A stretch of 64,000 bases of DNA from Promethearchaeota archaeon (GTDB lineage: Archaea; Asgardarchaeota; Thorarchaeia; Thorarchaeales; Thorarchaeaceae): contig WJIL01000132.1 of assembly GCA_014730275.1 (NCBI GenBank), positions 122,026-186,025 of the forward strand. Reading direction: 5' to 3'. Numbering within the stretch: the first letter of the stretch is position 1; the number at the start of each line of letters is the position of its first letter. Positions 1 to 64,000 of this stretch are shown one piece after another. A model generated the notes under the pieces. The model searched no databases. It had not been told where the DNA came from and saw only the letters and a list, made by a program, of their open reading frames with translations. Position numbers and translations under genes: made by a program.

Positions 1-739
1 GCTGTTTTCTGCGCATACCTTCTACCTGTTCAGCCATCTCCCTCATTTTCTTCCGGATATTTTCAGCGCTCTCTTTTAGGTCCGTTGTATCGATATCTAT
101 GTCATAATGTCTGTTAAGGGTCTCTAGGAGCAAAGCCGCGCCTTCAGGATCTGGCACAACGGCGATAGCTGGAGTTAGAAATGCGAACCCAACCATTGGT
201 CTGCAAAGCGTTTCTGATAAGATGGAGCCTGCAATGCCTGTTATAATGCCTTTTTGGAGCATTTCGACGTTATCATCGGCTTCAAGTTCTTGAAGCTTCT
301 CTTCTTCAGTTGCATACAATACTTTCCGCTTCGATGGGATTCCCTGCACAGGAATGCCATCCAGTATTACGGCTTCCCTTACTCCGACGCTCGCAGCCCA
401 ATCCAAAATTGCACTGCTGACTTCATACATCCCTTCCTCGGCAACTGGGAGCTCCGTTGTTAATACAAGTAGATTCTCATTCTTGCTTGCGTATACTCTG
501 AATGGGTGTCTCAGTCTACCATCAAGAAATACGGCTGCTGATGGAAGGTGTCTAGAACGAAGATGGGCAACTTCTTGCATTTCTAGTTGATCCATTATGG
601 TATTTGCAGCTATAGTCCCAACGACTCCTGCTGATGGAAAACCACATACCAGGAGTGGTTCTTCCATATCGAGTTCTTCAGTCTGTACCATTTTTGCACT
701 GGGTGCGCCTAGGGCCTTGGCTTCACATTCCTCACTCAT
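1..739 (-). CDS. PAC2-family proteasome assembly chaperone-like protein (partial; C-terminus runs off the window start)
   Basis: Not in the ORF track because it has no stop inside the window. Reverse-complement translation from the ATG at 739 gives MSEECEAKALGAPSAKMVQTEELDMEEPLLVCGFPSAGVVGTIAANTIMDQLEMQEVAHLRSRHLPSAAVFLDGRLRHPFRVYASK...VGFAFLTPAIAVVPDPEGAALLLETL... The GFPSAGVVG...HLPSAAVF pattern is typical of the PAC2 (COG1938) family. The frame stays open to position 1. Confidence 0.5.
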   Translation of the reverse strand, partial: MSEECEAKALGAPSAKMVQTEELDMEEPLLVCGFPSAGVVGTIAANTIMDQLEMQEVAHLRSRHLPSAAVFLDGRLRHPFRVYASKNENLLVLTTELPVAEEGMYEVSSAILDWAASVGVREAVILDGIPVQGIPSKRKVLYATEEEKLQELEADDNVEMLQKGIITGIAGSILSETLCRPMVGFAFLTPAIAVVPDPEGAALLLETLNRHYDIDIDTTDLKESAENIRKKMREMAEQVEGMRRKQ

Positions 740-825
740 CTTCGCGAACCTCTTTGAACATATGTATGCTCAGCAATATTAACATTGAGTCTGTGCCAAG
801 CAAACATTGAACGAAGACTATTTTT

Positions 826-2229
826 CTATACATCTCTATAATGTTGCCACTCGAAATCGGTCACACTACGGTTCACGTAATTCAGCCACTCATTCCTCTT
901 CAGGGCAATGAATTCTTCAGCAATTTCATCGCCAATTGCCTGCGTAATAACTTCATCCTCTTCCAGATGACCAAGTGCGGATCCCAGCGTCGAAGGTAGA
1001 GAACCGATACCCATTTTCTCTCGCTCTGTGTCAGACATTCTGAATACGTCTTTTGATACGGGTGTGGGTGCTTCCAGTTCCTTTTCTATACCGTCTATAC
1101 CCGCAGCAATGAGCGCTGAGAACAGGAGATACGGATTCGTGGAGGGATCTGGAGATCTGAATTCTATGGCAGCATCATTCTTGTCTCTGAAGAGTGGAAT
1201 TCTGATTAATGCTGTACGATTTCTGTCGCCCCATGAGATATACACGGGTGCTTCTTGATGTGGTACAAGTCGCTTGTACGAATTCACAGTTGGATTTGCA
1301 ATCGCAGTTATTGCTGGGGCATGCTCAAGTAGACCTGCGACAAACATCTTGGCTGTTTCTGAAAGATTCCCTGAATCATCCGATCCAAATAGATTGTCTC
1401 CGCCTTCCCACAGCTGAAGGTGACAATGTAATCCATTTCCTGCCTCCCCTTCAAATGGTTTTGGCATGAAAGTCACATCGATTCCCTGTTCTAGTGCCAC
1501 AGCCCTGGTGAGATTCTTGAAGAGAAGCAGTGTATCCGCCATATGTCTTGCATCGCTGTAGTTGATTTCAATCTCTTGTTGAGCAGAACCAACTTCGTGA
1601 TGAATGACGCGTAAGTCCATGCCCACGAATCTCAGCGCATTAGAAAGACCAAGAAGATACGATTGAGTTGGGCTTTTTGGATAGATATCGGCATATTGTC
1701 CTTCGTCAAAAGGTCGTCCTTCTGGCGTCAATGCGTAGAACTCAGGCTCGGTCTTGACCATGAGTTGCATATTATCCTTCAAACGATTCTCGCAAACTTG
1801 ATGAAGCCGACCGCGGGTATCTTTAGGGTAGTATTTCTCTTCTTTGCCCTGACCCATTTTTTCTCTGACAAAACACATTACTGCTGCGGTACGAGCATCG
1901 GAATAGGGTAGTTCTACAGCTGTAGCAGGCTCTGGCTGCAGGCGTAGATCAGAGGATTCTACCCTTGAAAGCCCTGCAATGGAACTGCCATCTACACTAG
2001 TGCCCTTTTCCATTATTGGATCGTTCAGGAGTTCTTCAACAGATTTTGCTGGTTCACAAGGTACAGTCATACCCTTGAGCTGTCCATATATGTCAGCTAA
2101 GCGGAACTCTACGTATTCAATCCTATCCTGCAAAGTGGTACGCTCCCAGTTGTGTGCTTTGTCGGACTGATGGTTGATATAAAACTGTCTTTCACCAAAT
2201 CTCGTTGTACCACTTCTCAGCTTCGTCAC
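826..2229 (-). CDS. glnA: glutamine synthetase type I
   Basis: Carries the GS signatures GNGLHCHLQLW, NPTVNSYKRL and DRNRTALIRIP and is ~440-470 aa long. The true start may lie a few codons inside the ORF. Confidence 0.9.
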   Translation of the reverse strand: MTKLRSGTTRFGERQFYINHQSDKAHNWERTTLQDRIEYVEFRLADIYGQLKGMTVPCEPAKSVEELLNDPIMEKGTSVDGSSIAGLSRVESSDLRLQPEPATAVELPYSDARTAAVMCFVREKMGQGKEEKYYPKDTRGRLHQVCENRLKDNMQLMVKTEPEFYALTPEGRPFDEGQYADIYPKSPTQSYLLGLSNALRFVGMDLRVIHHEVGSAQQEIEINYSDARHMADTLLLFKNLTRAVALEQGIDVTFMPKPFEGEAGNGLHCHLQLWEGGDNLFGSDDSGNLSETAKMFVAGLLEHAPAITAIANPTVNSYKRLVPHQEAPVYISWGDRNRTALIRIPLFRDKNDAAIEFRSPDPSTNPYLLFSALIAAGIDGIEKELEAPTPVSKDVFRMSDTEREKMGIGSLPSTLGSALGHLEEDEVITQAIGDEIAEEFIALKRNEWLNYVNRSVTDFEWQHYRDV

Positions 2230-2500
2230 CCAGTTCTAGGCGAACTGCTCCACTGACAACGCTTGGTTTATCATCTTCCGTAACTTCGAAGTTCATACCA
2301 CTGATTCTAAGGGCATCCTTCTCAAGATGTGCATTGTTTATGTTTCTGGCATGCAGTCTTACCCTTCGCTTATCGCCTTCCAAAACGAGCATCAGATCCT
2401 CGTATGAGGCATCGCATTTCATTTTGAAGCTGGAATCGCTGAAGTCTCCCTGATGTGTGACAAGATTCTCCAGCTTGACCTTGATATTGGAAGCTTTCAT
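2192..2500 (-). CDS. hypothetical small protein (102 aa) immediately upstream of glnA and overlapping it
   Basis: Intact ORF on the same strand as glnA. Its stop lies 38 nt inside the glnA ORF-track start. I recognise no family. Confidence 0.3.
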   Translation of the reverse strand: MKASNIKVKLENLVTHQGDFSDSSFKMKCDASYEDLMLVLEGDKRRVRLHARNINNAHLEKDALRISGMNFEVTEDDKPSVVSGAVRLELGDEAEKWYNEIW

Positions 2501-2607
2501 TCAAAACCCCTTACATTCCTTCATTGCTAGACGACCTTATGAATTTCGCCTTCAGTGCTGTAACAAGCTCGCTCAAAAGAAAGATTAGGAATCTTTCATG
2601 AATAAGG

Positions 2608-3432
2608 ATGAATGCAATGATTGACGGCCTTCATATTGGAACAAGTGGTTGGTCCTACAAAGATGACTGGAAGGGTATATTCTATCATTCAGGCTCTGCG
2701 CTATTAAGGCAGTATCTTTCCTATTTTGATACTGCAGAAATCAACTCTACATTCTATGCTCTTCCCAAGCCTTCATTCATTCGATACCTTGCAGACGCAA
2801 TCCCGGAGAGCAAGTTTTTCACTGCTAAACTGCCCAGGGATGTAACACACGATCATCGATTGCGGCTCAATGGTGCGGCTGGTGAAGTTCTGCAACGTTT
2901 CTTCAAATTGATGAAACCATTAGGCAACAAGCTGCAGGCATTGCTCATTCAGCTGCCCCCTTGGAAGAAGTCCTCAATGGGCAATTTGGAAGCCTTCTTG
3001 TCCGCACTAGATGAATCCTACCGGTATGCCATAGAATTCCGGCACAGAAGCTGGTTAGAAAAGAAGACTTGGTCATTGCTGGAAGACTACAATATCGCGA
3101 ATGTTGTAGTAGATGAACCAAAACTACCAATCGATCTTCGTACTACCACAGACTTCACGTATATTCGATGGCATGGTCATGGCCAGAATCCTTGGTACGA
3201 TTATCTCTATTCGGTTGAGGAGCTGAAGGATTGGGTTCCTAGACTTCATAATCTCCAAGAAAAAGTGGATTCCGTTTTAGGTTATTTCAACAACCATTTC
3301 GCAGGCAATGCCCCTCTGAATGCTTTTCAGATGCTGAGAATCTTGGGAAGAATCACTGAACGTCAAGAAATGAAACTGGAAAGAATGCTTCAATATACTT
3401 CAGTAGAACAGACATCAATTGACGAGTTCTGA
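2608..3432 (+). CDS. DUF72 (UPF0759) family protein
   Basis: N-terminal IGTSGWSYKDW motif is diagnostic of DUF72. The length (~270 aa) fits. Confidence 0.8.
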   Translation: MNAMIDGLHIGTSGWSYKDDWKGIFYHSGSALLRQYLSYFDTAEINSTFYALPKPSFIRYLADAIPESKFFTAKLPRDVTHDHRLRLNGAAGEVLQRFFKLMKPLGNKLQALLIQLPPWKKSSMGNLEAFLSALDESYRYAIEFRHRSWLEKKTWSLLEDYNIANVVVDEPKLPIDLRTTTDFTYIRWHGHGQNPWYDYLYSVEELKDWVPRLHNLQEKVDSVLGYFNNHFAGNAPLNAFQMLRILGRITERQEMKLERMLQYTSVEQTSIDEF

Positions 3433-3504
3433 GCCTGTTTTCAGTACAATGAAAAGTATAATAGGCAAGTCATCAGTGCCATGACAAATCAGGAGATTTA
3501 GACA

Positions 3505-3711
3505 ATGAGTTTTGATGATAGTACTAGGCCAGTTGTGAAATCCCCGGATTCAAAATCTCTGAGAACAGGTCGGGGATTCAGCCGAAAGGAGATTTCCGAA
3601 GCAGGGCTTACTGTTCATCAAGCCCGCACCATAGGTCTCGTTGTTGATTTAAGGCGTCGCACTCAATACTCTGAGAATGTGGAAAAAATAAAACAATACA
3701 TAGAAGGATAA
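3505..3711 (+). CDS. rpl13e: ribosomal protein eL13 (L13e)
   Basis: 68 aa, basic. RTGRGFSRKEISEAGL...VDLRRRT matches the L13e core GRGFSLxELxxAG. Confidence 0.65.
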   Translation: MSFDDSTRPVVKSPDSKSLRTGRGFSRKEISEAGLTVHQARTIGLVVDLRRRTQYSENVEKIKQYIEG

Positions 3712-3752
3712 AATTAAGGTCATTCAAGCCGCTTTGAATTTGCATTTCGGCG

Positions 3753-4853
3753 GTGATAAGGCTGGAACTTGATTCTTTACTGTACACGCTCTCTCAATCG
3801 TTCGATTTTGGTCGTCCAGTTGTATTGCCCGACTTCTTTGTGGATCACTATGTAGTTTATCCATCATACGATAGATTCGTAGATGGCTTGAACCGCTTAG
3901 CAGCTCAAGGTGGGGGGAATCTCATGGGTACCGATCAGTTCATCCGACGGGGAGGAAATGCGGTTAATACTGCTTCTGCATTATTGGCACTTGGTGTTCC
4001 ACCTTGTCTTATTGTGAAAACAAGTGAGTGGGGAAAGGCACTCATGAAAACTCTTGTTCATCCAGACCTTAAATTAGATCATGTTCATACAGACGGCTCG
4101 CTTTCACACACGGTATCAATAGAAACAACCTATGACAAACGAGATGTCAATCTAATGGTAAGCGATAGTGGGGCAGCAGCTAATTTTCAATTTAGTGACT
4201 TGACGAAGAGTGATTTTGAGTGTATCTACGCGAGCCCCCTTGTGGCGCTCCTCTGTCTGAACCACAATCGGAATGCACCTGTTCTTGCTGAAGACCTCTA
4301 TAGTGCCATTCGCGAACATTCGGATGCACTTACTTTCATGGATATGGGAGATCCCTCTAGCAATCCATCCATTGTTGAACCCCTTGTCAAACGCGTATTA
4401 CTGAAGGGACTCGTAGATATTCTGAGCGCAAATGAGAATGAAATCTGTTATTTTGCGAACAATCTTCCTTCGAATGATGTTGACTGGCTGAAAGCTAGAC
4501 ACGATCCAAACAAATGGCTGAAGGCTGCTGAATTGGTGGCTTCTAGATGTGCTATTCGGGTTGATTTGCACACCCCTTTCTACAGCGCTTCGGTCACATC
4601 CGATTCGGTCACTAGTGTGCCAGCCTTTGAGGTGGAAAGCCGAGTTGTTTGTGGGGCGGGAGATGCTTGGAATGCAGGATCCATTCTTGGAACTCTGTTA
4701 GGTCTTGATGCGAAACAGCGGTTGTTGTTGGCAAATTCAGTTGCAGCTCTTTATGTGAACTCATCCACTACTGAACATCCTTTGCTTCAGGATGTCATTT
4801 CCTTTCTTGAGAATCCTCCACCTATGCAAGAGCCAATCAGAAAAGCTACTTAA
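3753..4853 (+). CDS. PfkB-family carbohydrate/nucleoside kinase (ribokinase-like)
   Basis: N-terminal GGNAVNTASALLALG (GG motif) and C-terminal CGAGDAWNAG (GAGD anion-hole motif) are characteristic of PfkB kinases. Confidence 0.75.
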   Translation: MIRLELDSLLYTLSQSFDFGRPVVLPDFFVDHYVVYPSYDRFVDGLNRLAAQGGGNLMGTDQFIRRGGNAVNTASALLALGVPPCLIVKTSEWGKALMKTLVHPDLKLDHVHTDGSLSHTVSIETTYDKRDVNLMVSDSGAAANFQFSDLTKSDFECIYASPLVALLCLNHNRNAPVLAEDLYSAIREHSDALTFMDMGDPSSNPSIVEPLVKRVLLKGLVDILSANENEICYFANNLPSNDVDWLKARHDPNKWLKAAELVASRCAIRVDLHTPFYSASVTSDSVTSVPAFEVESRVVCGAGDAWNAGSILGTLLGLDAKQRLLLANSVAALYVNSSTTEHPLLQDVISFLENPPPMQEPIRKAT

Positions 4854-4861
4854 ACAAAGAA

Positions 4862-4895
4862 CCGGAATATAGTCAATAGTAGTCTATTCTTCCGG
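4862..4895. promoter_or_regulatory. inverted repeat (CCGGAATATAG ... CTATTCTTCCGG) between PfkB kinase and roadblock module 1
   Basis: Arms of about 10-11 bp flank a 12-bp spacer, ~20 bp upstream of the 4913 start. It is not followed by a T-tract, so it is unlikely to be a terminator. It is a possible operator. Confidence 0.3.
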
Positions 4896-4912
4896 ATGGA
4901 AGTGGAACGACT

Positions 4913-5794
4913 TTGGATTTGGATCACGTCTTTGGGAAGCTGCGATTCGATGAATCGGTCAGTGCATATTCGCTATTTACCAATGATGGTGAGCCATTCC
5001 TGTCATTCTCGATGCCCGAGACCATACTCCCGCAGCTCAAGGGAACTATGAAGGCCCATTCATCATCATTAAGAATGGTGAATGTTCTAACAAGCGCTGG
5101 TACGGTTGTTCTTTCGAGAGTTGACCCAAATTGGGTGCTTGGCGTTCTATTTGTGCCCGAAAATCCCCTCGGTGCATCGCTTCAAAGCACAAGGGATGTA
5201 GTTGAGGATTTACAAGAAACCGATCTTCCGGATCCACCTCAACCTTCTGTAGATTCTACCGAGAAAACCTCGGAGCCGGTGGGTGAAGTCTCGGAATCCG
5301 AGGAACCTCAGGATATTACGGTTCGGCACGGCTGTATTGTTCACAAAGGTGAGCAATATGGTCAAGCTACCATGAGCGATTCTGAACTACGAAAAGCCAT
5401 GACTGACCATTTCGGCAATTTAGCCTTGGATGTTCTTCTCATGGTAGATGAGAAACGGACCATATTCCAGATAGCTGAATTGCTCGACAAGCAAGTTGAC
5501 AGGATTATTCCTTTAGTTGAATGGCTTGTGCCAAGACAGGTCGTCTGGGTACAATGTCCATCAGAACAGGAGACGGGAGCTAGAGAAATTGTAGAATGCC
5601 CTGTTTTCAGCGGCGATTTCGGAAAAGCAAAGCGGGAACATCGAGAGGTTCTTGAGCTTTGTGATGGCAATCATACAGTTCAGGAAATCGCTGAAGAATT
5701 GAACCTGCAGTACTTCCAGGCTTTGCAGGCTATCGTTCCTTATCGTGGCAAGAGCGTGAAGTTCGTCCGTACGAATAGAATACAACAGAAATGA
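4913..5794 (+). CDS. roadblock/LC7 (MglB-like) domain protein with acidic linker and C-terminal winged-helix-like domain (paralog A)
   Basis: The N-terminal ~100 aa follow the roadblock pattern: a beta-strand with DG (SLFTNDGEPFL) and a late hairpin AGTVVLSRVDPNWVLGVLFVPENPLG that resembles MglB ...HALLVLVFDETAPLG. An acidic, P-rich linker follows. The C-terminal domain carries the conserved LELCDGNHTVQEIAEEL. It is a paralog of 7801-8808: both share KLRFDE near the N-terminus and CDGNHT near the C-terminus. Confidence 0.5.
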   Translation: MDLDHVFGKLRFDESVSAYSLFTNDGEPFLSFSMPETILPQLKGTMKAHSSSLRMVNVLTSAGTVVLSRVDPNWVLGVLFVPENPLGASLQSTRDVVEDLQETDLPDPPQPSVDSTEKTSEPVGEVSESEEPQDITVRHGCIVHKGEQYGQATMSDSELRKAMTDHFGNLALDVLLMVDEKRTIFQIAELLDKQVDRIIPLVEWLVPRQVVWVQCPSEQETGAREIVECPVFSGDFGKAKREHREVLELCDGNHTVQEIAEELNLQYFQALQAIVPYRGKSVKFVRTNRIQQK

Positions 5795-6312
5795 ATGAGG
5801 TTGATATTATGGGGTTGAAAGGAAGACTGGCTTGGGCCTTGAAAATTGATAAAGTTGCTAAACCACTGTTCCAATCGGTGTATAGAGAATTGATGAATCA
5901 TCTAATTCAACAATCCGAAAATGTGGATGTAATCAATCACCAATTGAAGGAAATTGGTTTTCGTGTAGGTGAACATTTGCTCATGGACTACGCGGAGAAA
6001 ATACGTGAGCATGCAGGGGAATTTCATGAATTCGCATCGACGCTTAATCTAGCCTACAAGGTTAATTCAGGCCACGATTTCTCCGATATCTGGATTAGCG
6101 ATGACAAGAATACGATTAAATTTACGGACAACAATTGCCCAATCTGTGAAGATGTTGAAATAACTGATATGCCTGGCTTGGAATACTGCAACCTCGTGAG
6201 TGGGGTATTTCAGGCAGTACTTGATCTACGCGGGTTCAAGGGTGAATCATATCAAGAGTCTTGTCAGGCTGTGGGCGATGAAACATGTATTTGGACAATC
6301 AAATCCATTTAA
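5791..6312 (+). CDS. V4R-domain protein (COG1719; TRAPP/Bet3-like fold)
   Basis: C-terminal NNCPICEDV...YCNLVSGVFQAVLDLRGFKGESYQESCQAVGDETCIWTI matches the V4R pattern CxxC ... G.l.G ... E.xC.A.GD..C.F. The start overlaps the upstream stop by 4 nt (ATGA). Confidence 0.7.
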   Translation: MNEVDIMGLKGRLAWALKIDKVAKPLFQSVYRELMNHLIQQSENVDVINHQLKEIGFRVGEHLLMDYAEKIREHAGEFHEFASTLNLAYKVNSGHDFSDIWISDDKNTIKFTDNNCPICEDVEITDMPGLEYCNLVSGVFQAVLDLRGFKGESYQESCQAVGDETCIWTIKSI

Positions 6313-6435
6313 TAAATGGAATTGTCCTTGGTGGATGATTTTCGGTTCTCTTTCATTTTACAAATAAGGCCGTATAGAATAACCCTAAATGTGTAGGTGT
6401 TGGAAGAATCTCTGTAAGCACGGAGGACCTAAATT

Positions 6436-6954
6436 TTGGGACAGAAACTTGGCATCATCATTGGTCTTGTAACAGCTTATGCAATTGTGTTTGCTATTCT
6501 TGCTTTCGGCACCTTCGTACCAGAAGATGTCATCGATTCAGTAGTAGTCACAGATTTCTTGACACGAAATGACCTTGAGCTAAAAATTGCCATTACAAGC
6601 ACCGTTCTTTTTCCAAGTGCTTTAGGCTCAACCAGCTTGGGCTCTTATCTTGGTTTCGGAGCTCAAGGTGCCAGTGTTCTCATGTTTCTGGCATGGGGTA
6701 CTGCAGGATTGGTGGCTGGTCTTGTAGCACGCGGGATTCCAGATGCGGTTATGGCATCAATTTTCGCTGTTGTTGTAGGAGCTGTTCTGAATTGGTTGCT
6801 TGTTTTCTTCATATCTCCAGGTGTTGATTTTGCCGCCATCTTTGGTACAGCTTCTCTAATCATTCTTCAGATCCTCTTAGAAGCAACAATCTACCCGATA
6901 ATTGGAGCAACTATTGGCGGTGTCTTGGGAGGAGCAATCACTCGAAAACGTTAG
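6436..6954 (+). CDS. hypothetical polytopic membrane protein
   Basis: Four or five hydrophobic helices, rich in Gly and Ala. No family recognised. Confidence 0.45.
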   Translation: MGQKLGIIIGLVTAYAIVFAILAFGTFVPEDVIDSVVVTDFLTRNDLELKIAITSTVLFPSALGSTSLGSYLGFGAQGASVLMFLAWGTAGLVAGLVARGIPDAVMASIFAVVVGAVLNWLLVFFISPGVDFAAIFGTASLIILQILLEATIYPIIGATIGGVLGGAITRKR

Positions 6955-7553
6955 GAATGGATTTCTTCTTGTTTTGGTATATCAGTATCTGAACCATGGA
7001 GAACTCGTCCACATTCTGCACACAACATAGGTTTCGATTTGTAGATGGCTCCACACTCGCATACAGTACGGATTTGCTTAGGCGGCTCAGGTTCTTCTTC
7101 AGTTACCAATCTTCCCTTGATATGGACTACAAGTGCAGCAGTTGGAACTGACAGAATTGCCGTGGGCATAGCTTGAATGAACTGAGATAAAAGAAACGAA
7201 TTTCGTTCAAGCATGTCACCAAACCACATTGACGGATTCTGCAAAAATACCGATAAAACTGACAGCACCCCGATAATCCCCCCTATCCACAAAGCGGTCC
7301 TGATAGTATTGCCTTCTGATACAGAAAAAATGCCTGCTATGATTCCAGCGATTAACCAGATGGAAATGTAGGTTATGATTACATTCGAATTCAGGATAAC
7401 CGATATCGCTGAATTGAGTGTAGCTCCTCCAGCAATAAGAAACCCGATTGTATCAAATGGTGACGGATATGCGGGAACACTTACTTGCATGAGTGCGACT
7501 GCCAAATACGATCCTAGCACAACTGAGGTGATCGCCCCCATTAGGTTTCTCAT
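6951..7553 (-). CDS. membrane protein with C-terminal zinc-ribbon
   Basis: N-terminal hydrophobic helices and a C-terminal CECGAIY...CAECGR (Cx1C...CxxC) ribbon. Convergent with 6436-6954 and overlaps it by 4 nt. Confidence 0.45.
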   Translation of the reverse strand: MRNLMGAITSVVLGSYLAVALMQVSVPAYPSPFDTIGFLIAGGATLNSAISVILNSNVIITYISIWLIAGIIAGIFSVSEGNTIRTALWIGGIIGVLSVLSVFLQNPSMWFGDMLERNSFLLSQFIQAMPTAILSVPTAALVVHIKGRLVTEEEPEPPKQIRTVCECGAIYKSKPMLCAECGRVLHGSDTDIPKQEEIHS

Positions 7554-7738
7554 TCTGTGATATCCACCTTCTCTGGTACTACCCGAGTGATTATTGCCCC
7601 CTCTTAATCTTTTGTCAGTATGACATTACCGTTTTACTGATGTTGATATCCGGTATATCACCTTTACATTGATTAGGACCGATTGAAACTGTTATCATGG
7701 CGAGGACTTGACCGCAATGCTTTTCAGATTGCCGCCGA

Positions 7739-7752
7739 TGCATTGCAATGCA
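7739..7752. promoter_or_regulatory. perfect 14-bp palindrome TGCATTGCAATGCA ~50 bp upstream of roadblock module 2
   Basis: The motif is its own reverse complement. It sits in the 247-bp intergenic region upstream of 7801. It is a candidate operator for a dimeric HTH protein. Confidence 0.3.
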
Positions 7753-7800
7753 GATCCGGGTTGATGTCTGTCCTACTGCCCCCGAAGAGGTGCACATAAA

Positions 7801-8808
7801 ATGGCTAGTGATTTAGAGCGAGCTCTATCCAAGCTTAGATTCGACGAACAGGTGCTTGGCTATTCCTTAATGACGAAGGTTGGCAGACCATTTGTTAGCT
7901 TCTCATTTCCTGATGAGCTTTTCCCACGAGTAAAGGACAGTATCGCTCTCTACGAGTCTGATTTGCGTCTCATGACTATTGATACCGAACGAGGGCTTGT
8001 CGTATTATCCCCGGTTGATAGCAACTGGATTCTTACAGTTCTCTATGAACCGGAACTGCAGCTTGGACTTGCAATAGCTAAAACAAAGAATGTGCTTCGG
8101 TTACTAGAAGGCATTGAGCTCCCCCCTCCACCTGATGAATTTGAGGAGTCCGCGGAATCTAATTTGGAGGTTTTGGAGAGTATTGCAATACAGGCAGCTT
8201 CCACGGAAACAGAACCAGCCCCGTCCGAAGCTCAACCTCAACCAGCTCCTCAGGCAGAACCTGTAGAAAAAGAACTCGAAGAAGAAGCTGAACCAGAACC
8301 TGAGCCAGAAGAGGAGCTAAAACCAGGAGATTTCAATGTTAAGCCAGATACTATACCAGAGCGTCACGATAAATACTCTCATGCATTGTCTCTAGACTCG
8401 GACTTGTACAAAGAGATGAAAGAGAAGTATCGTAATTTCGGTTTTGATGTCTTGATGCTTGTTGATGATAGAACCAGTGTCGAGGATATCGCTGATGCTA
8501 TGCTACAACCCCATGAACGAATCATGGAATTGTTGCGTTGGGCTGCCGCAAAGCGGATTGTTGATTTGCCTCGCGCAGAGAGAGCTGAAGGGGGCGAACG
8601 CACAATGGGTCGGTTTGTCAAGTGTCCCCATTACAAAGGCAAGGAATCGAAAGTTGATACAGAAGATCGGAACATAATTAGTCTCTGTGATGGGAATCAT
8701 ACACCAGAACAGATTGCTGAGGCAACTGAAGAGCCTCTCAGCAAGGTTATTCGAGTAATTGCTAAATACCGGAAAGAAGGTCTTGTCATGATTGGCAAGA
8801 CTCTGTAA
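7801..8808 (+). CDS. roadblock/LC7 (MglB-like) domain protein with long PEPEPE acidic linker and C-terminal winged-helix-like domain (paralog B)
   Basis: N-terminal KLRFDEQVLGYSLMTKVGRPFVSF...ERGLVVLSPVDSNWILTVLYEPELQLG follows the roadblock/MglB pattern. A ~90-aa Pro/Glu-rich low-complexity linker follows. The C-terminal LCDGNHTPEQIAEA is shared with 4913-5794. Confidence 0.5.
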   Translation: MASDLERALSKLRFDEQVLGYSLMTKVGRPFVSFSFPDELFPRVKDSIALYESDLRLMTIDTERGLVVLSPVDSNWILTVLYEPELQLGLAIAKTKNVLRLLEGIELPPPPDEFEESAESNLEVLESIAIQAASTETEPAPSEAQPQPAPQAEPVEKELEEEAEPEPEPEEELKPGDFNVKPDTIPERHDKYSHALSLDSDLYKEMKEKYRNFGFDVLMLVDDRTSVEDIADAMLQPHERIMELLRWAAAKRIVDLPRAERAEGGERTMGRFVKCPHYKGKESKVDTEDRNIISLCDGNHTPEQIAEATEEPLSKVIRVIAKYRKEGLVMIGKTL

Positions 8809-8837
8809 TTTACAATTAGGTTTGAGGTAATCCCAAA

Positions 8838-9314
8838 ATGGTTAGAGTCAGAAATCCCTTACTGGTAACTTTGTACTCTCGAATCGTTGACAAGGTCTTG
8901 GCCACGACCGACAGTATTGAAGAAGCTAATGATGAACTCCGAGAAGTAGGCCGAAGCATCTCAACCAATTTATATCTAAATACCGAAGTCGCTCAGAATA
9001 CAAAAGAGACTATCCAGACTAGGGAAGACGTGTCAAAGTTAGTAGAGGTAGTTTTCAGAGAGCTTTATGATAGAAGGCCCGATGAGATTGATATGGATAC
9101 CGCCCGCGGAAGCGTACGAATCACGGACGAAGAATGTGTATGGTGTCAGGATGTTCATCTTGAAGGGATGAGGGGATTTGGGTACGGTGAGATTTTCAGC
9201 GGTATTCTGGAGGCAATCTTGGAGCTCAAGGGCGTCGATGCCAAAGTCTTCCAAGAGATGTCTCGAGCAACGGGCTCTGATCGCTGTACATGGAATGTGC
9301 GTCTCGTCTGGTGA
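8838..9314 (+). CDS. V4R-domain protein (COG1719)
   Basis: ECVWCQDVHLEGMRGFGYGEIFSGILEAILELKG...SRATGSDRCTWNV shows the V4R cysteine pattern. Confidence 0.7.
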   Translation: MVRVRNPLLVTLYSRIVDKVLATTDSIEEANDELREVGRSISTNLYLNTEVAQNTKETIQTREDVSKLVEVVFRELYDRRPDEIDMDTARGSVRITDEECVWCQDVHLEGMRGFGYGEIFSGILEAILELKGVDAKVFQEMSRATGSDRCTWNVRLVW

Positions 9315-9375
9315 TGTCTTAAGTGTGGTAATCACAATAAAGCACATATGAGATGGCAGTATCACTTAGTAAGGA

Positions 9376-9927
9376 GTGCTCCCGATGTCAGATGAAGTCA
9401 TTGAATGGTGGAAAGGTCGACTTGATTCTAATGAACTCATGAAGGCCTTCTTCGCGAAAACTTGGACAAAGCTCGGTGCGAGAATTGAGGTTCTATTCCC
9501 TGATCGCGTCAGGGACCTTTACTATAGCGCTGGAAGGCTAGCAGGCTTGGAGGCACAAAGGGAGTATTTCAAAATAGGAGAACAAACCCCTCCTGGTGAT
9601 TTCAAAGGTATAATTGAATTCATCAAAATGGCCTTAGAACGTCTCATAGTGCCTTTTGGAGAGATTGAGATAGCTAAACTCTACAAGCTATTTCTCGATG
9701 AAGAAGCTATAATCGAAATCAAGGAAAACCCATACGCTTCTGGTATGGATTCAGAGGAACCAGCTTGTTATTACTTACGAGGTTTCATTGAATCAATTAT
9801 GGAATACCTTACGGACTACAATCGAATAGAGTATGAGACACTGGAGATTGAAGAAGAAATGTGTATGGCAATGGGTGATGAAGCCTGCACTTTCCATATT
9901 AAGATGAGCTATCCTCCACGAGGATAG
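9376..9927 (+). CDS. V4R-domain protein (COG1719), third paralog
   Basis: EPACYYLRGFIESIMEYL...MCMAMGDEACTFHI shows the V4R pattern (C..GD..C.F). Confidence 0.65.
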   Translation: MLPMSDEVIEWWKGRLDSNELMKAFFAKTWTKLGARIEVLFPDRVRDLYYSAGRLAGLEAQREYFKIGEQTPPGDFKGIIEFIKMALERLIVPFGEIEIAKLYKLFLDEEAIIEIKENPYASGMDSEEPACYYLRGFIESIMEYLTDYNRIEYETLEIEEEMCMAMGDEACTFHIKMSYPPRG

Positions 9928-9967
9928 GCCTCCATATGTACAGCAATGTAACAAACATATCGCTTAA

Positions 9968-10765
9968 TTGCAGATACTCCTATTGGCTACTTGGTTAAAA
10001 GCAATGAGTGTTGGAACAAGAAATAAAGGACTTCTGGCTGCGACAGTAATGGCTCTCATGATGTCGGGGCTTGCAGTCTTCTTGATTTTTACTGTTCAGA
10101 ATGGATCGACAGCTATTTCAGCTAATGAAATTAGCGAGATTGCGACCATGCAACAGGCAACCGTTGACTGTGATTTCGGTTTCTCATCGATGAAGACGGG
10201 CACATCAGTAATACTAGAAGATACCATAACCAACACTCTTGGTAGCATCATCCCGTCTCTATTGATTATTGGAACTATTTCGGTTGATGCAGGAGAAGAC
10301 AAACATGATACTCTGCGGGCTAGGATTCTCCATGAAATCGAGAATTTCCCCGGTATTCACCTTCGGGAATTGAGGCGCCACCTAGATTGTGCTATGGGTG
10401 CACTTCAATATCATCTTTCTAATTTAGAAGAAGCAGGATTGGTAGTCTCACACAGAATGGGTAACACTCGCCATCTCTTTATTGATGGTTTCACGTCCGA
10501 AGAACGGAATATGGAACTGGCAGCTTTGATTCGCAATGCAACTGTACGTTCTATTATCCAACAGTGTTTGGCTGAATCTGAAATTACACAAGCAGAACTC
10601 AGTCGAGTTCTTTCATTGGACAAGAGTTTGGTTTCATACTATGTGAGTAGTCTCTTGGATGCGGATATCGTTCAGAAGCTCAAGGTATTCGGCAGAGAAA
10701 AGCCCTTGGTTGTTAAGGAATGGGCGGTAAAAGCAATTGCCGATTTGGGCCTTGCTCTGGAGTAG
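9968..10765 (+). CDS. membrane-anchored transcriptional regulator with two winged-helix (ArsR/MarR-like) modules
   Basis: N-terminal TM helix (LLAATVMALMMSGLAVFLIF). Then HLRELRRHLDCAMGALQYHLSNLEEAGLVVSHRMGNTRHLF and ITQAELSRVLSLDKSLVSYYVSSLLDADIV, both HTH-like. Confidence 0.5.
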   Translation: MQILLLATWLKAMSVGTRNKGLLAATVMALMMSGLAVFLIFTVQNGSTAISANEISEIATMQQATVDCDFGFSSMKTGTSVILEDTITNTLGSIIPSLLIIGTISVDAGEDKHDTLRARILHEIENFPGIHLRELRRHLDCAMGALQYHLSNLEEAGLVVSHRMGNTRHLFIDGFTSEERNMELAALIRNATVRSIIQQCLAESEITQAELSRVLSLDKSLVSYYVSSLLDADIVQKLKVFGREKPLVVKEWAVKAIADLGLALE

Positions 10766-10835
10766 TATTGAGTTATATCCAATAATGACACATAGATGAT
10801 TTCAGTTAAACCACAGACGGTGGAGACGGAAGAGC

Positions 10836-11585
10836 ATGGATGAAGACACTATACTAGGAAGCGATGAAGCGGATACTGAGCTTGACTTGGATGACTTAGA
10901 GGGTGCCAATTATGCTATTAGGCTAGATAATGTATCCAGGATTTACGACCTCGATGGGCACGAGATTCAAGCAGTACAGGATGTGACCATGGAAGTTACT
11001 CCGGGTGAATTCGTTGCAATTAGCGGACCTTCAGGCTCGGGGAAAACAACCTTACTCAACATCATAGGCTGCATCGACTGTGTCTCCTCTGGCAGAGTAT
11101 ACGTGATGGATGTGCCAATAGGCGATTATGATGAGGCCTTCAGAGCCACCTTCAGGCTGACTTATACTGGCTTCATTTTCCAAAGCTACAACTTGATTTC
11201 AACGCTAACTGCACTCGAAAATGTGATGTTTCCTATGCAGTTGTCTGAGCGAAAACTCAGCACCATACGCTCTGAAGCCTCCAATCTTCTCAAGCGAGTA
11301 GGACTGTCTGAGCGCGAAGACCACCTTCCTTGGCAGATGAGCTCAGGAGAACAGCAGAGAGTAGCTATAGCTCGGGCAATGGCTAATGATCCACCTGTGA
11401 TTCTTGCGGATGAACCTACCGCGAACCTTGATGCGGAAAGTGCAACGATGGTAAGAGACTTGCTAACCGCCTTGAATCATGAAGGTAAGACAGTAGTTAC
11501 GATGACTCATGACCATCGGCTATTGTCTCTTCCTGACGCTCGTAGATATGAAATGAAAAATGGGGCGCTGAGACCGCATGAGTAG
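10836..11585 (+). CDS. ABC transporter ATP-binding protein (MacB/LolD-like)
   Basis: Walker A GPSGSGKTTLLN, signature [13 protein letters not shown] and Walker B ILADEPT. Confidence 0.9.
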   Translation: MDEDTILGSDEADTELDLDDLEGANYAIRLDNVSRIYDLDGHEIQAVQDVTMEVTPGEFVAISGPSGSGKTTLLNIIGCIDCVSSGRVYVMDVPIGDYDEAFRATFRLTYTGFIFQSYNLISTLTALENVMFPMQLSERKLSTIRSEASNLLKRVGLSEREDHLPWQMSSGEQQRVAIARAMANDPPVILADEPTANLDAESATMVRDLLTALNHEGKTVVTMTHDHRLLSLPDARRYEMKNGALRPHE

Positions 11586-13452
11586 GCAGGACTATGCATC
11601 ACAGGATCTGAAGCGGAGGCCTCTCCGTACCGCTCTTGTCATGGCAACCATGACCACGGTTGTCGCAGCCACCGTCTTCTTGTTCCTGTTTGGTAATGTG
11701 TTGCTAGATATCACCTTTTTGATAACTTCCGAAGCCTCAACCTCTTCTCTAACCGTGTTTTTTGAAGGATTCATATGGGCCTCATTGATACTTGTCCTTC
11801 TTCTTGGTGCTGTTGTAGTGACCAGTACCGTTTCACTAGAAATGAGCAGTAGACGGAAAGATATTGGATTAATGAAGTCAATTGGAACCCTAATGGATAC
11901 TGTTTTCGATCATTTCATGGCTCAGGCAATGATTCTGATAGTTAGTAGTCTTGTACTCGGATTTTCCCTTGGTACCATTTTCTACTTGGCTGGAATGATA
12001 TGGCTTGGCAGTGTCGTACCTAGTATTCAGTTTACTTTCAACTTCCCTTGGCTTCAGTTGCTGATCTTGGCACTGATTTACATTGGTGCTGGCTACTTTG
12101 CTGCCCAGAAACCAATCTATGATGCTGTACATGAGTCGCCTATTTCTGCGATGAATCCCAACGCAGCTACAACCGTTCACAACAGAGGCTTCTTTGATTC
12201 CTTTGGTTTATCTTTCAGAGTAGCAACACGAGGTGTTGGTCGAAAAATTGCAGGATCAAAGAAAACATTGGTTGCTGTTGGCTTGAGTATTGCGCTTGCA
12301 TCATTGCTCTGGGTTGGCGGCGGTGTTGTACAAACAACTACAGATGCCTATGTATCAAGAGCAATGGGGACTAATGTTGTTGCAATAGGAAATCAAGAGC
12401 TGCTAGATAGGTATTATTCTGCATATTCCTTTTCTGGTAGTACGCTGAACGATTCTTTCAGTTATTTGGATGAAGCCGATTTGATACCGAATGAATTGGT
12501 GACTGAACTTGAGAATATGAGCGGAGTTATCCAATCAGAGTCTCGGCTTGTTGATTATACTAGTGTCTCCGAGGGGTCAGCTTACATTTGGAACCCTCAA
12601 ACGAACGAGTATGAACTTATTGGCGAAGATAGAACTGGTTCTGCACTAATAATGGGCGTGGATTGGCAAAGCAGCATATCTGACTGGTACTTCGAGGGTG
12701 AAGAGGAACAGCTTTCTCTTGACGAATTCGCTGGAACTAGGAAAACTGCAATCGGTGGGAGAATGGCGAATACTCTATTTGAAGATCCTATGATTCAGAG
12801 TTTAGGTGTTGCAGGCGCATCATTCGATGTGGGGGCTATTGCCTTTGACATACTGAATGGGGGCATGGCAGCGATGATTTCTTTTTCGGAGATGCAGGAC
12901 ATTTGGGACGTGTCTGGTCCCAACCTCTTTTTGATGCAGCTTGATGAATATGATTCATCAATTCTCTCTCAAATCGAGGACATCGCTTCTGATTATGGAT
13001 TCGCTGTTCATCACCAACAAGAAACACTTGAAGATAATATCGATTATGTTGCTGGTCTTTGGAGTCTTCTACAACCCTTAGCAATAATGGCCCTAGCAAG
13101 CGCGTTCTTGAGTCTGGTGAACTACTTGCTTGTGTCTGTATTTGGCAGATTGAGAGATTATATCATCATGCGGTCTATTGGTGCAAAACCAAGTTTCATT
13201 GCTCGCACGATGATTGCCGAAGGATTGGAAATTGGCATGAAAGCAGGAATTCCTGCCATATTTGGAGCAATTCTCTTCAGCATCTACCTTCTTGTCCCAG
13301 AAGCTGCAGTTCCAACGATTCTATATGTTCCTACCTCTGTTGCAGTAATGTTACTGGCGGTGGGTCTAGTTGTAGTTCTGGCTGCTATTCCAGTATATCT
13401 CCTATTTACTTCTGAATCCCGAAATCTGAGAGTATCCGAATTTTCTATTTAG
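11578..13452 (+). CDS. ABC transporter permease, FtsX/MacB-like with large extracytoplasmic domain
   Basis: 624 aa. Two FtsX-type 4-TM blocks with large loops. Its start overlaps the ATPase gene, so the two form an operon. Confidence 0.75.
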   Translation: MSRQDYASQDLKRRPLRTALVMATMTTVVAATVFLFLFGNVLLDITFLITSEASTSSLTVFFEGFIWASLILVLLLGAVVVTSTVSLEMSSRRKDIGLMKSIGTLMDTVFDHFMAQAMILIVSSLVLGFSLGTIFYLAGMIWLGSVVPSIQFTFNFPWLQLLILALIYIGAGYFAAQKPIYDAVHESPISAMNPNAATTVHNRGFFDSFGLSFRVATRGVGRKIAGSKKTLVAVGLSIALASLLWVGGGVVQTTTDAYVSRAMGTNVVAIGNQELLDRYYSAYSFSGSTLNDSFSYLDEADLIPNELVTELENMSGVIQSESRLVDYTSVSEGSAYIWNPQTNEYELIGEDRTGSALIMGVDWQSSISDWYFEGEEEQLSLDEFAGTRKTAIGGRMANTLFEDPMIQSLGVAGASFDVGAIAFDILNGGMAAMISFSEMQDIWDVSGPNLFLMQLDEYDSSILSQIEDIASDYGFAVHHQQETLEDNIDYVAGLWSLLQPLAIMALASAFLSLVNYLLVSVFGRLRDYIIMRSIGAKPSFIARTMIAEGLEIGMKAGIPAIFGAILFSIYLLVPEAAVPTILYVPTSVAVMLLAVGLVVVLAAIPVYLLFTSESRNLRVSEFSI

Positions 13453-13497
13453 GAACGTATTTAGGCGAATCTTAAAGCCCGAACATGAGGATGAAGA

Positions 13498-15171
13498 ATG
13501 CCCCCGCAAGCCGAAGAAGAATTCTCGATTCACTGGATTGATGACGTTGTTTCAGAAGTGTTAGAACGTGATACTGATGAGTACCTAGTCTCTACGGGCA
13601 AGAGTCCAAGCGGTAGCATTCATATTGGTTTCATGCGGGAATTGGTCATCGCTAATGTGATTACGCGAAGACTTCAAGATTTGGGTAAAAACGCAAGGAT
13701 GATGTTTGTTGTTGATGACTATGATCCCATCCGCTCTTTTCCTGATGGGGTTTCCCTTCCGATAGATGAATGGTCCGGTATTCCATATTCACAGATCCCT
13801 GATGAATTTGGGTGCTGCGAAAGCTTTGGTGCCCATTATGCCAATGAACTGATAGAGTCTTTCTCCGATTTTGGGGTGGACCCAGATGTTGTTTGGACAA
13901 GCAGAATCTACGAAACTGAGGAAATGCTGGCTGCTGTTAGAACATGTCTTCGTCATACTGACACTATCCGGGAAATAATGGTTGAATATGTAGCCAGTGA
14001 CTTTGACGAAGAACAGCGAGCGGAATATCTGGAAGCTATGAAATCATGGTATCCTGCTTCGGTCGTGTGTCCCAAATGTGGACATCTTCAGTCCGGCACA
14101 AAGGGTGCAATCGAACCCAATAGAATAACAGATTATGATGAAGAGCAGGATCTTGTGAGCTTCGAGTGTCAGGAATGCGGCTATTCAGATACACTGCCTC
14201 TTGATGAAGTCAAAGTCAAACTGACATGGAGGGTTGATTGGCCAGCCAAATGGCATATCTACGATGTCACATGTGAGCCGGCTGGAAAAGACCATTCGGT
14301 AAAAGGTGGTTCATATGATACAGGCCTAGAGGTCTCACATAGGGTCTTTCGTGAGCAGGGTCCCGTGAAGGTCGCTTATGAATGGGTCAGAATTGGCGGT
14401 CGCGATATGGCCACTTCTGAAGGTATTGTTTTCACTCCCAAAGCATGGTCTGAAATCGCTCCCCCAGAGGTCTACAGATATCTTATGCTCAAGACCGATT
14501 TAAGGCGTGCAATAAACATAGAACCTGAGAGATTGCCTGACCTCATTGATGAATACGATAGATTTGAACGTCTGTACTACGGGCTTGAAGAGGGGACTGA
14601 AGAAGAAATGGAGGTAGCTCAATTGGTGTATCCTCTAACGCAAGTTCATCCTGTACGGGATAGCTATTGCCCCAAACTTCCGTTCAAGTTTGCAAAGGAA
14701 GTCTCTCAACTCGAAGAGTTCCTAGGTCCTGAGGTTGTTATAAGCCGATGTAAAGAAGCTATCAAAAAGCAATACGATATCGACCGTGTGTCTGAAAAAG
14801 CTATCTCGCAAATACAAATCCGGCTACAACGAGCAAAGAATTGGGTAAATCAATTTGGTTCAGATCGTGATAAGCTGAAAATCCGAGAAACTGTACCAGA
14901 CGAATTCAGCGCGAAGCTATCTTCAGAAGAAAGAAAGTTCTTGGAGGAAATGCTGGATTTGCTTCAGAGAGGCCCCCTGGAAGATGAAGAAATTCAGAGT
15001 GCAGTTTTTGAGAATGCACGAGATATCGGTCTCAAAGTTGGTAAAGCATTTGGTGTGTTCTATAAACTCCTGATTTCACGTAGACATGGACCTAGGCTGG
15101 GCCCGTTCATAAATCTCCTGGGCCGAGAGTGGGTAGTTGAACGACTAGAGGAGGTTTTGAAGGGAAACTAA
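13498..15171 (+). CDS. lysK: lysine--tRNA ligase, class I
   Basis: N-terminal KSPSGSIHIGF is the class-I HIGH-type motif. WPAKWHIYDVTCEPAGKDH matches the LysRS-I DxEPxGKDH block. Internal Zn-binding CPKCGH...CQECGY. Confidence 0.7.
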   Translation: MPPQAEEEFSIHWIDDVVSEVLERDTDEYLVSTGKSPSGSIHIGFMRELVIANVITRRLQDLGKNARMMFVVDDYDPIRSFPDGVSLPIDEWSGIPYSQIPDEFGCCESFGAHYANELIESFSDFGVDPDVVWTSRIYETEEMLAAVRTCLRHTDTIREIMVEYVASDFDEEQRAEYLEAMKSWYPASVVCPKCGHLQSGTKGAIEPNRITDYDEEQDLVSFECQECGYSDTLPLDEVKVKLTWRVDWPAKWHIYDVTCEPAGKDHSVKGGSYDTGLEVSHRVFREQGPVKVAYEWVRIGGRDMATSEGIVFTPKAWSEIAPPEVYRYLMLKTDLRRAINIEPERLPDLIDEYDRFERLYYGLEEGTEEEMEVAQLVYPLTQVHPVRDSYCPKLPFKFAKEVSQLEEFLGPEVVISRCKEAIKKQYDIDRVSEKAISQIQIRLQRAKNWVNQFGSDRDKLKIRETVPDEFSAKLSSEERKFLEEMLDLLQRGPLEDEEIQSAVFENARDIGLKVGKAFGVFYKLLISRRHGPRLGPFINLLGREWVVERLEEVLKGN

Positions 15172-15239
15172 TACCCCTCCGTAAGATGTATATTGCTTAT
15201 TCAAATGGCGCCGCATACGATAGAGGACAGGAATAACAA

Positions 15240-15935
15240 ATGGTACTAGGAAAACTTCGGGAACAGTATAAGCGAGCTATGACGCCAGTAGGAAGAGCCC
15301 TTGCAAGAACTGGTATCACGCCAAACATGATTACCGGGTTGACTGTTCTTGTGGCCCTGATTAGTACATATTTCTTCTATCTGGGATCACTGCTCATTGG
15401 TTTGGCAATTATGATTTTCGCGGTCGTGCTTGACATGTTTGATGGTGCCGTTGCTAGGGCTGCTGATTTGGCTACTCCCTTTGGAGCTACCTTTGATCAT
15501 ACATTGGATAGATATGCAGAGTTTCTTTTCATTCTGGGTCTTATGTTGGGTCCAGTGGGTTCAGCAGAAAAGTACGTTCCTTGGTTCTGGGGATTTTTCA
15601 CATTATTCGGTATGATAATGGCAAGCTTTTCCCGTGCTAAAGCAGAATCCGTTGGTGGCATGGACGATTGTGCTGTTGGGCTTGCAGAGCGCCAAGAGAA
15701 GCTCATCCTAGTAATGCTTGGAATAGTCCTATTAGCTATACCCGAAACCAATCTCTGGGTGCAACTCATGACATTTTTCCCCTCGTCCATTGCTGATTTC
15801 GTAATCCTAACGTTAGATATTCCAAACATCTTGGCATTGTTCGTTGTCGTAGCTGGGCTTCTCTCTCATATCACTGTCGGACAGAGACTGAGCTATGCAA
15901 AGAAGCAAATCGAAGCACGCATTGCGGCTTCGTAA
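15240..15935 (+). CDS. CDP-alcohol phosphatidyltransferase family protein (candidate archaetidylinositol-phosphate synthase)
   Basis: DMFDGAVARAADLATPFGATFDHTLDRY fits D-x2-DG-x2-AR-x8-G-x3-D-x3-D. Multi-TM protein. Confidence 0.8.
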   Translation: MVLGKLREQYKRAMTPVGRALARTGITPNMITGLTVLVALISTYFFYLGSLLIGLAIMIFAVVLDMFDGAVARAADLATPFGATFDHTLDRYAEFLFILGLMLGPVGSAEKYVPWFWGFFTLFGMIMASFSRAKAESVGGMDDCAVGLAERQEKLILVMLGIVLLAIPETNLWVQLMTFFPSSIADFVILTLDIPNILALFVVVAGLLSHITVGQRLSYAKKQIEARIAAS

Positions 15936-16010
15936 ATCCGGGCTTGGTGGATTAGAAACAGTGTAGATAGATTCTGAGTAGCACTACATGGCAGAATGTG
16001 TGTATGTAGT

Positions 16011-16355
16011 CTACTCTTCATCCAAGGATGTCATATCAAAAACAGTGTCAAGAGTCGTTTGAAAGAATCTCTTAGCTTCTTTCATGGCCTTACTACCCCT
16101 GTTGGTAATTCCATAGTATTTCCGCGTGCTTTCGTTTCCTTCTTGCTCCTCAATTAGTCCATCTCTTTTGAGTCGGTAGATAATCGCGTATCCACTTACG
16201 GTAGCAGGAGAGAATCCGAATCTCTCCGTTACAAGCTCCTTTATCTCATATCCGTAATGTGGTCTTTCTTGCAATAGACGAAGTATATAGATCCAAAGCA
16301 TTCCTTTCGTATTTGAATCTACGAGCCTATCAATTGCTTTTGGTGAATCTTTCAT
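16011..16355 (-). CDS. PadR-family transcriptional regulator
   Basis: LWIYILRLLQERPHYGYEIKELVTERFGFSPATVSGYAIIYRLKRDGLIEE is a PadR winged helix. The likely start is the internal Met (MKDSPKAI), which avoids overlap with trmY. Confidence 0.7.
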   Translation of the reverse strand: MKDSPKAIDRLVDSNTKGMLWIYILRLLQERPHYGYEIKELVTERFGFSPATVSGYAIIYRLKRDGLIEEQEGNESTRKYYGITNRGSKAMKEAKRFFQTTLDTVFDMTSLDEE

Positions 16356-16371
16356 TTCTATAAGTTCTTCG

Positions 16372-16962
16372 TCAGACACTATTCTTCCTCCTTTCTGCTT
16401 CTGCGATAACCGTAGCAATACAATGGCTACCCAGATACGGTAGCGGCCCGATTGAAAGGTCGGGAATACCACACTCTCTTATTATTTTGAGTGAGTGTGA
16501 GTCAAAACCTTTGTGGTCACCTAAGATGAAGCTGTTCTGCAGAGCAGGATTCCAGGTTTTGGTGCTGTTCTCACTTTTCTCATGAAGAAGCCATACATTT
16601 GTTGACGAATCATTGACCAGCTGCTGTATATTCTGTTCGAAGTCCAAATCATCAATGGAGATGTACTCTGGTTGATTGCCATTGAGACTTTCTCTGATGT
16701 CTTTCGCCCAATCAGTTTCTGCCATATCTTCTGCTCTTTCAGGCCTGTGAAACTGCAAAGTCAGCTCATCTGAAAGAACTGCACGAAGTTCTATTTCATT
16801 GGATGGGATTATTGTTGGTGCCCATCCAAAACAAGCAGAAAGACACCTACAGAGCACATCCACTCGATTGCCTGAACCCGGAAGGTCCCGAAGCAGGAAA
16901 TCTCCTTTGGTCGGCATGTTCGGAAAATATAGGAGAAACCTGAGGAACACAGCATTCAACAT
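16372..16962 (-). CDS. trmY: tRNA (pseudouridine54-N1)-methyltransferase TrmY-like SPOUT protein (COG1901)
   Basis: N-terminus LRDLPGSGNRVDVLCRC and C-terminus LSIGPLPYLGSHCIATV resemble MJ1640-type TrmY. Confidence 0.55.
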   Translation of the reverse strand: MLNAVFLRFLLYFPNMPTKGDFLLRDLPGSGNRVDVLCRCLSACFGWAPTIIPSNEIELRAVLSDELTLQFHRPERAEDMAETDWAKDIRESLNGNQPEYISIDDLDFEQNIQQLVNDSSTNVWLLHEKSENSTKTWNPALQNSFILGDHKGFDSHSLKIIRECGIPDLSIGPLPYLGSHCIATVIAEAERRKNSV

Positions 16963-17040
16963 ACGGCATACCCACTATCAATGGGGGGCATTATATGTTT
17001 AAAGCTGGTTCAGACGCAAATAGCATTGTGGATTTGAAAT

Positions 17041-17337
17041 CTATCGCCTGTGGTATCTATCGTTCAGATCTCTTCGATCCTCTTCAGAGCGGATATTCAC
17101 CTTGCCATAATGAACAGCACAACTAACACAATAATATTCTGTTCTTCTGCTTGTCCGTATGTATGCTCCCTGTTTACGCAGCTCACGAGCGAGCTGAGGA
17201 TCTACAGGAGATACCGTTCTTGTATACTTCTTCGCTTTATCAGCAGGAACAACTGCTCCACATTTTGAACATTGAACTGTTCCTGTTCTGCCCGACTTGT
17301 TCTTACTTCTTCCGCCGGATCGTCTTTTCTTTGCCAC
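17041..17337 (-). CDS. rps26e: ribosomal protein eS26 (S26e)
   Basis: Basic N-terminus, CSKCG Zn knuckle and YCVSCAVH, the eS26 signature. Confidence 0.85.
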   Translation of the reverse strand: MAKKRRSGGRSKNKSGRTGTVQCSKCGAVVPADKAKKYTRTVSPVDPQLARELRKQGAYIRTSRRTEYYCVSCAVHYGKVNIRSEEDRRDLNDRYHRR

Positions 17338-17425
17338 TATTACGTTCCTCTGTTACGTTGTTCTGCGGTTGCCCTCTTAAAATCTTTGACTTTCAGCTAA
17401 GTTAGTGTGATAATTGAAAGGCTAG

Positions 17426-18508
17426 TTACCGGTGTAATTCAACTGTCTCTTGGACAATATCTATGATGTCCCTGTTTCGTTTGATTGCATCTTGATTTGC
17501 AGTCCTTTCTATCTGGTCTCGACGGACCGGCATTTTTTCTCCCTTGAGACCACGTAAACTCGCCTCAACGGAGAGGCCAAGAACAAGCGGGTTATAACCT
17601 CCTTCTAGGACCCAGAACGAGCCCAATGCACTAGTCTCTTCAACAAGGTAATCCACCTTTTTTCCAAATCGCCAAAAGGTGCTTGAATCGACATTCATGT
17701 TACCGACAGGATCTGCATAGTGAGAATCATAGCCTGCTGAAACCGCAATTAGCGATGGCTCAAATCTCTCGATGGATGGTATGACAATTCTTTCAATAGC
17801 TTCTTCGTATGAAACATCCGGGGATCCATCGACCAGCGGGATGTTTACATTCGTCCCTACGGCTTCACCATGTCCTACTTCATTGTAGTGGCCCGTCCCG
17901 CACATATCATAGTCATATTCATGCAAGGAGATGTACTGTACTTTGTCTTCGGAATAGAATATCTCCGAAGTTCCATTACCATGATGATTATCAAAATCAA
18001 GTATAGAAACCCTATCTATCTCCTCGTGGTGGAAGGCCTGCTCGACGGCAATAGATGCGTTATTGAAGAAACAGAGTCCCATCGGCGATGATGTTGAAGC
18101 GTGGTGACCTGGTGGCCTTATGAGTGCAAATGCATGATTCGTCTCTCTCTGAGTTACCCTCTCCATTGCTCCAATAGCACCTCCTACTGCACCAAGCGCA
18201 CTTCTCAACAGCCCCGGACTTGCATATGCTGATTCTCCTAGTACGCCGCTACCAAGGTCACTCATGACTGCGACGCTGTCCAGAACATAGGATGTATGAA
18301 CTTCAAGCACATCTCGAGGTGACGCACGGGGTACTTCTACGATGTCTGAAGCGGTAATGAAACCACTCTTGAGTAAGTAGTCCTCGATAACATCTATCCT
18401 CAGCGGTGTTTCGAATGCCTCCAGATGTGGCTTTGGGAACGGTGCTTGGTGAAGGCTGATGTCTCTGTTGGTTACTATTCTCAAATCTTTTCCAGTCAAT
18501 TTGGTCAC
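17426..18508 (-). CDS. histone deacetylase-family (HDAC/AcuC-like) deacetylase
   Basis: ILDFDNHHGNGTSEIFY and the GYDSH region are classic HDAC motifs. Confidence 0.85.
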   Translation of the reverse strand: MTKLTGKDLRIVTNRDISLHQAPFPKPHLEAFETPLRIDVIEDYLLKSGFITASDIVEVPRASPRDVLEVHTSYVLDSVAVMSDLGSGVLGESAYASPGLLRSALGAVGGAIGAMERVTQRETNHAFALIRPPGHHASTSSPMGLCFFNNASIAVEQAFHHEEIDRVSILDFDNHHGNGTSEIFYSEDKVQYISLHEYDYDMCGTGHYNEVGHGEAVGTNVNIPLVDGSPDVSYEEAIERIVIPSIERFEPSLIAVSAGYDSHYADPVGNMNVDSSTFWRFGKKVDYLVEETSALGSFWVLEGGYNPLVLGLSVEASLRGLKGEKMPVRRDQIERTANQDAIKRNRDIIDIVQETVELHR

Positions 18509-19953
18509 CTCTCTTCTACTGGGAAATCCTCTACCTTCATGACGTACTGATAAAGCGTATTCAAAACTCTATCCGATACAGTAGATTGCTGCACCGGTCT
18601 CAATCCCTCTATGTTTTCTTCTTTAATGACGTGATTCAAGAATGCATCTGCTGATTGGAACTCTCTTCTTTCCTTGGACCACAAGTGGCCATGTTGCTCG
18701 AAAACGTTAGCGTTTGCCTTGGAGAATTCCCTGCAAGCTTCTTCCATCTCTATTGGTGGTCCTCTTCGATCATATTCTGGCGAGATACTGGCTCTTTCAA
18801 CAAGGAAGCCAAGGGCATACCTATCTTCCTCGAAATACACTTCTCCTATTGTTTTTCCGAATCTTTTCTCACCCGTCCTTTCTTTTTCCATTCGGTCAAC
18901 AATCTTTTTTGTTAGCTTATACAGCTTGTCTCTTAAAATCGTGTAGTGGGCAATTTGTTGAGACTGAAACTCGACAGCGATTGCGTGTGGCTTGAACCAA
19001 TCTGGCAATGGGTCCGTAGGAATATCGTCTTCAAGCAGGAATTGTATTAGTTCCTTATCTTTCTGCTTTTCTACAGCATTGATTAGGTTTCTAGAGCGAA
19101 GCCTAAGCCACTTGTAACCTCTCGAATCGAAACTTGAGGCTACATTTCTATCAAGATCAGTTGGATCGATGATGAATATGTGGTCATCACGGAATTCCTG
19201 TTTCTTTTTCAATTCATCGAGTGACCTATTTGCTGGGTCAACAGGATTTCTCTCCAGAGTTATTATCCGATCTAGTGCCCCTTCGAAATCGCCAAAATTT
19301 GTGACCAGGAGCTCAAGTGCATATCCTGTGAAACCCATTCTTCCGACAGCGCATTTGTCTCCGTAAACATGCGCGGCTCTAACGAACGATTTGAGTATCC
19401 GAATATCTGAACGCATTGTCCCTTTCAAATGCTTGAGCACATACTCTGTATGATGAAGTGTTCTATCTACTGCTGTAATCGGTCCTTTGGAGGCAATCTC
19501 ATCTTTTGATAGTTTGAAACAGCAGACAACATCAATTTCCTGCTCCTCCAACTGGAGCGAAAGATACGGATGCTCCGAATAGCTTTTCTGAATTCTTGTT
19601 GGCTCGAGTTCTTGTAATGCAGGATAAAACCATTTCTCAACAAATCCATCTAATACTTCAGAAAGCTTTCTGTCTCTCTTATCCTCGGGCAGGGAAATGA
19701 TTTTGCGGTAGTCTTTCGGATTCAATGTTACGAACAAATCAATGTCTGATGAACCCTTAAGCTGTGTTTGTTTCTTTCCAGTGGAACCATGGGCTTCTAT
19801 TGATTCGTAGTTGATTTCCAATCTTTTGCCATACGTTTTGAGTTGCGTTGATAGCTTGGCTATCATCTTCTTCTGATTACGAATTTCTTCTTCTGTGGGT
19901 GTGATTTCTTCTAGAATTCTTTGCCTGATGTCTTTGTCCAGTAGATTACCCAC
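18505..19953 (-). CDS. cca: CCA-adding tRNA nucleotidyltransferase (archaeal class I)
   Basis: N-terminal GSTGKKQTQLKGSSDIDLFV matches the archaeal CCA GS...LxGSDIDIFV nucleotidyltransferase motif. The stop overlaps the HDAC start by 4 nt. Confidence 0.7.
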   Translation of the reverse strand: MGNLLDKDIRQRILEEITPTEEEIRNQKKMIAKLSTQLKTYGKRLEINYESIEAHGSTGKKQTQLKGSSDIDLFVTLNPKDYRKIISLPEDKRDRKLSEVLDGFVEKWFYPALQELEPTRIQKSYSEHPYLSLQLEEQEIDVVCCFKLSKDEIASKGPITAVDRTLHHTEYVLKHLKGTMRSDIRILKSFVRAAHVYGDKCAVGRMGFTGYALELLVTNFGDFEGALDRIITLERNPVDPANRSLDELKKKQEFRDDHIFIIDPTDLDRNVASSFDSRGYKWLRLRSRNLINAVEKQKDKELIQFLLEDDIPTDPLPDWFKPHAIAVEFQSQQIAHYTILRDKLYKLTKKIVDRMEKERTGEKRFGKTIGEVYFEEDRYALGFLVERASISPEYDRRGPPIEMEEACREFSKANANVFEQHGHLWSKERREFQSADAFLNHVIKEENIEGLRPVQQSTVSDRVLNTLYQYVMKVEDFPVEER

Positions 19954-20108
19954 TATTGCGACCCAGCAAAAAGAAGACAGTCAATGCGCTTTGAATCTTA
20001 GCTTTATGCTTTCTAGTACTTGTTAGGTGAAAAACCATTTACGTTTAAATCACAGTCCACTCCTTCTAAGTAGTCGAATTCATATGGTTACATAGGAGAA
20101 GATGAAAG

Positions 20109-20597
20109 GTGCCTCTCATTACTCCCATTGCTATTACGATTCTGAAATGCGATGCGTCGTATATCTTTATCAAACGAAACAAGGCTCCGTATGAAAATCT
20201 GTTCAGCTTTGTTGGTGGCAAAATCGAACCTGGTGAACATATCAGGAAAGCGGCAATTAGAGAGGTAAAAGAAGAGACAAAGGCTACATCTGTAGAAAAA
20301 TACGAATACCGTGGAGTCGTTTCTGAACGCCTTGTTGATTCAGCGGGAACTCTCCTACAGCATTTTTTGATTTTCGTTGGCAGTGCAGTGATTCACGATT
20401 TTGAAGAAGACCATCGTGAAGGAACGATGGTTCTCTTTAGTGTGGATGATATTAGGGCGAAAAAAGATGAATTCTTGCCTAGTGATTGGCAAATGTTCAT
20501 GGCATTTGAATTAGATAATTCATTGACTCGAACATACGAGGCTGAGCTTGTGAACCTAGAACCTGGCTATGTACTGGAGTATTTTCGGAAGGTATAG
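20109..20597 (+). CDS. NUDIX hydrolase
   Basis: NUDIX box GGKIEPGEHIRKAAIREVKEETK. Confidence 0.8.
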   Translation: MPLITPIAITILKCDASYIFIKRNKAPYENLFSFVGGKIEPGEHIRKAAIREVKEETKATSVEKYEYRGVVSERLVDSAGTLLQHFLIFVGSAVIHDFEEDHREGTMVLFSVDDIRAKKDEFLPSDWQMFMAFELDNSLTRTYEAELVNLEPGYVLEYFRKV

Positions 20598-20599
20598 TT

Positions 20600-21580
20600 T
20601 TGATAATAGGAGATATCAAAATTCATCCGGTAGCGGCCGAGAGCATGGGTGTACGATCGCTGTGCACCCATATTACAACTCCTGATGTTAGTATTCTATT
20701 TGACCCGTCAGCTGGTTTGGCAATGCGTTTTGGTTTAGAGCCACACCCTCTAGAATATGAAGCATTAGAAAAATCTCTTGCAGACATAGTCTCATTGGCA
20801 AGAGAGTCTGATGTGCTTTCAATATCACACTATCATTACGACCATGTTCGACCAACATATACAAACTACCGCTATAATTTCAGCTCGCGAGAAGAAACGA
20901 TTCGCATGTTTGAGGATAAGCGAGTTCTAATTAAGGATCATCGTGACCATATTAACCCCTCCCAACGCAAAAGAGCCTACTATTTCAGGAAACATGTGGC
21001 TGATACTGCCGAGGAACTGGTCTGGACAGATGGCAAAGAATTCGATTTTGGTGATACCACTGTGGTATACACTGAGCCGCTGCCTCATGGACCTGATGAA
21101 ACTCCGTTAGGCTATGTGGTTGCTACCTGTGTTGAGTATGACAACGTGAGGGTCGTATTTGCTCCGGATATCCAGGGACCATCGAACAAGAAAAGCTTGC
21201 CCCATCTGTTGTCTCTTGAACCTGATGCAATGTTAGTTGGTGGTCCACCGATTTACTTGCCAAAGCATTTGTTTGGTGATGATGCCCGAAGCACCGCTCT
21301 CTTCTGTTTAGTTGCGCTTGCGAATAATTCGCGAAAGCTTGTTGTGGATCATCATCTTATGCGGTCGCTCACCTGGAATCATTGGCTAAAGCCCGTAAAG
21401 AATGCAGCAGACGAAGTGGGACATGATGTTCTTTCTATGGCTGAGCTCGCGGGAAAGAATGTCAATTGCCTCGAAGCACACAGAAGGCAGTTGTACGAAG
21501 AGAAGCCGCCAAGCCAAGACTTTCTTAACTGGACGAACGCAACCGACGAGTACAAGCGTCTTAACAAACCACCCCTCTAG
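20600..21580 (+). CDS. metallo-beta-lactamase-fold protein
   Basis: SHYHYDH (HxHxDH) motif. Immediately follows the NUDIX gene. Confidence 0.5.
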   Translation: MIIGDIKIHPVAAESMGVRSLCTHITTPDVSILFDPSAGLAMRFGLEPHPLEYEALEKSLADIVSLARESDVLSISHYHYDHVRPTYTNYRYNFSSREETIRMFEDKRVLIKDHRDHINPSQRKRAYYFRKHVADTAEELVWTDGKEFDFGDTTVVYTEPLPHGPDETPLGYVVATCVEYDNVRVVFAPDIQGPSNKKSLPHLLSLEPDAMLVGGPPIYLPKHLFGDDARSTALFCLVALANNSRKLVVDHHLMRSLTWNHWLKPVKNAADEVGHDVLSMAELAGKNVNCLEAHRRQLYEEKPPSQDFLNWTNATDEYKRLNKPPL

Positions 21581-21911
21581 GTATTATTCCTACAACATAG
21601 TTACGTATTGCCCGTAGATTTTCTGAAGGCGTCGATAGACCAGAGTCGACCATTGACTTATTTGGACTCGCTTTATGTGGAGGATTCCTTAGATTAAACA
21701 ATTGGTTGAAAAGCAGGGATAAGCATATTCAATTTATTAAGGTTGAATAGAATTGTATTTGTATACATCGAGAACCTGAGCTCGTTAGTGCGCAATTGCT
21801 TGATTACAGGAATGTCGCTGTTGGTACAATGAAACCCATTGAACGGAGTGACATTGGCTATGGATGTAGAGAATTTGATTTACGAAAGGGTGGGCAAGGA
21901 GTGTGCTATAA

Positions 21912-22325
21912 ATGAAGGAGCTTACGAAAGGCATCCTGACTACGGTACTGGATGGCAAAATCGACCTCGGGGAGCTACAAAATGATGTGGGAATCAATGA
22001 AGGCGAGAGTATCCTACTGATTGGAACACGAAGCAAATTTATTCGATTGATTCCTATTGAAGATCCTGAGATTGCTTTACTCCGTGTATGTATCGCAATA
22101 GATTCATTTGAGGACGCCTCCCATCTTCTACTCAAACGGATGCGTAATCTCAAGCTGAAACTCATACACTCAACAGGATTCTGTCCCCTCAGTGATAGAT
22201 GTATCTGGGAAGGTTACTTCTCTGGATTTCCAGAGGATAAAATGAACGAATTTCGAACTTGGTTGGACACGCTCGATATGGTCTTGGAGACCGAGCTTCA
22301 TCACCTTCACCAACAGCGGCAGTAG
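21912..22325 (+). CDS. hypothetical protein, possible AbrB/SpoVT-like N-terminal domain
   Basis: LDGKIDLGELQNDVGINEGESILLIGTRSKFIRLIPIE resembles a swapped-hairpin AbrB-type DNA-binding domain. This is weak. Confidence 0.35.
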   Translation: MKELTKGILTTVLDGKIDLGELQNDVGINEGESILLIGTRSKFIRLIPIEDPEIALLRVCIAIDSFEDASHLLLKRMRNLKLKLIHSTGFCPLSDRCIWEGYFSGFPEDKMNEFRTWLDTLDMVLETELHHLHQQRQ

Positions 22326-22339
22326 TGCGAGTGACCAAG

Positions 22340-22882
22340 ATGGAATACACAGAAGGTAAGCCAACAAAGGAGGTCATCCAGCGGTTCAAGAATGCCTCTG
22401 AAGAAGCTGCAAGCTATCTGGCGAGCCAAGAATATCAACAGGCGATGGCTCTTTACTTCGATGCCAGTCAGTCTGCTGATGCCATGACACAACGTTTTCT
22501 CGATTTAGTAGTAAAAACAGCTCCAAGCAATGCACATCGCACTTTACTCATTGAAGCTTTAAGCTGGCGTTTACGATACCTAACCTCACAATATGACTAT
22601 CATCTTGCTGTGGCACAAACCCTTGACGGTCTTCCGAGGGAGGAATGGCTGGCAAGAGTTGAAACCATATTGGCTCTGTCTCAAAGTCTGGTCGACAAGT
22701 TTCTGCCGATTATTGAGAAACTTGAGGACCATTCGCTTCGGGCTAGAGTCAATAATGTGCTTCGAGACTGGCTTAGTGGGATTCGAAAACTGGTGTCTAA
22801 TTTGCGGGGATGGAGACTATCCAGCTCTCAAGCTCAACAAGTTCTTGAATGGGCTTTGGATAACGGTCTTGACAAAATTTAG
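22340..22882 (+). CDS. hypothetical alpha-helical protein
   Basis: ORF with its start reset to the ATG at 22340, just after the upstream stop. No family recognised. Confidence 0.4.
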   Translation: MEYTEGKPTKEVIQRFKNASEEAASYLASQEYQQAMALYFDASQSADAMTQRFLDLVVKTAPSNAHRTLLIEALSWRLRYLTSQYDYHLAVAQTLDGLPREEWLARVETILALSQSLVDKFLPIIEKLEDHSLRARVNNVLRDWLSGIRKLVSNLRGWRLSSSQAQQVLEWALDNGLDKI

Positions 22883-22941
22883 CTATCTGATTCTTGCATA
22901 TTGATCTAAGAATACGCTACAAAGGAGGAAACGATATTCAG

Positions 22942-23166
22942 CTATTCCTCTTCGCCTTTCCCTTCGATAAAAGCTACCGCAACTTCGGTATCTGCTAGTT
23001 GATAATGACTATCAACGTAAATGATCAGGCAATGATCGTCGTGCTTGATTACTATCGGTGCTGGAAAGCGCTCGACCTCTTTTAGGGCTTTACTTGGTAA
23101 CTTCCAGTATATTGTTTTCTTGCAAACTGGACATCGAAGCCACTTTGCACCGGAATCACTAGGCAT
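22942..23166 (-). CDS. small zinc-ribbon protein (74 aa)
   Basis: CPVCKK...HDDHC pattern. Confidence 0.35.
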   Translation of the reverse strand: MPSDSGAKWLRCPVCKKTIYWKLPSKALKEVERFPAPIVIKHDDHCLIIYVDSHYQLADTEVAVAFIEGKGEEE

Positions 23167-23335
23167 TATTTATATCACCAGACGAGTTATTGCGCAATTC
23201 TACATCCATACTAAAAACGTTATTGCATGTTTGCCATTTGCAGTCTTAACGGGTTTAGGCACAGTAAAAATCTTTCTAGTTTTCATACTCTAACAAGACC
23301 AAAAAGCGCAGAAAAACAGGCATTTTCTCGAAAAA

Positions 23336-24163
23336 TCACTCTAAATCCATGTCCCATGCTCCTGGGTCCTCTAGTTCACGGCTTTGAATTGGCCCCTTTC
23401 TTCTTCTTAACCTCGATAAATCAAATCGGTCCGTATCAACAATGAGCTCAAGGGTTTCCTCATCAAGAAATGCAGGAATGTGTCCATTTCTCGTGCCTCT
23501 CCTTACTAGTGATTCCACCTTATCCTTTGATAATCCCGTGCTTTCTGAAAGGCTAGCAACAGTAACAGCTGCTTCGGATTCCAAAGAGGTTCGTACAAAA
23601 CCCTCGAAAGTTAGTGTAAAGATTTGTTGGATTTCTTCAACTCCGCCCCTATCAAGTACTCTTGTTAAGGCAGATTGGATATATCTATGGGCATCTCCAA
23701 ATTGATATTCGAGAAGCATCAAGGCAAGGTTAGTTTTCTCCTTTGCAGTCCCCTTCAATGTCTCTACTGATGCATGAATGAGCTCTTTAGCGAGATCTAT
23801 GTCTCCTCCAACTATAGCACAGAACGCTCCATCAATGAAATGATGTGGATTCTTGTCCTTTTCCGCAGCCATAATATGTCCCTCTGCAGCTATTTGATAA
23901 TCAAGCTCAAATTTCTCATATTCGCCTTGCCGGATCCATGCCATTGCTCCCTTCAACAGATAGTCAATTGCGGCATTGCAATCATGGCAGAGCATACCGT
24001 GCTCATATGCCCTTTCGTACGCTTTAGCAGCTTTAACGAATGATTCCCAGCGGTTCCAACATTCAGCAGCTCTATAGAACAATTCCATAGCTAGCTCATT
24101 GTTGCCTTCGTTTGCTTTTGCTTCTGCAATAGATTGAGCCTTCTTACAATCCTCAATAGCCAT
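23336..24163 (-). CDS. TPR-like helical repeat protein with C-terminal winged-helix (PCI-like architecture?)
   Basis: Repeated A/Y/W-rich helical hairpins. The C-terminal [29 protein letters not shown] looks like a winged helix. Confidence 0.4.
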
Positions 24164-24259
24164 GGATTTCTACACACTCTTCTTTCTTAGAGGAACTCTC
24201 TTTGCTGCTCTAAAGTATTGGCTATTACGAAGCATCAGCTGTTTTCTACATGTGCTTCT

Positions 24260-24946
24260 CTACTTGTCAGAAGTAATTACGCCATCTTTCATATGGAGAA
24301 TCCTCTCGGCGAATTTTGCCAAGCTTCTATCATGTGTAACTAGAATCACCGTCATTTCCTTTTCCTTGTTTAGCTTGGCAATAATCTTCATGATATTCTC
24401 GCCACTTTCTGAGTCGAGATTACCTGTTGGTTCATCACAGAAGAGAATCGGTGGATTATTGACAAGTGCACGAGCTATGGCTACTCGTTGCTGTTCACCA
24501 CCGCTCAGTTGGCGTGGGAAATGATCTTTGCGTTCCAACATATCTACTTCTCGTAAGACTCGAAGCGCCTTGGATTCTTGGTTTTTCTTATTCATTTCCT
24601 CATCAGGCCAGAGAACTGATTGTACGTTTTCAAAGGAGGTTAAATCTTCGATGAGGAGAAATGATTGAAAGACAAAACCAATCTTTTGGGCTCTTAGGCG
24701 TGGAAGATCCCTTTCACTGACCAATGTGACATCGACGCCATCAATGAGAATACGTCCTGAAGTTGGTTGCTCTAAACCGGCCATGACATGCAATAGGGTG
24801 GATTTACCACATCCTGATGGTCCATGCACAGCCACAAATTCACCAGGCGTCACTTCAATATTCACATTTTTCAATGCGGCCACTGTCTTTTTGCCTGACC
24901 CATACTCTTTGTTTACTTCTTCCGCTCTCAAGATTGGATTCGTCAT
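24260..24946 (-). CDS. ABC transporter ATP-binding protein
   Basis: [35 protein letters not shown]. Confidence 0.9.
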
Positions 24947-24949
24947 TTT

Positions 24950-25480
24950 CTATTCCTCCCTCAATGCTTGCATGGGTGGTATCTTCATCATTCGATAGTG
25001 TGCAAGACCGACACCTGGCAGCTGAAGTACAACAATGTAGATGAGAGTAACTACCATTGGCCACCATTCAACAGCAATGAGGTCCACCAACATTTGTAGA
25101 AGCCCCGTATCCAACCCCTCGAAGTAGGCAACAAGTCCGAGAACTTCAACGCTGGCTTGGAAAACAAGAAAGAAGGCAGCTATTGAAACAACAACTACTT
25201 CGCCAACAACCAAGAGCATAACATCATGATTTGTCCAACCGACACATTTCAGAATGCTTACGTCTCGTTTACGAAACTGCGAGATTAGTATGGCATAGAC
25301 CGTTGCAACGACTAGTGCGGTGAGGGGCCACAAGAACATTTCAAGAAGGGTCCCAGCTGAGCTTTGGATCCCTTTGGCTACAAGCACAAATAGGATTGCA
25401 TAAATCACAATGAATGAGAAGACTCGCTTCTTCGACCGAAAGGCCAGTTTCATGCTCTTCACAAGAATTCCTAGATTCAT
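24950..25480 (-). CDS. minimal FtsX-like ABC permease (4-TM core only, 176 aa)
   Basis: Four TM helices. RKRDVSILKCVGWT matches the FtsX RxxEIGILKAxG motif. No extracytoplasmic domain. Immediately downstream of the ATPase. Confidence 0.6.
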   Translation of the reverse strand: MNLGILVKSMKLAFRSKKRVFSFIVIYAILFVLVAKGIQSSAGTLLEMFLWPLTALVVATVYAILISQFRKRDVSILKCVGWTNHDVMLLVVGEVVVVSIAAFFLVFQASVEVLGLVAYFEGLDTGLLQMLVDLIAVEWWPMVVTLIYIVVLQLPGVGLAHYRMMKIPPMQALREE

Positions 25481-25556
25481 TATTCTCTTGCCCCGTTTCC
25501 TGTCTATGTATCATATTGATTAAAGTATATTGTGTTGACTGTTTCAGATGGAAATC

Positions 25557-25745
25557 CTATTCAGATGCTTCAGCCCGTAGCTCTCGTTTTGCTGGCATTC
25601 CTTCTTCAGGCCATAGCTCTTTCTGCAACAAATCTCGAATCGCAACTCGTATAGCCTCACTACGTGAGGGATACATTCCCATTTCTACGAGTTTGTCCAG
25701 CGATTTGATGTAAAGTTGGTTCATCTTTACTGTAATTATGTCCAT
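25557..25745 (-). CDS. ribbon-helix-helix (CopG/NikR-like) DNA-binding protein
   Basis: VKMNQLYIKSLDKLVEMGMYPSRSEAIRVAIRDLL is a canonical RHH. The start is taken at the internal MDII. Confidence 0.6.
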   Translation of the reverse strand: MDIITVKMNQLYIKSLDKLVEMGMYPSRSEAIRVAIRDLLQKELWPEEGMPAKRELRAEASE

Positions 25746-25914
25746 CTTTGCGGTCCTCCCGGCGTGACTTTTCACCTTCACGCGCGAATATAATATCTTC
25801 TGGTTTGAATGAGACCCGCGCCATTCTGAATGATTTATGACAGTCTGACCCGAAAAAGGCTATATGTGTTGTACCAGAAGAAAACCAAAAACGTTTCCCT
25901 TAGACTAGTACGCA

Positions 25915-26505
25915 TTGTCCAAGACGGAACCTAATGGGACGATTGAAATGGGGTACTCCTTAGTGTCAAGTTCAGCCAAGGATTTCCACTACGTACGGAA
26001 AGTTGTGATGATTGGAGCTGGAGGTAGCGGAAAAACCGCTTTAGTCAACCGCTTTCTAACGAACCGATTTACCGACCAATATATAGTTACAATCGGAAGC
26101 CAATTTGCGGTCAAAGTTGTACCAGTAAATGACTCAAATGGCAATGAGAGAAGAGTGAAACTACTCATATGGGATCTGGCTGGTCAGAAGCGATTTGATT
26201 TTATCAGGCACAGTTACTATAGGGGAGCAAAAGGAGCGTTGCTCGTATTCGATACTACTCGGCAAAGTACGTTTCGAGTACTTGACAACTGGATTGCAGA
26301 AACCAAGAAAGCTTTGAACACCTCTATTCCTATTATTGTCTTAGCCAACAAAATTGACCTGGAGGATCAACGAGTTGTTGGAACTCATGAAGGCCGTGAG
26401 TATGTTGCTGAAAAAGGACTGGCTGGATATCTTGAGACTAGTGCCCTCTCCGGAGAGAATGTTGAGAGAGCTTTCGAAATGCTTGCTGAAAATGTGATAC
26501 CTTGA
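25915..26505 (+). CDS. Ras-superfamily small GTPase, Rab-like
   Basis: G1 GAGGSGKT, switch TIGSQF, G3 WDLAGQKRF, G4 LANKIDL, G5 ETSAL. Confidence 0.8.
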   Translation: MSKTEPNGTIEMGYSLVSSSAKDFHYVRKVVMIGAGGSGKTALVNRFLTNRFTDQYIVTIGSQFAVKVVPVNDSNGNERRVKLLIWDLAGQKRFDFIRHSYYRGAKGALLVFDTTRQSTFRVLDNWIAETKKALNTSIPIIVLANKIDLEDQRVVGTHEGREYVAEKGLAGYLETSALSGENVERAFEMLAENVIP

Positions 26506-26605
26506 TTACTTGCTCATCTGAACTGTGATTCTCTGTTTGGTGCTGCCGATAAGCATAATTATCGTGAGTTTGTGCGTCATATTACACGAAGGATGAAGCT
26601 GAACA

Positions 26606-27730
26606 ATGGACTTGGATATAGACTTTCTAGAGAAGCTTTGTAATGCTTTTGGACCTAGCGGATTTGAACAAGAAGCCCAACGGATTGCTAGGGATTATGG
26701 TCAAGAATTTGCGGACGAGGTCATGTATGACAGGATGGGATCTGTCATTTTCAAACGCGGGAATTCTGGACCCAAAATCATGCTTGCCGGACATGTAGAT
26801 GAGATAGGATTCGTTGTTACCGAGATAAAGAAGAACGGGTTCTTGAAATTCCATAGCTTAGGTGGTTGGTGGGACCAGACTCTCCTCACTCAAGAGGTTG
26901 TCATCAAACCGTCTGAAGGTGATGAAAAGATCATCGGTGTTATTGGGGCACCTCCACCGCATGTACTTGACGCCGAGACGCGAAAGAAGCCAGTTAAACT
27001 AAAGGACATGTATATGGATATTGGCTGCAGTTCCAAGGAGGAAGTGGAAGAATTAGGAGTTAGAGTAGGTGATCCCGCTGTCCCTCATGCAAGGTTTCGC
27101 ACAATGGAACGAACCAGGAAGGAGAAGGATGAGGATGGTGAGGAAGAAAGAACCCATGAAACTACCGTTGGGGTCGCTAAGGCTTTTGATGATCGGATTG
27201 GTGTTTTCATTGTACTGGAGGTCTTGCGTCGTCTTAGCACTAATGACCTAAGTCATCCTAATACCATCTATGCTGTATCAACCGCGCAGGAAGAAGTGGG
27301 TCTTCGGGGGGCTAGAACTGCTGCACAGATGATAAAGCCTGATTTAGGATTCGCCCTTGATGTTGACATTTCTGGTGATGTTCCTGGTGCAAAGGATCTT
27401 GTACAGAAAATGGGGAATGGTGTCTCTATTTCAGCAGGCGATGGTTCAATGATACCCAATCCTCGATTCAGGAAGTTTGTGTTAGACATCGCTGAGGAAA
27501 TTGGGGTTAAACATCAGCCAGCGTTTTTGAGAAGTGGCGGTACAGATGCCGGTATAATCCACATAACTGGAATGGGTGCACCTTCTCTGTTTATTGGTAT
27601 CCCGACCAGGCATATTCACTCACATCATGGTATGCTTGACTTCAATGATGTGGAAAATGCTGTCACGCTACTTGTTGAAGTTATTCAACGACTTGATGAA
27701 AAAACGGCGAAAAGCTTCACCGAGCTATAA
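26606..27730 (+). CDS. M42-family (TET/FrvX-like) aminopeptidase
   Basis: GHVDEIGFVVTEI and DDRIGVFIVLEVLRRL are M42 hallmarks. Confidence 0.85.
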   Translation: MDLDIDFLEKLCNAFGPSGFEQEAQRIARDYGQEFADEVMYDRMGSVIFKRGNSGPKIMLAGHVDEIGFVVTEIKKNGFLKFHSLGGWWDQTLLTQEVVIKPSEGDEKIIGVIGAPPPHVLDAETRKKPVKLKDMYMDIGCSSKEEVEELGVRVGDPAVPHARFRTMERTRKEKDEDGEEERTHETTVGVAKAFDDRIGVFIVLEVLRRLSTNDLSHPNTIYAVSTAQEEVGLRGARTAAQMIKPDLGFALDVDISGDVPGAKDLVQKMGNGVSISAGDGSMIPNPRFRKFVLDIAEEIGVKHQPAFLRSGGTDAGIIHITGMGAPSLFIGIPTRHIHSHHGMLDFNDVENAVTLLVEVIQRLDEKTAKSFTEL

Positions 27731-27771
27731 CTAGTGATAGAAAAAAATGGCTGGGGTACGATTTGCGTACC

Positions 27772-28869
27772 CTAGCGCTCTCTTTCTCCAGCTATAAACT
27801 CATCTACTCTTTTCCGTGCTTCGAAATCATCTATTTGATAGCGCGGATGCTTGAATGAATATGAGCTGATGCTGGAAAGCTCGCCACCAATGCCTCGGTC
27901 AAGTGCGATTTTGATAGCCCTTGCCACATCGATGATAACTCCGGCGCTGTTGGGCGAATCCTGGACTGACAACTTCAAATCCACATCAACTGGTAGGTCT
28001 CCGAAAGAATTCGCTCTCATCGAAATGTAGCATACTTTATTATCGTCAAGAAATGGGACATAATCACTAGGACCAATCTTGGTTGGCAGGTGATACTTAA
28101 CGCAGCTTGTTACTGCTTCTGTCTTACTGACCCTTTTCGAGCTGAGCCGTTCCTCAACCTGCATATTCTCAAAGTCGGTATTCCCTCCGATATTTAGCTG
28201 ATATGTATTGTTGACAATCAGACCACGCTTATCGAATAGTTGTGCCAACACTCTGTGAAGAATAGTAGCACCTAGCTGGCTTTTGATATCATCACCAGCA
28301 CAAGGAATATCCCGTTCTCTGAACTTCTTGGTGATTGGATCCTCTGGATCAGAAACGATGAATTCGGGAATTGCATTGACGAATCCCACACCAGCCTCGA
28401 GAGCAGCCTTTGCATATATCCGGGAACCATCAGCGCTTCCGACAGGCAGGTAGTTGATTAGCATATCAGCTTCTGCTTCTCTGAGTTCTTCAGCCACATC
28501 GACGGGTTCAACATCATCGTCATATGCGAAGAATGAGTCCATCATATGGTCCGCAACACCGTCGGAAATGGGACCCGGTAACACTTCAACACCTGTCTTG
28601 GGTAGATCGGGTGCGAATTTCGCACAGCAATTAGGCTCCTCCCAAATAGCCTCGGAGATATCCTTGCCTATCTTTCGCTCATTTGCTTCAAAGGCAGCTA
28701 CAAATTTCAAATCCTTAGGGAAGTAACCGCCAAAATCAACATGCATCAAACCTGGAATCTCTTCATCCGCCTTGGCATCTTTGTAGTAATGTACACCCTG
28801 AATGAGTGCAGAGGCACAATTGCCCAATCCAGCTATAGCAATTCTAACATCATCGCCCATGTTCATCAT
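27772..28869 (-). CDS. myo-inositol-1-phosphate synthase (archaeal type)
   Basis: N-terminal VRIAIAGLGNCASALIQG Rossmann motif, ~360 aa, typical of archaeal IPS. Confidence 0.7.
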   Translation of the reverse strand: MMNMGDDVRIAIAGLGNCASALIQGVHYYKDAKADEEIPGLMHVDFGGYFPKDLKFVAAFEANERKIGKDISEAIWEEPNCCAKFAPDLPKTGVEVLPGPISDGVADHMMDSFFAYDDDVEPVDVAEELREAEADMLINYLPVGSADGSRIYAKAALEAGVGFVNAIPEFIVSDPEDPITKKFRERDIPCAGDDIKSQLGATILHRVLAQLFDKRGLIVNNTYQLNIGGNTDFENMQVEERLSSKRVSKTEAVTSCVKYHLPTKIGPSDYVPFLDDNKVCYISMRANSFGDLPVDVDLKLSVQDSPNSAGVIIDVARAIKIALDRGIGGELSSISSYSFKHPRYQIDDFEARKRVDEFIAGERER

Positions 28870-28921
28870 CCTTGATTTGCAACTATTCTTTGGTCATAAA
28901 ATAGTTGGCATTTATTAAATG

Positions 28922-29743
28922 CTACGGCTTGTCATTATTATCAGGTTCGTAGTTGGAAAAGAGCATTTTACGTACCCCCTCCACGGTTTTCGGCCCTATT
29001 CCGTGAACTTCCTGCCATTCGTCCGTACGAGTAACGACTTCAAATGGGCTTCCAAATTCCTCTAACAGGCTTCTAGCTCTAACGGCATTGATATTGGGAA
29101 AGCCAGCCACAAAGAACTCTTGCTCATCGCTCATGGAATCGAGACCTTTTCGAGTTCTGATTACTGGTAGCCTAGTACTTTCCCTATCATCGTTTTCTTC
29201 ACCCTTAAGAATCCCAAAAAGAAGACCCGCTGAATGCAGTGCATTGAAACCCTCTAGAATCTCAATTCCGCGATCACGAATGCTATCAATTAACCCATCC
29301 AGTGAGTTTGGATGTATGAAACTAGCTCGTTCCATTGTAACATAATATCCATGTTTCTTCTTAGTTTTCTTCGAGGAAAACGGAACGTAAATACATCCTT
29401 TCAAAGGGTCACGACGAATGGCGAGTAAATTCTCGATGAGCAGATACGGTTGTTCATACTCGAGAAGGGCATCCATCTGTTTCTTTAGGCGCGGTACACC
29501 CGATTTACTTCCAGTTAGTGTATGAACAAGATCAGTCACGGTTTTGCGCTCTATGGCAATTCCTTCAGTACCCAGAACGTCACCAATGGGTATTTTCTCT
29601 ACCGTGTAGTTGATTTCCTCCTCTTCAAGCATTGAAATCAAGTGTTTCACAGAGTTCTGTCGCTTACTTTTGGTTTCATGAACGTCAATAACGACGTCCG
29701 GTACGTTCCCATAAATGTCAGATTGCATACTACTCTTCACCAA
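28922..29743 (-). CDS. ERCC4-type (XPF/Mus81-like) nuclease, short form with C-terminal (HhH)2
   Basis: IAIERKTVTDL matches the ERCC4 ERKxxxD catalytic motif. C-terminal GFPNINAVRARSLLEEFGS...VHGIGPKTVEGV is a paired helix-hairpin-helix. Confidence 0.65.
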   Translation of the reverse strand: MVKSSMQSDIYGNVPDVVIDVHETKSKRQNSVKHLISMLEEEEINYTVEKIPIGDVLGTEGIAIERKTVTDLVHTLTGSKSGVPRLKKQMDALLEYEQPYLLIENLLAIRRDPLKGCIYVPFSSKKTKKKHGYYVTMERASFIHPNSLDGLIDSIRDRGIEILEGFNALHSAGLLFGILKGEENDDRESTRLPVIRTRKGLDSMSDEQEFFVAGFPNINAVRARSLLEEFGSPFEVVTRTDEWQEVHGIGPKTVEGVRKMLFSNYEPDNNDKP

Positions 29744-30368
29744 TCAGTGTCATAGCAGCAGCCATCGCGACTTCTCTAGCCAGTCCGGTATTGTCTGCTG
29801 AACCGATAACGACTACATCCTTGTCCTTAGGTCGGAGGCTGTCCATAATAAGGAGGGTTTCATCTTCATATCTGAGAAGGGGGTTAAAATCATCTGGAGG
29901 CATTAGTAATAGCCCGTTTCTACAGACTAGGGTTGTTGCCCCTGCTTCACCATAACCTCCTTTGATTATGGCCTCATCTCGTTGTCTGATGCCATCTGTA
30001 ACTTCATTTGCTTTTCCTTTCACCAAGTTGCAGTAGGATTTCGAATGTGTTGTGAGCTCTTCGAGGTCAAGATAGAGGCCCCTAGGAATATCATTTGATA
30101 TTGCATCAAAGAGCTCCTGACCAACATCGGTTAGTTTCTGTCCCTGCCTACCCTCTGCGGTGATGTAGTCTCCTTCTCCAAGACGTTTCAGTAGAGTTCT
30201 TGTGCTTCCTTCACCAATTGACATACTGTCGCACAGTTCGTATCGGCCGAGGGGCTGTCTTCGTCCAATCATTACGATTGCAACCGCAACATGGTGGGGC
30301 TCGAAAGACGGTGACACCCGTCCCTCAGCTGGTTTTACCAAGTTTCTAACCTGTTTCTTCCAATGCAC
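29730..30368 (-). CDS. hypothetical protein with N-terminal winged-helix-like segment
   Basis: GRYELCDSMSIGEGSTRTLLKRLGEGDYI is HTH-like. The rest is unassigned. Confidence 0.4.
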   Translation of the reverse strand: MHWKKQVRNLVKPAEGRVSPSFEPHHVAVAIVMIGRRQPLGRYELCDSMSIGEGSTRTLLKRLGEGDYITAEGRQGQKLTDVGQELFDAISNDIPRGLYLDLEELTTHSKSYCNLVKGKANEVTDGIRQRDEAIIKGGYGEAGATTLVCRNGLLLMPPDDFNPLLRYEDETLLIMDSLRPKDKDVVVIGSADNTGLAREVAMAAAMTLIGEE

Positions 30369-30387
30369 GAATTCATCTCCTCCTATA

Positions 30388-31008
30388 TCAAACGCATTCT
30401 TCTACCGTTCCTGAACTATTCACACGGTCTTTGTTAGTAACGGGTTCCCATATATCATTACCAAATTCCCTTCTTATTATTGACTCAAGAAGAGGGACTG
30501 CAAATCCGAAGATGAGAGTATTGGATATGACGTGTATTATCATGAAGGGAAGTCCCACTATAAACGCCGTGCTATAGGGAATTCCTGTTGCCAATGAATA
30601 ACCCAGATTGGTCATGGCATCAAAATAGATTGTTAAGACAGCACCGAGGGAGAAAAATACTCCGCCGTTGTATCTGGACTCTTCTGTTTTCGGGCTTTGA
30701 TGTCCGATAAAGCTCCCGACAATCACAACTACCAACCAACCGAGCACTTGACTGAGCCATATCTGTGGAATAAGGCCACCCCATGGATTGAAGGATCCAT
30801 AGAGAATTGCGGTTGTCAACATACAACCCAGTCCCATTTCAAGGCCGAATAGCAGCGCAGTAACGAAGAGAATGGCTGTTCCAAGTTCCACATTGGGAAT
30901 GCCTACAAGAGCATACATTCCTATCAGAGCCAATGCAGTCATTATTGCGGCAATAGATACATACCGCGTGCGCCGAATACGATACCGGGTTTCCCCTTCC
31001 TGTTTCAT
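30388..31008 (-). CDS. polytopic membrane protein (start reset to internal Met)
   Basis: Six hydrophobic helices. Taking the Met at 31008 avoids a 157-nt overlap with the upstream gene. Confidence 0.45.
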   Translation of the reverse strand: MKQEGETRYRIRRTRYVSIAAIMTALALIGMYALVGIPNVELGTAILFVTALLFGLEMGLGCMLTTAILYGSFNPWGGLIPQIWLSQVLGWLVVVIVGSFIGHQSPKTEESRYNGGVFFSLGAVLTIYFDAMTNLGYSLATGIPYSTAFIVGLPFMIIHVISNTLIFGFAVPLLESIIRREFGNDIWEPVTNKDRVNSSGTVEECV

Positions 31009-31016
31009 GTCTGAAC

Positions 31017-31754
31017 TCACTTTCGCACTTTGATTATCACGATTAGAGAAATGACTGAGACTACTGCAATACCTATCAGCGCAAGAACCGAATTCGGAGA
31101 TGGCGGCGTTATCATTTCTAGGGAAAGACACAGATTGTAAGGCGTACCGAATGAGTAGCTGGTGTTTGCCCATACAAGAACTCCTGTCTCTAAATCGTAT
31201 GCTAGGTGCGTAATTTGTGGCTCACCATAGTCAGTAGGGTCTTGTTGATAGTCATAAGTGACACAATCGTACTCCGAGCCACGAGATTCAATAGTCTTCT
31301 TGGATAAATTCATTGTTCCGTTCATGTAATTTCCAGACACTCTTTCAGCAGATTCTCTGGCGGTCTCATTGAGATTCTCCATATTCGCATCCCCGATTGG
31401 CACAACCAATCCTGGGAAGAATGGCGTCACGCCCCAAACCCCTATTACTAGTTCTCTAGCAATAGTGGTATCGTTCGTATCTACTGAGAGATTCCCAATA
31501 TGCAATGTTCCTTCGATGACATCACTGATGTTGTCGATGCTGAATGTCATTGAAGAACCTTCTTCTGCGATCCAGGCTCCTTCTCCAGTCCAACCCCACT
31601 CAAATGGTACATCTGGGCTCTCTTCAATATTCCATGAAATAGTGGTCTTACCGTCAGGTGTGGGTTCAAGACTCGTATGGTATTCTGCGCTTGCCATCAG
31701 AGGTGAGAATACCAAGCTTGTTATCACTAGTGCAATTATTGTCTTATTGATCAT
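31017..31754 (-). CDS. secreted/surface protein with signal peptide and C-terminal TM anchor
   Basis: N-terminal IIALVITSLVFSPLMASA and C-terminal LALIGIAVVSVISLIVIIKVRK. Confidence 0.5.
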   Translation of the reverse strand: MINKTIIALVITSLVFSPLMASAEYHTSLEPTPDGKTTISWNIEESPDVPFEWGWTGEGAWIAEEGSSMTFSIDNISDVIEGTLHIGNLSVDTNDTTIARELVIGVWGVTPFFPGLVVPIGDANMENLNETARESAERVSGNYMNGTMNLSKKTIESRGSEYDCVTYDYQQDPTDYGEPQITHLAYDLETGVLVWANTSYSFGTPYNLCLSLEMITPPSPNSVLALIGIAVVSVISLIVIIKVRK

Positions 31755-32248
31755 TTTCTCTTTCTCCTGAGATAAAATATGGATATCAGAAGTATTCCGA
31801 TAACTGGTAGAATTGCCAACGCGATTAGGGTCGACGGGTCGTTACTACTCTGCGTTGGGGTCGAAAATGCAGGTGGAATTCGGTGCCAGACGACCGTATC
31901 GTTGTCATTGAGCTGGTGTCTGTTTGCAGCCACAGATCCCAACTCACTGTTAACCCAATATTGCCACCATAACCCTGATTCTGCATCGTTAGTCACACCT
32001 GCTATCGACGTTACAAAGGCTTGATTCCCGTACCAGTCGACATCGACGGATGTTACGTTTTCAGTTGCTTCGAGCACAGTTTGTCCTTCTACTTCAGAAT
32101 ACGATTGTTCTGTTCCGTTTCCAAACTCGATGGTCACTGTTATTCCACTGGCAGCCGGCACGTGATTAGATGCACTGCCATCCGCTGTAGTTGAAGGGGG
32201 AGTTACTATCACTAGGACTAAACAAATGACAAGTACCATCCGTTTCAT
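31751..32248 (-). CDS. secreted/surface protein with signal peptide and C-terminal TM anchor
   Basis: N-terminal MVLVICLVLVIV and C-terminal LIALAILPVIGILLISIFYLRRKRK. ATGA-type overlap with the downstream gene. Confidence 0.5.
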   Translation of the reverse strand: MKRMVLVICLVLVIVTPPSTTADGSASNHVPAASGITVTIEFGNGTEQSYSEVEGQTVLEATENVTSVDVDWYGNQAFVTSIAGVTNDAESGLWWQYWVNSELGSVAANRHQLNDNDTVVWHRIPPAFSTPTQSSNDPSTLIALAILPVIGILLISIFYLRRKRK

Positions 32249-32673
32249 GATAGCAATTCACCAAATTATAGGATATGTTATCCTACAACGATATTGACCA
32301 AAATATAAGACTTGCCATATTTCATATTTCAAATCAGGAATCCATTAGAGGGAATTGTGAATATCGGATTTACAATCAAGAACGAGCATAACATAGAACT
32401 GCCCGCTCTACTCTGAAAAATCAGGAACTTACTTGTTGATATGAACAACTTTTTCCATTATTCGTATAGTAGAGCCGCTCTATTTGCAACAGAAGGGCTT
32501 TGATTGTCTGGTGTTATTAGATATGACAATGGATTCCAAGAGATTGAGATAATGCGAAGTGATTATCGACAACCTTTTTATCGTAGCTCACGTTCGATAG
32601 CAACGTAGTTGACGTTTGGTACTAACGTAGGTTTAAACAGGCCAGCCGTTCGTACGTCCGAAGAGGGAAGAAA

Positions 32674-33813
32674 ATGCCTGTCGCCATGCTGTTGATTGAT
32701 TGGGATAGCAAAATAGGAGCAGTTCTCAAGGCCAAGGTGCCGGAGGATTTTGCGGAATACTATCAAGAAGATCTTAACACTGAAGCCATGCGAATTTTCA
32801 CGTCTCACGCAATGGGAGAAGCTACAGCTGGATTCTCTACGCTGACAGTTCGTATTGGCGGAGAAGAATACAATGTCGCTTCGTATTATACGGGTATTGT
32901 TCGTGAGGAAGAACAATACTGTATCTCGCTGTTACTTGGCCCTTCGGAAGATCCAAAGGTATACGAGGCAGCAATCACTTCGGTAGTATCTCCGTTGATG
33001 AATGCAGTTGTTTCAATGACTGATGCGGAACTGCAAGAAGAGCTTGAGAACACCTACCGCCGGATTATTCGCCTCGCAGGAATGGCTGATGAGTCAAGAT
33101 TGGCTCGTCTTTTTGCTGACGAGGTCTCACGGGCTGTATTCCCCAAACTCTGGAAGGGCGGCATCTCAAAGGAAGACCTTGAAGAATGGCTCAAGATGGT
33201 AACAGGCCTCCCAAGTGTAAGTGTCGATTCAATCCTTGCCCCGTTTGAGGAGCTAGGAATAGCCAAAGTCGAATGGGTTGATGAGATTGGCAGAACCTGT
33301 GTTTTCATGATTAAAGACTTAGAAGTTTTCCGGGCACCACCTCTACTGGCTATGGAAACTGCGTCTGAAGTACTCGATCCCGAACTTGCAGCTGAATACA
33401 AGACTGAAGTGCTTGAGTTTCTCACGGAATGGCAAAAGACGCCTGAAGACACAGTCGCTATAGCCGAAATCCTGTCGGATCCTGACTGTTATGACATATT
33501 GAGCATTCTACGGCAGCGACCGGTGAACATTCCGGAGCTTGAAGCAACCTTGGGAATCCCACCGAAGGAACTACGTCAAGCCATACAGACCCTGAAGAAG
33601 TACAGAGTCGTGTCCGAAAAGCGCCGCAAGGAACCGTCTGGAGAATATGATCGTTGGTTATTCCTACTCAACGATATCCGTGTACGACTATTCTTCCCAG
33701 AATATTTCCTGCAGACTCTAGTACAGGAATTGGAAAAAGATCCAGATGATACCCGGCAAATGGAACTTGTAGAGCAGCATTTGCGGCTACTCAGGGACAA
33801 TTTCCCCCGGTAA
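32674..33813 (+). CDS. hypothetical protein; N-terminal longin/roadblock-like pattern, C-terminal winged helix
   Basis: N-terminus LLIDWDSKIGAVLKAKVPEDF...NVASYYTGIVREEEQYCISLLLG has longin-like beta-alpha patterning. C-terminus PVNIPELEATLGIPPKELRQAIQTLKKYRVV. Confidence 0.35.
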   Translation: MPVAMLLIDWDSKIGAVLKAKVPEDFAEYYQEDLNTEAMRIFTSHAMGEATAGFSTLTVRIGGEEYNVASYYTGIVREEEQYCISLLLGPSEDPKVYEAAITSVVSPLMNAVVSMTDAELQEELENTYRRIIRLAGMADESRLARLFADEVSRAVFPKLWKGGISKEDLEEWLKMVTGLPSVSVDSILAPFEELGIAKVEWVDEIGRTCVFMIKDLEVFRAPPLLAMETASEVLDPELAAEYKTEVLEFLTEWQKTPEDTVAIAEILSDPDCYDILSILRQRPVNIPELEATLGIPPKELRQAIQTLKKYRVVSEKRRKEPSGEYDRWLFLLNDIRVRLFFPEYFLQTLVQELEKDPDDTRQMELVEQHLRLLRDNFPR

Positions 33814-34089
33814 TTTTTCTGTAGCCTCTCCACCGACCAGTAAAGTTCTTATTGACCCATGTGAAACTGTAGCTGTCTGAGGTACGTGGCTTTCCCCGTA
33901 CGAAGAAACCTGTTGCGAAACACGCACGGTCCCAAAATTTGCACAGGTTTTCTTGCATTGGTCCCCTTGCACAGTTGGGATATTACTCTCAGCTGCAACA
34001 TACCACACGTATCTTAGAAAATGGTCGCTCCACGATGGAAAAGGCCTGCGGGTACGAGACGGCTGTTTTCTGGTCGCTTGTACCCGGTT

Positions 34090-35004
34090 CTATTTATCGA
34101 TTTCAAAATAAATGCGTCTGTATTTCTCTTCATATTTGAATTTCTTCTTATAGAAGTTGATTGCAGGATCATTATTCACCTCAACAAAGAGGTTTGATTT
34201 CGACATCCCTTGTTTCTTGGCTTCGTGTAAAACCTTGGTAAGCAACACCGTTCCGTAGCCTTGGTTATGATACCCTTCAAGAAGTCCTATTCCAAAAATG
34301 AAAAAATTGTTTGGATTTGTTTCCCAGCCTGCACAATATCCAATAGGCTCGCCATTCTGGTATGTAAGAAGACCAATGAAGCCAGATTTCTGCTGGAATG
34401 CGTATAGTGTATCTCTAGACATTGGCTCGTAGGTCGGGGAATCTGCGAATATCGAATCCTGCAACTTCTTCCAGAGGTCTAAATGGTTTTCAGATTTCAT
34501 TTCGGTAATCTGTATTCTTGTGTCTTCTTTGTTCTCAAGAAGATCATCAGAGATTTCAGTTTCCATTCTTATTTTCGTGTCCACTCTCTCGAATCCTTTT
34601 TCCTTTGCCAGAGATATGATATATGGGCGATAGCTGGAAACTATTGTTTTGATTTTTGCATACTCTCGAGACATTGCTTCTTTCAGTATTTCATCAAAAA
34701 GTCTGGAGCCGATTCCTACGGCTCTACGACTAGGTCGCACATTGACCGAGATACCGATGGCCGATGCATCCATTTGATATATTCGAGCCATTCCGTCGAG
34801 ATGACCTTCAGGATTCCATGCAAGAACAAGATCTTTTTCTAAATCGAGAGGCGCGTACAGCTTTTCAAAGAATGCTGCATCTTTAGGTTGAAAGTCAGGG
34901 TTGTCATGCCCTTCGACTGCATTATAGAGATTTGCCATCTCTTCAGCGATTAGATTAAGGGATTTGTCTACGGGCCTTTGAATCATAAATCCGTCAGCAA
35001 CCAT
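34090..35004 (-). CDS. tandem GNAT N-acetyltransferase
   Basis: Two acetyl-CoA binding blocks (RRAVGIGSRLF; HNQGYGTVLLT). Confidence 0.8.
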   Translation of the reverse strand: MVADGFMIQRPVDKSLNLIAEEMANLYNAVEGHDNPDFQPKDAAFFEKLYAPLDLEKDLVLAWNPEGHLDGMARIYQMDASAIGISVNVRPSRRAVGIGSRLFDEILKEAMSREYAKIKTIVSSYRPYIISLAKEKGFERVDTKIRMETEISDDLLENKEDTRIQITEMKSENHLDLWKKLQDSIFADSPTYEPMSRDTLYAFQQKSGFIGLLTYQNGEPIGYCAGWETNPNNFFIFGIGLLEGYHNQGYGTVLLTKVLHEAKKQGMSKSNLFVEVNNDPAINFYKKKFKYEEKYRRIYFEIDK

Positions 35005-35148
35005 GGTGATTACCTCTGCCTATAATCTTACATAGGCAATATTAGCACCACCGAATAAGTTTACGATGGACAACGAAGATTTAATTTGGCCTTCAGAAAG
35101 ATGATATTGATGTCATGCAAAGGCAACTCTCTCAAGCGGTGATTAGGC

Positions 35149-36963
35149 TTGATTCATAACACCTATCTCGTAAAGAATCCGTCTGGCGAAATTATCGCCC
35201 ATTCTAGCTATTGGCCAGTAGAAGTGAGAGAGGAACAGGTAGACGAATTCATCGAGACTCGAGAAGAGATTCGCGAACAGTCTGGGAATGAACTAACTCC
35301 AGAACTGCCACTCAGTATTGGTAATGACAAATTTATGGCTACTGAAATAGAATCAGATTTGCTTCTCATATTTGCAACTGACGAATCAGAAGACGAAAGC
35401 AATATTCGCGATCGCTTGAATGAAGCCAAAAAGGTCCTTAGCGATAACTTGGAAAAAGGCATTGATTACATTGTCGAGAACTACCAAGATCTGATTGAGG
35501 ACGCAGTCACGACGCGACTCAAAATAGCTCTGGTGGGTGAAGGAGGTGTTGGAAAGACCACGACGCTCCACCTATTATTGGGTGATTCACCTCCGCTTCA
35601 ATATGTCCCAACAATCGCTCTTAATTTGGAGACGGTTGAGAACATTCGCTTCGGCAACTACAGCCTTGTTTTGTGGGACTTTGCCGGACAGGAGAGATTC
35701 AGGAAGCTATGGAAGTTCTATTTCCACGGTGCCGATGTAATCTTCCTTGTTTGTGATTCTACACTACGGAACGTAATCATCAGCAAGGATATCCTGAAGA
35801 TGATCCGTCGTGATGCTCCTAAGGTTCCTGTATTTGCTATAGCCAATAAACAGGACAAACCCAAGGCGATGAAACCTGAAGTTGTTCAGAAAATACTTGG
35901 TGTGCCTACATATCCAATGGTTGCAATAGACAAAGATCGCCGCGAGGAAATGCTGAGGCTTCTCATGAATGCTGCGGCCCAATACGTGGGTGTATCTGTG
36001 CCTGATTTACCACCCTCAGAAGTTCTTACCTTCGTAGATGCAGAACCCAGTGAAGTAATCAAAGAACAAGAAGAAGAAAAGACTAAGGCCGAAGAAGAAG
36101 AGGTTGAGGTGGTAGAGACGGTTCTTGTTGATGAGGAGGGACGAATCATTGATGAGGCTGAGGGAGATTACGAAGTTATCGAAGAGGTCGTCGAGGTTGT
36201 AGAGGACGAAGAACCGGCAGAAGAACCTGTCCCAGAAGTGTCCGCGGAATCTGAAGCAATTTCTGGAATCGAAGTTTCTGAGATGGGGGATGAAACCGTT
36301 GATGACCAAGAAGCTGTTTCGGTGCAAGATGGGCATTCCAGAACCGAGGAGCCCATTGCTTTCTCCTTGGAAACAACACAGGAAGTGGTTGATTCCGAAG
36401 ATTCGGAAACTGGTCATGTCGACATATCATGGAAATCTACGAGTGAAATAGTTGAAGCTGAAGAAACTGGAGAAACCTCCATTGTAGAAAAAGCCGAGTG
36501 GGACACTAGAGCAGTCGATTATCACCAGAAGACAAAGAAAGAAGCCATCGAGAACGGTCGTGAAATGGCAAAAGAGATTATTTCAGAAGCTCTGGATGCG
36601 GACGATCTTGTCGCCTCCGATTTAGAAAAAGCAAGCGGTGAGGAACTAGATGCGGCTCTCGAGGCCTTTTCCAGCGATGAAACATTGCCCACCGAAGAGG
36701 AAGAAGAAAAGACCACTGCCGAGCTTGAAGAAAACACGAAAGAAGAACTTGAAGAAATACTCGGAGACATTGAATGCGTTGTCAGATCTCCTAAATGTGA
36801 AAAGGAATCTGATAGCTCGAGTGAACCCGATAAAGAAGCCATCCGCGAGATGGAACAAATCTTGGGCGAGATGGATTCAAAGAAGAAATTACAGCATGAT
36901 ATTAATTCTGTAAGAAAACGATCCGATTCAGGCGATGATCATAGATCTGTAGAAGAGTCATAA
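35149..36963 (+). CDS. small GTPase fused to an N-terminal roadblock/longin-like domain and a ~330-aa poly-acidic C-terminal tail
   Basis: GTPase core: KIALVGEGGVGKTT, WDFAGQERF, IANKQD. The preceding ~130 aa have a roadblock-like pattern. The tail is Glu-rich low complexity. Confidence 0.75.
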   Translation: MIHNTYLVKNPSGEIIAHSSYWPVEVREEQVDEFIETREEIREQSGNELTPELPLSIGNDKFMATEIESDLLLIFATDESEDESNIRDRLNEAKKVLSDNLEKGIDYIVENYQDLIEDAVTTRLKIALVGEGGVGKTTTLHLLLGDSPPLQYVPTIALNLETVENIRFGNYSLVLWDFAGQERFRKLWKFYFHGADVIFLVCDSTLRNVIISKDILKMIRRDAPKVPVFAIANKQDKPKAMKPEVVQKILGVPTYPMVAIDKDRREEMLRLLMNAAAQYVGVSVPDLPPSEVLTFVDAEPSEVIKEQEEEKTKAEEEEVEVVETVLVDEEGRIIDEAEGDYEVIEEVVEVVEDEEPAEEPVPEVSAESEAISGIEVSEMGDETVDDQEAVSVQDGHSRTEEPIAFSLETTQEVVDSEDSETGHVDISWKSTSEIVEAEETGETSIVEKAEWDTRAVDYHQKTKKEAIENGREMAKEIISEALDADDLVASDLEKASGEELDAALEAFSSDETLPTEEEEEKTTAELEENTKEELEEILGDIECVVRSPKCEKESDSSSEPDKEAIREMEQILGEMDSKKKLQHDINSVRKRSDSGDDHRSVEES

Positions 36964-37072
36964 TTTGAAACTTTGAATTAGTTTGACGCATTTCTACTAA
37001 TTATTTTTATTCAAAAGTACGTTTATGTGCCTCTCGTAAGACTGATTTAGGAACCTCTCTGAATAAAGACAA

Positions 37073-37435
37073 GTGATTCCATTGAAAGTTGAGGACGTCG
37101 AACCCGATAGCGGCATACCTGAATTGACCGTCCGTGTTGTATCCGTAGCACCGGCTCGTATCATTAGAACTCGGAGCGGAAGGAAGACACAATTGACGGA
37201 GGTACTCGTGGGTGATGAAACTGGAACGGCTGTTTTCACACTATGGGGATTTGGAGCGGGTTCTGATGTCAAAGCTGGCCAAGTGCTTCGAATTACAGAC
37301 GGGTGGGCAAAGGAGTACAAAGGAAAGATTCAGCTCTCGCTGGGTAGGTCTGGAGAGTTCCAGACGTTGGAAGGCGATGCAGGCTTGCCAGAGCTTTCTG
37401 AAATCCTGAATAATACCAAGAACAATGAGAGTTGA
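37073..37435 (+). CDS. ssb: single-OB-fold ssDNA-binding protein (crenarchaeal SSB type)
   Basis: LTVRVVSVAPARIIRTRSGRKTQLTEVLVGDETGTAVFTLWG closely parallels Saccharolobus SSB ...VGDETGRVKLTLWG. Flexible acidic tail. Confidence 0.7.
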   Translation: MIPLKVEDVEPDSGIPELTVRVVSVAPARIIRTRSGRKTQLTEVLVGDETGTAVFTLWGFGAGSDVKAGQVLRITDGWAKEYKGKIQLSLGRSGEFQTLEGDAGLPELSEILNNTKNNES

Positions 37436-37955
37436 TTGGAAAACTAACCTGGAAATGAGCGAAATGACTCTATGCTATCTATCAGGTCCAATTATCCACA
37501 AAGAAAATCGAAAAGACAATTTCTACCAATATATTGTCGATTTTCTACGTGATGAAGGGATAGACGTCTTTGCTCCACAGTTTCTTGGTCCTTCTGAACC
37601 TATTGAGATTTTTCAAAGAGATACTCAAAAAGTGCGGGCGGCGGATTTTGTAATTGCTGAGGTTTCTAACGCATCTCACGGAGTCGGTATGGAACTCATG
37701 CTGTCGATAGAATTTGGAAAGCCTCTCCTACTATTCCGCCATGCCGAGGCTCAGCGGCTTTCGTACATGGTGTCTGGTGCTAGTGGCAAAGCTCTGTTCG
37801 AGTATGGAGATTTGGATGATATTACCCGTGTTTTGGAGAGACTGAATCTGCATAATCTCATAATCAAGCAGTGTAGCTCGTGCCCTTCTGACGTCGCAAG
37901 CACTAGAAACAATAAGATTCACTGTGTCCAATGTGGTGCAGATTTGTCCGAGTAG
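37425..37955 (+). CDS. nucleoside 2-deoxyribosyltransferase-like (Rossmann) protein with C-terminal zinc ribbon
   Basis: SNASHGVGMELMLSIEFGKPLL matches the NDT-like family core. C-terminal CSSCPSD...CVQCG. The true start is probably MSEMT/MTLCY, ~30-40 nt inside the ORF. Confidence 0.5.
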   Translation: MRVDWKTNLEMSEMTLCYLSGPIIHKENRKDNFYQYIVDFLRDEGIDVFAPQFLGPSEPIEIFQRDTQKVRAADFVIAEVSNASHGVGMELMLSIEFGKPLLLFRHAEAQRLSYMVSGASGKALFEYGDLDDITRVLERLNLHNLIIKQCSSCPSDVASTRNNKIHCVQCGADLSE

Positions 37956-37967
37956 GGTTGTGAGTGT

Positions 37968-38882
37968 TTGAAGGAAGAAGGTGATGTTGCACAAATTGTC
38001 CTTCTTCTAGTGTTATCTGTTTCCATGGTGTCAAGTGCTAGTATCCTCATTAGGTTCAGCGCTTCCCCCCCTCTCGCTATTGTTTTCTGGCGAACACTCT
38101 ACGGATCTATTCTCATGGCTGGTTTAGCTGCTTTGAAAGGTGAGACTGCTCGATATCAGAGTCCTCACATGAAGAAAAACTGGAAATGGCTCATTCTCAT
38201 CGGTATCGTATTGAGCCTGCATTTCTCCACTTGGTTTACTTCACTGTTCCTTACTACCGTTGCTGCCAGTGTTGTTCTTGTTGACTCGTCCCCTATTTTC
38301 ACAGCTGTGCTTTCTACCTCTGTTCTCGGCGAGAAGCTTGGGAAAAAATCCTGGATTGGCATAGTCATAGCTGTAGTCGGTGCAATCATGTTGACGTGGA
38401 ACGACCTCGAACTAATAGGCGGGGTGGCGCTTGTTGGCGATCTTTTAGCTTTGCTAGGTGCTGTTTTTCTCGCTCTTTATTTCATAGGCGGACGGAAATA
38501 TGCCAAAGGATTACCTGTTTCTGTCTATACTTCAGTGGTGTATTTCACAGCAGCTATTGCGACTCTTGGTTTCTGCCTTCTCACAGGTGTGAATGTCATG
38601 ATATTGGAACCGACAGAAGTAATCATCTTCTTGGCCCTTGCTATTTTCCCAACGGCTCTTGGCCATTCTGTAAATAACTATCTACTGACACTTGTTCCGG
38701 CCTACGTTGTATCAGCTGCAGTACTTGGTGAACCCATTGGGGCTACCATCCTTGCTATGATATTTTTGAATGAAATTCCCCATCCTACCACTGCCCTATG
38801 GTTCTGTACCATTCTCATTGGTGTTGCACTGGTTCTCTTCGAAGTTGCTACCAAGGGAAGCTCAGCAAAGGCAGAACTCTAG
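37968..38882 (+). CDS. EamA/DMT-family transporter
   Basis: Ten TM helices in two EamA repeats. Confidence 0.8.
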   Translation: MKEEGDVAQIVLLLVLSVSMVSSASILIRFSASPPLAIVFWRTLYGSILMAGLAALKGETARYQSPHMKKNWKWLILIGIVLSLHFSTWFTSLFLTTVAASVVLVDSSPIFTAVLSTSVLGEKLGKKSWIGIVIAVVGAIMLTWNDLELIGGVALVGDLLALLGAVFLALYFIGGRKYAKGLPVSVYTSVVYFTAAIATLGFCLLTGVNVMILEPTEVIIFLALAIFPTALGHSVNNYLLTLVPAYVVSAAVLGEPIGATILAMIFLNEIPHPTTALWFCTILIGVALVLFEVATKGSSAKAEL

Positions 38883-40333
38883 CCCTTGATGACGCCCATC
38901 GGGGTGAGTCTTAGAACCTTGGTTGCTATACCCAACTCGTCTGAGACCCGCACAACCTCATCTACATCCTTATATGCGCCCGGCGCTTCCTCTGCTATTA
39001 CCGCCCCTTTCTGAGCTTTAACAACGACACCTTCTCCGCCGAGTCTACGCTGCACATCTCTGCCATAGAAGTCGCGTTTCGCCTGGGTTCTGCTCATAAT
39101 CCGTCCTGCGCCGTGGGCTGTTGAACCGAAGCTGAGTTCCATACCTCGATGATCTCCTACGAGGACATAGGATGCAGTACCCATGGTTCCTGGAATGAGC
39201 ACTGGTTGACCGATTTCCTTGTATGCGGTCGGTGTCTCTGAATGATGCGGTGGAAATGCCCGAGTTGCACCTTTTCTGTGTACGACTACCTTGCGATTCT
39301 TACCGTCGATTTCATGCTCTTCGATTTTTGCCATGTTGTGTGCAACGTCATATATGAGCTGCATATCCATATCTTCAGGGGCTTCACCTAGGACTTTGGA
39401 GAAAGCTTCTCGAGTCCAATGCATCATTGCTTGTCTATTCGCCCAAGCATAGTTGGCCGCTGCAGCCATCGCGCCCAGATAGGCCTGTCCTTCTGGTGAG
39501 GTTACTGGTGCGCTGCAAAGTTGTCTATCTGGAACATCGATGTTGTATTTCTTCATGGCCCTGGTCATGTTCTTTATGTAGTCACTACAGACTTGGTGGC
39601 CGAATCCTCTTGAACCACTGTGGATCATGACGGTTACTTGCCCTTCTCGGGTTATACCCATAGCTTTAGCTGCTTTTTCATTGTAGATTTGGTCGACTTT
39701 TTGTATTTCGAGAAAGTGGTTGCCTGAACCGAGTGTTCCAACCTGGGGCTTGCCTCTGCCTTTCGCGTGATCTGAAACTTTGCTGGCATCAGCCATTTCG
39801 AGATTGCCATTAGCTTCTGTATGTTCAAGGTCACTTTCCCAACCAAAGCCATTTTCTACCGCCCACTTCGAACCACCTTCAAGAACATTGTCGATTTCCC
39901 TATCTGTATCTAAGCGGATCTTTCCTTTTCGGCCAACACCAGTGGGAACATCAGAATAGAGCCGATTGATGAGTGCATTGATTTTCGGACGAACGTCTTT
40001 TTCGTCCATATTTGTTCTCAGAACGCGGACACCACAGTTGATGTCATATCCAACGCCTCCTGGGGATACAACACCTTCCTCATAGTCAACTGCTGCCACT
40101 CCGCCAATGGGAAATCCATACCCTTGATGTCCGTCAGGTAACACCGTACTCTGCTTGTAGATTCCAGGGAGACAGGCAACATTTGTGGCTTGGTTAAGTG
40201 TTTTATCTCTACGAATCTGTTGGATTAGCTTGCTCGATGCGTAGATTCGTACTGGAACCCGCATGCAGTCTTGTGTACCCTTGGAAATTTCATAGGTGAG
40301 ATTACCGACTTTCTCCGCATTCAATGTGACCAA
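38879..40333 (-). CDS. rtcB: RNA-splicing ligase RtcB
   Basis: HQGYGFPIGGVAA, GSGNHFLEIQ, HGAGR. Confidence 0.9.
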   Translation of the reverse strand: MVTLNAEKVGNLTYEISKGTQDCMRVPVRIYASSKLIQQIRRDKTLNQATNVACLPGIYKQSTVLPDGHQGYGFPIGGVAAVDYEEGVVSPGGVGYDINCGVRVLRTNMDEKDVRPKINALINRLYSDVPTGVGRKGKIRLDTDREIDNVLEGGSKWAVENGFGWESDLEHTEANGNLEMADASKVSDHAKGRGKPQVGTLGSGNHFLEIQKVDQIYNEKAAKAMGITREGQVTVMIHSGSRGFGHQVCSDYIKNMTRAMKKYNIDVPDRQLCSAPVTSPEGQAYLGAMAAAANYAWANRQAMMHWTREAFSKVLGEAPEDMDMQLIYDVAHNMAKIEEHEIDGKNRKVVVHRKGATRAFPPHHSETPTAYKEIGQPVLIPGTMGTASYVLVGDHRGMELSFGSTAHGAGRIMSRTQAKRDFYGRDVQRRLGGEGVVVKAQKGAVIAEEAPGAYKDVDEVVRVSDELGIATKVLRLTPMGVIKG

Positions 40334-40565
40334 AACCTATTCAATCTAAAGCTCAGGTAAATCATGCTATAAGGCTTATGAAGCGTCATTTTTCGAGATA
40401 AAGCTCGTATACTTCTCAATGCCTTTTTTGCATTAAAAATTGAGGGTTCGGTTTAAATAATTCACCACGATAACTATGAAACAATATCTATCGGTTCATG
40501 TGATACCGCGTTTCTGGTTATCACTCAGTTTCTGAAGCGGCGGAATATATTAACTGAAATCAAAT

Positions 40566-40733
40566 CACTCTAGAAGATGGTTGAGCTTGTCGAAGAGCTC
40601 ATCGATACCTTCAAGTGCTTCAGTATCGACCTGAGGTGGAATGAATTTCCGCAACTCTAGGATTTCTGCAACTTCGGCATCATGAAACAGCCAGAATTCG
40701 TGCTTCAGGTTTTTCTTAACTTGCGCCATTCAG
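40566..40733 (-). CDS. unannotated small ORF (55 aa) MAQVKKNLKHEFWLFHDAEVAEILELRKFIPPQVDTEALEGIDELFDKLNHLLE
   Basis: Below the ORF-track size cut-off. Intact ATG..TGA in the 650-bp intergenic region between rtcB and the GTPase gene. Acidic, helical. Confidence 0.2.
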
Positions 40734-40979
40734 ATTTTCACTCCAAATGATATTCTATGTAAAAATACGTGTTTTGACGATATAACTGCTTTGTTAGTAG
40801 GTATGACGATTATCGAAATTGCCTTCGACAGAGCATTCATTTCCCCGGGATTTTTCGTCTTCGTATTAAGTAAGCGACGGCAAATCATTTAATATGTGAA
40901 ATCCGTTCCACTCAACTAACGGTGAACATCGTTCCATCTAACTTGGAACGAAATTTGCTTCACATATAGGTGCAAACTC

Positions 40980-41678
40980 ATGAAAATTGTCGTCACTGGA
41001 AGCCATTCCGCGGGGAAGAGCGAGATTATTCACAGTCTGACCAATGGTGCTTGCATCAACATTGAGCGTAAAGGTACCACGATAGCCATGGATCATGGAG
41101 TAGCCGAGCTTCCTGAATTAAACGTCTTCCTCTTTGGAACACCTGGTCTGCTACGGTTTCGGACAATGAGGAAGATTCTGAGTTCCGGAGCAGACGGAAT
41201 AATATTTGTGGTGGACAGCGTTGACCCAGAGGCTGATGCTCGAGCGAAGCTTTTCTTCAGAGAGATTGCTTTCTTTCTTCCTGGTGTTCCCTGTGTTGTA
41301 GCTGCGAATAAGCAGGACCTAGAAGAAGCTAGAAGAGTGGATGAGCTTCGAGAAAGCATGAAATTCTTGGCTGGACTTCCTGTTATTCCTTGTTCTGCCA
41401 AGACAGGTAAGAATGTCGAAAACACTCTGAGGACTTTGCTTTATTTGGCTATGATGCAATGGAGTGAGGTTTTCGCAAAATTCGCGGAGTATAGCGGTGC
41501 TGATGACGGACTACAAGGTCTCATGTCTGATTTGAATATTTCTCGTGAGCAAGCAGTTGGTCACCTTCGCAGATTCGAGCTCAGGAAGTTGCTAGAAGTA
41601 GATGTTGGTGACAGGCGGTTCTTTGTGAAGGATGCTGTTATGCCGTTGTTAGAGAACCCTGTACTTGTAATGGCTTAG
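40980..41678 (+). CDS. small GTPase, MglA/Arf-like
   Basis: KIVVTGSHSAGKSEIIHSL (P-loop), FGTPGLLRF, AANKQDL, CSAKTG. C-terminal ~60-aa extension. Confidence 0.75.
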   Translation: MKIVVTGSHSAGKSEIIHSLTNGACINIERKGTTIAMDHGVAELPELNVFLFGTPGLLRFRTMRKILSSGADGIIFVVDSVDPEADARAKLFFREIAFFLPGVPCVVAANKQDLEEARRVDELRESMKFLAGLPVIPCSAKTGKNVENTLRTLLYLAMMQWSEVFAKFAEYSGADDGLQGLMSDLNISREQAVGHLRRFELRKLLEVDVGDRRFFVKDAVMPLLENPVLVMA

Positions 41679-41721
41679 TTACAAGCAGAAAGAGTCAAAA
41701 GAAGATAGAATCTGAAATTCA

Positions 41722-42588
41722 ATGGTGAGCCTCATGAGCGAAGAAGAAATGGACTTCGACCCGGTACAACTGATGGAACGGGCGAGAGCGGCTAAAGATG
41801 CCGGAGAAGAAGAAATGGCTGCTCGTGCTTTCAATACTGCCGGTAACTACTACATGAGTATTGGCGAATTTGATGAGGCTCTCAAAAGCTTCGGAGAGGC
41901 TCTCGAACTATTCAAGAGTTTAGGAGATACAGAAGGTCGAGGCGATGCCTTGTACAATCTTGGCGTAGCTCAGATGAACAATGAAGAACTGGAAGAAGCC
42001 GAGCAGACCCTCCAGTCTGCGATTGATATGTTCGAACAGGCTTCAGATGACAGCGGAACTGCAGATGCAATGTATGCACTTGCACTCACGAAGCTCGGGC
42101 TTGATGAGTTTGATGAAGCTATTAGCCTATTTAGACGAGCCAAGCGAATATACAAAGACTTGGACAATATGCAGGGTATGGCAAGCATACGCATGGATAT
42201 TGGCAACGCTCAGGCAGAACAAGAGGAATGGGACAAAGCCGAGCGAGAGTTCAAGAAAGCTCTGAAGATTTACGAGGACATCGATGACAAAGCTGGCATT
42301 GGTGATGCCCTGTCGTTGTTAGGCGATATTTCCGAGCTGCAAAATGATCAGAAGAAGGCAGCCGAGTACTTCGCAGAAGCTGCAGAGAACTACTTCGACG
42401 CAGAGTTATTCGAGATTACTCGAGAAGTCATCGAGCGGGCCGAGAGCAAGTATTGGGATATTCCAAAAGCCACTCGTCGTCGACTTAGAAAGATAACTGA
42501 TGCAATCTATGATCAGCTTCCTGAGGAAGAGGAAGATGACGATGAGGATTACGATGATGACGATTTTGGTGATATTCCCGGCATCTAA
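41722..42588 (+). CDS. TPR-repeat protein with poly-D/E C-terminal tail
   Basis: Repeating A...Y..G...A/L 34-mer units. Tail EEEDDDEDYDDDD. Confidence 0.7.
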   Translation: MVSLMSEEEMDFDPVQLMERARAAKDAGEEEMAARAFNTAGNYYMSIGEFDEALKSFGEALELFKSLGDTEGRGDALYNLGVAQMNNEELEEAEQTLQSAIDMFEQASDDSGTADAMYALALTKLGLDEFDEAISLFRRAKRIYKDLDNMQGMASIRMDIGNAQAEQEEWDKAEREFKKALKIYEDIDDKAGIGDALSLLGDISELQNDQKKAAEYFAEAAENYFDAELFEITREVIERAESKYWDIPKATRRRLRKITDAIYDQLPEEEEDDDEDYDDDDFGDIPGI

Positions 42589-42691
42589 GATTTGAGAGAT
42601 TTTCAACAAGAAACAGTAGATTGTTTCACCTAGCCTTTCGTCTTCCCCCGGCCGGTCCGGGAAAAGGCTATTTGTACTCAGGCAAATCTGA

Positions 42692-45600
42692 TTGCTTGAA
42701 GACAGGAGAATCCCCAGATTGCTCGATCGACAAAAGGCACCTCATTCATTGATTGCGATGATTCTTCTTTTGGGTACCCTTTTTCTTCCTTCGGCTTTTT
42801 CTCCTCAAACCTTGCCCGTAAGAGAGTCCAGGAATCCTGTTCAGTTCAAAATGGCGAACGGACAAGAACAGAATTACACAGCAATGCGTCGCTCCGTGTT
42901 CGTGTCCCCTGATTCAACTTCATACATTGACGAATTTTCTTACATGGCAGCCGTACCGACTAGTGTGTTCAGTCATGATGGAACGAAGTATGTATCCCCG
43001 GTGGTTCTTTCATCGAGTTCAGATTCAGAAGATTGGTTCATAGATGACTGGAAAGAGTATCTGTCTGTTGATGGTGGCCTAGAACAACTGGTGACAATCG
43101 GGGATTTTTCGATTCAGGAAAGCATGGCTTTTCGAGAGTCCTTTGGAACGGAGGTGTTTCCCCATATAGAAGGTGATTCATCAGCTGAAGTTGCGGCGCA
43201 ACTTGCGATATCAGACTGGGCTTCTTCAGATACAGTCGTCATTGGGATGGCAAATGATGATTTATCCACTCTCAACACAACATCTGGAAATTCAATTCAT
43301 TCATTGGATGGCTCAAGTCCTGCTTCCTACAACACATCTACAACAGTTCAACCCAGTAGTGGTGCATCCATCCCATTTACTCCACCAACCAATGCCGGGT
43401 GGCTATACGGTTCTTTCGATTGGAGTGGAACAAATTACTTCACGCATAAATTGATTGATCCAAATGGCAATACAGTCGATTATTCTCTTGCGCGTCAAAC
43501 TCGATATCAACGGAATCCAAGTTTCGTTGATGAATTAGTCCCACTGCATTTCTGGTTGCCTAAGACGCTAGAAGGCGAATATACGATGCAGGTTGAGATT
43601 GGATCCCCCATTTCTGCGCCTGTTTCCATGGATTGTGATATTACATACTATCCTGGGTTCTCGCAAGAAATCAATGTTCCAGAGAACGCTAAATGGCTCA
43701 ATTTGACGGCTAATTGGGACAATGCAGGGACTAACATCAACCTAGCTTTGATTGACCCTTCGGGAAAAATGGTTCAATGGGCACCTGCTGGGAGCTTGCT
43801 TTCGGGTGCTGGTCGCGATTCCATTGAAGTTCCTTATCCTAGTCCTGGTTCGTGGAAAGCGGTTGGGGCCTGGATGGATCCAAATGGCGAAACGAACAAT
43901 GTCGAATTGAGCTGGCAAATACAGCGAATGGAAACCAATCCGGACTCATATTTCGAGAGCAGTGCCAACGCTGCGGTACTGGCATCTCTTATGAATGCGC
44001 CGCTACTGTATACTGGCGAAAGAACTGTACCGACAGTTACACTGGATGCTGCTAATCGGTTAGGAGCTGAGGTAGTCATTCTTGTCGACCCTCATAACAT
44101 ACACTCAACTGAAGTAGAGTCCCAACTGGAAACCACAGGCATCCTGAGCGTTTTGGATAACTATCCTATGGTTACTGACTGGATTAAGACCCTCTCAGGA
44201 CAGAATGATGTTATTGCTACGGTACCTCAGGTTTCCAGCAATGAATTCTATCCCGCTGCTGCACTTTCCGGAGCGTTTCATGGAGCCCCAATCTTCTCAC
44301 TTTGCGGAGATGATAACCAAGTTACCACAATGGCCGAAAGCACATGGGCTCCATACAAAATAGGTCCTGAAATCGAAATCTATGTGACCAGTCGTTATTC
44401 TACAAGAACTGAGAATGGTTGGTATGACGACCGTATACCGAATATGTACACAATGCGCAAAAGTGTAGATACTTTCGAGAGTTTCCTAGATACGCGAGGT
44501 GCCTACAACTCATCAGCGGGCCAATCGACGGTATTACTGTCTCCAATCGATCTCATAAAACCGAGTTTTGACAGATCATTGCAAACCCATTTCTCACCCG
44601 GGAGAATTCCCGCAAGAAATGCTGAACTGGCTTCTGTTATGATTTCAAAAGCTATTCTCCACCGTTTCTTGTTCCGTACAGCAGAATCCTCAGATGATAC
44701 CCTGCTTTCGCTCTATGCATATACGGACGGAGCCAGCTATTTCGACAATTTCGGTAATGTTCGCAACATCTACCAAATTGAAGATACTCGTGACCCATTG
44801 CAGGACATGGGATTCAATACATTGATGCATGTTGGTGTAAACGAGGTCTTCAACAGCCTAGACACTCAGGTATCTCTATGGGCATTCAGTACCCATGGAA
44901 CTCTCACGAGATATCCCGCTGATCCTCCAGCCCGACCCAATGGTGTCGGATATTTCTCATTCCGCGATGTTGATAGTCCTTACGGATTTGAGGAAAGTGT
45001 ATCAAATCGGGAGAGTAGTGAAGATGCGGACCAACTTGTCAACCCTGTGGCCTTCACCGCAGAAAATGCTCACCACGTCATAAGAACTACCAACGATTTG
45101 TCAGGTGCAGTTGATAATATTGGATCACCTATTGTCTTTTTGACCGCTTGTTTGTTAGGCGGTTCCCAATTACCAATTCAACTGATGGAACACGGTGCTG
45201 TGGGTGTTATGGGTTCGCCGAGAACTGTCTATTTTCGAGCAGCGGGTCTGTTATCAACACTTGTCATAGAATCACTAGCAAATGGCACCGCTACTGGAGA
45301 AGCCCTTACATCTGCTCTTGATACCGTTTCTATGGACTATTCTGATCCGCTTGGATATGAGCCTGTAGACTATGCCAATCAATACATCTTGTTTGGAGAT
45401 CCCGAAATTAATCTCTATGAGCCAGATTCAACGCCTCGGATTACCTCCAGCGATCCTACTTCTAACACCTATGGAACTCATACGCCGGCTCGTGGTGTCG
45501 CTTCTATTGCGGCTCTAGGCAGTACAGATTACTTGCCCAGCAGCCTCGAAACTGCTGATATTGGGTACGATTTCTACTCTGATTCTAATAGCTCCGATTT

Positions 45601-46552
45601 CATGTGGTTGCTCAATCTACGCCGAGCTGTTCTGATAGAGCCTGCTTCTTTGTCGTTATTCAATGATTGGATGACCCAGTATGCTCAAGACTTCCAGGAA
45701 TATGTACAAGATGGCGGTTCACTAATCATCATGGGCATAAATACAAATGCAACTTGGCTACCGTGGACTTTCTCATTTTCTGATGGTTTTGCTAGCTCGC
45801 AGTTCTCCATCACTGAGGAACAGCATCCCCTGATAACCACACCTAACTCTATTGACGAGAACATCACCTGCCTAGGTGCTTTTACGAGCTACGGATCGAA
45901 TTTTACTCCACTTGCTGGTGTAGATGGTGCCCCTATCCTCCTTGCTGGCATATCCGGGTTCGGGAAAGTGGCTCTTACGACATTAGATCCTACTGGAAAC
46001 TCCAAAGATGCATTCATCGAAAATTCTGCGCTGTGGTATCGCGAACCGTCGTTGATGCTAACAGAAATAGCCCTATCTCAGGAAATCATTTGGGGCGGTG
46101 ACCGGGTCGACATCTCAATTTCTATTACTGATAGGAAAGGTAACCCTATTTCAGATGCTGATATTCAAGCTAGGATTGATTCTACCACCGTAGATGTAGG
46201 ACATGTAGGAGATGGACTTTACGAAATAACGCTAGGTGAAGAATGGACTCGTAATAGAACCGGCTACTATGATTTAGTCTTGACCGCTCGGAAACTTGGT
46301 TATGATACTCTTAGCCTTCATTTCGACGACTACCTCTACATTCGTCCTTCCCCTTGGCTACCAATCACCATTGTTGGAATCGCTGTTCTTGTGATATTGG
46401 CTGTTTGGTCTTACCGGAAACGTCGAAAGGGAGAAAAAATTGTTGATTTCGGTGGGAGTACCTATTCTCCGCCAAAAAATCATAAAACTAAGAAAGAAAA
46501 GGAAGAAGAGGACGAGGAATTTGACCCCAAGGAGTTCTTTGGGGTTGAGTAA
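42692..46552 (+). CDS. giant cell-surface protein (1286 aa) with signal peptide, C-terminal TM anchor and possible clan-CD cysteine peptidase domain
   Basis: N-terminal hydrophobic leader. C-terminal LPITIVGIAVLVILAVW then KRRKGEK and an acidic cytoplasmic tail. Internal LWAFSTHGT ... IVFLTACLLGG resembles the His/Cys dyad context of caspase-like (C11/C25) peptidases. Confidence 0.55.
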   Translation: MLEDRRIPRLLDRQKAPHSLIAMILLLGTLFLPSAFSPQTLPVRESRNPVQFKMANGQEQNYTAMRRSVFVSPDSTSYIDEFSYMAAVPTSVFSHDGTKYVSPVVLSSSSDSEDWFIDDWKEYLSVDGGLEQLVTIGDFSIQESMAFRESFGTEVFPHIEGDSSAEVAAQLAISDWASSDTVVIGMANDDLSTLNTTSGNSIHSLDGSSPASYNTSTTVQPSSGASIPFTPPTNAGWLYGSFDWSGTNYFTHKLIDPNGNTVDYSLARQTRYQRNPSFVDELVPLHFWLPKTLEGEYTMQVEIGSPISAPVSMDCDITYYPGFSQEINVPENAKWLNLTANWDNAGTNINLALIDPSGKMVQWAPAGSLLSGAGRDSIEVPYPSPGSWKAVGAWMDPNGETNNVELSWQIQRMETNPDSYFESSANAAVLASLMNAPLLYTGERTVPTVTLDAANRLGAEVVILVDPHNIHSTEVESQLETTGILSVLDNYPMVTDWIKTLSGQNDVIATVPQVSSNEFYPAAALSGAFHGAPIFSLCGDDNQVTTMAESTWAPYKIGPEIEIYVTSRYSTRTENGWYDDRIPNMYTMRKSVDTFESFLDTRGAYNSSAGQSTVLLSPIDLIKPSFDRSLQTHFSPGRIPARNAELASVMISKAILHRFLFRTAESSDDTLLSLYAYTDGASYFDNFGNVRNIYQIEDTRDPLQDMGFNTLMHVGVNEVFNSLDTQVSLWAFSTHGTLTRYPADPPARPNGVGYFSFRDVDSPYGFEESVSNRESSEDADQLVNPVAFTAENAHHVIRTTNDLSGAVDNIGSPIVFLTACLLGGSQLPIQLMEHGAVGVMGSPRTVYFRAAGLLSTLVIESLANGTATGEALTSALDTVSMDYSDPLGYEPVDYANQYILFGDPEINLYEPDSTPRITSSDPTSNTYGTHTPARGVASIAALGSTDYLPSSLETADIGYDFYSDSNSSDFMWLLNLRRAVLIEPASLSLFNDWMTQYAQDFQEYVQDGGSLIIMGINTNATWLPWTFSFSDGFASSQFSITEEQHPLITTPNSIDENITCLGAFTSYGSNFTPLAGVDGAPILLAGISGFGKVALTTLDPTGNSKDAFIENSALWYREPSLMLTEIALSQEIIWGGDRVDISISITDRKGNPISDADIQARIDSTTVDVGHVGDGLYEITLGEEWTRNRTGYYDLVLTARKLGYDTLSLHFDDYLYIRPSPWLPITIVGIAVLVILAVWSYRKRRKGEKIVDFGGSTYSPPKNHKTKKEKEEEDEEFDPKEFFGVE

Positions 46553-46648
46553 CGTGCTAAATATGACCCCTCTTTAATCATAGCAAGATTTTATAGACCG
46601 TGGAATCTTCTATTCTTAGCGCTGATATATAACAGAGGTAAGCCAACA

Positions 46649-47011
46649 TTGTCAAGCCGCGTTGATAGAATCAATAACGCCATAAAGGATTTCGAGACTA
46701 CGCCAGGAATTCAAGGAGCTGCCCTTGTATCACTTGATGGTCTCATGATATCAGCTGCACTTCCCGAGAGTGAACAGGAACGAGTTGCGGCGATAAGTGC
46801 TGCCATGCTTTCCCTAGGTGAAAAAGCCACACGGGAACTAGATCGTGGAAATCTGATGGAGATTTATGTGAAAGGTGACAAAGGTTACACTTTGATGACG
46901 TCAGTGGGCGATAGTGCTCTATTACTTGTTCTAGCTAAGGCTGATGCCCAACTTGGACTCATCTTTGTAGATATGCAACGAATGGCTGAAAGCCTTGCTG
47001 ACGTGCTGTAG
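46649..47011 (+). CDS. roadblock/LC7 (MglB-like) domain protein, stand-alone
   Basis: IQGAALVSLDGLMISAALPESEQERVAAISAAMLSLG...GDSALLLVLAKADAQLGLIFVDM is a canonical roadblock. TTG start. Confidence 0.8.
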   Translation: MSSRVDRINNAIKDFETTPGIQGAALVSLDGLMISAALPESEQERVAAISAAMLSLGEKATRELDRGNLMEIYVKGDKGYTLMTSVGDSALLLVLAKADAQLGLIFVDMQRMAESLADVL

Positions 47012-47053
47012 TTGCATATATGAGCACATGAACTGAATACGGTCTTGGGTGTA

Positions 47054-48292
47054 CTACTCAAGCCTTTTGATTACTTCATCAATGATGATTCGAGCGATGT
47101 CTCTTTTGCTCTTCTTGGGGGTTTTCTGAGTAAAACCGTTTTCTCCAACCAGCATGACTTGATTCGTGTCTGTTCCAAAGGCAACACCTTTCTTAGCGGC
47201 ATCATTTGCAACCATGAGATTGCAGGTGCCAGCCTTAATCTTCTCCCGGGCGCTTTCTTCTAGTTTTTCCTCCTCAAGACCAACCTCAACCTTGAATCCC
47301 ACAATGAATAGATTGCTATGTGCCTTCCGGACCTCCTCAATTATCTTTGGAGTAGCAACAAGTTTGACTTCCCGTTGCTTCTTTTCGGATTTTAGTTTCC
47401 CCTCCGTCTTATGTTTAGGTTGATAATCTAAAACAGCAGCAGCAGAGATGAACACATCCGTGTCTTCAGATGAAAGCGATTCCATAACTTCGTCCAGCAT
47501 TTCCTCGGGTGTCTCAACTGATACTACGTTAGCAAGCGACGGCGTTGGTTCATCCGTGGGTCCGATAATCAAATCAACTTCTGCTCCTCGTGAGCACACT
47601 TCTTCTGCCAAAGCAATTCCCATTTTCCCTGTTGAGGGATTTGTGAGAAAACGGACACTATCAATCCAAGCTCTTGTGGGACCGGCAGTTATGACAAACT
47701 TGCGGTCGCCAATATCATTTGGAGTGGCCAGTTGAATTGCATGCTCTAGTATCGTTCTAGTGGTGGGGATTTTTGCCTTGCCCTCTTCGATTCTTGGCGA
47801 TAACACCCTAATTCCCATTTTCCTCAGTGTTCCTATGTTCTCTACTACAGCTGGATGATCATACATCGACTGATGCATTGCGGGAATTATTAATGTCGGT
47901 ATGCTTGCTCCAATTGCAGAAGAAACAGTTGTGGTTACTGGTGTATCGTCAATACCGTTGGCTACCTTGCCGATGGTGTTTGCAGTAGACGGAGAGATGA
48001 TTACCAAGTCTACCTTATCTGGGTGCTTGCCTGCTAGCGTGACATGTTCTATTTGTCCTGTCAGATGGGCAACTACCTCGTTGCCGGTAGCCCACTCCAG
48101 CAAATATGGGTGAACAATTTCTCTGGATGCATCGGTCATGACACAGTAGACGTCTGCTCCATGACGCATTAGTAGTCGAGCTAGAGAAGTAGTCGTAACT
48201 GCTGCAACACTACCTGTTACACAGAGAGCTATTTTCTTACCTGCAAGGGCATTGCTATAGCTACCTGTAATCATTTTGGAAGTGTGTTTCAT
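47054..48292 (-). CDS. coaBC: bifunctional phosphopantothenoylcysteine decarboxylase / phosphopantothenate-cysteine ligase
   Basis: N-terminal flavoprotein GKKIALCVTGSVAAV, CTP-binding ITAGPTRAWIDSVRFLTNPSTGKMG. The start is placed at the internal Met. Confidence 0.85.
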   Translation of the reverse strand: MKHTSKMITGSYSNALAGKKIALCVTGSVAAVTTTSLARLLMRHGADVYCVMTDASREIVHPYLLEWATGNEVVAHLTGQIEHVTLAGKHPDKVDLVIISPSTANTIGKVANGIDDTPVTTTVSSAIGASIPTLIIPAMHQSMYDHPAVVENIGTLRKMGIRVLSPRIEEGKAKIPTTRTILEHAIQLATPNDIGDRKFVITAGPTRAWIDSVRFLTNPSTGKMGIALAEEVCSRGAEVDLIIGPTDEPTPSLANVVSVETPEEMLDEVMESLSSEDTDVFISAAAVLDYQPKHKTEGKLKSEKKQREVKLVATPKIIEEVRKAHSNLFIVGFKVEVGLEEEKLEESAREKIKAGTCNLMVANDAAKKGVAFGTDTNQVMLVGENGFTQKTPKKSKRDIARIIIDEVIKRLE

Positions 48293-48587
48293 GGTCAGCA
48301 ACCGTGTACTTCCATGAATTACATACTGATAAACTGAGCGACACATCCGAGTGACAAAGATGAATCACGTTAGAATTAGAAAGCGGGGCTATCACCCATT
48401 CATTCTCCCAAGGAAGATATATGGAGAGGATTGTCTTATATTTCATGCAAATACATTTGACTAGAAATCAGTGAGGATTTGATTGAATTGGGGGATTGCG
48501 GCAGAGAGCACAATGTGTCCTAGTTCGTCTAATTGACTTCTTACTGGTGGGTGCTGACCACGTGCTGACTTGCTTTCCTACTAAGGG

Positions 48588-48720
48588 GGGACAGGCTTAG
48601 TGACTGAACAAATGGACAAGGAAACCCGCTACAAAGCATTCGCCCAAGCGGTATCAGACTTGGGTCATTCAACTCAGTCTCTTTTCATAACTCAGTCTCT
48701 TTTCATACTGCTGATTAGAC
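48588..48720 (+). pseudogene. decayed tandem duplicate of the 5' UTR and first ~25 codons of the gene at 48951
   Basis: KETRYKAFAQAVSDLGHSTQSLF versus KRARYQAYEKTVSAFGSPSQSLF (~50% identity). The upstream nucleotides are also similar (GGTGGGTGCTGACCACGTGCTGACTTGC vs GGCTGGTAGGTGCTAAAGACTTGCTGGACTCGC). The copy ends in an 18-nt direct repeat ACTCAGTCTCTTTTCATA x2 and then stops. Confidence 0.4.
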
Positions 48721-48950
48721 TGGGAGGTGAAGCTTGCCCCTCCCAAGGCAAAGAATATATGAGGCGGACTGAATCACCACGTTATCGCTGGTGCAAGATA
48801 TATCTGATTTAGAGTTGCCTGTGAGTGAATCGCACAAATCGATTGATTGCAGCAGCAATATTGCAATGTTGCTTGCCCGATGTGATGTGTGGCTGGTAGG
48901 TGCTAAAGACTTGCTGGACTCGCTTTTGATATTCCGGAGGTGTACTCTCA

Positions 48951-49751
48951 TTGGCTGAACCACCAGAGAAGAGAGCTCGCTATCAGGCATATGAGAAGAC
49001 AGTTTCGGCTTTTGGCAGTCCTAGTCAGAGTCTCTTTGTAGTTGACGATGACGATGAAGTTGATACTTTTCAGCGTGATTTCAACAAATGGCTTGTCTCA
49101 CAAGATATGATGGACGAGAACGGAGAAGAGCCCTATCATTTGGTGAGAATCGGTTATGATGGCGATATGCTAGATGATATGTTCAGACTCACAGTATCTG
49201 ATGAGGCTGGCCATTTTGAGCCAGCTGATCTAGATCCCAGTATGCTCTACTCTAAGCAATCCATTTTTCAGCATCTCTATCAGACTATTACTCAGGACAA
49301 GTTTCTAGTCTTTCACATCACTGAGTTTCCGTTAGCGTACTATTTCGAGACTACCGTGGTAGTTGATGTGGACGATTTATCTGATGTGATCGATCCCGAC
49401 GTCCATGATGAGACCATCTCTCGATATTTGGATGACCTCCGTAGACGAGGTAGTGATGAGCATCGGCGAATTTACAGTTTCTTCTATCGTATAAGCACCA
49501 GTCTTCTCATGGAATTGTCAAATGTCTTCCTTGTTGTTCCTACGACGAATATGCATAACCATCTTGTTGTAAGTAGCTGGCGCACCCAAACTCTACTTCT
49601 CGGTTTTAGTCCACTAACATGGTCTTCTGGCAGCTTCGATGTGTATGACTTGAGTGGCCGGGATATAGATGCGAGATGGGCTTACCCTGCAGAACCTTCT
49701 GATGACCCACGTGTCAAGAAGTACACCAGCTTGGTTCCGTTTGAAAGCTGA
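48951..49751 (+). CDS. hypothetical acidic protein embedded in the CoA-biosynthesis cluster
   Basis: 266 aa. No motif recognised. Sits between coaBC and the pantoate kinase. Confidence 0.45.
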   Translation: MAEPPEKRARYQAYEKTVSAFGSPSQSLFVVDDDDEVDTFQRDFNKWLVSQDMMDENGEEPYHLVRIGYDGDMLDDMFRLTVSDEAGHFEPADLDPSMLYSKQSIFQHLYQTITQDKFLVFHITEFPLAYYFETTVVVDVDDLSDVIDPDVHDETISRYLDDLRRRGSDEHRRIYSFFYRISTSLLMELSNVFLVVPTTNMHNHLVVSSWRTQTLLLGFSPLTWSSGSFDVYDLSGRDIDARWAYPAEPSDDPRVKKYTSLVPFES

Positions 49752-49822
49752 TGGATATATACATTATATACAGATACCATAATTGTATGGTCATTTATAT
49801 AACGGTATACTCGTACGATGCA

Positions 49823-50758
49823 ATGAAAGCGAAATTGACACAAGGACAATCGAACCCAAACATGGCCTCAGCTTTTGTTCCTGGGCATGTAACGGGGTTC
49901 TTTACCATACACGACGATGCTAGTGATCCGCTCCAGTGTGGTTCTTTAGGTGCTGGATTCTCTGTGGAATCTGGGACTCTCACTACCGTATCCATTCTGA
50001 AGTCAACGGATTCGCGTGTGCGTGTCAAATACAATGGAAATACAATCAATGGAATCGTTTCGAAGGAAGTGGTAATGTCTATGCTGGCGGATAAAGGTGG
50101 CAAATATAGAGTCAATGTGACTCATCAATCGCCTTTAGCAGTTGGTGCTGGCTTTGGAGCTTCAGGCGCTGGTGCTTTGGGTACAGCCATGGCTCTCCAG
50201 AAAATCCTTTTCGGATCTGAAGAACGGATTTCGGCAGCGAGATACGCTCATATGGCAGAAGTCCGAAATCACACTGGTCTTGGAGATGTAATCGCCCAGA
50301 CAGTCGGTGGCTTCGAAATCAGAACCAGACCGGGTGCTCCCGGTATTGGTCAGACTGCTTCTATCGGATATCCTGAAGATATACATGTTCTTCTTGCAGG
50401 ATCTCCCGGTCTTGAAACAGAGAAGATACTTACTGACTCAACGCATCGAAAGAGAATCAATGCAATAGGACAGCGCCTAGTGGAGGAAATAATGTCTAAT
50501 CCCACAGTGGATGTGTTTGTGTCTTGCTCAGAACGGTTCTCTGATGCTATTGGTCTTGCAACTTCTCGTGTGAAGTCTGCCTTATCAGACCTAAAGGCAC
50601 AGGGCTTTACTTGGAGCGGCATGGTCATGCTTGGAGATTCTGTATTCTGTCTCTGTAAAGGAAACTGGAAAACGGCCAGACATATTCTCCGCCAATATTG
50701 GAAGAAGGAGGAGATAGTCGTCACTTCAATTTCAGCAGAAGGAGGAAATCTACAATGA
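49823..50758 (+). CDS. pantoate kinase (GHMP-kinase family, archaeal CoA pathway)
   Basis: GHMP motif PLAVGAGFGASGAGALGTAMAL. Immediately upstream of the phosphopantothenate synthetase with an ATGA overlap. The start is reset from the AT-rich, low-complexity beginning of the ORF to MKAKL. Confidence 0.6.
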   Translation: MKAKLTQGQSNPNMASAFVPGHVTGFFTIHDDASDPLQCGSLGAGFSVESGTLTTVSILKSTDSRVRVKYNGNTINGIVSKEVVMSMLADKGGKYRVNVTHQSPLAVGAGFGASGAGALGTAMALQKILFGSEERISAARYAHMAEVRNHTGLGDVIAQTVGGFEIRTRPGAPGIGQTASIGYPEDIHVLLAGSPGLETEKILTDSTHRKRINAIGQRLVEEIMSNPTVDVFVSCSERFSDAIGLATSRVKSALSDLKAQGFTWSGMVMLGDSVFCLCKGNWKTARHILRQYWKKEEIVVTSISAEGGNLQ

Positions 50759-51567
50759 ACACAGACAAGGTAGTGCCAGATGACCATCCCAGGAAAGAAT
50801 CGCTTGATATCAGAGAACGGATTATTGAAGGTCATGATGATAACATTGTGGCAACTGCCGGACTGTTAGCGCATGGTCGTGGAGAGGCTTTCGACTATCT
50901 AATTGGCGAAAGAACCACTCCTTCAGCTAGACAAGCGGCAAAAGCTGCGGTTGCAGCTCTTCACCTAGCGGAGAAGCCTGTCATAAGTGTGAATGGAAAT
51001 GTGTGTGCGCTGGTACCTGTGGAGCTTGTTGAACTCTCCGAAATCACAGGCGCGCCTCTTGAAATCAACCTGTTTTACTACCGGAGAGAACGAGAAGAAG
51101 CTATGTTGAAGATGTTGAAAAAGGCAGGTGCACAGCAAGTACTGGGAACACATGACCGCCCCTCTGAGAAGATTCCTGAATTAAGTAGCAATCGCCGAAA
51201 AGTTGATTCTGAGGGCATTGCTGTTGCGGATACCGTCCTTGTTCCACTTGAGGATGGTGACCGGACCGAAGCGCTTAGAAGGCTTGGAAAGCGCGTTATT
51301 ACGATAGACCTGAATCCCATGAGTAGGACTGCCATTAACTCCAACATCACTGTTGTTGATAATATCATCCGGGCGATGCCTGTCATGGTTGATTTGGCTA
51401 GAGATCTCAAGTCCTATACAAGTGAAAAGCTTACAAAAGCCCTTGATAGCTTTGATAACAAGAAGAACTTGAGAATCGCGATTCAAGACATAATGAATCA
51501 TCTTAGGGAAATGGCGGACGCCGGGATTATGAAAGACGTTACTGCTGAAAAGGAGGCCTCGACATGA
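50755..51567 (+). CDS. 4-phosphopantoate--beta-alanine ligase (phosphopantothenate synthetase, archaeal)
   Basis: LAHGRGEAFDYLIGERTT and VISVNGNVCALVP resemble COG1701. Gene order matches the archaeal pantoate-kinase/synthetase pair. Confidence 0.65.
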   Translation: MNTDKVVPDDHPRKESLDIRERIIEGHDDNIVATAGLLAHGRGEAFDYLIGERTTPSARQAAKAAVAALHLAEKPVISVNGNVCALVPVELVELSEITGAPLEINLFYYRREREEAMLKMLKKAGAQQVLGTHDRPSEKIPELSSNRRKVDSEGIAVADTVLVPLEDGDRTEALRRLGKRVITIDLNPMSRTAINSNITVVDNIIRAMPVMVDLARDLKSYTSEKLTKALDSFDNKKNLRIAIQDIMNHLREMADAGIMKDVTAEKEAST

Positions 51568-52565
51568 AGAAGACCGTCGATGTTGTAATTATGGGATCGG
51601 GAGCGCTTGGCTCTCTCTATGGCGGTCTTATCCAGCTTACAAACCGAGCCTCAGTTACCCTTGTTGCTCGCCCTAGGCATGTTAATGCAATCAAAGAGCG
51701 CGGTCTTCAAATACGGGGCGTGCTTGGGGAGTATTCCATTGACATAGAGGCAGTACCCGACCCAAAGGAGATTCAACATGCAGACTTGGTTTTCATAACC
51801 ACGAAGTCGTACGATACTAGGAAAGCAGCCCGAGAATTGAAACACCTTGTTAGTGAAGATACATACTTTGTCTGTCTCCAGAACGGAATTGGAACTGAAG
51901 AACTGGTTTCGCGGGAATTGAACACTAAGAACGTGTTACGCGCTACTTCTTGTATGGGCGCCATGACTACTGGAAATGGTGAAGTAAAGGTTACGGGCAC
52001 TGGCATTACCGAAGTTGGTACGCACTACGAAGAAAACTCTGAAGTGGTGGATTACGTAGTCAATCTGCTTCAGGATGCCTCTTTCGAAGCTTCTGGTTCT
52101 GAAGATATAGAGGCTGTTGTCTGGACGAAGACAATCGTCAATTGCGGAATCAATCCTGTTGGTGCGCTAACTGGACTAACTAATGGCGAAGTGTACAAGG
52201 ACAGAGACCTCCGGGCACTGGTAGTCAATTTGGTTGAAGAAGCGGCCGAAGTAGCAGAGGCGCTCGATATCAATCTCAATACTGATGATCCTGTAAGGTA
52301 TACCCTTGGTACAGCTAAAGCGACTTCCGAAAACATCAACTCGATGCTACAGGACATAGTGAAGGGGAAACGTACCGAAATCGACTTCATCACTGGTGAA
52401 ATCGTTCGAAAAGCAGAGAAATTGGGGCTTGAAGCCCCCTTCAGCAAGAGCATGCTAGCCTTAGTTCGGGCGCTAGAAAGAAAGCGGCAAGCAAATGGGG
52501 ATGGCAAGGAGAGTCTCCCGATGCTTCATTCCGAACAGCTCGTGGATCTTGCTTCACGAAACTAG
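51564..52565 (+). CDS. panE: 2-dehydropantoate 2-reductase (ketopantoate reductase)
   Basis: N-terminal VIMGSGALGSLYGG Rossmann motif. LQNG and the conserved Lys/Glu region of the ApbA family. Confidence 0.75.
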   Translation: MKKTVDVVIMGSGALGSLYGGLIQLTNRASVTLVARPRHVNAIKERGLQIRGVLGEYSIDIEAVPDPKEIQHADLVFITTKSYDTRKAARELKHLVSEDTYFVCLQNGIGTEELVSRELNTKNVLRATSCMGAMTTGNGEVKVTGTGITEVGTHYEENSEVVDYVVNLLQDASFEASGSEDIEAVVWTKTIVNCGINPVGALTGLTNGEVYKDRDLRALVVNLVEEAAEVAEALDINLNTDDPVRYTLGTAKATSENINSMLQDIVKGKRTEIDFITGEIVRKAEKLGLEAPFSKSMLALVRALERKRQANGDGKESLPMLHSEQLVDLASRN

Positions 52566-53242
52566 AATCCAAATGTGCGTTTAGCCATACGGTATGATTG
52601 TTCAGCTGCATTGTTGGCATTATGAGTAACAGCTTGCATATGACCTGGCAAGGCAACTTCGAATTTCATTTCACTGAGTTTCTTAAGTGACTTCACTAGC
52701 TTCTTAGGGTCTCCAGTAGGAAAGTCAACTCGACCAAAACTACCTCCGGCGAACATTGTATCTCCAGTAATCATGATGCTTTCACCTAGGACTTCCAGGC
52801 AAACGCATCCGGAGGAATGCCCTGGCGTATGATGTACCTTGAGACTGATATTGCCGAGATCAATTATGTCTTTGTCATCGAATAGTCCGTCTACCTTGAA
52901 CTGCGGAAGGGTCACGCCAAAGGTATCACTTAGTGTTAATTCCATGTTTCCGGAGTTGATTCGGTTTCCTTCGGAGCGATGCAAGTGGATTTGGGGACTA
53001 TTTTCCGAAAGAAACGGAACAACACCTCCAATATGATCAATATGACTGTGGGTGAGAATAATATCCGTGATATCCTGCTGGGATGAACCAATTTTTTCAA
53101 GGTCTTTCACCAGACCCTCATGATACATCCCAGTACCAGTATCAACCAAGGCTTGTCGTTCGTTCCCACCTATCCAGATAATATTGCTATCAAACGAGCT
53201 GCTTCTCCGAAATTTGATGCTATTTGTTATTTCTTCAAACAT
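52562..53242 (-). CDS. MBL-fold metallo-hydrolase (glyoxalase II-like)
   Basis: THSHIDHIGG, HTPGHSSG. Confidence 0.8.
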   Translation of the reverse strand: MFEEITNSIKFRRSSSFDSNIIWIGGNERQALVDTGTGMYHEGLVKDLEKIGSSQQDITDIILTHSHIDHIGGVVPFLSENSPQIHLHRSEGNRINSGNMELTLSDTFGVTLPQFKVDGLFDDKDIIDLGNISLKVHHTPGHSSGCVCLEVLGESIMITGDTMFAGGSFGRVDFPTGDPKKLVKSLKKLSEMKFEVALPGHMQAVTHNANNAAEQSYRMAKRTFGF

Positions 53243-54374
53243 GGTTTCTCACAACATACTCCATTAGCGTATCGATGTCTTTTTCGTTATTATAGAAATG
53301 AGGCGAGACTCTGAGCCGACCATTTCTGACCGAACAGTATATCCGGTGCTTATTCAGTTTCTCATTCAGGACTTCTGGTTCTTCCGGTGTGCATGACACA
53401 ATTGCTGATTTGTTTTCTTTCCTGAAATCGTAATAATCGATTCCCTCCTCGGTGAGCCTTTTCCTAAGATAGTCTGCACAATTCATTGCAGCTTCTTCTC
53501 GAGTCTCTGCTTCAATTTCCAACAAGACATCAAGAGACTCTCGGAATCCCACATATGCCATCATTGCAGAAGAGCCACCTTGAAACCGACGTGCGTCGGG
53601 CAGGAGTTTTCGGCTATGATAACTGAAATCTACCAAATCTTTGACTCCCCACCACCCCGTTGTGATAGGATGTACATCATCCACTGCGGACTCAGAAGCA
53701 TAGACATATCCAGCTCCGATTGGTCCTATGAGCCATTTAGCACTCTGTCCCGCGGCAAAATCAACACCTGACTCTGCAAGATTAAAATCAACACAACCTG
53801 CTGCTTGGATTACATCGACTACTAGATATCCCCCAACATCATGAACGAGTTTTGCAAGTGCCTTCAAATCTGACTTGTAACCTGTGCCAAACTGAATGAG
53901 GCTAACCGCTAGGACTTTCGTGTTTTCGTCTACTGCTTCTGCTAAACGCTCTGGCGGAATTGCTCCTTCAACAGATTCAACTACGCGCAGTTCTGCACCA
54001 TGTGCATGTTCTACATTTTGCCATGGGATGTAATTGGCGGGGAACTCCAAGTCACATACGACCACATTTGATTGGTCTGGATAGTCAATACTGTGTGCTA
54101 TGGCGTTCAATCCTGCGCTGGTACTTGGGACGAGCCCGTAGTTGTTTCGGTCCCCTCCAAGCATTTCTGCAAGTTTGTTCCGGATATCCTTGAATAGTGC
54201 CAATGTGTCCTCAAAATCCCTACACACCGCTGCCCTATCCTCCAAATAGTCACGAACTGCAGCGGCCATTCTGGCTGGAGGGATGCCTGTGGAGGCGTTG
54301 TTAAGATACGTCATATTCTTGAGTGTAGGGAATTCTTTACTGACGAAGTCTGGATCAATTGCATCTGGCATCAT
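53235..54374 (-). CDS. class-V aminotransferase (cysteine desulfurase/SufS-like)
   Basis: PLP fold-type I. VVDVIQAAG, SAKWLIGPIGAGYVY (the PLP-binding Lys region). Confidence 0.75.
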   Translation of the reverse strand: MMPDAIDPDFVSKEFPTLKNMTYLNNASTGIPPARMAAAVRDYLEDRAAVCRDFEDTLALFKDIRNKLAEMLGGDRNNYGLVPSTSAGLNAIAHSIDYPDQSNVVVCDLEFPANYIPWQNVEHAHGAELRVVESVEGAIPPERLAEAVDENTKVLAVSLIQFGTGYKSDLKALAKLVHDVGGYLVVDVIQAAGCVDFNLAESGVDFAAGQSAKWLIGPIGAGYVYASESAVDDVHPITTGWWGVKDLVDFSYHSRKLLPDARRFQGGSSAMMAYVGFRESLDVLLEIEAETREEAAMNCADYLRKRLTEEGIDYYDFRKENKSAIVSCTPEEPEVLNEKLNKHRIYCSVRNGRLRVSPHFYNNEKDIDTLMEYVVRNHV

Positions 54375-54535
54375 TCTTCAAGAGGCGGAGAATCATACTT
54401 CTCTGATAAATTTGCGCACCTAAAGCTTAAGTTGAGGTGACCCACCTAAAGTTTAAGTCTAGCCGATTTACCTTATTGTCTGTACATCTACGGATGATGG
54501 AGTAAGCTGGCAAAGCTAGAGGAGGTTGCCAACAA

Positions 54536-55390
54536 TTGTCTCTGTTTCGGAGGATAGTGGACCGCCTTAAAAGAGCGGTAGGAAAAGAGAGCAAAACAGA
54601 GGACACTGTTGCGCGAAAAGACGAACATGAAGACCTTCCCTCGAAAGAGAAAGCTGCAAGCAGCTCGGAACGCCCCCTCTCAGCTATAGACCTTCCTGTT
54701 TCACCCACAGGAACAGTTTCTGCACAGACGTCGACAATACCTCTAGATACGGAACGAACAGAGAGTCTTGCGAAAGAGGCCAAAATCAAACCTCGTACCC
54801 CTGAAGAGATTGTTCCAGGCAAGCTGTTGAAGAGAGATGAAGAGGGGAGAATCCATATCAAAATCGTATTCTACGGCCCATCCCTTTCTGGTAAAACAAC
54901 TGCGTTGAGATGGCTTTTTGCAAACATCCCATCGTTGAGCCAACGCAAGATGGTCGAAATCAGTGATGAATTGGGTAGAACAACATTCTTTGATTTTCTA
55001 CCCGTAGCTGCACGCGGGAGCAATATTGTATTTGATGTATTCACAGTAGCGGGTCAGCGAAGACATGCTCGAAGCCGAATCAGTGTCCTAAAGGATGCTG
55101 ATGGAATAATTTTCATGGCAGATTCTAGACCAGAGTCTATGAACGAGAATCTTGCTTCCATTGAGGAATTGCGAATTGCACTAGGAACTGACCGGGTGGC
55201 AACGATGCCAATCATTGTCTCCCTCAACAAACGTGATCTTCCCAATGCTCTACCCCCTGATTATATGATACAGATGCTTGATTTGGAGGGCTTTCCGGTC
55301 TTTGAGACCATAGCCACAGAAGGCAAGAATCTCGTGCGTATGTTCCAGCGGGTATTGCGTGATGCACTTGTATTCAAAATCGGTATGTAG
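54536..55390 (+). CDS. MglA-like small GTPase with ~100-aa N-terminal low-complexity extension
   Basis: KIVFYGPSLSGKTTALRWL (cf. MglA KIVYYGPGLSGKTT), TVAGQ, ADGIIFMADS, LNKRDL. Confidence 0.7.
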   Translation: MSLFRRIVDRLKRAVGKESKTEDTVARKDEHEDLPSKEKAASSSERPLSAIDLPVSPTGTVSAQTSTIPLDTERTESLAKEAKIKPRTPEEIVPGKLLKRDEEGRIHIKIVFYGPSLSGKTTALRWLFANIPSLSQRKMVEISDELGRTTFFDFLPVAARGSNIVFDVFTVAGQRRHARSRISVLKDADGIIFMADSRPESMNENLASIEELRIALGTDRVATMPIIVSLNKRDLPNALPPDYMIQMLDLEGFPVFETIATEGKNLVRMFQRVLRDALVFKIGM

Positions 55391-55392
55391 AT

Positions 55393-56169
55393 TCAGGTTC
55401 TTTCAACGGGAAGCTTGCCTTGTTCAAGTTTTCCTATTAGCTCGATGAGCTCTTGTTCAGCCGCTTCAAGTATTCTCTTACCTTTTTCAGGCGTTGCCTT
55501 CTCGGGCTCACCATACATGCCGTTGGGAAGAAGCTCATCTCTATGGATGGCTGACACAATTCTGAATCTTGATTTCACCCGTGCAGAAACCGCTGGCTCC
55601 ATATCTACCAGCTCTGGAGAAACTGCCATAACTTCAGATGTTTCATCTTCTCCCGCATGCCCCATTTCTGTCTCAAGTACTTCTTTGCGTGCATCTTCGC
55701 CCAGGTCCCGCCACCAATTGACAATGATGACGGAGCGTTCTCCCTCCTCTGTGGCCTTTTTGGCTGCCTGTTGAAGTGACGAATAGTTGCCGCCATGTCC
55801 GTTTAGGGCAATAATGAATCTGAATCCTGTGTTGAATACTGATGACATTACATCGGCATAGAATCTTGCCAGATTCTCTGGTTGGATTGAAATTGTTCCT
55901 TTGAACGGCAAGAAGGACCAGCTATCACCAAATGGCATACATGGAAGAACGAGTGCATTGGTTTTCTCTGCAATCCTTTGTCCAAGATGTGACGGTAGGA
56001 TACAGTCGGTTCCCAATGGAAGATGATTTCCATGTGTTTCAACAGCTCCAGTAATGACAACAGCAACTTCGGTCTTCTTGCTTGCGTTCATGAATTCTTT
56101 GTATGTGAGATCACTCCATAGCGGCATTGCTATTCGATTTGGGCACTCGTAAACGGATTTATGAGTCAT
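55393..56169 (-). CDS. creatininase-family amidohydrolase
   Basis: ETHGNHLPLGTD and the metal-binding His/Glu pattern of the creatininase fold. Confidence 0.75.
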   Translation of the reverse strand: MTHKSVYECPNRIAMPLWSDLTYKEFMNASKKTEVAVVITGAVETHGNHLPLGTDCILPSHLGQRIAEKTNALVLPCMPFGDSWSFLPFKGTISIQPENLARFYADVMSSVFNTGFRFIIALNGHGGNYSSLQQAAKKATEEGERSVIIVNWWRDLGEDARKEVLETEMGHAGEDETSEVMAVSPELVDMEPAVSARVKSRFRIVSAIHRDELLPNGMYGEPEKATPEKGKRILEAAEQELIELIGKLEQGKLPVERT

Positions 56170-56312
56170 CCGTTAGATACCTTCAATACCTGTAGAGACC
56201 CCCTGTCCCAGACTCGGCGATTCCAGCTTCACCTAAACGAAAAGGTAATATTGGCTCTGATGATGCCTCCGTATTGAACAGTATTTCGACTGTTTCAAAA
56301 CACGCAATACAC

Positions 56313-56388
56313 AGCCCCGTGGTGTAGCGGTCAAGCATGGCGGGTTCTGGTCCCGCTGACCTAGGTTCGAATCCTGGCGGGGCTACCA
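56313..56388 (+). tRNA. tRNA-Gln (anticodon CUG), CCA encoded
   Basis: Hand-folded. Acceptor AGCCCCG/CGGGGCU has the A1:U72 pair typical of archaeal tRNA-Gln. D-stem GUGU/GCAU, anticodon stem GCGGG/CCCGC with loop UUCUGGU, T-arm CUAGG-UUCGAAU-CCUGG. Discriminator A then CCA. Confidence 0.8.
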
Positions 56389-56399
56389 CTTTTTTCTCC
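56389..56399 (+). terminator. oligo-T tract (CTTTTTTCTCC) immediately after the tRNA
   Basis: Archaeal intrinsic terminators are T-stretches, and this one is placed right after the 3' CCA. Confidence 0.4.
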
Positions 56400-56717
56400 T
56401 GAGCATAGTACATTTCCCCCAACCTTCCAATAAATCGAATAACTGTCTTATTTATATATACATGGGTAAGAGTTAGAATATTAAGGATTTTTAGAATATT
56501 TCTATCAATTTAGCGAAAATCTATAGATTTATAGGCACTCTTGCCCAAATAAACTGTGGAGAAACGATCCCGCACATCGAGGCTAATTACTACGTCTCCT
56601 GCTGGTATGTCTACGTCCCTCCCGGCGAAGATCTGCAGGTGCGGGGGATCTCCACCACGTTGTACTTCTTTTGGATGAAAAGCTTCATATCATTCTCGCG
56701 GACAGAATTCAGAGTGG

Positions 56718-57506
56718 TTGACCCTTATGAAACAAGAAGAACTTGGCTGGGATCAATTCTGGGCTGAGATATTCCGTGTAAAGCATAGAAACTGCATTCA
56801 AGGTATTGAGAAATACGATGAGATGTTAGCTGAGTTCTGCTTTGAAGTACTGGATTTGGATGAAGAAGACCGAGTCTTGGATATAGCCTGTGGTGCTGGA
56901 GATCACGCTATCGAGTTCGCAAAAATGAATTTGGATGTGTCAGCTTTCGACCTTTCTGAGACTCTGATATCTGTAGCTGAGGAGAGAGCGGAGGAGGAAG
57001 GTGTCGAAGTTGATTTCCATGTTGGCGATATGCGTGAAATGGACTTCGAGCTTGAGTTTGATGCTGCAGTTCTATTGAGTCATAGTTTCGGTTTTTTCGA
57101 CCATGCTGAGAATAAACGTGTGCTAAAAGGATCATTCGATGCTCTAGTTGAAGATGGGCGACTACTTCTTGACTTGTTGAATCCCTACAACTTACCAGAT
57201 TTTCAACAAACATGGACAGAACTGGAAGGCGGATTCCTCCTTAGCCGTGCACATGTTCTTGATGCGGCTTCGAGCGTCTTGAGGGGACGTCCGGCAACTT
57301 TTATCGATATTGAAGGGAATCGTCTAGTATCAATGAATCAGGATGCTTTGGCTAACAACGATGTCCGGATATACACGGCACTGGAAATAGAAGGTATGCT
57401 GAAAGACATCGGATTCAAGAAGGTGGAACTTTACGGATCCAATAAACTGCCCAAGATGCCTTATAGCGCAAATTCGGAGCGCATGGTAGTTGTTGCCTGT
57501 AAATAA
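56718..57506 (+). CDS. class-I SAM-dependent methyltransferase
   Basis: Motif I VLDIACGAGDHAIEFA, acidic motif II FDLSE. Confidence 0.8.
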   Translation: MTLMKQEELGWDQFWAEIFRVKHRNCIQGIEKYDEMLAEFCFEVLDLDEEDRVLDIACGAGDHAIEFAKMNLDVSAFDLSETLISVAEERAEEEGVEVDFHVGDMREMDFELEFDAAVLLSHSFGFFDHAENKRVLKGSFDALVEDGRLLLDLLNPYNLPDFQQTWTELEGGFLLSRAHVLDAASSVLRGRPATFIDIEGNRLVSMNQDALANNDVRIYTALEIEGMLKDIGFKKVELYGSNKLPKMPYSANSERMVVVACK

Positions 57507-57543
57507 CAGCTGCCTTCGATAATCTTTTAAGACCAACAACGTC

Positions 57544-59865
57544 GTGACCACTCGTGCTACCGGTGACACCGCCGGCGGCCTCCCAACCGAGTTTTCTCGT
57601 AAGGATAAACTTCGGCAGTTGGGAAAATGCTATCAGAATTTACGGGTGATTATATTGGTCAAAATCAAGGAGCCAGATGCGATTAGAAGGCTCATCAAAT
57701 CAGAGGACTACAAACATAAGCGGATTATTTCGATAAGTGCACACATAGATCACGGAAAAACAACGACGACGGATTATCTCATGCGTCGAGCAGGTCTTAT
57801 GAGCGACGCTGCTGCCGGCGAAGCGTTGATGACCGATAGCGACGAGGAAGAGCAAGAACGTGGTATTACCATCTTTACTTCTGTCGTGCTACTCAACTTC
57901 GAGGTGGAGGGTGAGGAGTATCTTGTTCAGCTATCAGATACCCCAGGCCATCTCTCGTTCACTGGTGAAGTATCACGTGCTCTACGTGCTAGCGATGGTG
58001 TAGTCATTTTGGTTGATGCTCTAGAAGGTGTAATGACACAAACAGAGACGAACATTCGTCTTGCAGTTGGAGGCGAAGGATGTAAACCTGTTTTGTATGT
58101 TAACAAGGTTGACCGATTAATCAACGAGCTGAAACTACCTCCAAAGAAGGTCTATGAACGAATAGACATCATTGTGGCGAAGGTCAATGAACTCATCAAG
58201 AAATATGCGCCTCCAGAGTTTGACTGGCGAGTTGCTTTCGAGGATGGCAGTGTTGCCATTGGAAGTGCCAAGACTGGATGGGCATTTACCATGGAGACTC
58301 TCCAGCGCCAAGGAGTCAAACCCGATATTGTCTTTGAGAAGTATCAGGAAGGAGATGACCGCTGGCTGAGAGAGAACCTTCCGCTTGATGATGCGCTTCT
58401 TGAAATGATGGTGAAACATCTTCCGAATCCAAAGGAAGCTCAGAAATTCAAAATACCGAGAATCTGGAAAGGAGATCCAGAAAGCCCCGAGGGCAAGGCA
58501 CTACTTGAATGCGATCGAGATGGTCCTCTATTGGGTATGATTACGAAAATCTACGTCGATCCTAAGAGCAAGCGACCAACCCTTATTGGACGTGTCTTCT
58601 CGGGCACTCTTACGGCTGGACAGGAAATCAAGCTAATCAACATGAAGAAGCGAGCCAGAGTTAAACGCCTGGGTGTTCAAGAGATTACAGATATCCTGCC
58701 TATGGAAGAGATACCGGCAGGGAATCTTTTCTCGATATTTGGTTTCATCTGTCCGTCAGGTGAGAGCTTCGTAGATGCGGGTTCAGATATGAAGGGCTTC
58801 GAGGCAATCGAATATGTGAGCGAACCTGTTGTGAGCCGAAGTATTAGACCGAAGGATCCTCAGGATATTGCCAAGCTCGGTGATGTTGTGAAAAAATGGA
58901 TTATGGCCGACCCAACCGCGAGGTTCTTCCATGATAAGGAATCTGGTGAGTATCGGCTTGATGGAATCGATCCCCTTCAAATCGAGATTCTCACACGTCG
59001 TATCAATGAACAGGTGCCGATTATCGTCTCAGAACCAATAATTGTGTATCGTGAGAAGATGACAGAGCGTGGAGACGAGTTCTTCACAAAGTCTCCGAAC
59101 GGACACAACCGCCTAGAAATGCACCTTGAGCCTTTGAATGACGAAACTGTGGAAATGATTCGTAAGAAGAAAATAACTGCGGACATGGACGAGAAAGAGC
59201 GTGCCAGAATGCTCCGTGATGAAGCTGATTGGGATCCAAAGGTTGCTAGGAACATTATTGACATCTATGAGAACTGCATGCTTGTTGACGACATGAAAGG
59301 CGTACAACGATTCGATCGAATTGAACCCTATGTGAAAGGTGCTTTCCGCGAATTTGTCGATTCTGGTCCCCTTGCTCATGAACCCGTCATGGGAGCAAAG
59401 GTCGTGCTGACTGATGCTACTGTCCACACAGACCCAGCGCACACGGGCTACAATGAGATAGCTACAATGACACGTGCTGGTCTCAACATGGGCTTCTTGA
59501 CTGGTCGACCTGGTTTGTACGAACCTGTTCTTAATGTTGACATCAAGACACCTCCCGAGACACAGGGCGGTGTTATCAAGGTCCTTACCTCCCATAGAGG
59601 ACAGATTGTCACAATAGAAGGCGAAGAAGACGCGGTTACAGTGAAGGGCACCTTGCCTACTGCTGAGACAATTGGCATTGCTGACGAGTTCCGCAGCGCT
59701 ACCGCTGGTAAAAGCTTCTTTGGTTACGAGTTCAAAGATTTCGAGCCATTGCCAAGTAACATGCAAGAAGAGAAGATTCTGGAGATTCGTGAGCGAAAAG
59801 CCATGCCAAAGGAATTGCCCAACTTGAACGCTTGGAGCAGGTATATCTACAAGCGAACAGGCTAA
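57544..59865 (+). CDS. translation elongation factor 2 (aEF-2) homologue with divergent domain-IV loop
   Basis: G1 AHIDHGKTT, G3 DTPGH, G4 NKVD. The full length of five domains aligns by eye with EF-2. The track ORF starts at the GTG at 57544. A GTG at 57646 or a TTG at 57655 would give a conventional ~740-aa protein. The diphthamide-loop region reads VHTDPAHTGYNE, not the canonical HEDAIHRGxxQ. Confidence 0.85.
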   Translation: MTTRATGDTAGGLPTEFSRKDKLRQLGKCYQNLRVIILVKIKEPDAIRRLIKSEDYKHKRIISISAHIDHGKTTTTDYLMRRAGLMSDAAAGEALMTDSDEEEQERGITIFTSVVLLNFEVEGEEYLVQLSDTPGHLSFTGEVSRALRASDGVVILVDALEGVMTQTETNIRLAVGGEGCKPVLYVNKVDRLINELKLPPKKVYERIDIIVAKVNELIKKYAPPEFDWRVAFEDGSVAIGSAKTGWAFTMETLQRQGVKPDIVFEKYQEGDDRWLRENLPLDDALLEMMVKHLPNPKEAQKFKIPRIWKGDPESPEGKALLECDRDGPLLGMITKIYVDPKSKRPTLIGRVFSGTLTAGQEIKLINMKKRARVKRLGVQEITDILPMEEIPAGNLFSIFGFICPSGESFVDAGSDMKGFEAIEYVSEPVVSRSIRPKDPQDIAKLGDVVKKWIMADPTARFFHDKESGEYRLDGIDPLQIEILTRRINEQVPIIVSEPIIVYREKMTERGDEFFTKSPNGHNRLEMHLEPLNDETVEMIRKKKITADMDEKERARMLRDEADWDPKVARNIIDIYENCMLVDDMKGVQRFDRIEPYVKGAFREFVDSGPLAHEPVMGAKVVLTDATVHTDPAHTGYNEIATMTRAGLNMGFLTGRPGLYEPVLNVDIKTPPETQGGVIKVLTSHRGQIVTIEGEEDAVTVKGTLPTAETIGIADEFRSATAGKSFFGYEFKDFEPLPSNMQEEKILEIRERKAMPKELPNLNAWSRYIYKRTG

Positions 59866-59958
59866 AGCTTTCAATATCAACGAAGGAGTGTGGTCAATCC
59901 GCACTCCAACTAATTCTTTTTTTGTATCTTGGAATAACTATTTCACTCACCATTTCCA

Positions 59959-61293
59959 TTGGTGCCAAGATTGCTTATGGGTCTAGATACGCTTTCTGTG
60001 CTTGAGACACTTGTTGAGACCAATACCGTTTCGGACAGAGACAAAGGAAAAAGGGCTTCATCAGAGTGTCCAAAATACATTACGAAGACCATAGAGGATT
60101 TCGGATTTACAACTGATATTCTGGAGTCAGAAGGATATTGGAGTGCATTCGGGAGAAAGGGAGATGGCGACAAGAAGATTCTGTTTCTTGCTCATTTTGA
60201 TACTGTTCCCCCCGGGAAGGGTTGGAAGACCGATCCTTTCGAGCTTGTAGTCGAGGGTAACCGCGCCTACGGCCGGGGAACTTGCGACGACAAGGGAAAC
60301 ATCGTTTCCATGCTCCTCCTAGCCGAAAAGCTGCAAACAACTAATCCGTCGATGACTGTCATGCTGGCAGCTACTGGTGATGAAGAAATAGGTGGGGCTC
60401 ATGGCGCTGGGAATCTTAGAAACTATCTTGATGAAAATGGTCTTATGCCCGATTATGTTGTAGTGGCAGATGGAATCGGTCAAGTGATAATCCATCGAAG
60501 ACGAAACGCTTTGCCGACCCACGTAAAAGTAAAGAAACACCTCTCTCAGATGAAGGGAGAAATCGAGACCAAACAATTCCAGACTGATCTTTTTGGCAGT
60601 GATACAAGACATTCAGCCTACCAACGACCTGGCGTAGATCGGCATGCCCTCTTGGCTGCCTCGAAATACCTTGATTTGCATCCATTTGCTGGAGTAACCA
60701 AGGTTGAAGGGGCTTTCGTAAAATCAAATGTGATTCCCGACTGGATTGAGCTTGAGATAGTGCATCCAGATGAATCTGGTGCGACGGTTGACTATGATCA
60801 GGGCCTTACTGACTTGTTACGAGCAGCTCTTCCAATGGCTCAAGCTGCATTTCCAACCGAGCATTCCGATATGGGGAAGGTTGTCTCTCCCAACTTACTC
60901 GAGCTAAAGGACGGTGTATGGGATCTCTATCTAGATGTTCGAGCCATGACAAATGATTCGGAAAGTGCAAAAAAAGCGTTCCAAGAATCACTGCGAGGAA
61001 AAGCCGAAGTTACATCTCTTACGGTTGGTGCAGGGCAAGGTTACGTTGATTCCGATCCCAATTCACAGCTAATCAAAGCGGCACGAAAAGCTCTTGATCG
61101 TATAGGAATCAAAACCCGATTGATTGAAGGTGGTGGCGCCTCTGATTCGCGTTATTTCGCGGGTGAGAATACCCAAGTCTTTGATTTTGGCCCAATTGGA
61201 GACAATCTACACGGAGCTAACGAATGGGTACTTGTGCCATCTATCGAGGAGAATGCCGAGTTCTTCTACGAACTCATCAACATTCTCTCATAG
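59959..61293 (+). CDS. M20-family metallopeptidase (ArgE/DapE-like)
   Basis: LAHFDTVPPGKGWKTDPF...GRGTCDDKGN, and the C-terminal dimerisation domain. Confidence 0.8.
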   Translation: MVPRLLMGLDTLSVLETLVETNTVSDRDKGKRASSECPKYITKTIEDFGFTTDILESEGYWSAFGRKGDGDKKILFLAHFDTVPPGKGWKTDPFELVVEGNRAYGRGTCDDKGNIVSMLLLAEKLQTTNPSMTVMLAATGDEEIGGAHGAGNLRNYLDENGLMPDYVVVADGIGQVIIHRRRNALPTHVKVKKHLSQMKGEIETKQFQTDLFGSDTRHSAYQRPGVDRHALLAASKYLDLHPFAGVTKVEGAFVKSNVIPDWIELEIVHPDESGATVDYDQGLTDLLRAALPMAQAAFPTEHSDMGKVVSPNLLELKDGVWDLYLDVRAMTNDSESAKKAFQESLRGKAEVTSLTVGAGQGYVDSDPNSQLIKAARKALDRIGIKTRLIEGGGASDSRYFAGENTQVFDFGPIGDNLHGANEWVLVPSIEENAEFFYELINILS

Positions 61294-61313
61294 TGTATTT
61301 CGGCAATAAGCCA

Positions 61314-64000
61314 CTACTTCGGTGTCATACCGACTTTCAGCTTCAAGTCGTCTATCTCCCAGTCTTTGACATACTCAAAACTGTCCCAGTCCACAGTCTC
61401 ATCTGGGCCAAAGAGCTGCATGGATTCCGCACGTGTTTCTGTTGCCAGATAGTCTGAAAACATGTCGGTCAGTTCTACGGATTCTTCATCTGAGAATTTC
61501 AGAACAAGCTCAAGCATCTCTTCCACATCAAGATCCATCTCTTTTCTCATGACCTGCACTCTACGCGTTACATCGCGGACCAATCCTTCGGCCTCGAGCT
61601 CTCGCGTACGGGTATTATCTACATAGACTGTTCCGAATCTGCTGTCCGAACGACTGAGTTCTCCTACTAGCTGCTCACTGAAACTGACATCATCGGGTTC
61701 TAGTTCCACCTCTTTCCCGTTGACATCTAACCTCGCCAAACCCTCTTCCAGCTCTTCCTTCAACCTTTTTGCATCAACATTTTCAAGGGCAGAAACTACT
61801 GCATCAGTATCGCCCTTGAACCTAGGGCCAAGATTCTCATAGTTGGGGTAGGTCTCGAGTTCGATGAACTGGGATGCCCGTTCCGAATCAATAACCTCGA
61901 ATTCTCTTGTATTTAGGTCTTCCAAGAGTATATCGTGAAGGTTGTTTGCCCGCTCAGCTGCATCACCGGAAGCCGGGACAAACATGATTTTCTTCACAGG
62001 ATGTCTCAGCTTTATTCCGCTCTTGTTTCGGGCATGGCTTGCTGCTGATCTAAGCTCCTCCAAGACATCAAAGGTTGCTTCGAGTTCCTCATCCAGATAA
62101 GAATCATTGACATCTGGCATATATGCCATGTTTATCGTTTCTGGTTGATCATCAGAGAACCTCATCAGAAAGTCTTGATGCAGTTTCTCGCCGAAGTACG
62201 GTGTGAATATATTCATGCAGCGGAGAGAGGTCTGCAGAGTGTAGAATAGCACATCATATGTCATCAATTTCTCGGGATTATCACTTTCTAACCAGACTCT
62301 TCGCTTCACAAGTGGGAGGTAGATTCTACTCAAGTCCTCAGTTATGAAATCAAGGAGGACCCTTGAAGCGTGATGATAGAGATACTCGTCCATATACCCA
62401 TGGAACTCTTCCAGGACACTCTGGACTCGCGATACGAGCCATTTTTCTTCCAGTTTGGCATCTGAGAGACCCGAAAACATCCGGTCCTTGTCAAATACAA
62501 ACTCGTCAAGCTCCATGTAAGTTTCAGCGAAGAGAAAAACGTTCCAGAAAATATCAAGTCGCTTTGTTATATGGTTCACTTCTTTGTTGCTGTAGTTGAG
62601 CCTTGTCCACGGTGCTGATCTGCTTAGCATGAACAATCGGAATGGGTCTGCGCCAACTTCATCAAAGGCATCTTCTGCCCACACTACATTTCCTTTTGAC
62701 TTGCTCATTTTTCCTCCGTGTTCATCAAGAACATGTCCTTGGCTTACACAAGCTTTGAATGGTGCTTCTCCATGCATTACTACCCCTGTGTAGAGGAGGC
62801 TATAGAACCATCCTCGGGACTGATCCACTGCTTCAGTGATGAAGTCATATGGGAAAAGCTGTGGGAACAAGCTCTCATCACCAAGATAATCCACACTGGC
62901 GGTATGGGCCATACCTGAATCAAGCCAGCAGTCAGTAACAAAGCTCTCTCGATGCATCATTCCTTCACATTCCGGGCATTCAAGTACAACCTTGTCAACC
63001 CATGGTCGATGCAATTCGAACTCGTCCGGAAATTCAACTGCTTTCTCTTTCAGTTCTTTGCGTGAACCTATGACTACCTCGTGTTGACAATCATCACACA
63101 CCCATACTGGCAGTGGGGAGCCCCATACTCTGGACCTGGATATGCACCAGTCATCAGCATTGGCCACCCAATCACCGAAACGGCCCGAACCTGCCCATTC
63201 GGGGGTCCAGTCGATTTGTTGGTTCTTCTCAACCAGTTTCTCTCGGACACCTTTCATTTTGAGAAACCATTGAGTACTATCTGCGACATAGATTAACGGT
63301 GTATCACAACGCCAACAGTGTGGATATTCGTGATCCACGGTCTCATCATGAAGGAGTAAGCCTTTTTCATCCAGTTGTTTGGGAACAATTTCGTTTGTAT
63401 CAAAAACATACTCCCCTTCGAACATGGGAACTTCTTCAGTAAATCGTCCCTGCTTCGTAACTGGGCAGAAGACAGGCACGCCAAATTCTTTACCTATGTC
63501 AAAGTCATCAGGTCCGAAACCTGGGGCTGTATGAACTAATCCTGTACCTTCATCTACTGTAACATGCCTTCCTGTGACCACTGCATGCATGTATTCTTCA
63601 TCGTGTTCTTGGTGCCATTCGACTTCGTCTCTGAATGGATGTTCGTATTTCCATCCGATCATTTCGTTGCCGCCTATTTTCTCAACTACTTCATAGTCTT
63701 CAACACCTGCTTTGTCCAAGACTGTTTCCATCAAATCCTCAACGAGCCACCAATATTCATCATCTACTTTCACTTTGACGTACTTGTAGTCGGGATGAAC
63801 AGATACCATCTCGTTTGATATGATGGTGAACGGAGTGGTCGTCCATATCACTAGATACTCGTTTTCTACCCCTTTTCTCTTGAATTTGACATATATAGAC
63901 GGGTCTGTTTTTGTTTCATAACCCTGGGATACTTCGTGACCTGAGAGCGCGGTTACACATCTGGGACAGATTGGATTTACTCTATAGCCCCTTCCCAGTA
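61314..64000 (-). CDS. ileS: isoleucine--tRNA ligase (partial; N-terminus beyond window end)
   Basis: KMSKSKGNVV and WCISRSRVWGSPLPVW. The reading frame continues open upstream of the track's GTG to the window edge, reading ...NPICPRCVTALSGHEVSQGYETKTDPSIYVKF..., which is the IleRS CP1 Zn-knuckle region. Confidence 0.8.
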   Translation of the reverse strand, partial: LGRGYRVNPICPRCVTALSGHEVSQGYETKTDPSIYVKFKRKGVENEYLVIWTTTPFTIISNEMVSVHPDYKYVKVKVDDEYWWLVEDLMETVLDKAGVEDYEVVEKIGGNEMIGWKYEHPFRDEVEWHQEHDEEYMHAVVTGRHVTVDEGTGLVHTAPGFGPDDFDIGKEFGVPVFCPVTKQGRFTEEVPMFEGEYVFDTNEIVPKQLDEKGLLLHDETVDHEYPHCWRCDTPLIYVADSTQWFLKMKGVREKLVEKNQQIDWTPEWAGSGRFGDWVANADDWCISRSRVWGSPLPVWVCDDCQHEVVIGSRKELKEKAVEFPDEFELHRPWVDKVVLECPECEGMMHRESFVTDCWLDSGMAHTASVDYLGDESLFPQLFPYDFITEAVDQSRGWFYSLLYTGVVMHGEAPFKACVSQGHVLDEHGGKMSKSKGNVVWAEDAFDEVGADPFRLFMLSRSAPWTRLNYSNKEVNHITKRLDIFWNVFLFAETYMELDEFVFDKDRMFSGLSDAKLEEKWLVSRVQSVLEEFHGYMDEYLYHHASRVLLDFITEDLSRIYLPLVKRRVWLESDNPEKLMTYDVLFYTLQTSLRCMNIFTPYFGEKLHQDFLMRFSDDQPETINMAYMPDVNDSYLDEELEATFDVLEELRSAASHARNKSGIKLRHPVKKIMFVPASGDAAERANNLHDILLEDLNTREFEVIDSERASQFIELETYPNYENLGPRFKGDTDAVVSALENVDAKRLKEELEEGLARLDVNGKEVELEPDDVSFSEQLVGELSRSDSRFGTVYVDNTRTRELEAEGLVRDVTRRVQVMRKEMDLDVEEMLELVLKFSDEESVELTDMFSDYLATETRAESMQLFGPDETVDWDSFEYVKDWEIDDLKLKVGMTPK

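Follow-up and report, generated by a model that had tools for sequence, protein, structure and literature searches.

Two gene modules in the 64,000-nt stretch of Thorarchaeota (Asgard archaeal) DNA analyzed here (the window) encode NPRL2/3-like proteins together with TRAPPC3-like proteins, and we see about an even chance that these two paralogous operons specify a regulatory platform for small GTPases. That reading, taken as a whole and held with the same evenly balanced confidence, would make the two operons older than the Thorarchaeota radiation. Open reading frames were found for all five genes that a sequence-only reading had placed here (A1, B1, A2, B2, and C2), which lie among the following features:

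3753..4853, + strand: PfkB-family sugar-kinase-like gene directly upstream of A1 (Pfam PfkB, E 1e-12)
4913-5794, + strand: A1, NPRL2/3-like (ORF of 293 aa, TTG start)
5791-6312, + strand: B1, TRAPPC3/Bet3-family protein of the V4R superfamily (ORF of 173 aa, Pfam TRAPP)
6436..6954, + strand: TM1, small multi-pass membrane protein (ORF) between the two modules
6951..7553, - strand: TM2, membrane protein (ORF), divergent from A2
7801-8808, + strand: A2, paralogue of A1 (ORF of 335 aa)
8838-9314, + strand: B2, Thor-TRAPPC3 orthologue (ORF of 158 aa, Pfam TRAPP)
9376-9927, + strand: C2, stand-alone V4R-domain protein (ORF of 183 aa, Pfam V4R)

A1 and A2 are indeed paralogues, 31% identical end to end (E 4e-55), with the motif LCDGNHT..QIAE in common. 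The three-part architecture read from the sequence was borne out by an AlphaFold2 model (mean pLDDT 82), in which an N-domain of alpha-beta-beta-alpha-beta-beta-beta-alpha order (residues 1-101) is joined through a disordered segment (111-134) to two winged-helix units (142-290). The domains of A1 are:

residues 1-101: roadblock-fold domain
residues about 103-136: acidic Pro/Glu linker
residues 137-293: tandem winged-helix C-domain, containing the motif LCDG..T..EIA

The architecture of A2 is the same, with a longer linker. Strand order in the N-domain is that of a roadblock, unlike a longin, and Foldseek gave probability 1.0 to Asgard roadblocks, LAMTOR2/3, MglB, and MglC, in agreement with the roadblock fold first proposed. 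The proposed winged-helix C-domain was supported by Pfam (HTH_47 in A2, 20 bits) and by structural comparison. The label "MglB-like" was overstated, since MglB is among the fold matches but the closer whole-protein analogue is NPRL2/NPRL3: the best full-length Foldseek match was NPRL2 (9o5a_H, E 1e-6), and the top nine matches among 350,542 chains were all NPRL2/3, in alignments covering both winged-helix units. Sequence-level homology of A1/A2 to NPRL2/3 or Pfam Robl_LC7 was undetectable in our searches. Conserved residues of A1 include G26-x-P28 (before beta2) and R69 (beta4-beta5 loop); in a profile of 48 orthologues, the roadblock domain of A2 is nearly invariant across the class and has a conserved Pro at the place of R69. 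This asymmetry parallels the Arg-finger and GP-motif that form the signature of GAP longins (PMC12290439), and R69 of A1 may be catalytic.

The downstream genes proved to encode V4R/TRAPP proteins, as had been suggested, with B1 and B2 scoring 38.2 and 35 bits against Pfam TRAPP (gathering threshold 27) and C2 44.8 bits against Pfam V4R (threshold 31). B1 and B2 are themselves paralogues (21% identity, E 2e-23). Among known structures, B1 matches Thor-TRAPPC3 (7yh3, E 6.5e-24) and a trafficking protein particle complex subunit 3 chain (6aq3, E 5e-10). B2 matches 7yh2 (E 3e-69) and 7yh3 (E 1e-68), and by sequence is the orthologue of the crystallized Thor-TRAPPC3, a Zn-binding homodimer that encloses cavities and is known from two crystal structures (Tran et al., 2024, PMC10933270); a Heimdall longin-TRAPPC3 fusion is also on record (PMC10933270). 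The CxxC ... C.A.GD..C pattern noted earlier is present, its cysteines being 96-100% conserved in orthologues (98-100% for C116, C119, C133, C158, and C166 of B1), but B2 of the window departs from it at the third Zn-ligand position, with G117 where 47/49 orthologues have Cys. C2 has three invariant cysteines.

The ATGA junction reported for the first module can be read directly, the B1 start overlapping the A1 stop at 5791-5794, and in most species A1 and B1 either share 4 nt in this way or stand a few nucleotides apart (median gaps in ~50 species: A1-B1 7.5 nt, A2-B2 24 nt). B2 has its own Shine-Dalgarno site (GAGGT, 9 nt upstream). C2, which follows B2 in 46 loci and also in L066 and L067, probably starts at ATG 9385, where AGGAG lies ahead of the codon. 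A double-wHTH protein is encoded at 9968-10765. The PfkB gene lies upstream of A1 in 62 loci; the interval between them has a median length of 45 nt and holds nothing but a Shine-Dalgarno-like motif, and the two are probably co-transcribed.

Some 50-60 Thorarchaeota species preserve the gene order, but this is weak evidence for A/B coupling because the whole region is syntenic. Flanking genes keep their order too (upstream, among eligible loci, L13e in 59/59, DUF72 in 40/49, and the 826-2229 ORF in 39/40, with PfkB, HTH, and ABC genes likewise holding position), so conservation within the class is not specific to A and B. Recurrence elsewhere is the stronger evidence: A-like/B-like pairs were found in Ranarchaeia and in unassigned metagenomic contigs, in contexts unrelated to the Thorarchaeota block, which supports the functional coupling originally proposed. 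L066, a non-syntenic lineage, has A2-B2-C2 with an A2 orthologue of 42% identity. Two A-like genes precede a B1-like gene (E 4.5e-55) in the Ranarchaeia locus L069, an A-like gene is followed after 2 nt by a B-like gene in L070, also of Ranarchaeia, and a longin-type A-like gene precedes a B1-like gene (E 1e-56) in L078; the B1 orthologues of L069 and L078 are 46-47% identical to B1. Neither TRAPP nor GTPase genes adjoin two of the remoter A-like genes, one from Freyrarchaeia and one from L075. Because A and B are both duplicated, the pair appears to have been copied as a unit.

A link to small GTPases, also anticipated from the sequence, found support in two settings. Helarchaeota A-like genes lie inside operons of two to three small GTPases on two contigs, their proteins falling in different 90%-identity clusters; these proteins are remotely related, and it is chiefly their winged-helix domains that the Thorarchaeota profile picks up (E about 5e-4). 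In L066, a single lineage, A2-B2-C2 is divergently adjoined by an orthologue of a four-gene cluster of the window:

40980-41678, + strand: Arf/MglA-like small GTPase (Pfam)
41722-42588, + strand: TPR protein (Pfam)
42692-46552, + strand: membrane-anchored protein of 1286 aa, third gene of the 40980..47011 operon
46649-47011, + strand: Roadblock/LC7 protein (Pfam)

Identities between the two clusters are 55.6% for the GTPase, 37% for the TPR protein, 40% over 1200 aa for the large protein, and 30% for the roadblock protein, and we regard 40980..47011 as a candidate client operon of the A/B system. All four GTPases previously listed for the window (25915, 35149, 40980, and 54536) are present, but the roadblock part of the supposed fusion at 35149 was not detected, the match being confined to an Arf-like domain (residues 122-253). 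The Thorarchaeota block itself has no GTPase gene; a distance of 16 kb separates C2 from the closest one, and the best candidate is 31 kb off.

The winged-helix domains could instead bind DNA, in a split ligand- or redox-sensing transcription regulator controlled by the V4R/TRAPP-fold proteins as sensors, either as a multi-gene analogue of MsvR (wHTH plus V4R) or in the manner of the V4R-containing activators PoxR/DmpR. We consider this unlikely. Three DNA elements bear on it:

4862..4895, no strand: imperfect inverted repeat CCGGAAtatag...ctattcTTCCGG, flagged in the sequence-only reading
7711..7728, + strand: conserved 18-nt element ACC[AG]CAAT[GC]CTTTTCAGA, 81-88 nt upstream of the A2 start
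7739..7752, no strand: perfect 14-bp palindrome TGCATTGCAATGCA, flagged in the sequence-only reading

The inverted repeat, described as strong, is imperfect, and nothing equivalent lies between PfkB and A1 in ~60 related loci, L001 (the closest) among them. The palindrome exists, but as a regulatory site it does not stand, being at chance level (the window has five of this kind, where shuffling predicts 4.0) and lacking conservation across 50 related loci. The 18-nt element, by contrast with both, occurs with at most four mismatches in 51/51 A2 upstream regions (50 related loci plus the window), with constant spacing to the A2 start codon wherever that start can be recognized; at one mismatch or fewer, 1.01 Mb of sequence holds 42 copies, 41 of them upstream of A2 and one at the truncated end of L042. 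It is non-palindromic, occurs once per genome region, showed no conserved RNA structure when this was looked for, and may serve A2-B2-C2 as a promoter or operator element. A class-wide, gene-specific element of this kind suits a transcription regulator, as do weak recurrent Pfam matches of the C-domain to DNA-binding wHTH families (HTH_47, Sigma70_r4, TrmB, ArsR), farther HMM matches to archaeal multi-wHTH proteins, a basic WH2 (median pI 9.3-9.6), weak matches of B1 and C2 to the V4R part of NCBIfam MsvR, and the likely ligand binding of Thor-TRAPPC3, whose cavities and Zn site resemble those of PoxR (Tran et al., 2024, PMC10933270). However, the recognition-helix positions (YFQALQ..PY) are hydrophobic and not basic, the whole A1 and A2 proteins are strongly acidic (net charge -18 and -27), relatives sit within GTPase operons, and the element, not being palindromic, could equally bind another factor, e.g., the double-wHTH protein. 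The nearest structures to the C-domain are the C-terminal domains of NPRL2/3, for which we know of no DNA binding.

Somewhat less likely again is a GTPase-independent membrane scaffold, in which the Bet3/V4R proteins would carry a putative lipid or other hydrophobic ligand and A1/A2 would serve as adaptors to TM1 and TM2, with no nucleotide switch. TM1, which matched no family in a Pfam search, lies between B1 and TM2 in essentially all sufficiently long Thorarchaeota loci, and TM2, with a zinc-ribbon-like C-terminal tail (CxxC...CxxC), keeps its position and orientation in essentially all of them; in L081 an A-like gene comes right after a gene for a multi-pass membrane protein. The cavities of Thor-TRAPPC3 resemble the palmitate-binding pocket of TRAPPC3, ligand transport has been speculated upon, and some roadblock/longin proteins function without GTPases (Tran et al., 2024, PMC10933270). 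Yet a sequence search placed TM1/TM2 beside no A-like gene outside Thorarchaeota, and the recurrent non-TRAPP neighbors of the A-like family are GTPase genes. That A and B form no functional unit, and are neighbors merely through an inherited block whose flanking genes are syntenic too, is very improbable, given at least four unrelated contexts with the pair outside that block, the tight A1-B1 junction in most species, and the joint duplication.

The modules cannot be called undescribed, as they had been: the orthologue of B2 has been crystallized (PMC10933270), and a family with a longin-type N-domain and an NPRL2-type C-domain was reported "in most Thor MAGs" (Liu et al., bioRxiv 10.1101/2020.10.19.343400). 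The components are known separately, NPRL2-like from Liu et al. and Thor-TRAPPC3 from Tran et al. (2024); we found no description in the literature of the operonic pairing of their genes. Since the pairing is seen again in further Asgard lineages and has small GTPase genes for neighbors, it is a candidate archaeal GTPase-regulator complex that can be put to the test.

In the GTPase platform that we favor, each operon would supply an NPRL2/NPRL3-like adaptor (A1 or A2), whose gene is closely linked to those of its TRAPPC3/Bet3-family Zn-binding partners (B1 alone in the first operon, B2 and the V4R protein C2 in the second), and the products would form a hetero-oligomer. It would set the nucleotide state (as GAP or GEF) or the localization of one or more Arf/MglA/Rag-like small GTPases, 40980 being the best candidate client in this genome, and the cavities of the Bet3/V4R subunits may supply a lipid or small-ligand input. 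A1 and A2 are shaped like the eukaryotic GATOR1 subunits NPRL2/3, roadblock plus winged-helix, and their roadblock-fold domain belongs to the type through which MglB, Ragulator, and GATOR1 bind small GTPases. These domains would dimerize, most likely as an A1:A2 heterodimer comparable to NPRL2:NPRL3, LAMTOR2:3, and Bet5:Trs23, and Bet3-like dimers may pack onto them, an arrangement known from the TRAPP core, where the longin pair has Bet3-family subunits at its sides.

All five open reading frames proposed in the sequence-only reading were confirmed. They fall into two modules, each led by a roadblock-plus-winged-helix gene (the paralogues A1 and A2) that is followed by TRAPPC3/Bet3-like genes (B1 and B2) and, in the second module, by a V4R-domain gene (C2).

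Genes of the two modules and their neighbors in the window
3753-4853, + strand: PfkB-family kinase-like gene, always 5′ of A1, spacer ~45 nt
4913-5794, + strand: A1, 293 aa
5791-6312, + strand: B1, 173 aa
6436-6954, + strand: TM1, small membrane protein between the modules, in all Thorarchaeota loci
6951-7553, − strand: TM2, small membrane protein ending in a CxxC...CxxC zinc-ribbon-like tail, in all Thorarchaeota loci
7801-8808, + strand: A2, 335 aa
8838-9314, + strand: B2, 158 aa, with its own GAGGT 9 nt upstream
9376-9927, + strand: C2, 183 aa, GTG start at 9376 overlapping AGGAG

A1 and A2 are paralogous over their full length (31% identity, E 4e-55), as are B1 and B2 more distantly (21% identity, E 2e-23), and C2 is only remotely related to B1 and B2. 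The real C2 start is probably the ATG at 9385 (MSDEVIEWW...), which lies behind the AGGAG. An ATGA overlap joins the A1 stop to the B1 start. Because the spacer between the PfkB-like gene and A1 is only ~45 nt and carries a Shine-Dalgarno-like motif alone, A1 is probably co-transcribed with this sugar-kinase-like gene, and the A1-B1 pair as a whole may be. Beyond C2 (9968-13452, + strand) comes a gene whose product has hydrophobic segments at its N-terminus and a pair of wHTH domains (HVO_0163-type), and then genes for an ABC ATPase and a permease of the FtsX type; the position of the wHTH and ABC ATPase genes 3′ of C2 is kept across Thorarchaeota. Membrane-protein genes were also seen at two other loci, one (L065) in which a relative of A1/A2 (hereafter A-like) is adjoined by a protein with a TM2-like zinc-ribbon tail, recognized by eye only, and one (L081) in which a multi-pass membrane protein gene lies immediately 5′ of the A-like gene.

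The window belongs to an Asgard archaeon of Thorarchaeota type, and the closest homologues of A1 come from Candidatus Thorarchaeota metagenome-assembled genomes (MAGs). An AlphaFold2 prediction for A1 that drew on 68 homologues (mean pLDDT 82) places an N-domain with elements in roadblock order, α-β-β-α-β-β-β-α around a five-stranded sheet, at residues 1-101 (H3-11, E16-23, E28-32, H36-48, E55-59, E64-69, E74-80, and H86-101; pLDDT ~77-92), followed by a disordered stretch (111-134) and two winged-helix units (142-290). Foldseek comparison of the model with the PDB gave probability 1.0 to Asgard roadblocks (9jue, 7f8m), LAMTOR2/3, MglB, and MglC, with E-values of 1e-6 to 6e-4 and target-normalized TM-scores of 0.57-0.75. 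The Pfam Robl_LC7 family (PF03259) did not match A1 or A2 at E up to 1, and was absent from the families listed for the 68 A-family members at E up to 10; some A homologues carry the COG name “Roadblock/LC7/MglB family” in JGI.

The earlier description of these proteins as MglB-like thus holds for the fold of the N-domain, but NPRL2 and NPRL3 are the closer analogues of the whole protein. NPRL2 and NPRL3 (yeast Npr2/Npr3) are subunits of GATOR1/SEACIT, a complex that acts as a GAP for RagA/B (Gtr1). The single best PDB match of the full A1 model was NPRL2 in GATOR1, over 352 aligned columns, the identity of the chain being confirmed. When the C-domain was modeled separately (pLDDT 89) to tell the two domains apart and searched against 350,542 chains, the top nine matches were nine NPRL2/NPRL3 chains in which both winged-helix units aligned, at E-values of just 2e-3 to 4e-2. 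Given this co-linear architecture, we regard NPRL2/NPRL3 as a better whole-protein analogue of A1/A2 than MglB, at the level of predicted fold. Homology to NPRL2 had no detectable support at the sequence level: the Pfam NPR2 (PF06218) and NPR3 families had no match among the 68 A-family members, the A-family profile found no NPRL chain in the PDB, and hhalign against human NPRL2 (whose homologue search gave vertebrate sequences only, among the matches listed) aligned only the second winged helix (WH2), to NPRL2 residues 172-235 with E 0.055. Among 1.84 billion representatives, an HMM search returned just 49 hits, with no eukaryotic protein, and none of the distant hits examined was NPRL2-like. 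More distant members of the family (P0229, P0233, P0236-8, and P0254) have N-termini that are longin-like by sequence pattern, and P0233 has a weak Fuz_longin_1 match.

The two paralogues differ. Conservation among A2 orthologues greatly exceeds that among A1 orthologues; the A2 N-domain (7801-8112) is almost invariant across ~48 Thorarchaeota species, and that of A1 (4913-5215) is much more variable. Both have a G-x-P right before β2 (G26-x-P28 in A1, G-R-P in A2), whereas the β4-β5 loop holds a conserved Arg (R69) in A1 and a conserved Pro at the same position in A2. In the GAP longins NPRL2, FLCN, and SMCR8, an Arg finger (R78 in NPRL2) goes together with a GP motif ahead of β2 (PMC12290439). 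The parallel is suggestive but positional only, with equivalence taken from secondary structure and not from superposition.

The partner genes belong to known families. B1 and B2 score 38.2 and 35.0 bits with Pfam TRAPP (PF04051; cut-off 27), and C2 scores 44.8 bits with V4R (PF02830; cut-off 31). B2 is the orthologue of the two crystallized Thor-TRAPPC3 proteins, 7yh2 and 7yh3 (E 3e-69 to 7yh2, aligned over its whole length), and B1 is a paralogue of Thor-TRAPPC3 (E 6.5e-24 to 7yh3) that also matches TRAPPC3 chains deposited without a Thorarchaeota label (E 5e-10 to 1e-7). The Thor-TRAPPC3 structures are homodimers nearest to the eukaryotic TRAPPC3/C6 pair, with internal cavities and a four-Cys Zn site as in V4R/PoxR, at the place of which TRAPPC3 has a hydrogen bond (Tran, Akil, Senju, and Robinson, 2024, PMC10933270). 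The cysteine pattern picked out in the sequence-only reading proved to be 96-100% conserved in orthologues. C2 has three invariant cysteines, and B1 has all the conserved cysteines of the predicted Asgard/V4R-type Zn site. The B2 of the window has Gly117 (GFGYGEIF) at the third ligand position, vs. Cys (GFGYCEIF) in 47 of 49 orthologues and in both crystallized proteins.

We give an even chance to a reading in which a roadblock dimer and Bet3-like subunits, supplied by the A and B/C proteins, make up a platform for regulating small GTPases, with the Bet3/V4R cavities possibly receiving a lipid or ligand as input. Such a platform would entail physical assembly of the A and B/C proteins, heterodimerization within it, and a catalytic effect on the GTPase in one direction or the other.

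A different reading, which we consider unlikely, is that the genes encode a split transcription regulator sensing a ligand or redox state in the manner of MsvR, the archaeal redox-sensitive wHTH + V4R regulator. Like MsvR and the V4R sensors PoxR/DmpR, the modules bring together a winged helix and a V4R-fold unit rich in cysteines, and the V4R part of NCBIfam MsvR gives weak matches to B1 and C2 (21-23 bits, far under the cut-off of 220); unlike in MsvR, the wHTH and V4R domains are on separate polypeptides, and the winged-helix protein also has a roadblock domain. WH2 is basic in both A1 and A2 (median pI 9.3-9.6), within proteins that are strongly acidic as a whole.

The DNA elements first put forward as regulatory sites did not hold up: the perfect 14-bp palindrome 5′ of A2 is one of 5 in the window, vs. 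4.0 expected, and is not conserved, and the inverted repeat 5′ of A1 (4862-4895) is absent from every relative. In contrast to these stands a non-palindromic 18-nt element, ACC[AG]CAAT[GC]CTTTTCAGA (7711-7728, + strand), which lies 81-88 nt 5′ of the A2 start, was present in every one of the 51 A2 upstream regions examined, and was not found elsewhere in 1.01 Mb of related sequence. The one close match in the window (1 mismatch) is the A2 site; at up to 3 mismatches the window holds 5 matches vs. 1.66 expected, a marginal excess. By its pattern of occurrence the element is a gene-specific candidate promoter or operator of A2, and the double-wHTH protein (9968-10765) is an alternative candidate for binding it. 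Autoregulation through the winged helices of A1/A2 may occur but finds no support here. We rejected a generic promoter consensus, as the element is confined to A2 upstream regions in the related 1 Mb, and also a structured RNA leader 5′ of A2, for which RNAalifold predicted zero pairs on 30 leaders. In many loci, though not in the window, the 3′ half of the element forms an inverted repeat (CTTTTCAGA-N4-6-TCTGAAAAG).

Somewhat more doubtful than the split regulator is a lipid or ligand scaffold that is independent of GTPases and tied to the neighboring membrane proteins. Ligand binding has been proposed for Thor-TRAPPC3 (Tran et al., 2024, PMC10933270), and TM1 and TM2 accompany the modules throughout Thorarchaeota; beside A-like genes outside Thorarchaeota, phmmer found no homologues of either.

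Among 64 related loci, all from MAGs and, where a taxon was given, nearly all labeled Thorarchaeota, the order PfkB-A1-B1-TM1-TM2(−)-A2-B2-C2-HTH-ABC was found in essentially every locus long enough, with A1 identities of 42-73% and median gaps of 7.5 nt (A1-B1) and 24 nt (A2-B2). Since the flanking genes checked on the upstream side mostly keep their synteny in Thorarchaeota too, this conservation could be mere inertia, and we downgraded it as proof of coupling. A family profile retrieved more distant A-like Asgard proteins, the named sources being Ranarchaeia, Helarchaeota, and Freyrarchaeia, whose N-domain resembles either roadblock or longin, and which continue with between one and three winged helices and end in the PxFxG...ILxLCDGxxTxxEIA...PYF unit of A1/A2. 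Their genomic contexts are unrelated to the Thorarchaeota block.

Recurrence of the A-B pair
L066, L067, and L068 (unassigned): A2-type gene, then B, then C2
L069 (Ranarchaeia): two A-like genes, then a B1 orthologue (46% identity, E 4.5e-55)
L070 (Ranarchaeia): A-like gene, then a TRAPP protein, gap 2 nt
L078 (metagenome): longin-type A-like gene, then a B1 orthologue (47% identity)

The A-like genes of L073 and L074 (Freyrarchaeia) and of L075 and L076 had no A-B-type neighbor. That the pair nevertheless recurs over Asgard classes, with two N-domain types and in different contexts, and that both partners were duplicated together argues for a functional unit and leaves mere synteny highly improbable. 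In L069 (5345-6960) the A-like genes (207 and 319 aa) stand in tandem 5′ of a single B1 orthologue, which would be another way to supply two roadblock/longin-winged-helix subunits per TRAPPC3-like gene. A longin-TRAPPC3 fusion has been mentioned in Heimdall (Tran et al., 2024, PMC10933270). One apparent A-B fusion was rejected: protein P0088 (ENA, 494 aa) combines ~365 N-terminal residues that have no relation to A1 and include a P-loop-like GPPGCGKS motif with the winged-helix C-terminal half of an A1 orthologue. It probably stems from a chimeric contig and is not a true fusion, which makes it unusable as a pseudo-multimer.

The four small GTPases that had been noted in the window are real, yet lie 16-45 kb away. 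Closer ties come from relatives. In Helarchaeota the gene for a 347-aa relative of A1/A2, which has a longin-like N-domain and winged helices, belongs to an operon with small-GTPase genes (gaps 13-64 nt) that is bounded on both sides by aminoacyl-tRNA synthetase genes.

Operons relevant to a GTPase link
L071, 5001-7167 (Helarchaeota): A-like gene within an operon of two small-GTPase genes
L080, 3433-6440 (Helarchaeota): A-like gene within an operon of three small-GTPase genes
Window, 40980-47011, + strand: Arf/MglA-like GTPase, TPR protein, 1286-aa protein, Roadblock/LC7 protein

The 1286-aa protein shows weak likeness to Peptidase_C25 in one region and has a hydrophobic segment at its C-terminus. 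In L066 an orthologous cluster of a GTPase, a TPR protein, a 1256-aa protein, and a Robl_LC7 protein (1315-7618, − strand) divergently adjoins A2-B2-C2; identities to the window operon are 55.6% for the GTPase, 37% for the TPR protein, 40% over 1200 residues for the large protein, and 30% for the roadblock protein. The window GTPase (start 40980) is nearest to the “Arf GTPase” chains 8ouk/8oul and next to MglA and Rab1, and these gene neighborhoods make it the strongest client candidate that this genome offers. As the association comes from one lineage plus distant relatives, it is a lead, not proof.

A more specific version of the platform, which we think rather improbable, would have a single membrane-associated A1-A2-B1-B2-C2 hetero-oligomer, with an NPRL2:NPRL3-like A1:A2 roadblock heterodimer at its core and Bet3-family dimers flanking it (B1 to one side, B2/C2 to the other). 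It would be a prokaryotic complex whose building plan unites those of the TRAPP core and GATOR1, near a common precursor of the two, and with A1 R69 as arginine finger the complex would act as a GAP for the 40980 GTPase.

To call the system undescribed, as in the sequence-only reading, overstates the case: its parts, the Thor-TRAPPC3 structures and an “NPRL2-like” family, are known, and it is thus not a categorically new system. A Thorarchaeota family was already named “NPRL2-like” by Liu et al. (bioRxiv 10.1101/2020.10.19.343400) and is very probably the A1/A2 family; their text on this family makes no mention of TRAPP. Thor-TRAPPC3 was taken in isolation by Tran et al. (PMC10933270), with its gene neighbors undescribed. 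In the searchable literature we found no account of a conserved, duplicated operonic pairing of NPRL2/3-like with TRAPPC3-like proteins, of its recurrence across Asgard classes, or of ties of the pair to particular GTPases. Asgard genomes encode dozens of small GTPases along with roadblock, longin, and TRAPP-like proteins, regulators so far unmatched to clients, and genome layout has been of little help in matching them (Tran et al., PMC10933270). The locus offers a concrete entry point, a conserved and duplicated pair joining NPRL2/3-like to TRAPPC3-like proteins, with independent genomic ties to specific GTPases, including a named candidate (40980) in the same genome. If the complex forms, Bet3-family and roadblock/longin-family subunits would have cooperated already before eukaryotes, which would suggest a common building plan of GATOR1-type and TRAPP-type assemblies. 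The hypothesis is directly testable, given small, soluble proteins of which one has already been crystallized.

Among known systems, the MglA/MglB (+ MglC) polarity module of Myxococcus and Thermus resembles the locus in the roadblock fold of the A N-domain, which matches the MglB and MglC structures, and in the window operon 40980-47011, which couples an Arf/MglA-like GTPase with a Robl_LC7 protein. MglB, however, is a single domain usually encoded beside mglA, whereas A1 and A2 add a linker and two winged helices and adjoin TRAPPC3-like genes, and in Thorarchaeota their operons contain no GTPase gene. The Streptomyces conservon consists of a sensor kinase (CvnA), a roadblock protein (CvnB), a DUF742 protein (CvnC), and a GTPase (CvnD). 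The A family similarly associates a roadblock domain with a DUF742-like wHTH: 41 of its 68 members weakly match DUF742 (PF05331; best E 0.0023, all below the Pfam threshold), A1 scoring 14.2 bits against a gathering score of 27. In contrast to the conservon, roadblock and wHTH are fused instead of separate genes, and the Thorarchaeota operons have neither kinase nor GTPase.

Like NPRL2/NPRL3, A1 and A2 are two differentiated paralogues, each with an N-terminal roadblock/longin-superfamily domain followed by an NPRL-type winged-helix C-terminal domain, and a possible further parallel, judged by position, is that A1 has the β4-β5-loop Arg with the G-x-P before β2 and A2 lacks the Arg. Unlike the NPRL2/NPRL3 longin (β-β-α-β-β-β-α-α), the A1 N-domain begins with a helix and closes with just one, in roadblock order, and both proteins have a disordered acidic linker in place of the TINI/INT insert. 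GATOR1, whose GAP activity on Rag-family GTPases is exerted within a DEPDC5-containing complex, has no TRAPPC3-like subunit, whereas the partner genes of A1 and A2 are TRAPPC3-like. In the TRAPP core, a GEF for Rab1/Ypt1, Bet3/TRAPPC3, Trs31, and Trs33 flank the longin pair Bet5/Trs23. Unlike Bet5/Trs23, A1 and A2 carry winged-helix domains; no Trs20-like subunit was identified, and the likeness is known here from genes and genomic adjacency. B1 and B2, which are Bet3/TRAPPC3-family proteins, are encoded beside roadblock/longin-superfamily proteins, and the gene set of two roadblock paralogues and three Bet3/V4R paralogues mirrors the TRAPP layout, in which Bet3-family dimers flank a longin pair.

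Follow-up and report, generated by a model that had tools for sequence, protein, structure and literature searches.

The 64,000-nucleotide window analysed here, from a Thorarchaeota MAG contig (NCBI; locus tags GF309_*), is probably a collinear core-genome segment of Thorarchaeota that holds several independent small-GTPase switch modules, three modules as we propose them, and not one integrated system. These modules are of two to four genes each and most have already been described; they are observed as domain content, paralogy, gene adjacency and conservation of that adjacency, and do not amount to a single trafficking island.

The initial annotation had rightly assigned the window to Asgard archaea; its close relatives are all Thorarchaeota. 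Of about 66 genes, 11 belong to the GTPase, roadblock, longin or TRAPP/V4R families. All four Ras-superfamily GTPases that had been claimed scored above the Pfam Ras/Arf/Roc thresholds, and they fall into four classes: RasL (25915), ArfL (35149), MglA2-5 (40980) and MglA1 (54536). Pfam also confirmed the four context genes that had been named, namely eL13 in its short archaeal form (3505..3711, + strand; Ribosomal_L13e, 5.7e-14; same position in the distant Thorarchaeota genome L001), class-I lysyl-tRNA synthetase (13498..15171, +; tRNA-synt_1f, 2.5e-97), eS26 (17041..17337, −; Ribosomal_S26e, 2.8e-19) and a nuclease with an ERCC4 domain (28922..29743, −; ERCC4, 1.2e-10). Nearly all gene calls held; 4913 and 7801 gave no significant Pfam match to roadblock. 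Three window proteins match crystallised Thor proteins (Tran et al. 2024, PMC10933270): 8838 is the orthologue of Thor-TRAPPC3 (7yh2/7yh3, 3e-69), 46649 that of Thor-RB (7f8m, 6e-56), and 25915 is closely related to Thor-Rab (7ezb, 1.5e-46); in addition, 5791 is a paralogue of Thor-TRAPPC3. Those proteins were studied in isolation, whereas the window pairs TRAPPC3 genes with roadblock–winged-helix (WH) genes. It also places one RB gene and an MglA-type GTPase gene in a single array, unlike MK-D1, where operons generally do not combine GTPase genes with those for RB, longin or TRAPPC3 (Tran et al. 2024, PMC10933270).

The density of such genes had been called unusual. A curated survey counted 2,922 Ras-superfamily genes across 62 Asgard genomes (≈ 47 per genome), and complete Thorarchaeota chromosomes are 2.6–3.2 Mb in size; division of the survey mean by the chromosome size gives about one expected GTPase per 64 kb, and four were observed. 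The Poisson probability of at least four is ≈ 0.016–0.031 per window, and 0.7–1.4 such windows per genome are expected by chance. The GTPase density is therefore modestly above expectation, which only weakly supports the claim, and the excess is small once selection of the window for its GTPase richness is taken into account. The functional linkage that had been read from the clustering was not supported at the 64-kb scale, where the block is collinear and the GTPases are of four classes, but is supported within three small modules. In a Thorarchaeota genome with orthologues just 64–84% identical, the collinear block takes in GlnA, eL13, LysRS, eS26, HDAC, RtcB and CoA-synthesis genes. Because the whole block is collinear, housekeeping genes included, general synteny explains the co-location of the loci.

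The first module is a two-gene unit of a roadblock–WH gene and a TRAPPC3 gene, duplicated as a unit (4913 with 5791; 7801 with 8838, then 9376), all on the + strand. The roadblock–WH proteins 4913 (4913..5794) and 7801 (7801..8808) are paralogues (31% identity, E 4e-55), each with a roadblock domain, an acidic linker (disordered in 7801) and two WH modules; Pfam matched HTH_47 at the C-terminus of 4913 (1.5e-6). In the AlphaFold model of 7801, the N-domain has the order alpha-beta-beta-alpha-beta-beta-beta-alpha (pLDDT 83–89), and Foldseek matched it best to Asgard roadblocks, LAMTOR2 and MglB (E ≈ 3e-6, target TM ≈ 0.7); the roadblock fold of 4913 was inferred from this model. The 7801 model also matches NPRL2/Npr2 chains over its full length (4e-6 to 3.5e-5; chain identities checked), and its overall architecture resembles theirs. 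The N-domain of 7801 is almost without variation across Thorarchaeota, and the second WH module is basic and ArsR-like, with a pI of 8.7–8.9, a range shared with 32674.

All three proteins previously called V4R/TRAPP-like passed their thresholds. The TRAPPC3/Bet3-like protein 5791 (5791..6312; Pfam TRAPP, 1.6e-9) found Thor-TRAPPC3 7yh3 (6.5e-24) and eukaryotic TRAPPC3 (5e-10) in a PDB sequence search; 8838 (8838..9314; Pfam TRAPP, 1.5e-8) is 21% identical to it (E 2e-23); and 9376 (9376..9927; Pfam V4R, 1.4e-11) matches V4R proteins that adjoin MglA-like GTPases in metagenome loci. A two-HTH protein assigned by Pfam (HVO_0163-N/MarR-like; 9968..10765, +) begins 40 nt past the V4R gene, a position kept in L001, and this HTH regulator and an ABC/FtsX exporter follow the cassette co-directionally. 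Between the two cassettes lie convergent genes for polytopic membrane proteins (6436–6954, +; 6951–7553, −), also kept in L001, whose products have five hydrophobic segments each and gave no matches in a Pfam search. The junction sequence showed that the 4913 stop and 5791 start codons overlap as ATGA, and both cassettes are retained in a Thorarchaeota genome with an orthologue 64% identical. Linkage within this module is supported because both cassette genes are paralogous and the stop and start codons of the first copy overlap. No GTPase gene adjoins it. We propose that the roadblock domain would serve as a platform for dimerisation and GTPase docking, with the TRAPPC3/V4R protein as a putative, possibly ligand-binding, partner of the roadblock–WH protein; the second copy is followed by the V4R protein and the HTH regulator.

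Several known systems resemble this arrangement in part. In metagenome operons of bacterial type, with the order DUF4388(PATAN)-wHTH, MglA-like GTPase, alpha/beta hydrolase and V4R, homologues of 5791 and 9376 accompany an MglA-like GTPase and a DUF4388-wHTH protein; V4R proteins were present in 13 of the 26 loci with enough flanking sequence. The same four families co-occur there (GTPase, wHTH, V4R and occasionally roadblock), and a 7801-family profile found one roadblock protein (3e-4) and the wHTH of one DUF4388 protein (2.7e-3) among the operon proteins. These operons differ in having PATAN in place of roadblock and a GTPase that belongs essentially to one clade (at ≥ 70% identity, 72 of the 80 loci are joined) and is only 36–42% identical to 40980. 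The combination of roadblock, wHTH and GTPase also recalls CvnB, CvnC and CvnD of the actinobacterial conservon (CvnA–D), and 5 of the 16 proteins in the 7801 family gave weak matches to DUF742 (best 0.018); however, the window fuses roadblock and wHTH in one protein, has a TRAPPC3/V4R protein as the constant neighbour and contains no histidine-kinase-like CvnA. Like the eukaryotic TRAPP core, a Rab GEF of Bet3-family and longin-family subunits, the window twice pairs a Bet3/TRAPPC3-fold gene with one of the longin/roadblock superfamily. Here the partner is a roadblock fused to winged helices and not a free longin of the sedlin/Bet5 type, and Thor-TRAPPC3 is a Zn-binding homodimer for which a GEF role or Rab partner is putative. 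A longin–TRAPPC3 fusion protein was reported from Heimdall (Tran et al. 2024, PMC10933270), and this fusion and the V4R proteins of the metagenome operons speak for the first module as proposed.

The second module joins 32674 (32674..33813, +), a protein of 379 aa with a longin domain and two WH modules assigned by homologue search and modelling, to the ArfL-class GTPase 35149 (35149..36963, +). The longin-like nature previously suggested for 32674 is supported by its AlphaFold model (pTM 0.73), which shows the longin topology beta-beta-alpha-beta-beta-beta-alpha-alpha; its Foldseek matches were all weak (ArsR-type wHTH proteins; AP sigma, E 0.02–0.05; GATOR1 chains, E ≥ 1.6e-3). The protein is 81–87% identical across nearly all Thorarchaeota species (66% in one divergent lineage). 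In the JGI annotation it is labelled as ArsR family. The GTPase 35149 has an N-domain, an Arf domain (Pfam Arf, residues 122–253, 2e-21) and an acidic tail of ≈ 310 aa (pI 4.05), and is 32% identical to curated ArfL across 290 aa (2e-50). Its N-domain begins with a strand and the Jordarchaeia orthologue weakly matches Clat_adaptor_s (0.0033) and Fuz_longin_1 (0.05), and we therefore assign it as longin-type. The same observations speak against roadblock, its earlier identification, a roadblock beginning with a helix; the two domains belong to the same superfamily. Of the four or more roadblock proteins claimed, 46649 (by Pfam) and 4913 and 7801 (by the 7801 model and paralogy) thus stand and the 35149 N-domain does not.

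In 64 of 65 Thorarchaeota species loci, 32674 is followed on its own strand, no more than 3 kb downstream, by the ArfL gene. The double GNAT acetyltransferase gene that separates the two in the window (34090..35004, −; Pfam) is a lineage-specific insertion, found in just 10 of the 64 species loci with the pair. In Jordarchaeia the orthologues are 11 bp apart and both ≈ 30% identical to the window copies, and the alignment of the 35149 orthologue spans both domains (1e-42). Conservation of the pair across Thorarchaeota and in Jordarchaeia supports the linkage of this module. In our model, a longin and two-WH protein with NPRL2/NPRL3-like architecture is encoded just upstream of a longin-bearing ArfL GTPase; the two longin domains may pair as in NPRL2–NPRL3 or MglB dimers, and this pairing would put the 32674 regulator onto the 35149 GTPase. 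Such physical complexes, like any GAP or GEF activity or membrane role of the modules, are predictions.

The likeness of both WH families to NPRL2/NPRL3 of GATOR1, the GAP for RagA, lies in an N-terminal domain of longin/roadblock fold followed by winged-helix modules and, for 32674, in the tie to an Arf/Rag-like GTPase gene; an NPRL2-like family has already been reported in most Thorarchaeota MAGs (Liu et al. 2020/2021). The differences are several. 7801 and 4913 have roadblock topology, with an N-terminal helix, and not longin topology; 35149 carries an N-terminal longin, whereas Rag GTPases have a C-terminal roadblock; and Thorarchaeota and Jordarchaeia do not share a conserved arginine where NPRL2 has its Arg78 finger. 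Neither family had a significant sequence match to NPR2/NPR3 in Pfam or hhalign comparisons, or to the other family at the sequence level, and no DEPDC5 subunit was found.

The third module is an array on the + strand with intergenic gaps of 44–104 nt. It begins with the MglA2-5-class GTPase 40980 (40980..41678; Pfam, PDB matches), with a C-terminal extension of ≈ 70 aa and a G3 motif FGTPG, and continues with a TPR-repeat protein (41722..42588; Pfam TPR_12, 9e-29; 44 nt past the GTPase gene) and a type-I surface protein of 1286 aa (42692..46552; weak Pfam match to Peptidase_C25, 4.5e-7). The latter has a signal/anchor segment (hydrophobic residues 16–34), a large ectodomain, a C-terminal transmembrane segment (1217–1235) and a 50-aa cytosolic tail. 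The last gene encodes the canonical roadblock/LC7 protein 46649 (46649..47011; Pfam Robl_LC7, 6e-21). The published criterion for MglA–MglB coupling is proximity within four genes, as for 390 of 449 prokaryotic MglA genes, and the GTPase lies within this distance of the roadblock gene, which supports their linkage; a Thor MglA–MglB pair has already been modelled by others. The module may thus represent an MglA–MglB-type pair with a possible TPR effector. The order of GTPase, TPR and large surface protein is the same in the distant Thorarchaeota genome L005, where the locus stops short of the roadblock position. The closest non-Thorarchaeota locus examined (one locus, L088) did not reproduce the module, and its conservation may therefore reflect Thorarchaeota synteny only.

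It is very unlikely, in our view, that selection holds the whole window together as a single integrated trafficking/GTPase supercluster. Such a supercluster would account for the 11 family members, the four GTPases against one expected and the retention of the arrangement across Thorarchaeota, and also for the contrast with a second ArfL locus elsewhere in Thorarchaeota genomes, which has merely 0–1 further GTPase, roadblock, longin or TRAPP-type genes in 20 kb. However, unrelated housekeeping genes lie between these loci and show the same degree of synteny, four GTPase classes are represented, no two modules share a transcription unit, and the nominal probability predicts roughly one window of this kind in each genome by chance. 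Moreover, published analyses place most Asgard ESP genes outside conserved neighbourhoods, and Jordarchaeia keep together the 32674/35149 pair only. We find it just as hard to credit that there is no functional linkage whatever and that the adjacencies are chance in a family-rich genome, frozen by synteny. Asgard genomes do encode some 47 small GTPases or more, along with numerous roadblock and longin proteins, and Thorarchaeota genomes are strongly collinear, but the 32674/35149 adjacency persists to Jordarchaeia at ≈ 30% identity, the two cassette genes were duplicated together and have overlapping stop and start codons, and the four-gene proximity of coupled MglA and MglB is documented as a rule.

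A further explanation, which we consider unlikely, is that the roadblock–WH/TRAPPC3/V4R/HTH cassettes, and perhaps 32674, are small-molecule-sensing transcription regulators, with V4R/TRAPPC3 as the binding site for a hydrophobic ligand and DNA contacted by the winged helices, without GTPase involvement. PoxR senses phenol through its V4R domain, and Thor-TRAPPC3 forms homodimers with a Zn site and internal cavities, for which the authors proposed ligand binding (PMC10933270). In 7801 and 32674 alike, the second WH module is basic in an acidic proteome and could simply bind DNA, that of 32674 resembles ArsR/SmtB/Phr (0.011), the JGI label of this protein is ArsR family, and the HTH regulator and exporter run co-directionally after the cassette. 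Against this, roadblock and longin domains classically serve as platforms for GTPases, the tie of 32674 to a GTPase gene holds across two Asgard classes, bacterial GTPase operons contain V4R homologues, and the 7801 model matches NPRL2/Npr2, whose winged helices do not bind DNA, over the full length. We favour GTPase switch modules.

The remaining two GTPases lie outside the modules. The Rab-like (RasL) assignment of 25915 (25915..26505, +) was borne out (Pfam Ras, 7e-48), with Thor-Rab as the best PDB match and eukaryotic Rab14/25/4/11 next. The earlier MglA/Arf-like calls for 40980 and 54536 (54536..55390, +) agree with 35% identity, full-length, to curated MglA2-5 and 40% to curated Asgard MglA1, respectively; in both, the G3 motif is of MglA type, with Thr replacing Asp. 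54536 has a basic N-terminal extension of ≈ 100 aa and a G3 motif read as TVAGQ, and matches Thermus MglA (2e-37) and Myxococcus MglA (7e-32) in the PDB. Unlike in MglA–MglB systems, it is an orphan with no roadblock gene in its vicinity.

A non-overlapping set of ORFs was chosen from the window (GC content ~45%), and essentially all of them were scanned against Pfam. The proteins of the window matched MBD31600xx proteins exactly, and 80 syntenic Thorarchaeota species loci were found, indicating an origin in Thorarchaeia. The initial annotation had attributed the sequence to an Asgard archaeon; this was correct, since every close relative of the window proteins was from Thorarchaeota, and the attribution can be narrowed to Thorarchaeia. 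The marker genes eL13 (3505-3711), eS26, class-I LysRS and ERCC4 were all found in the Pfam scan. The observation that the window is populated by eukaryote-like GTPase, roadblock, longin and TRAPP genes was also largely right, as judged from Pfam scans, PDB matches and structural models.

Membership of the Ras superfamily was defined by a P-loop domain with the motifs G1 GxxxxGK[ST], G3 DxxG or the MglA-type TxxG, and G4 NKxD. The four proteins proposed as GTPases (named here, like the other genes, by their start coordinates) all exceeded the Pfam Ras/Arf thresholds, and their G motifs were read from the sequences. The best solved relative of the Rab-like protein 25915 (RasL) was Thor-Rab 7ezb (1.5e-46), followed by eukaryotic Rab14/25/4/11. 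Within the portion of the published Asgard classification that we used (Vargova et al., Table S3), the four GTPases belonged to four different classes: 35149 aligned with a curated ArfL (32% identity over 290 aa, E 2e-50), 40980 with a curated MglA2-5 (35% identity, C-terminal extension included) and 54536 with a curated MglA1 (40% identity). An MglA was recognised by Thr for Asp in G3 (TVPGQ in group 1, GTPGQ in groups 2-5) together with closest similarity to a characterised MglA. This placed both 54536 (G3 TVAGQ; Thermus MglA matched at 2e-37) and 40980 in the MglA family; in the latter, G3 reads FGTPGL (Gln to Leu) and the PDB matches were a mixture of Arf and MglA. A CopG-like RHH gene (25557-25781, minus strand) is divergent from 25915, and the same layout is present in a distant Thorarchaeota genome (L005 2397-3325).

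Are these genes unusually dense? Ras-superfamily genes number 2,922 across the 62 Asgard genomes of a curated survey, or ~47 per genome, and MK-D1 has 74. Complete Thorarchaeota chromosomes measure 2.6-3.2 Mb; taken with ~47 GTPases per genome, this gives an expectation of ~1 GTPase per 64 kb. Four were observed, which corresponds to a Poisson tail of 0.016-0.031, so that ~1 such window per genome is expected by chance. Counting all 11 ESP-type genes would overstate their independence, because they are held by ~5 loci. Around a second ArfL locus, sampled in three Thorarchaeota genomes, 0-1 further such genes were found in 20 kb. The claim of unusual density thus survives in part: the window lies on the rich side of the survey-wide GTPase average, with weak support, but at a level that chance would produce about once per genome.

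The entire region was collinear in the Thorarchaeota genome GCA_021498125.1, where the orthologues are just 64-84% identical. The shared order comprises GlnA, eL13, PfkB, both cassettes of a roadblock-winged-helix and a TRAPPC3-like gene, LysRS, eS26 and HDAC, followed by the Rab-like gene, M42 peptidase, ERCC4, 32674, the ArfL gene and RtcB, and ends with the MglA-like, TPR and 1292-aa genes. The housekeeping genes were as syntenic as the GTPase-related ones, and the conservation of the block is therefore no evidence for a trafficking island. Accordingly, the functional linkage suggested by the initial annotation is not supported for the window as a whole, but it does find backing in three small gene modules.

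The first of these consists of 32674, a predicted longin protein with two winged helices, and the ArfL GTPase 35149. Members of the 32674 family from nearly all Thorarchaeota species are 81-87% identical (66% in one divergent lineage), and Jordarchaeia have homologues at 30-33% identity. In the model of 32674 (pTM 0.73), a domain of longin topology (beta-beta-alpha-beta-beta-beta-alpha-alpha, with no helix at its start) precedes two winged-helix modules. Foldseek matches were weak: ArsR/Phr-type wHTH, GATOR1 chains and AP sigma, all with E 1.5e-3 or weaker (AP sigma 0.02-0.05). When the family profile was searched against PDB sequences, ArsR-type wHTH alone was matched, at ~0.01, and NPRL2 was not. 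The N-terminal domain of 35149 had been called a roadblock. It opens directly with a strand, and the Jordarchaeia orthologue weakly matches sigma-adaptin and FUZ longin models (Clat_adaptor_s 0.0033, below threshold); the profile of the domain gave nothing significant against PDB sequences, the best relevant match being the AP-3 mu longin domain (0.23). Judged from sequence, the domain is therefore better described as a longin, a small correction inside one superfamily. The protein also carries an acidic tail of ~310 aa (residues ~290-604; pI 4.05; 106 Asp+Glu) that is probably disordered. The tail varies widely among orthologues, whose total length ranges from ~300 to 604 aa, and a related paralogous group of ~305 aa is without it.

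At 64 of the 65 Thorarchaeota species loci with enough downstream sequence, 32674 is followed within 3 kb by the ArfL gene in the same orientation. The Jordarchaeia counterparts are 11 bp apart, and their GTPase aligns with 35149 in the longin as well as in the G domain (1e-42). The adjacency has outlasted the split of the two Asgard classes, and nothing else in the window argues as strongly for a functional pair. The two genes are separated here by a double-GNAT acetyltransferase gene (34090-35004) on the opposite strand; it is found between the pair at just 10 of 64 Thorarchaeota species loci and is thus a lineage-specific insertion.

The second module is the cassette, present twice (4913+5791 and 7801+8838). 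Of the proteins that had been called roadblocks, 46649 is a canonical Robl_LC7 protein (Pfam 6e-21) whose crystallised orthologue is the Thor roadblock 7f8m (6e-56). For 4913 and 7801 the call is favoured by fold but not by sequence statistics. Neither gave a significant Robl_LC7 match even at permissive Pfam thresholds (best 0.053-0.093), and their Pfam matches were confined to the C-terminal winged helix. The isolated N-terminal domains of 4913, 7801, 32674 and 35149 likewise gave nothing significant in permissive Pfam searches, the best being Robl_LC7 at 0.093 for 7801. In the AlphaFold model of 7801, the N-terminal domain (residues 1-102; pLDDT 83-89) has the order alpha-beta-beta-alpha-beta-beta-beta-alpha and is followed by a disordered acidic linker and two winged-helix modules. 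Its best Foldseek matches were MK-D1 Roadblock3, the Thor roadblock, LAMTOR2 and MglB (including 9jue and 7f8m), with E ~3e-6 and target TM 0.65-0.72. 7801 is thus predicted to have the roadblock fold, and 4913 is included solely through paralogy (31% identity, E 4e-55). Members of the 7801 family share 62-69% identity across Thorarchaeota, a few closer relatives apart, and hardly vary in their first 110 residues. It is a tiny family: among 1.84 billion representative proteins, we found ~5 full-length clusters and detected no outside relatives except via wHTH. A distant member (L169) is without a TRAPP neighbour.

The three proteins described as V4R/TRAPP-like all passed the Pfam cut-offs, 5791 and 8838 for TRAPP (38.2 and 35.0 bits; cut-off 27) and 9376 for V4R (44.8 bits; cut-off 31), and PDB matches to TRAPPC3 agreed with this fold. 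Thor-TRAPPC3, which has been crystallised, is the orthologue of 8838 (3e-69); 5791 is a paralogue of 8838 and matches eukaryotic TRAPPC3 directly (5e-10). Because both genes are paralogous between the cassettes, these sequence relationships indicate a two-gene unit that was duplicated as such. The stop and start codons at the 4913/5791 junction overlap in ATGA, and the second cassette runs on into V4R and HTH genes with gaps of 29-61 nt. It forms part of a longer co-directional array (7801-15935; gaps 29-70 nt, one 8-nt gene overlap) with an HTH regulator, an ABC ATPase plus FtsX-type permease, class-I LysRS and a CDP-alcohol phosphatidyltransferase. Exactly between the cassettes lie two convergent genes for five-segment membrane proteins (6436-7553), the second with a C-terminal CxxC...CxxC motif; neither matched a Pfam family, and the pair is kept at the same position in a distant Thorarchaeota genome (L001 8681-9800).

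The model of 7801 also aligned over its full length with chains of GATOR1/SEA, namely 8adl_S (Npr2), 9h4q_T and NPRL2-length chains in 9o5a, 9o5d and 9v0j, which contain NPRL2; E was 4e-6 to 3.5e-5. The global TM was low (~0.2) because the domain orientations differ. In the model, 7801 would share with NPRL2/NPRL3 the architecture of a roadblock/longin-fold domain plus winged helices, and the match of 32674 was weaker. Nothing significant was found at the sequence level. No member of our alignments A1 and A2 matched Pfam NPR2/NPR3 (one HTH_NPRL3 match, at 0.11), hhalign against human NPRL2 gave E 0.22 for the 7801 family and 0.1 for the 32674 family, and nothing significant emerged when three families were compared with each other by hhalign. 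In Thorarchaeota, 32674 carries an arginine (Arg77) in the loop that joins strands 4 and 5; it is absent in Jordarchaeia, and the conserved Arg60 differs in position from the Arg78 finger of NPRL2. A likeness of the N-terminal motifs of 32674 and NPRL2 (Gly, with VPEDF eight residues on) was seen by eye and rejected, being without statistical support. An 'NPRL2-like' family has already been recorded in most Thorarchaeota MAGs (Liu et al.).

In the third module, the genes for 40980, a TPR protein (41722), a 1286-aa type-I surface protein (42692) and the roadblock protein 46649 all run in one direction, with 44-104 nt between neighbours. A published criterion for MglA-MglB coupling is a roadblock/MglB gene within four genes; 46649 is the third gene after 40980, on the same strand, and 54536 has no such partner. 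The closest MglA2-5 locus outside Thorarchaeota (L088) has neither a TPR nor a roadblock gene beside the GTPase, and the putative 40980/46649 module is therefore drawn mainly by analogy.

Scanning of metagenome contigs with the MglA2-5 alignment yielded 80 loci, 72 of which belonged to one GTPase clade, on contigs of 39-67% GC. The typical order (in L086-L165, for example L142 2130-5352 and L165 911-2889) is DUF4388(PATAN)-wHTH, GTPase, alpha/beta hydrolase, V4R and hexapeptide-repeat protein, with V4R in 13 of the 26 loci with enough flanking sequence. Both 5791 and 9376 matched the V4R proteins of this operon. The 7801-family profile picked up one roadblock protein (3e-4) and the wHTH of one DUF4388 protein (2.7e-3), and an iterative roadblock search found just six roadblock genes in these loci. 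L142 also holds a roadblock gene very similar to the Thor roadblock (2e-33). The association of PATAN with MglA/MglB is already known; for that of V4R with a GTPase we found no description in the literature searched. This bacterial link is a lead suggested by gene order and no demonstration, since essentially one operon type is involved.

It is well established that roadblock and longin domains form dimeric platforms for small GTPases; MglB, Ragulator, NPRL2/3 and the TRAPP longins are examples. On the simplest reading, the window holds several GTPase switch modules that are independent of one another, and the roadblock and longin proteins would serve in them as scaffold, GAP or GEF. 32674 and 35149 would pair through their two longin domains, which is the obvious geometry. 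The main alternative is that the cassettes and 32674 are plain ligand-responsive transcription regulators. It is favoured by the terminal winged helices, which are basic and ArsR-like. Under the switch-module reading, no gene for a GTPase partner adjoins the cassettes, and their TRAPPC3/V4R partner may add ligand sensing, which is possible because Thor-TRAPPC3 has a Zn site and internal cavities (PMC10933270). The longin-TRAPPC3 fusion of Heimdall described by Tran et al. (PMC10933270) independently ties the longin and TRAPPC3 folds together. TRAPP is defined as a physical assembly of Bet3- and longin-family subunits with GEF activity on a Rab; what the cassettes show is gene adjacency. A recent study also found roadblock proteins to be widespread in prokaryotes and not specifically eukaryote-like.

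We consider it rather unlikely that the roadblock-2xWH plus TRAPPC3 and longin-2xWH plus longin-ArfL pairs are surviving archaeal forerunners of TRAPP (Bet3 plus longin) and GATOR1-Rag (NPRL plus GTPase), respectively. If they were, the association of V4R/TRAPPC3 folds with small-GTPase/roadblock/wHTH modules would be older than eukaryotes, the same association would be visible in a bacterial-type operon around an MglA-like GTPase, and there would be a concrete path from a ligand-binding V4R protein to a GTPase-regulator subunit. Current thinking on an Asgard origin of eukaryotic membrane traffic gives a central place to small GTPases and to the roadblock, longin and TRAPP proteins that regulate them. 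One persistent difficulty is that Asgard genomes do not reveal which regulator belongs to which GTPase (Tran et al. 2024, PMC10933270). The window reveals no new kind of system. The families, their abundance in Asgard archaea and the structures of three close relatives are already published (PMC10933270; Liu et al.; Vargova et al.), and the additions made here are modest, namely a corrected map of the domains, three candidate cognate pairings for Thorarchaeota (7801/8838 and 4913/5791; 32674/35149; 40980/46649) and the bacterial V4R-GTPase operon lead. Two of these three pairings include proteins with crystallised orthologues; if the pairings hold, they would be handy entry points for the biochemistry of archaeal TRAPP-like and GATOR-like regulation.

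Several other features were noted. A conserved 275-aa protein (23336-24163, minus strand; counterpart L005 202-1032) gave faint PCI and TPR hints (E ~0.1). An archaeal-type coenzyme A pathway cluster (47054-52565) comprises CoaBC (47054-48346, minus strand), a GHMP-family kinase that is probably pantoate kinase (49751-50758), phosphopantothenate synthetase (50698-51567) and ketopantoate reductase (51564-52565); its plus-strand genes are headed by a 266-aa ORF (48951-49751, plus strand) without any Pfam match. The sole tRNA gene of the window is tRNA-Gln(CTG) (56313-56388). Finally, a 773-aa EF-2/EF-G-family protein with all five domains (57544-59865) adjoins a truncated IleRS gene at the window edge; EF-2 paralogues have been reported from Asgard archaea, and this protein may be among them.

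Follow-up and report, generated by a model that had tools for sequence, protein, structure and literature searches.

A longin and Arf-like GTPase fusion of Thorarchaeota with a long acidic C-terminal extension that carries conserved islands

The window analyzed here, a stretch of 64,000 nucleotides from an Asgard archaeal contig, contains a long open reading frame (ORF) in which a small GTPase is preceded by an extra domain and followed by a strongly acidic stretch of more than 300 residues. This raises the question of whether so unusual an ORF is a real gene and, if so, what its N-terminal domain and acidic tail could contribute to a GTPase. An initial annotation, made from the sequence alone, had read it as one ORF with a roadblock/longin-like domain of ~130 residues, a small-GTPase core and a poly-glutamate tail of ~330 residues. 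The three-part architecture of a single ORF was upheld, and an N-terminal domain and a tail are present as described, but at about 120 and ~316-319 residues, respectively, both are shorter than originally estimated. Coordinates of all features are collected in Table 1.

Table 1. Features of the longin-GTPase locus (positions refer to the window; aa, residues of the 604-aa protein).
Feature	Position	Strand	Basis or remark
Whole gene (longin + Arf-like GTPase + acidic tail)	35149..36963	+	604 aa plus stop; ORF list
Shine-Dalgarno-like GGTGAT	35138..35143	+	5 nt 5' of TTG start; read from sequence
Longin-type domain (predicted fold), aa 1-120	35149..35508	+	AlphaFold2 model, Foldseek
Small GTPase (G) domain, aa 123-285	35515..36003	+	Pfam, TIGR00231, solved relatives
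G1 / P-loop GEGGVGKT, aa 130-137	35536..35559	+	Read from sequence
G3 / switch II DFAGQ, aa 177-181, catalytic-position Gln181	35677..35691	+	D177, G180 and Q181 invariant (96 sequences)
G4 NKQD, aa 233-236, guanine-specificity motif	35845..35856	+	Invariant in 96 sequences
Acidic C-terminal extension, aa 286-604 (~316-319 aa)	36004..36960	+	Composition, orthologue tails
Island M1, aa 317-350, EVEVVETVLVDEEGRIIDEAEGDYEVIEEVVEV	36097..36198	+	Conservation over 66 tails, alignment A1
Variable acidic linker, aa 351-447	36199..36489	+	pLDDT 31-47, no secondary structure (AlphaFold2)
Island M2, aa 448-512, core MAKEIISEALDADDLVASDLEKASGEELDAALEAFSSDETLP	36490..36684	+	Three predicted helices, 448-481, 486-493 and 497-508
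Island M3, aa 529-540, NTKEELEEILGD	36733..36768	+	Conservation over 66 tails
Island M4, aa 560-575, PDKEAIREMEQILGEM	36826..36873	+	Second copy of M3-type helix
Antisense ORFs across tail (87, 133, 62, 84, 106 and 70 aa)	35886..36858	-	Not genes

The ORF opens with a TTG codon. Since an in-frame TGA stop lies shortly upstream, at 35140-35142, TTG is the first possible start, and homologues share its start residue in alignment (MIHNT(F/Y)L). An exact-sequence look-up returned no identical copy of the 604-aa protein on record, and the close homologues P0009 and P0023 stood in for its context. Homologues are 60-89% identical over the core of the protein, and nearly all of their source labels point to Thorarchaeota, the names that occur being Thorarchaeota, Promethearchaeota and Lokiarchaeota. 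The arrangement of N-terminal domain and G domain was recovered at 100% query coverage in hundreds of proteins, drawn from independently built assemblies of NCBI, JGI, ENA and Logan, and, by genome scan, in about 75 species-representative genomes; synteny around the orthologous ORFs is preserved across about 70 Thorarchaeota genomes. The ORF is thus a real Thorarchaeota gene, and the fusion is genuine, as the initial annotation had taken it to be. That annotation was also right to regard the reverse-strand ORFs over the tail as artefacts. They are Ser/Phe/Leu-rich translations of antisense GAR-rich DNA, the three that were searched (87, 133 and 106 aa) had no Pfam match, and the sense frame is kept at the protein level in dozens of genomes.

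The order of the genes that flank the longin-GTPase gene is kept in 59-72 of 76 loci. However, all genes within 6 kb on either side are syntenic, housekeeping genes included, so that synteny says nothing specific about partners and was dropped as a guide to them. The gene directly downstream encodes an OB-fold, SSB-like protein in 72 of the 76 loci; NDT and EamA genes are grouped with it on that side. A conserved upstream protein of 379 aa was considered as a second carrier of a longin domain, but hhalign against the N-domain profile gave a probability of 0.6% and therefore no support for a shared domain; a PDB search with this protein returned only weak ArsR/SmtB winged-helix matches.

What, then, is the N-terminal domain? 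No curated model of Pfam or NCBIfam matched aa 1-120 at E<=1, and a word-indexed search with the domain alone yielded zero scored candidates, a limit of that method. Structure prediction, in turn, bore out the roadblock/longin superfold that had been proposed. AlphaFold2 modeled aa 1-124 with a pLDDT of 91.6 and a pTM of 0.87, and the full-length model shows the same elements (DSSP on the two models: β1 2-9, β2 14-20, α1 28-45, β3 55-57, β4 60-68, β5 71-78, α2 83-99 and α3 105-120). The predicted topology, β1-β2-α1-β3-β4-β5-α2-α3 without an N-terminal helix, is that of longin domains. A roadblock/LC7 domain would follow the order α1-β1-β2-α2-β3-β4-β5(-α3), whereas this domain opens with strand β1 at residue 2 and closes with two helices; the Robl_LC7 Pfam model found no match in the 604-aa protein. 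Foldseek against the PDB gave 54 matches at E<=1e-3 (probability 1.00, E 2.5e-5 to 1e-3, TMq up to 0.70). The best were longin domains of AP-1/2/3 μ and σ and of COPI ζ/δ (TMq 0.59-0.70), followed by MglB, the LAMTOR/Rag C-terminal domains, VAMP7 and Mon1-Ccz1. Across the solved longins (AP μ/σ, COPI ζ/δ, VAMP7, Mon1-Ccz1), E values ran from 2.5e-5 to 8e-4 and TMq from 0.57 to 0.70; the matches to MglB and LAMTOR reflect membership in the same superfold. On the strength of these models, we assign aa 1-120 with high confidence as a longin-type domain of the longin/roadblock superfold.

AP and COPI complexes are effectors of Arf1 in eukaryotes, and the best fold matches of aa 1-120 are the N-terminal domains of their AP-1/2/3 σ/μ and COPI ζ/δ subunits (TMq up to 0.70, E 2.5e-5 to 3e-4). 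However, this likeness is at the level of fold only: sequence identity is 11-21%, no sequence model matches, and the other adaptor domains are absent. A role as an arginine-finger GAP of the FLCN/NPRL2/SMCR8 type (PMC12290439) was also considered; since the longin domain contains no invariant Arg (at position 9, 42 of 55 orthologues have Arg but this protein has Lys), such a role is unsupported for this copy.

Only 2 residues link longin helix α3 to the G domain. Among Pfam models, Arf scored highest on the latter (76.6 bits, cutoff 22.3), followed by Roc (71.2, cutoff 27) and Ras (56.2, cutoff 21.6), while TIGR00231 small_GTP gave 68.3 bits (cutoff 42.5); the closest solved relatives were Arf1/Arf2/Arf6/Arl1 (E 1e-18 to 1e-14). 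The motifs first quoted for this domain are all present (GEGGVGKTT, aa 130-138; WDFAGQERF, aa 176-184; NKQD, aa 233-236). Conservation was scored in alignments of 13 (A1) and 96 (A2) sequences. The P-loop is at least 90% conserved in A2, with G130-G133 and G135-T138 invariant in A1, and switch I T155 is nearly invariant in the 96 sequences. Judged by sequence, aa 123-285 are a complete Ras-superfamily G domain, nearest to Arf. Since it retains all of the key motifs (P-loop, switch I Thr, NKQD, and DxxGQ including the Gln at the catalytic position), the domain should bind and hydrolyze GTP. Nearly all of its positions, switch regions included, are at least 90% conserved among 55 orthologues, which points to conserved partners.

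The suggested kinship with the Rag and Roc families did not survive. The Gtr1_RagA model reached 18.9 bits, short of its cutoff of 22, whereas Arf scored 76.6. Although Rag/Gtr with Ragulator (LAMTOR) likewise joins a small GTPase covalently to a roadblock/longin dimerization platform fold, Rag proteins carry the G domain first and the roadblock domain second, whereas here a longin-type accessory domain stands N-terminal to the G domain, and G4 reads NKQD. A ROCO (Roc-COR) identity was rejected as well, as no COR domain was matched and an acidic tail follows the G domain; the Roc Pfam match is generic small-GTPase similarity. The archaeal Arco/Dip divisome-positioning GTPase was a further rejected candidate: in ArcoA, an amphipathic helix forms the N-terminus and a SepF-like neighbor is present, and no SepF-like domain was found among the neighboring genes scanned. 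In Asgard archaea, Arco has been reported in Jordi- and Heimdallarchaeia (bioRxiv 10.64898/2026.07.23.738820; PMC13228585).

Published work on Asgard archaea describes fusions of longin/roadblock domains to both Arf-like and Rag-like GTPases (PMC4917890; PMC10933270; PMC11914678; bioRxiv 10.1101/2020.10.19.343400), and the longin-Arf-like fusion itself has been known there since 2016. Five such fusions occur in Lokiarchaeum (Klinger 2016, as reported in PMC4917890), 26 of the 74 small GTPases of MKD1 carry roadblock/longin domains, L-G architectures among them (Tran et al. 2024, PMC10933270), and some AArfs have longin N-termini (Zhu et al. 2025, PMC11914678). Since these fusions are common and published, the arrangement is not rare, contrary to what had been supposed. 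The present protein fits the L-G class, being of Asgard lineage and having a longin fold directly before a G domain that best matches Arf by sequence. Like other Asgard longin-fused Arf-like GTPases, it has neither a lipid-anchor signal nor an N-terminal amphipathic helix. The studies of these fusions (PMC4917890, PMC10933270, PMC11914678) centered on Loki and Heimdall-group genomes; the Thorarchaeota group differs in adding an acidic tail of 200-390 aa with four islands.

The tail is 24.5% Glu and 33.6% Asp+Glu and carries a net charge of -79 over 319 residues. The label "poly-glutamate" nevertheless misdescribes it, as its longest Glu run is 5; the string first quoted in its support, EEEKTKAEEEEVEVVETV, sits at aa 308-325. 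Nor does the idea of a repeat expansion hold: Tandem Repeats Finder reported only three marginal arrays (<=3 copies, scores 32-36), and the same codon never occurs more than 3 times consecutively. Between close relatives, as in the comparison of the present protein with P0001, the Glu runs differ by small indels. A comparison of homologues had been proposed to see whether tail length is conserved. Among 66 complete orthologous ORFs the tail is always kept, but its length is not, ranging from 201 to 386 aa with a median of 299 (~316 here). Acidity is retained in all orthologues (Asp+Glu 0.26-0.43). In the AlphaFold2 model, aa 341-450 have pLDDT values of 31-47, with segments below 50 at 342-447, and the linker at aa 351-447 is the least conserved and most length-variable region among orthologues. 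The tail is therefore an acidic, mostly disordered extension, neither poly-glutamate nor a repeat expansion. The Uversky charge-hydropathy test placed even the confidently folded longin domain on its "disordered" side and was thus not used as evidence of disorder. A paralogue of about 310 aa (305-316), 51-53% identical, lacks the tail altogether; the tail-less proteins form a separate clade at 46-54% identity and occur in the same metagenome-assembled genomes (MAGs), which indicates that the tail was added in one clade and kept there.

Within the tail, conservation is concentrated in hydrophobic or amphipathic positions of four islands, M1-M4, while sequence conservation is lowest, and length variation greatest, where the tail is most acidic. 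Most of the 66 orthologue tails carry recognizable M1, M2 and M3/M4-type motifs amid variable acidic linkers. M1 (family consensus EVVEEVxVDExGHVIEDxDxEYEIIEEV) is predicted to form short strands at 326-327 and 333-334 (pLDDT about 60-67) and may tentatively be described as a β-hairpin-like motif. M2 (consensus over 66 tails KMAKDxIFEALEADDIIxAEIExVSxEELDTALEAxxSDExxP) was modeled with a pLDDT of 88-96 across aa 461-510, a value derived from an alignment with only about 20-25 tail-bearing sequences; its single Pfam match, DUF2188 at aa 461-480, is sub-threshold (E 0.034). M3 (consensus ExLxELExILGxLD) and M4 (consensus DxxxLxELDxxL) correspond to predicted helices at 523-538 (pLDDT 62-78) and 562-589 (pLDDT 70-89), respectively.

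A word-indexed search with the tail alone retrieved one fragment only, a limit of the method, and no PDB sequence matched a profile of the tail module at an E value under 0.48. An M2-M4 profile run over 1.84 billion cluster representatives matched 27 proteins. In every inspected match that reached far enough N-terminally, the module lay C-terminal on the same GTPase, with the exception of P0143 and P0145, which are unrelated proteins; one further match, P0142, is a 1783-aa protein with 17 matched stretches, known by its length and matches alone. Full-text searches of PMC4917890, PMC10933270 and PMC11914678 turned up no mention of an acidic tail with islands, and the conserved tail module is the only part of the protein that seems to be undescribed.

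On balance, we regard it as probable that the gene encodes a core, vertically inherited multidomain GTPase of Thorarchaeota that combines a GTP switch with a longin platform of its own and a flexible tether. If MglB-MglA, Ragulator/Rag, SRX-SRβ and longin SNAREs are taken as analogies, the longin domain could serve as a platform that dimerizes, docks on the switch face of a G domain (its own or a partner's), or does both; such contact would couple nucleotide state with assembly. In MglA-MglB and in SRα SRX-SRβ, the cycle of a Ras- or Arf-like GTPase is controlled by a roadblock or longin domain that docks on its switch face; MglA relies on an intrinsic Arg. Among the fold matches of the N-terminal domain, MglB is a strong one (TMq 0.58-0.68), but in both of these systems the two parts are separate polypeptides, whereas here they are fused. 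The acidic stretch, again by analogy, may act less as a functional polyanion than as a flexible, self-repelling spacer, which would either hold the helical M2-M4 module out for a partner or allow it to bend back onto the longin or G domain and act as an autoinhibitor. A tethering role is compatible with the pattern of islands and variable linker.

The C-terminus of the archaeal and eukaryotic ribosomal P-stalk is a flexible acidic tail that ends in a short hydrophobic helix recruiting partners. The present tail resembles it in following a long acidic flexible region with short amphipathic helices of the L-x-x-[IL]-[LF]-G type (M3 and M4); however, M3 and M4 are duplicated motifs inside the chain, they belong to a protein with GTPase identity of its own, and neither the tail search nor the tail-module profile against the PDB revealed any homology. 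A further proposal is that the M1 hairpin, the M2 module and the duplicated M3/M4 "ELExILG" helices together form an unrecognized, Thorarchaeota-specific interaction or autoregulatory module that would link the Arf-like switch to a partner or to its own longin domain. We put this forward as a speculative reading with a rather low probability.

The tail could instead be an intramolecular autoinhibitor, in which M2-M4 or the M1 hairpin would fold onto the longin groove or the basic switch face and be released in a nucleotide-dependent manner. A precedent exists in Ykt6/VAMP7, where the longin domain is bound intramolecularly by the SNARE motif, and a VAMP7 longin-peptide complex is among the fold matches of the N-terminal domain (rank 27). 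The net charge of the G domain is +7, opposite to that of the strongly acidic tail; M2 and M4 reach pLDDT values of 80-96 within an otherwise disordered region, which often reflects packing; and the invariance of the switch regions would be compatible with a conserved cis-ligand. However, the tail-less paralogue works without any such module, and we consider autoinhibition unlikely. It overlaps with the reading of the protein as a switch with longin platform and tether, and does not exclude that reading.

Alternatively, the polyanion itself may be what functions, through cation binding, nucleic-acid mimicry, or charge repulsion and tethering, with the islands being secondary. The high negative charge of the tail and the persistence of its acidity in all orthologues speak for this explanation, and acidic tails often regulate proteins such as the OB-fold, SSB-like product of the adjacent gene. 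Since that gene lies in a block in which all genes are syntenic, its adjacency is weak evidence. Moreover, Pfam revealed no EF-hand or other Ca-binding motif, and conservation sits in the hydrophobic and amphipathic island positions and not in the most acidic stretches. We therefore judge a functional polyanion unlikely.

Whether the protein is a true Arf-family (ArfR/AArf) GTPase, direct kin of eukaryotic Arf with a longin domain replacing the N-terminal amphipathic helix, was weighed as a further reading. Arf is its best Pfam model and Arf1/2/6 its best solved relatives; G4 NKQD aligns with the ANKQDLP segment of Arf1, the segments ANKQDxPxAM and RxLWxxYF likewise align to Arf1, and some AArfs carry N-terminal longin domains (PMC11914678). 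However, Arf signatures are Leu/Asp at positions 2-3 of G1 (GLDxxGKT) and Gly as the third residue of G3 (DxGGQ) (PMC11914678). Neither is found here: G1 reads GEGGVGKT, in this protein as in the family consensus, and G3 reads DFAGQ, with Ala (A179, nearly invariant in 96 sequences) in place of the Gly typical of Arf. The Arf-type amphipathic helix, which in GDP-bound Arf packs onto the interswitch, is also absent. A 120-aa longin domain precedes G-domain strand β1, and although its last helix (aa 105-120) occupies the place of the Arf helix, AlphaFold2 makes it part of the longin fold. As a proxy for phylogenetic placement, sequence scores of the G domain were 70 bits with Arf1/2, 54-57 with the archaeal GerdArfR1 (8oum/8oun) and 53 with Rab18, so that GerdArfR1 falls below eukaryotic Arf and about level with Rab18. 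Furthermore, the groups in which AArfs are reported to be widespread are Gerd-, Heimdall- and Hodarchaeales, not Thorarchaeota (PMC11914678), and the older "Arf-like" (ArfL) group is reported to have no direct relation to eukaryotic Arf (bioRxiv 10.1101/2024.02.28.582541; PMC11914678). Direct kinship with eukaryotic Arf is therefore improbable. The last alternative, that the long ORF is an artefact of frameshift or misassembly, or of low-complexity read-through after a GTPase of ~300 aa, could appeal to the tail-less paralogue and to the few MAGs with a damaged gene (a frameshift splitting the N-terminal domain in L002/L028, the tail read in another frame and becoming Lys/Arg-rich in L062/P0014, and truncation in L007 and L073), but it is effectively refuted by 66 complete ORFs from independent assemblies that keep one frame and the same motif order through a tail of 201-386 aa, and by the tail-less proteins being a separate clade present in the same genomes.

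Small GTPases and longin/roadblock proteins are very numerous in Asgard archaea and are thought to foreshadow the membrane-traffic regulators of eukaryotes, yet almost none of them has a known partner or function. The longin-GTPase leaves the current picture unchanged, as the fusion was known and its G domain lacks the signatures of direct ancestors of eukaryotic Arf. As a core gene of about 70 Thorarchaeota species, however, this orthologue group offers a practical entry point, with a near-invariant G domain, a tail-less paralogue for comparison and short tail motifs that could be used as baits for partners. If the conserved islands do act as an interaction or autoregulatory module, the protein would be a prokaryotic small GTPase with a long, "hypervariable-region-like" tether, targeted by a protein-binding helix and not by a lipid anchor.

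The identity and architecture of the longin-GTPase, comprising an N-terminal longin domain, an Arf-like GTPase (G) domain and a long acidic tail, can be assigned with high confidence. No sequence model in Pfam or NCBIfam matched residues 1-120. An AlphaFold2 model of this region (82 homologues as input; pLDDT 91.6, pTM 0.87), whose elements were identical in the full-length model, has the topology of a longin domain without an N-terminal helix and with two C-terminal helices, and not that of a roadblock domain. Foldseek searches of the PDB with this model returned 54 matches at E ≤ 1e-3, the best being adaptor mu and sigma and COPI zeta/delta longin domains (TMq up to 0.70), followed by MglB, LAMTOR and Rag C-terminal domains, VAMP7 and Mon1-Ccz1. 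By both analyses, the initial annotation of a 'roadblock/longin-like' domain holds at the superfold level, with longin a better label than roadblock. Since 55 orthologues showed no invariant Arg in this domain, and position 9, Arg in 42 of them, is Lys in the window protein, an Arg-finger GAP role like that of FLCN/NPRL2/SMCR8 (PMC12290439) finds no support.

Two residues join the last longin helix to strand b1 of the G domain, in which the nucleotide-binding and catalytic motifs are, as read from the sequence, intact. All three motifs quoted initially were found, every G motif is invariant or almost invariant across 96 homologues, and the domain is at least 90% conserved nearly throughout, including the switch regions, in the 55 orthologues. 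Matches above Pfam/TIGR cutoffs were Arf (76.6 bits), Roc (71.2), Ras (56.2) and TIGR00231 (68.3). By sequence, the closest solved relatives were yeast and human Arf1/Arf2/Arf6/Arl1 (E 1e-18 to 1e-14), with the Asgard GerdArfR1 structures scoring about equal to Rab18; by structure, Arf6, Arl1, Arf1 and Rab Sec4 were about equally good. These matches would favor membership of the Arf family proper. However, the Arf signatures of Zhu et al. (PMC11914678), Leu-Asp at G1 positions 2-3 and Gly at G3 position 3, are both missing from the window protein, which has GEGGVGKT and DFAGQ. Further, AArf and ArfR proteins (Asgard Arf-type GTPases) are reported chiefly in Heimdall-group orders and Lokiarchaeales, and the older ArfL ('Arf-like') group is said to lack a direct relation to eukaryotic Arf (bioRxiv 10.1101/2024.02.28.582541; PMC11914678). 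We therefore call the G domain Arf-like and consider membership of the Arf family proper unlikely. The initial likening to Rag/Roc families did not hold, since Gtr1_RagA scored 18.9 bits, under its cutoff of 22, and ROCO was rejected because no COR domain follows the G domain.

Nor is the fusion rare, as had been suggested. According to Klinger et al. (2016), as summarised in PMC4917890, Lokiarchaeum encodes 41 longin-like domains, in five cases joined to an Arf-like GTPase, and longin-GTPase fusions are among the multidomain Asgard signature proteins of Liu et al. (bioRxiv 10.1101/2020.10.19.343400). In Prometheoarchaeum MKD1, 26 of 74 small GTPases are joined to roadblock or longin domains, with L-G, G-R, L-G-R and R-G architectures in a Rag-like/Arf-like class (Tran et al., 2024; PMC10933270), and some AArfs have longin N-termini (Zhu et al., 2025; PMC11914678). 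The longin-GTPase fusion is thus a known and common Asgard design. In searches of open-access full texts we found no such fusion described as bearing a long, acidic, motif-containing conserved tail region, which is not proof of novelty.

The tail (aa 286-604) had been labeled poly-glutamate and a possible repeat expansion. It contains 24.5% Glu (Asp+Glu 33.6%, net charge -79) with a longest Glu run of five residues, Tandem Repeats Finder detected only three marginal arrays of ≤3 copies in its DNA, and same-codon runs were ≤3; it is therefore acidic low-complexity sequence, neither poly-glutamate nor a repeat array. From 80 loci in one-genome-per-species archaeal and bacterial assemblies, 66 complete ORFs (the window's included) were extracted, with tails of 201-386 aa (median 299; 316 in the window by the same measure) and 26-43% Asp+Glu. 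Compared with P0001, its nearest relative (89% identity), the window protein shows a difference of a few residues in the first Glu run, and a few MAGs have frameshifts in the tail, so variation amounts to minor indels and nothing resembling repeat expansion is seen. The gene is frameshifted in some MAGs at loci L062 (P0014), L007 (P0002), L073 and L002/L028 (P0023); in P0014 a change of reading frame makes the tail Lys/Arg/Ser-rich, and in L002 a 56-aa and a 516-aa ORF share the longin domain between them. Misassembly of purine-rich low-complexity DNA probably accounts for these cases, real pseudogenisation being a less likely cause.

Alignment of close homologues showed the tail to have distinct features rather than uniformity, and a conservation profile over the 66 tails resolved it into linkers and islands (M1-M4), the latter under purifying selection. 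The AlphaFold2 model agrees with this picture: aa 341-450 lack secondary structure (pLDDT 31-47), whereas M2 forms three helices (pLDDT 88-96) and M3 and M4 are helical (pLDDT 62-78 and 70-89). An M2-M4 profile retrieved only 27 proteins from 1.84 billion cluster representatives. In every inspected match reaching far enough N-terminally, the module lay at the C-terminus of this longin-GTPase, except in two unrelated proteins, P0143 (repeated ELKKILGK motif, E 6.5e-12) and P0145; a third outlier, P0142 (1783 aa), had 17 matched stretches. Against Pfam and PDB sequences the module gave no match save a sub-threshold one to Pfam DUF2188 (E 0.034). P0145, Arg/Pro-rich and 308 aa long, carries three tandem M2-like copies and a diverged fourth (E 4.6e-4; unit LADALEATDDIDRVPNRVLSAGLQALGSDDYL, compared with ISEALDADDIISAEIDRVSxEELDxALEAFSSDE), so an M2 helix-turn-helix unit may exist outside the longin-GTPase family.

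Features of the longin-GTPase and its surroundings (window nucleotides, or residues where marked aa)
Feature	Position	Details
Longin-GTPase ORF	35149-36963 (+)	604 aa, TTG start
Longin b1, b2, a1, b3	aa 2-9, 14-20, 28-45, 55-57	AlphaFold2
Longin b4, b5, a2, a3	aa 60-68, 71-78, 83-99, 105-120	AlphaFold2
GEGGVGKTT	aa 130-138	
WDFAGQERF	aa 176-184	
NKQD	aa 233-236	
Helix directly after G domain		ASELLxFTDxATEEAIAE; conserved, 66 tails
M1	aa 317-350	EVVEEVxVDExGHVIEDxDxEYEIIEEV; 66 tails
Acidic linker	aa 351-447	poorly conserved, gap-rich; 66 tails
M2 core	aa 470-512	KMAKDxIFEALEADDIIxAEIExVSxEELDTALEAxxSDExxP; 66 tails
M3	aa 529-540	ExLxELExILGxLD; 66 tails
M4	aa 560-575	DxxxLxELDxxL; 66 tails
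196-aa small GTPase	25915-26505 (+)	
Ordered block	31017-41678	compared across loci L001-L081
379-aa protein	32674-33813 (+)	two genes 5' of longin-GTPase, same strand
GNAT	34090-35004 (-)	in 10/76 loci
Near-palindrome CCTATAATCTTACATAGG	35019-35036	in 144-nt divergent GNAT/GTPase intergenic region
A/T-rich box GATTTAATTTGG	35079-35090	~60 nt 5' of TTG start
Antisense ORFs	35886-36858	Ser/Phe/Leu-rich translations
OB-fold SSB-like (120 aa) and NDT-like genes	37073-37955 (+)	overlap by 11 nt
232-aa small GTPase	40980-41678 (+)	Ras, Arf, SRPRB, GTP_EFTU matches
1286-aa ORF	42692-46552 (+)	weak Peptidase_C25 (gingipain-like) region, aa 613-908

Precedents for longin and roadblock domains include MglB acting on MglA, Ragulator with Rag C-terminal domains, SRX on SRbeta, and longin SNAREs. 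From such roles elsewhere, we infer that the longin domain could serve the GTP switch as an integral platform for dimerisation or regulation. The acidic stretch would be an extended spacer, and M2-M4, perhaps with the M1 hairpin, would be the functional ends of the tail, binding a partner or folding back on the folded core. This tether-plus-motif mechanism is tentative, and we rate it somewhat short of probable. One less likely rival variant is an autoinhibitory tail, with which folding back would be compatible; another is a tail acting as a polyanion, which would suit its charge and less readily its conserved islands.

That the ORF or its fusion is an artefact, as the frameshifted MAGs might suggest, is effectively excluded. 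Homologues in other assemblies share the start, MIHNT(F/Y)L. A Shine-Dalgarno-like GGTGAT hexamer lies 5 bases 5' of the start codon and, since an in-frame TGA overlaps it, no longer reading frame is possible. The antisense ORFs over the tail were rightly dismissed as artefacts: the three tested had no Pfam match, and conservation across genomes follows the sense frame. Overall, the initial observations mostly stood apart from the tail label, as did the longin/roadblock fold and the genuine fusion, but not the rarity or Rag/Roc likeness. Upstream, the A/T-rich box could be an archaeal TATA element.

Gene order around the longin-GTPase is kept in 59-72 of 76 loci, with a 245-aa ORF, DUF4430, the 379-aa protein and sometimes GNAT on the 5' side, OB-fold SSB-like, nucleoside deoxyribosyltransferase-like (NDT-like), EamA and RtcB genes on the 3' side, and the 232-aa GTPase farther along in 45/76. 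The longin-GTPase gene therefore belongs to the stable chromosomal core, but since everything nearby is conserved, synteny provides no specific functional link. The GNAT gene looks like a variable insertion. In 64 Thorarchaeota loci the 379-aa protein retains 82-97% identity, exceeding RtcB (58-95%) and the GTPase core; it had no family assignment save a weak match to a winged helix (TFIIE_alpha, 24 bits) in its C-terminal part. By eye, its N-terminus is arranged as bb-a-bbb-a, but an hhalign comparison with the longin domain found nothing. The OB-fold, NDT-like and EamA genes, the last beginning 13 nt after the NDT-like gene, look like an operon beginning 109 nt past the stop codon of the longin-GTPase; at its C-terminal end the NDT-like protein has a zinc-ribbon-like segment, CxxC...CxxC. 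A 288-aa TPR protein is encoded after the 232-aa GTPase, and the 1286-aa ORF showed nothing recognisable besides its peptidase-like region.

Nearly all longin-GTPase loci come from records titled Candidatus Thorarchaeota. Clustering of the core region of 96 homologues gave three groups, all having the N-domain: a tail-bearing clade (60-89% identity to the query), a group with C-terminal extensions of only 11-29 aa (46-54%), and a small clade without extension. Since tail-bearing and tail-less genes occur together in MAGs Dive96_bin4.146, LCG1B.475, LCG1B.62, CSMAG_407 and binchicken_co129_606, the two kinds are paralogues, the tail being an addition specific to one clade and retained there. 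The longin-GTPase, which we consider moderately interesting, has its main attraction in the experimental tractability that its conserved tail motifs and tail-less paralogue provide.
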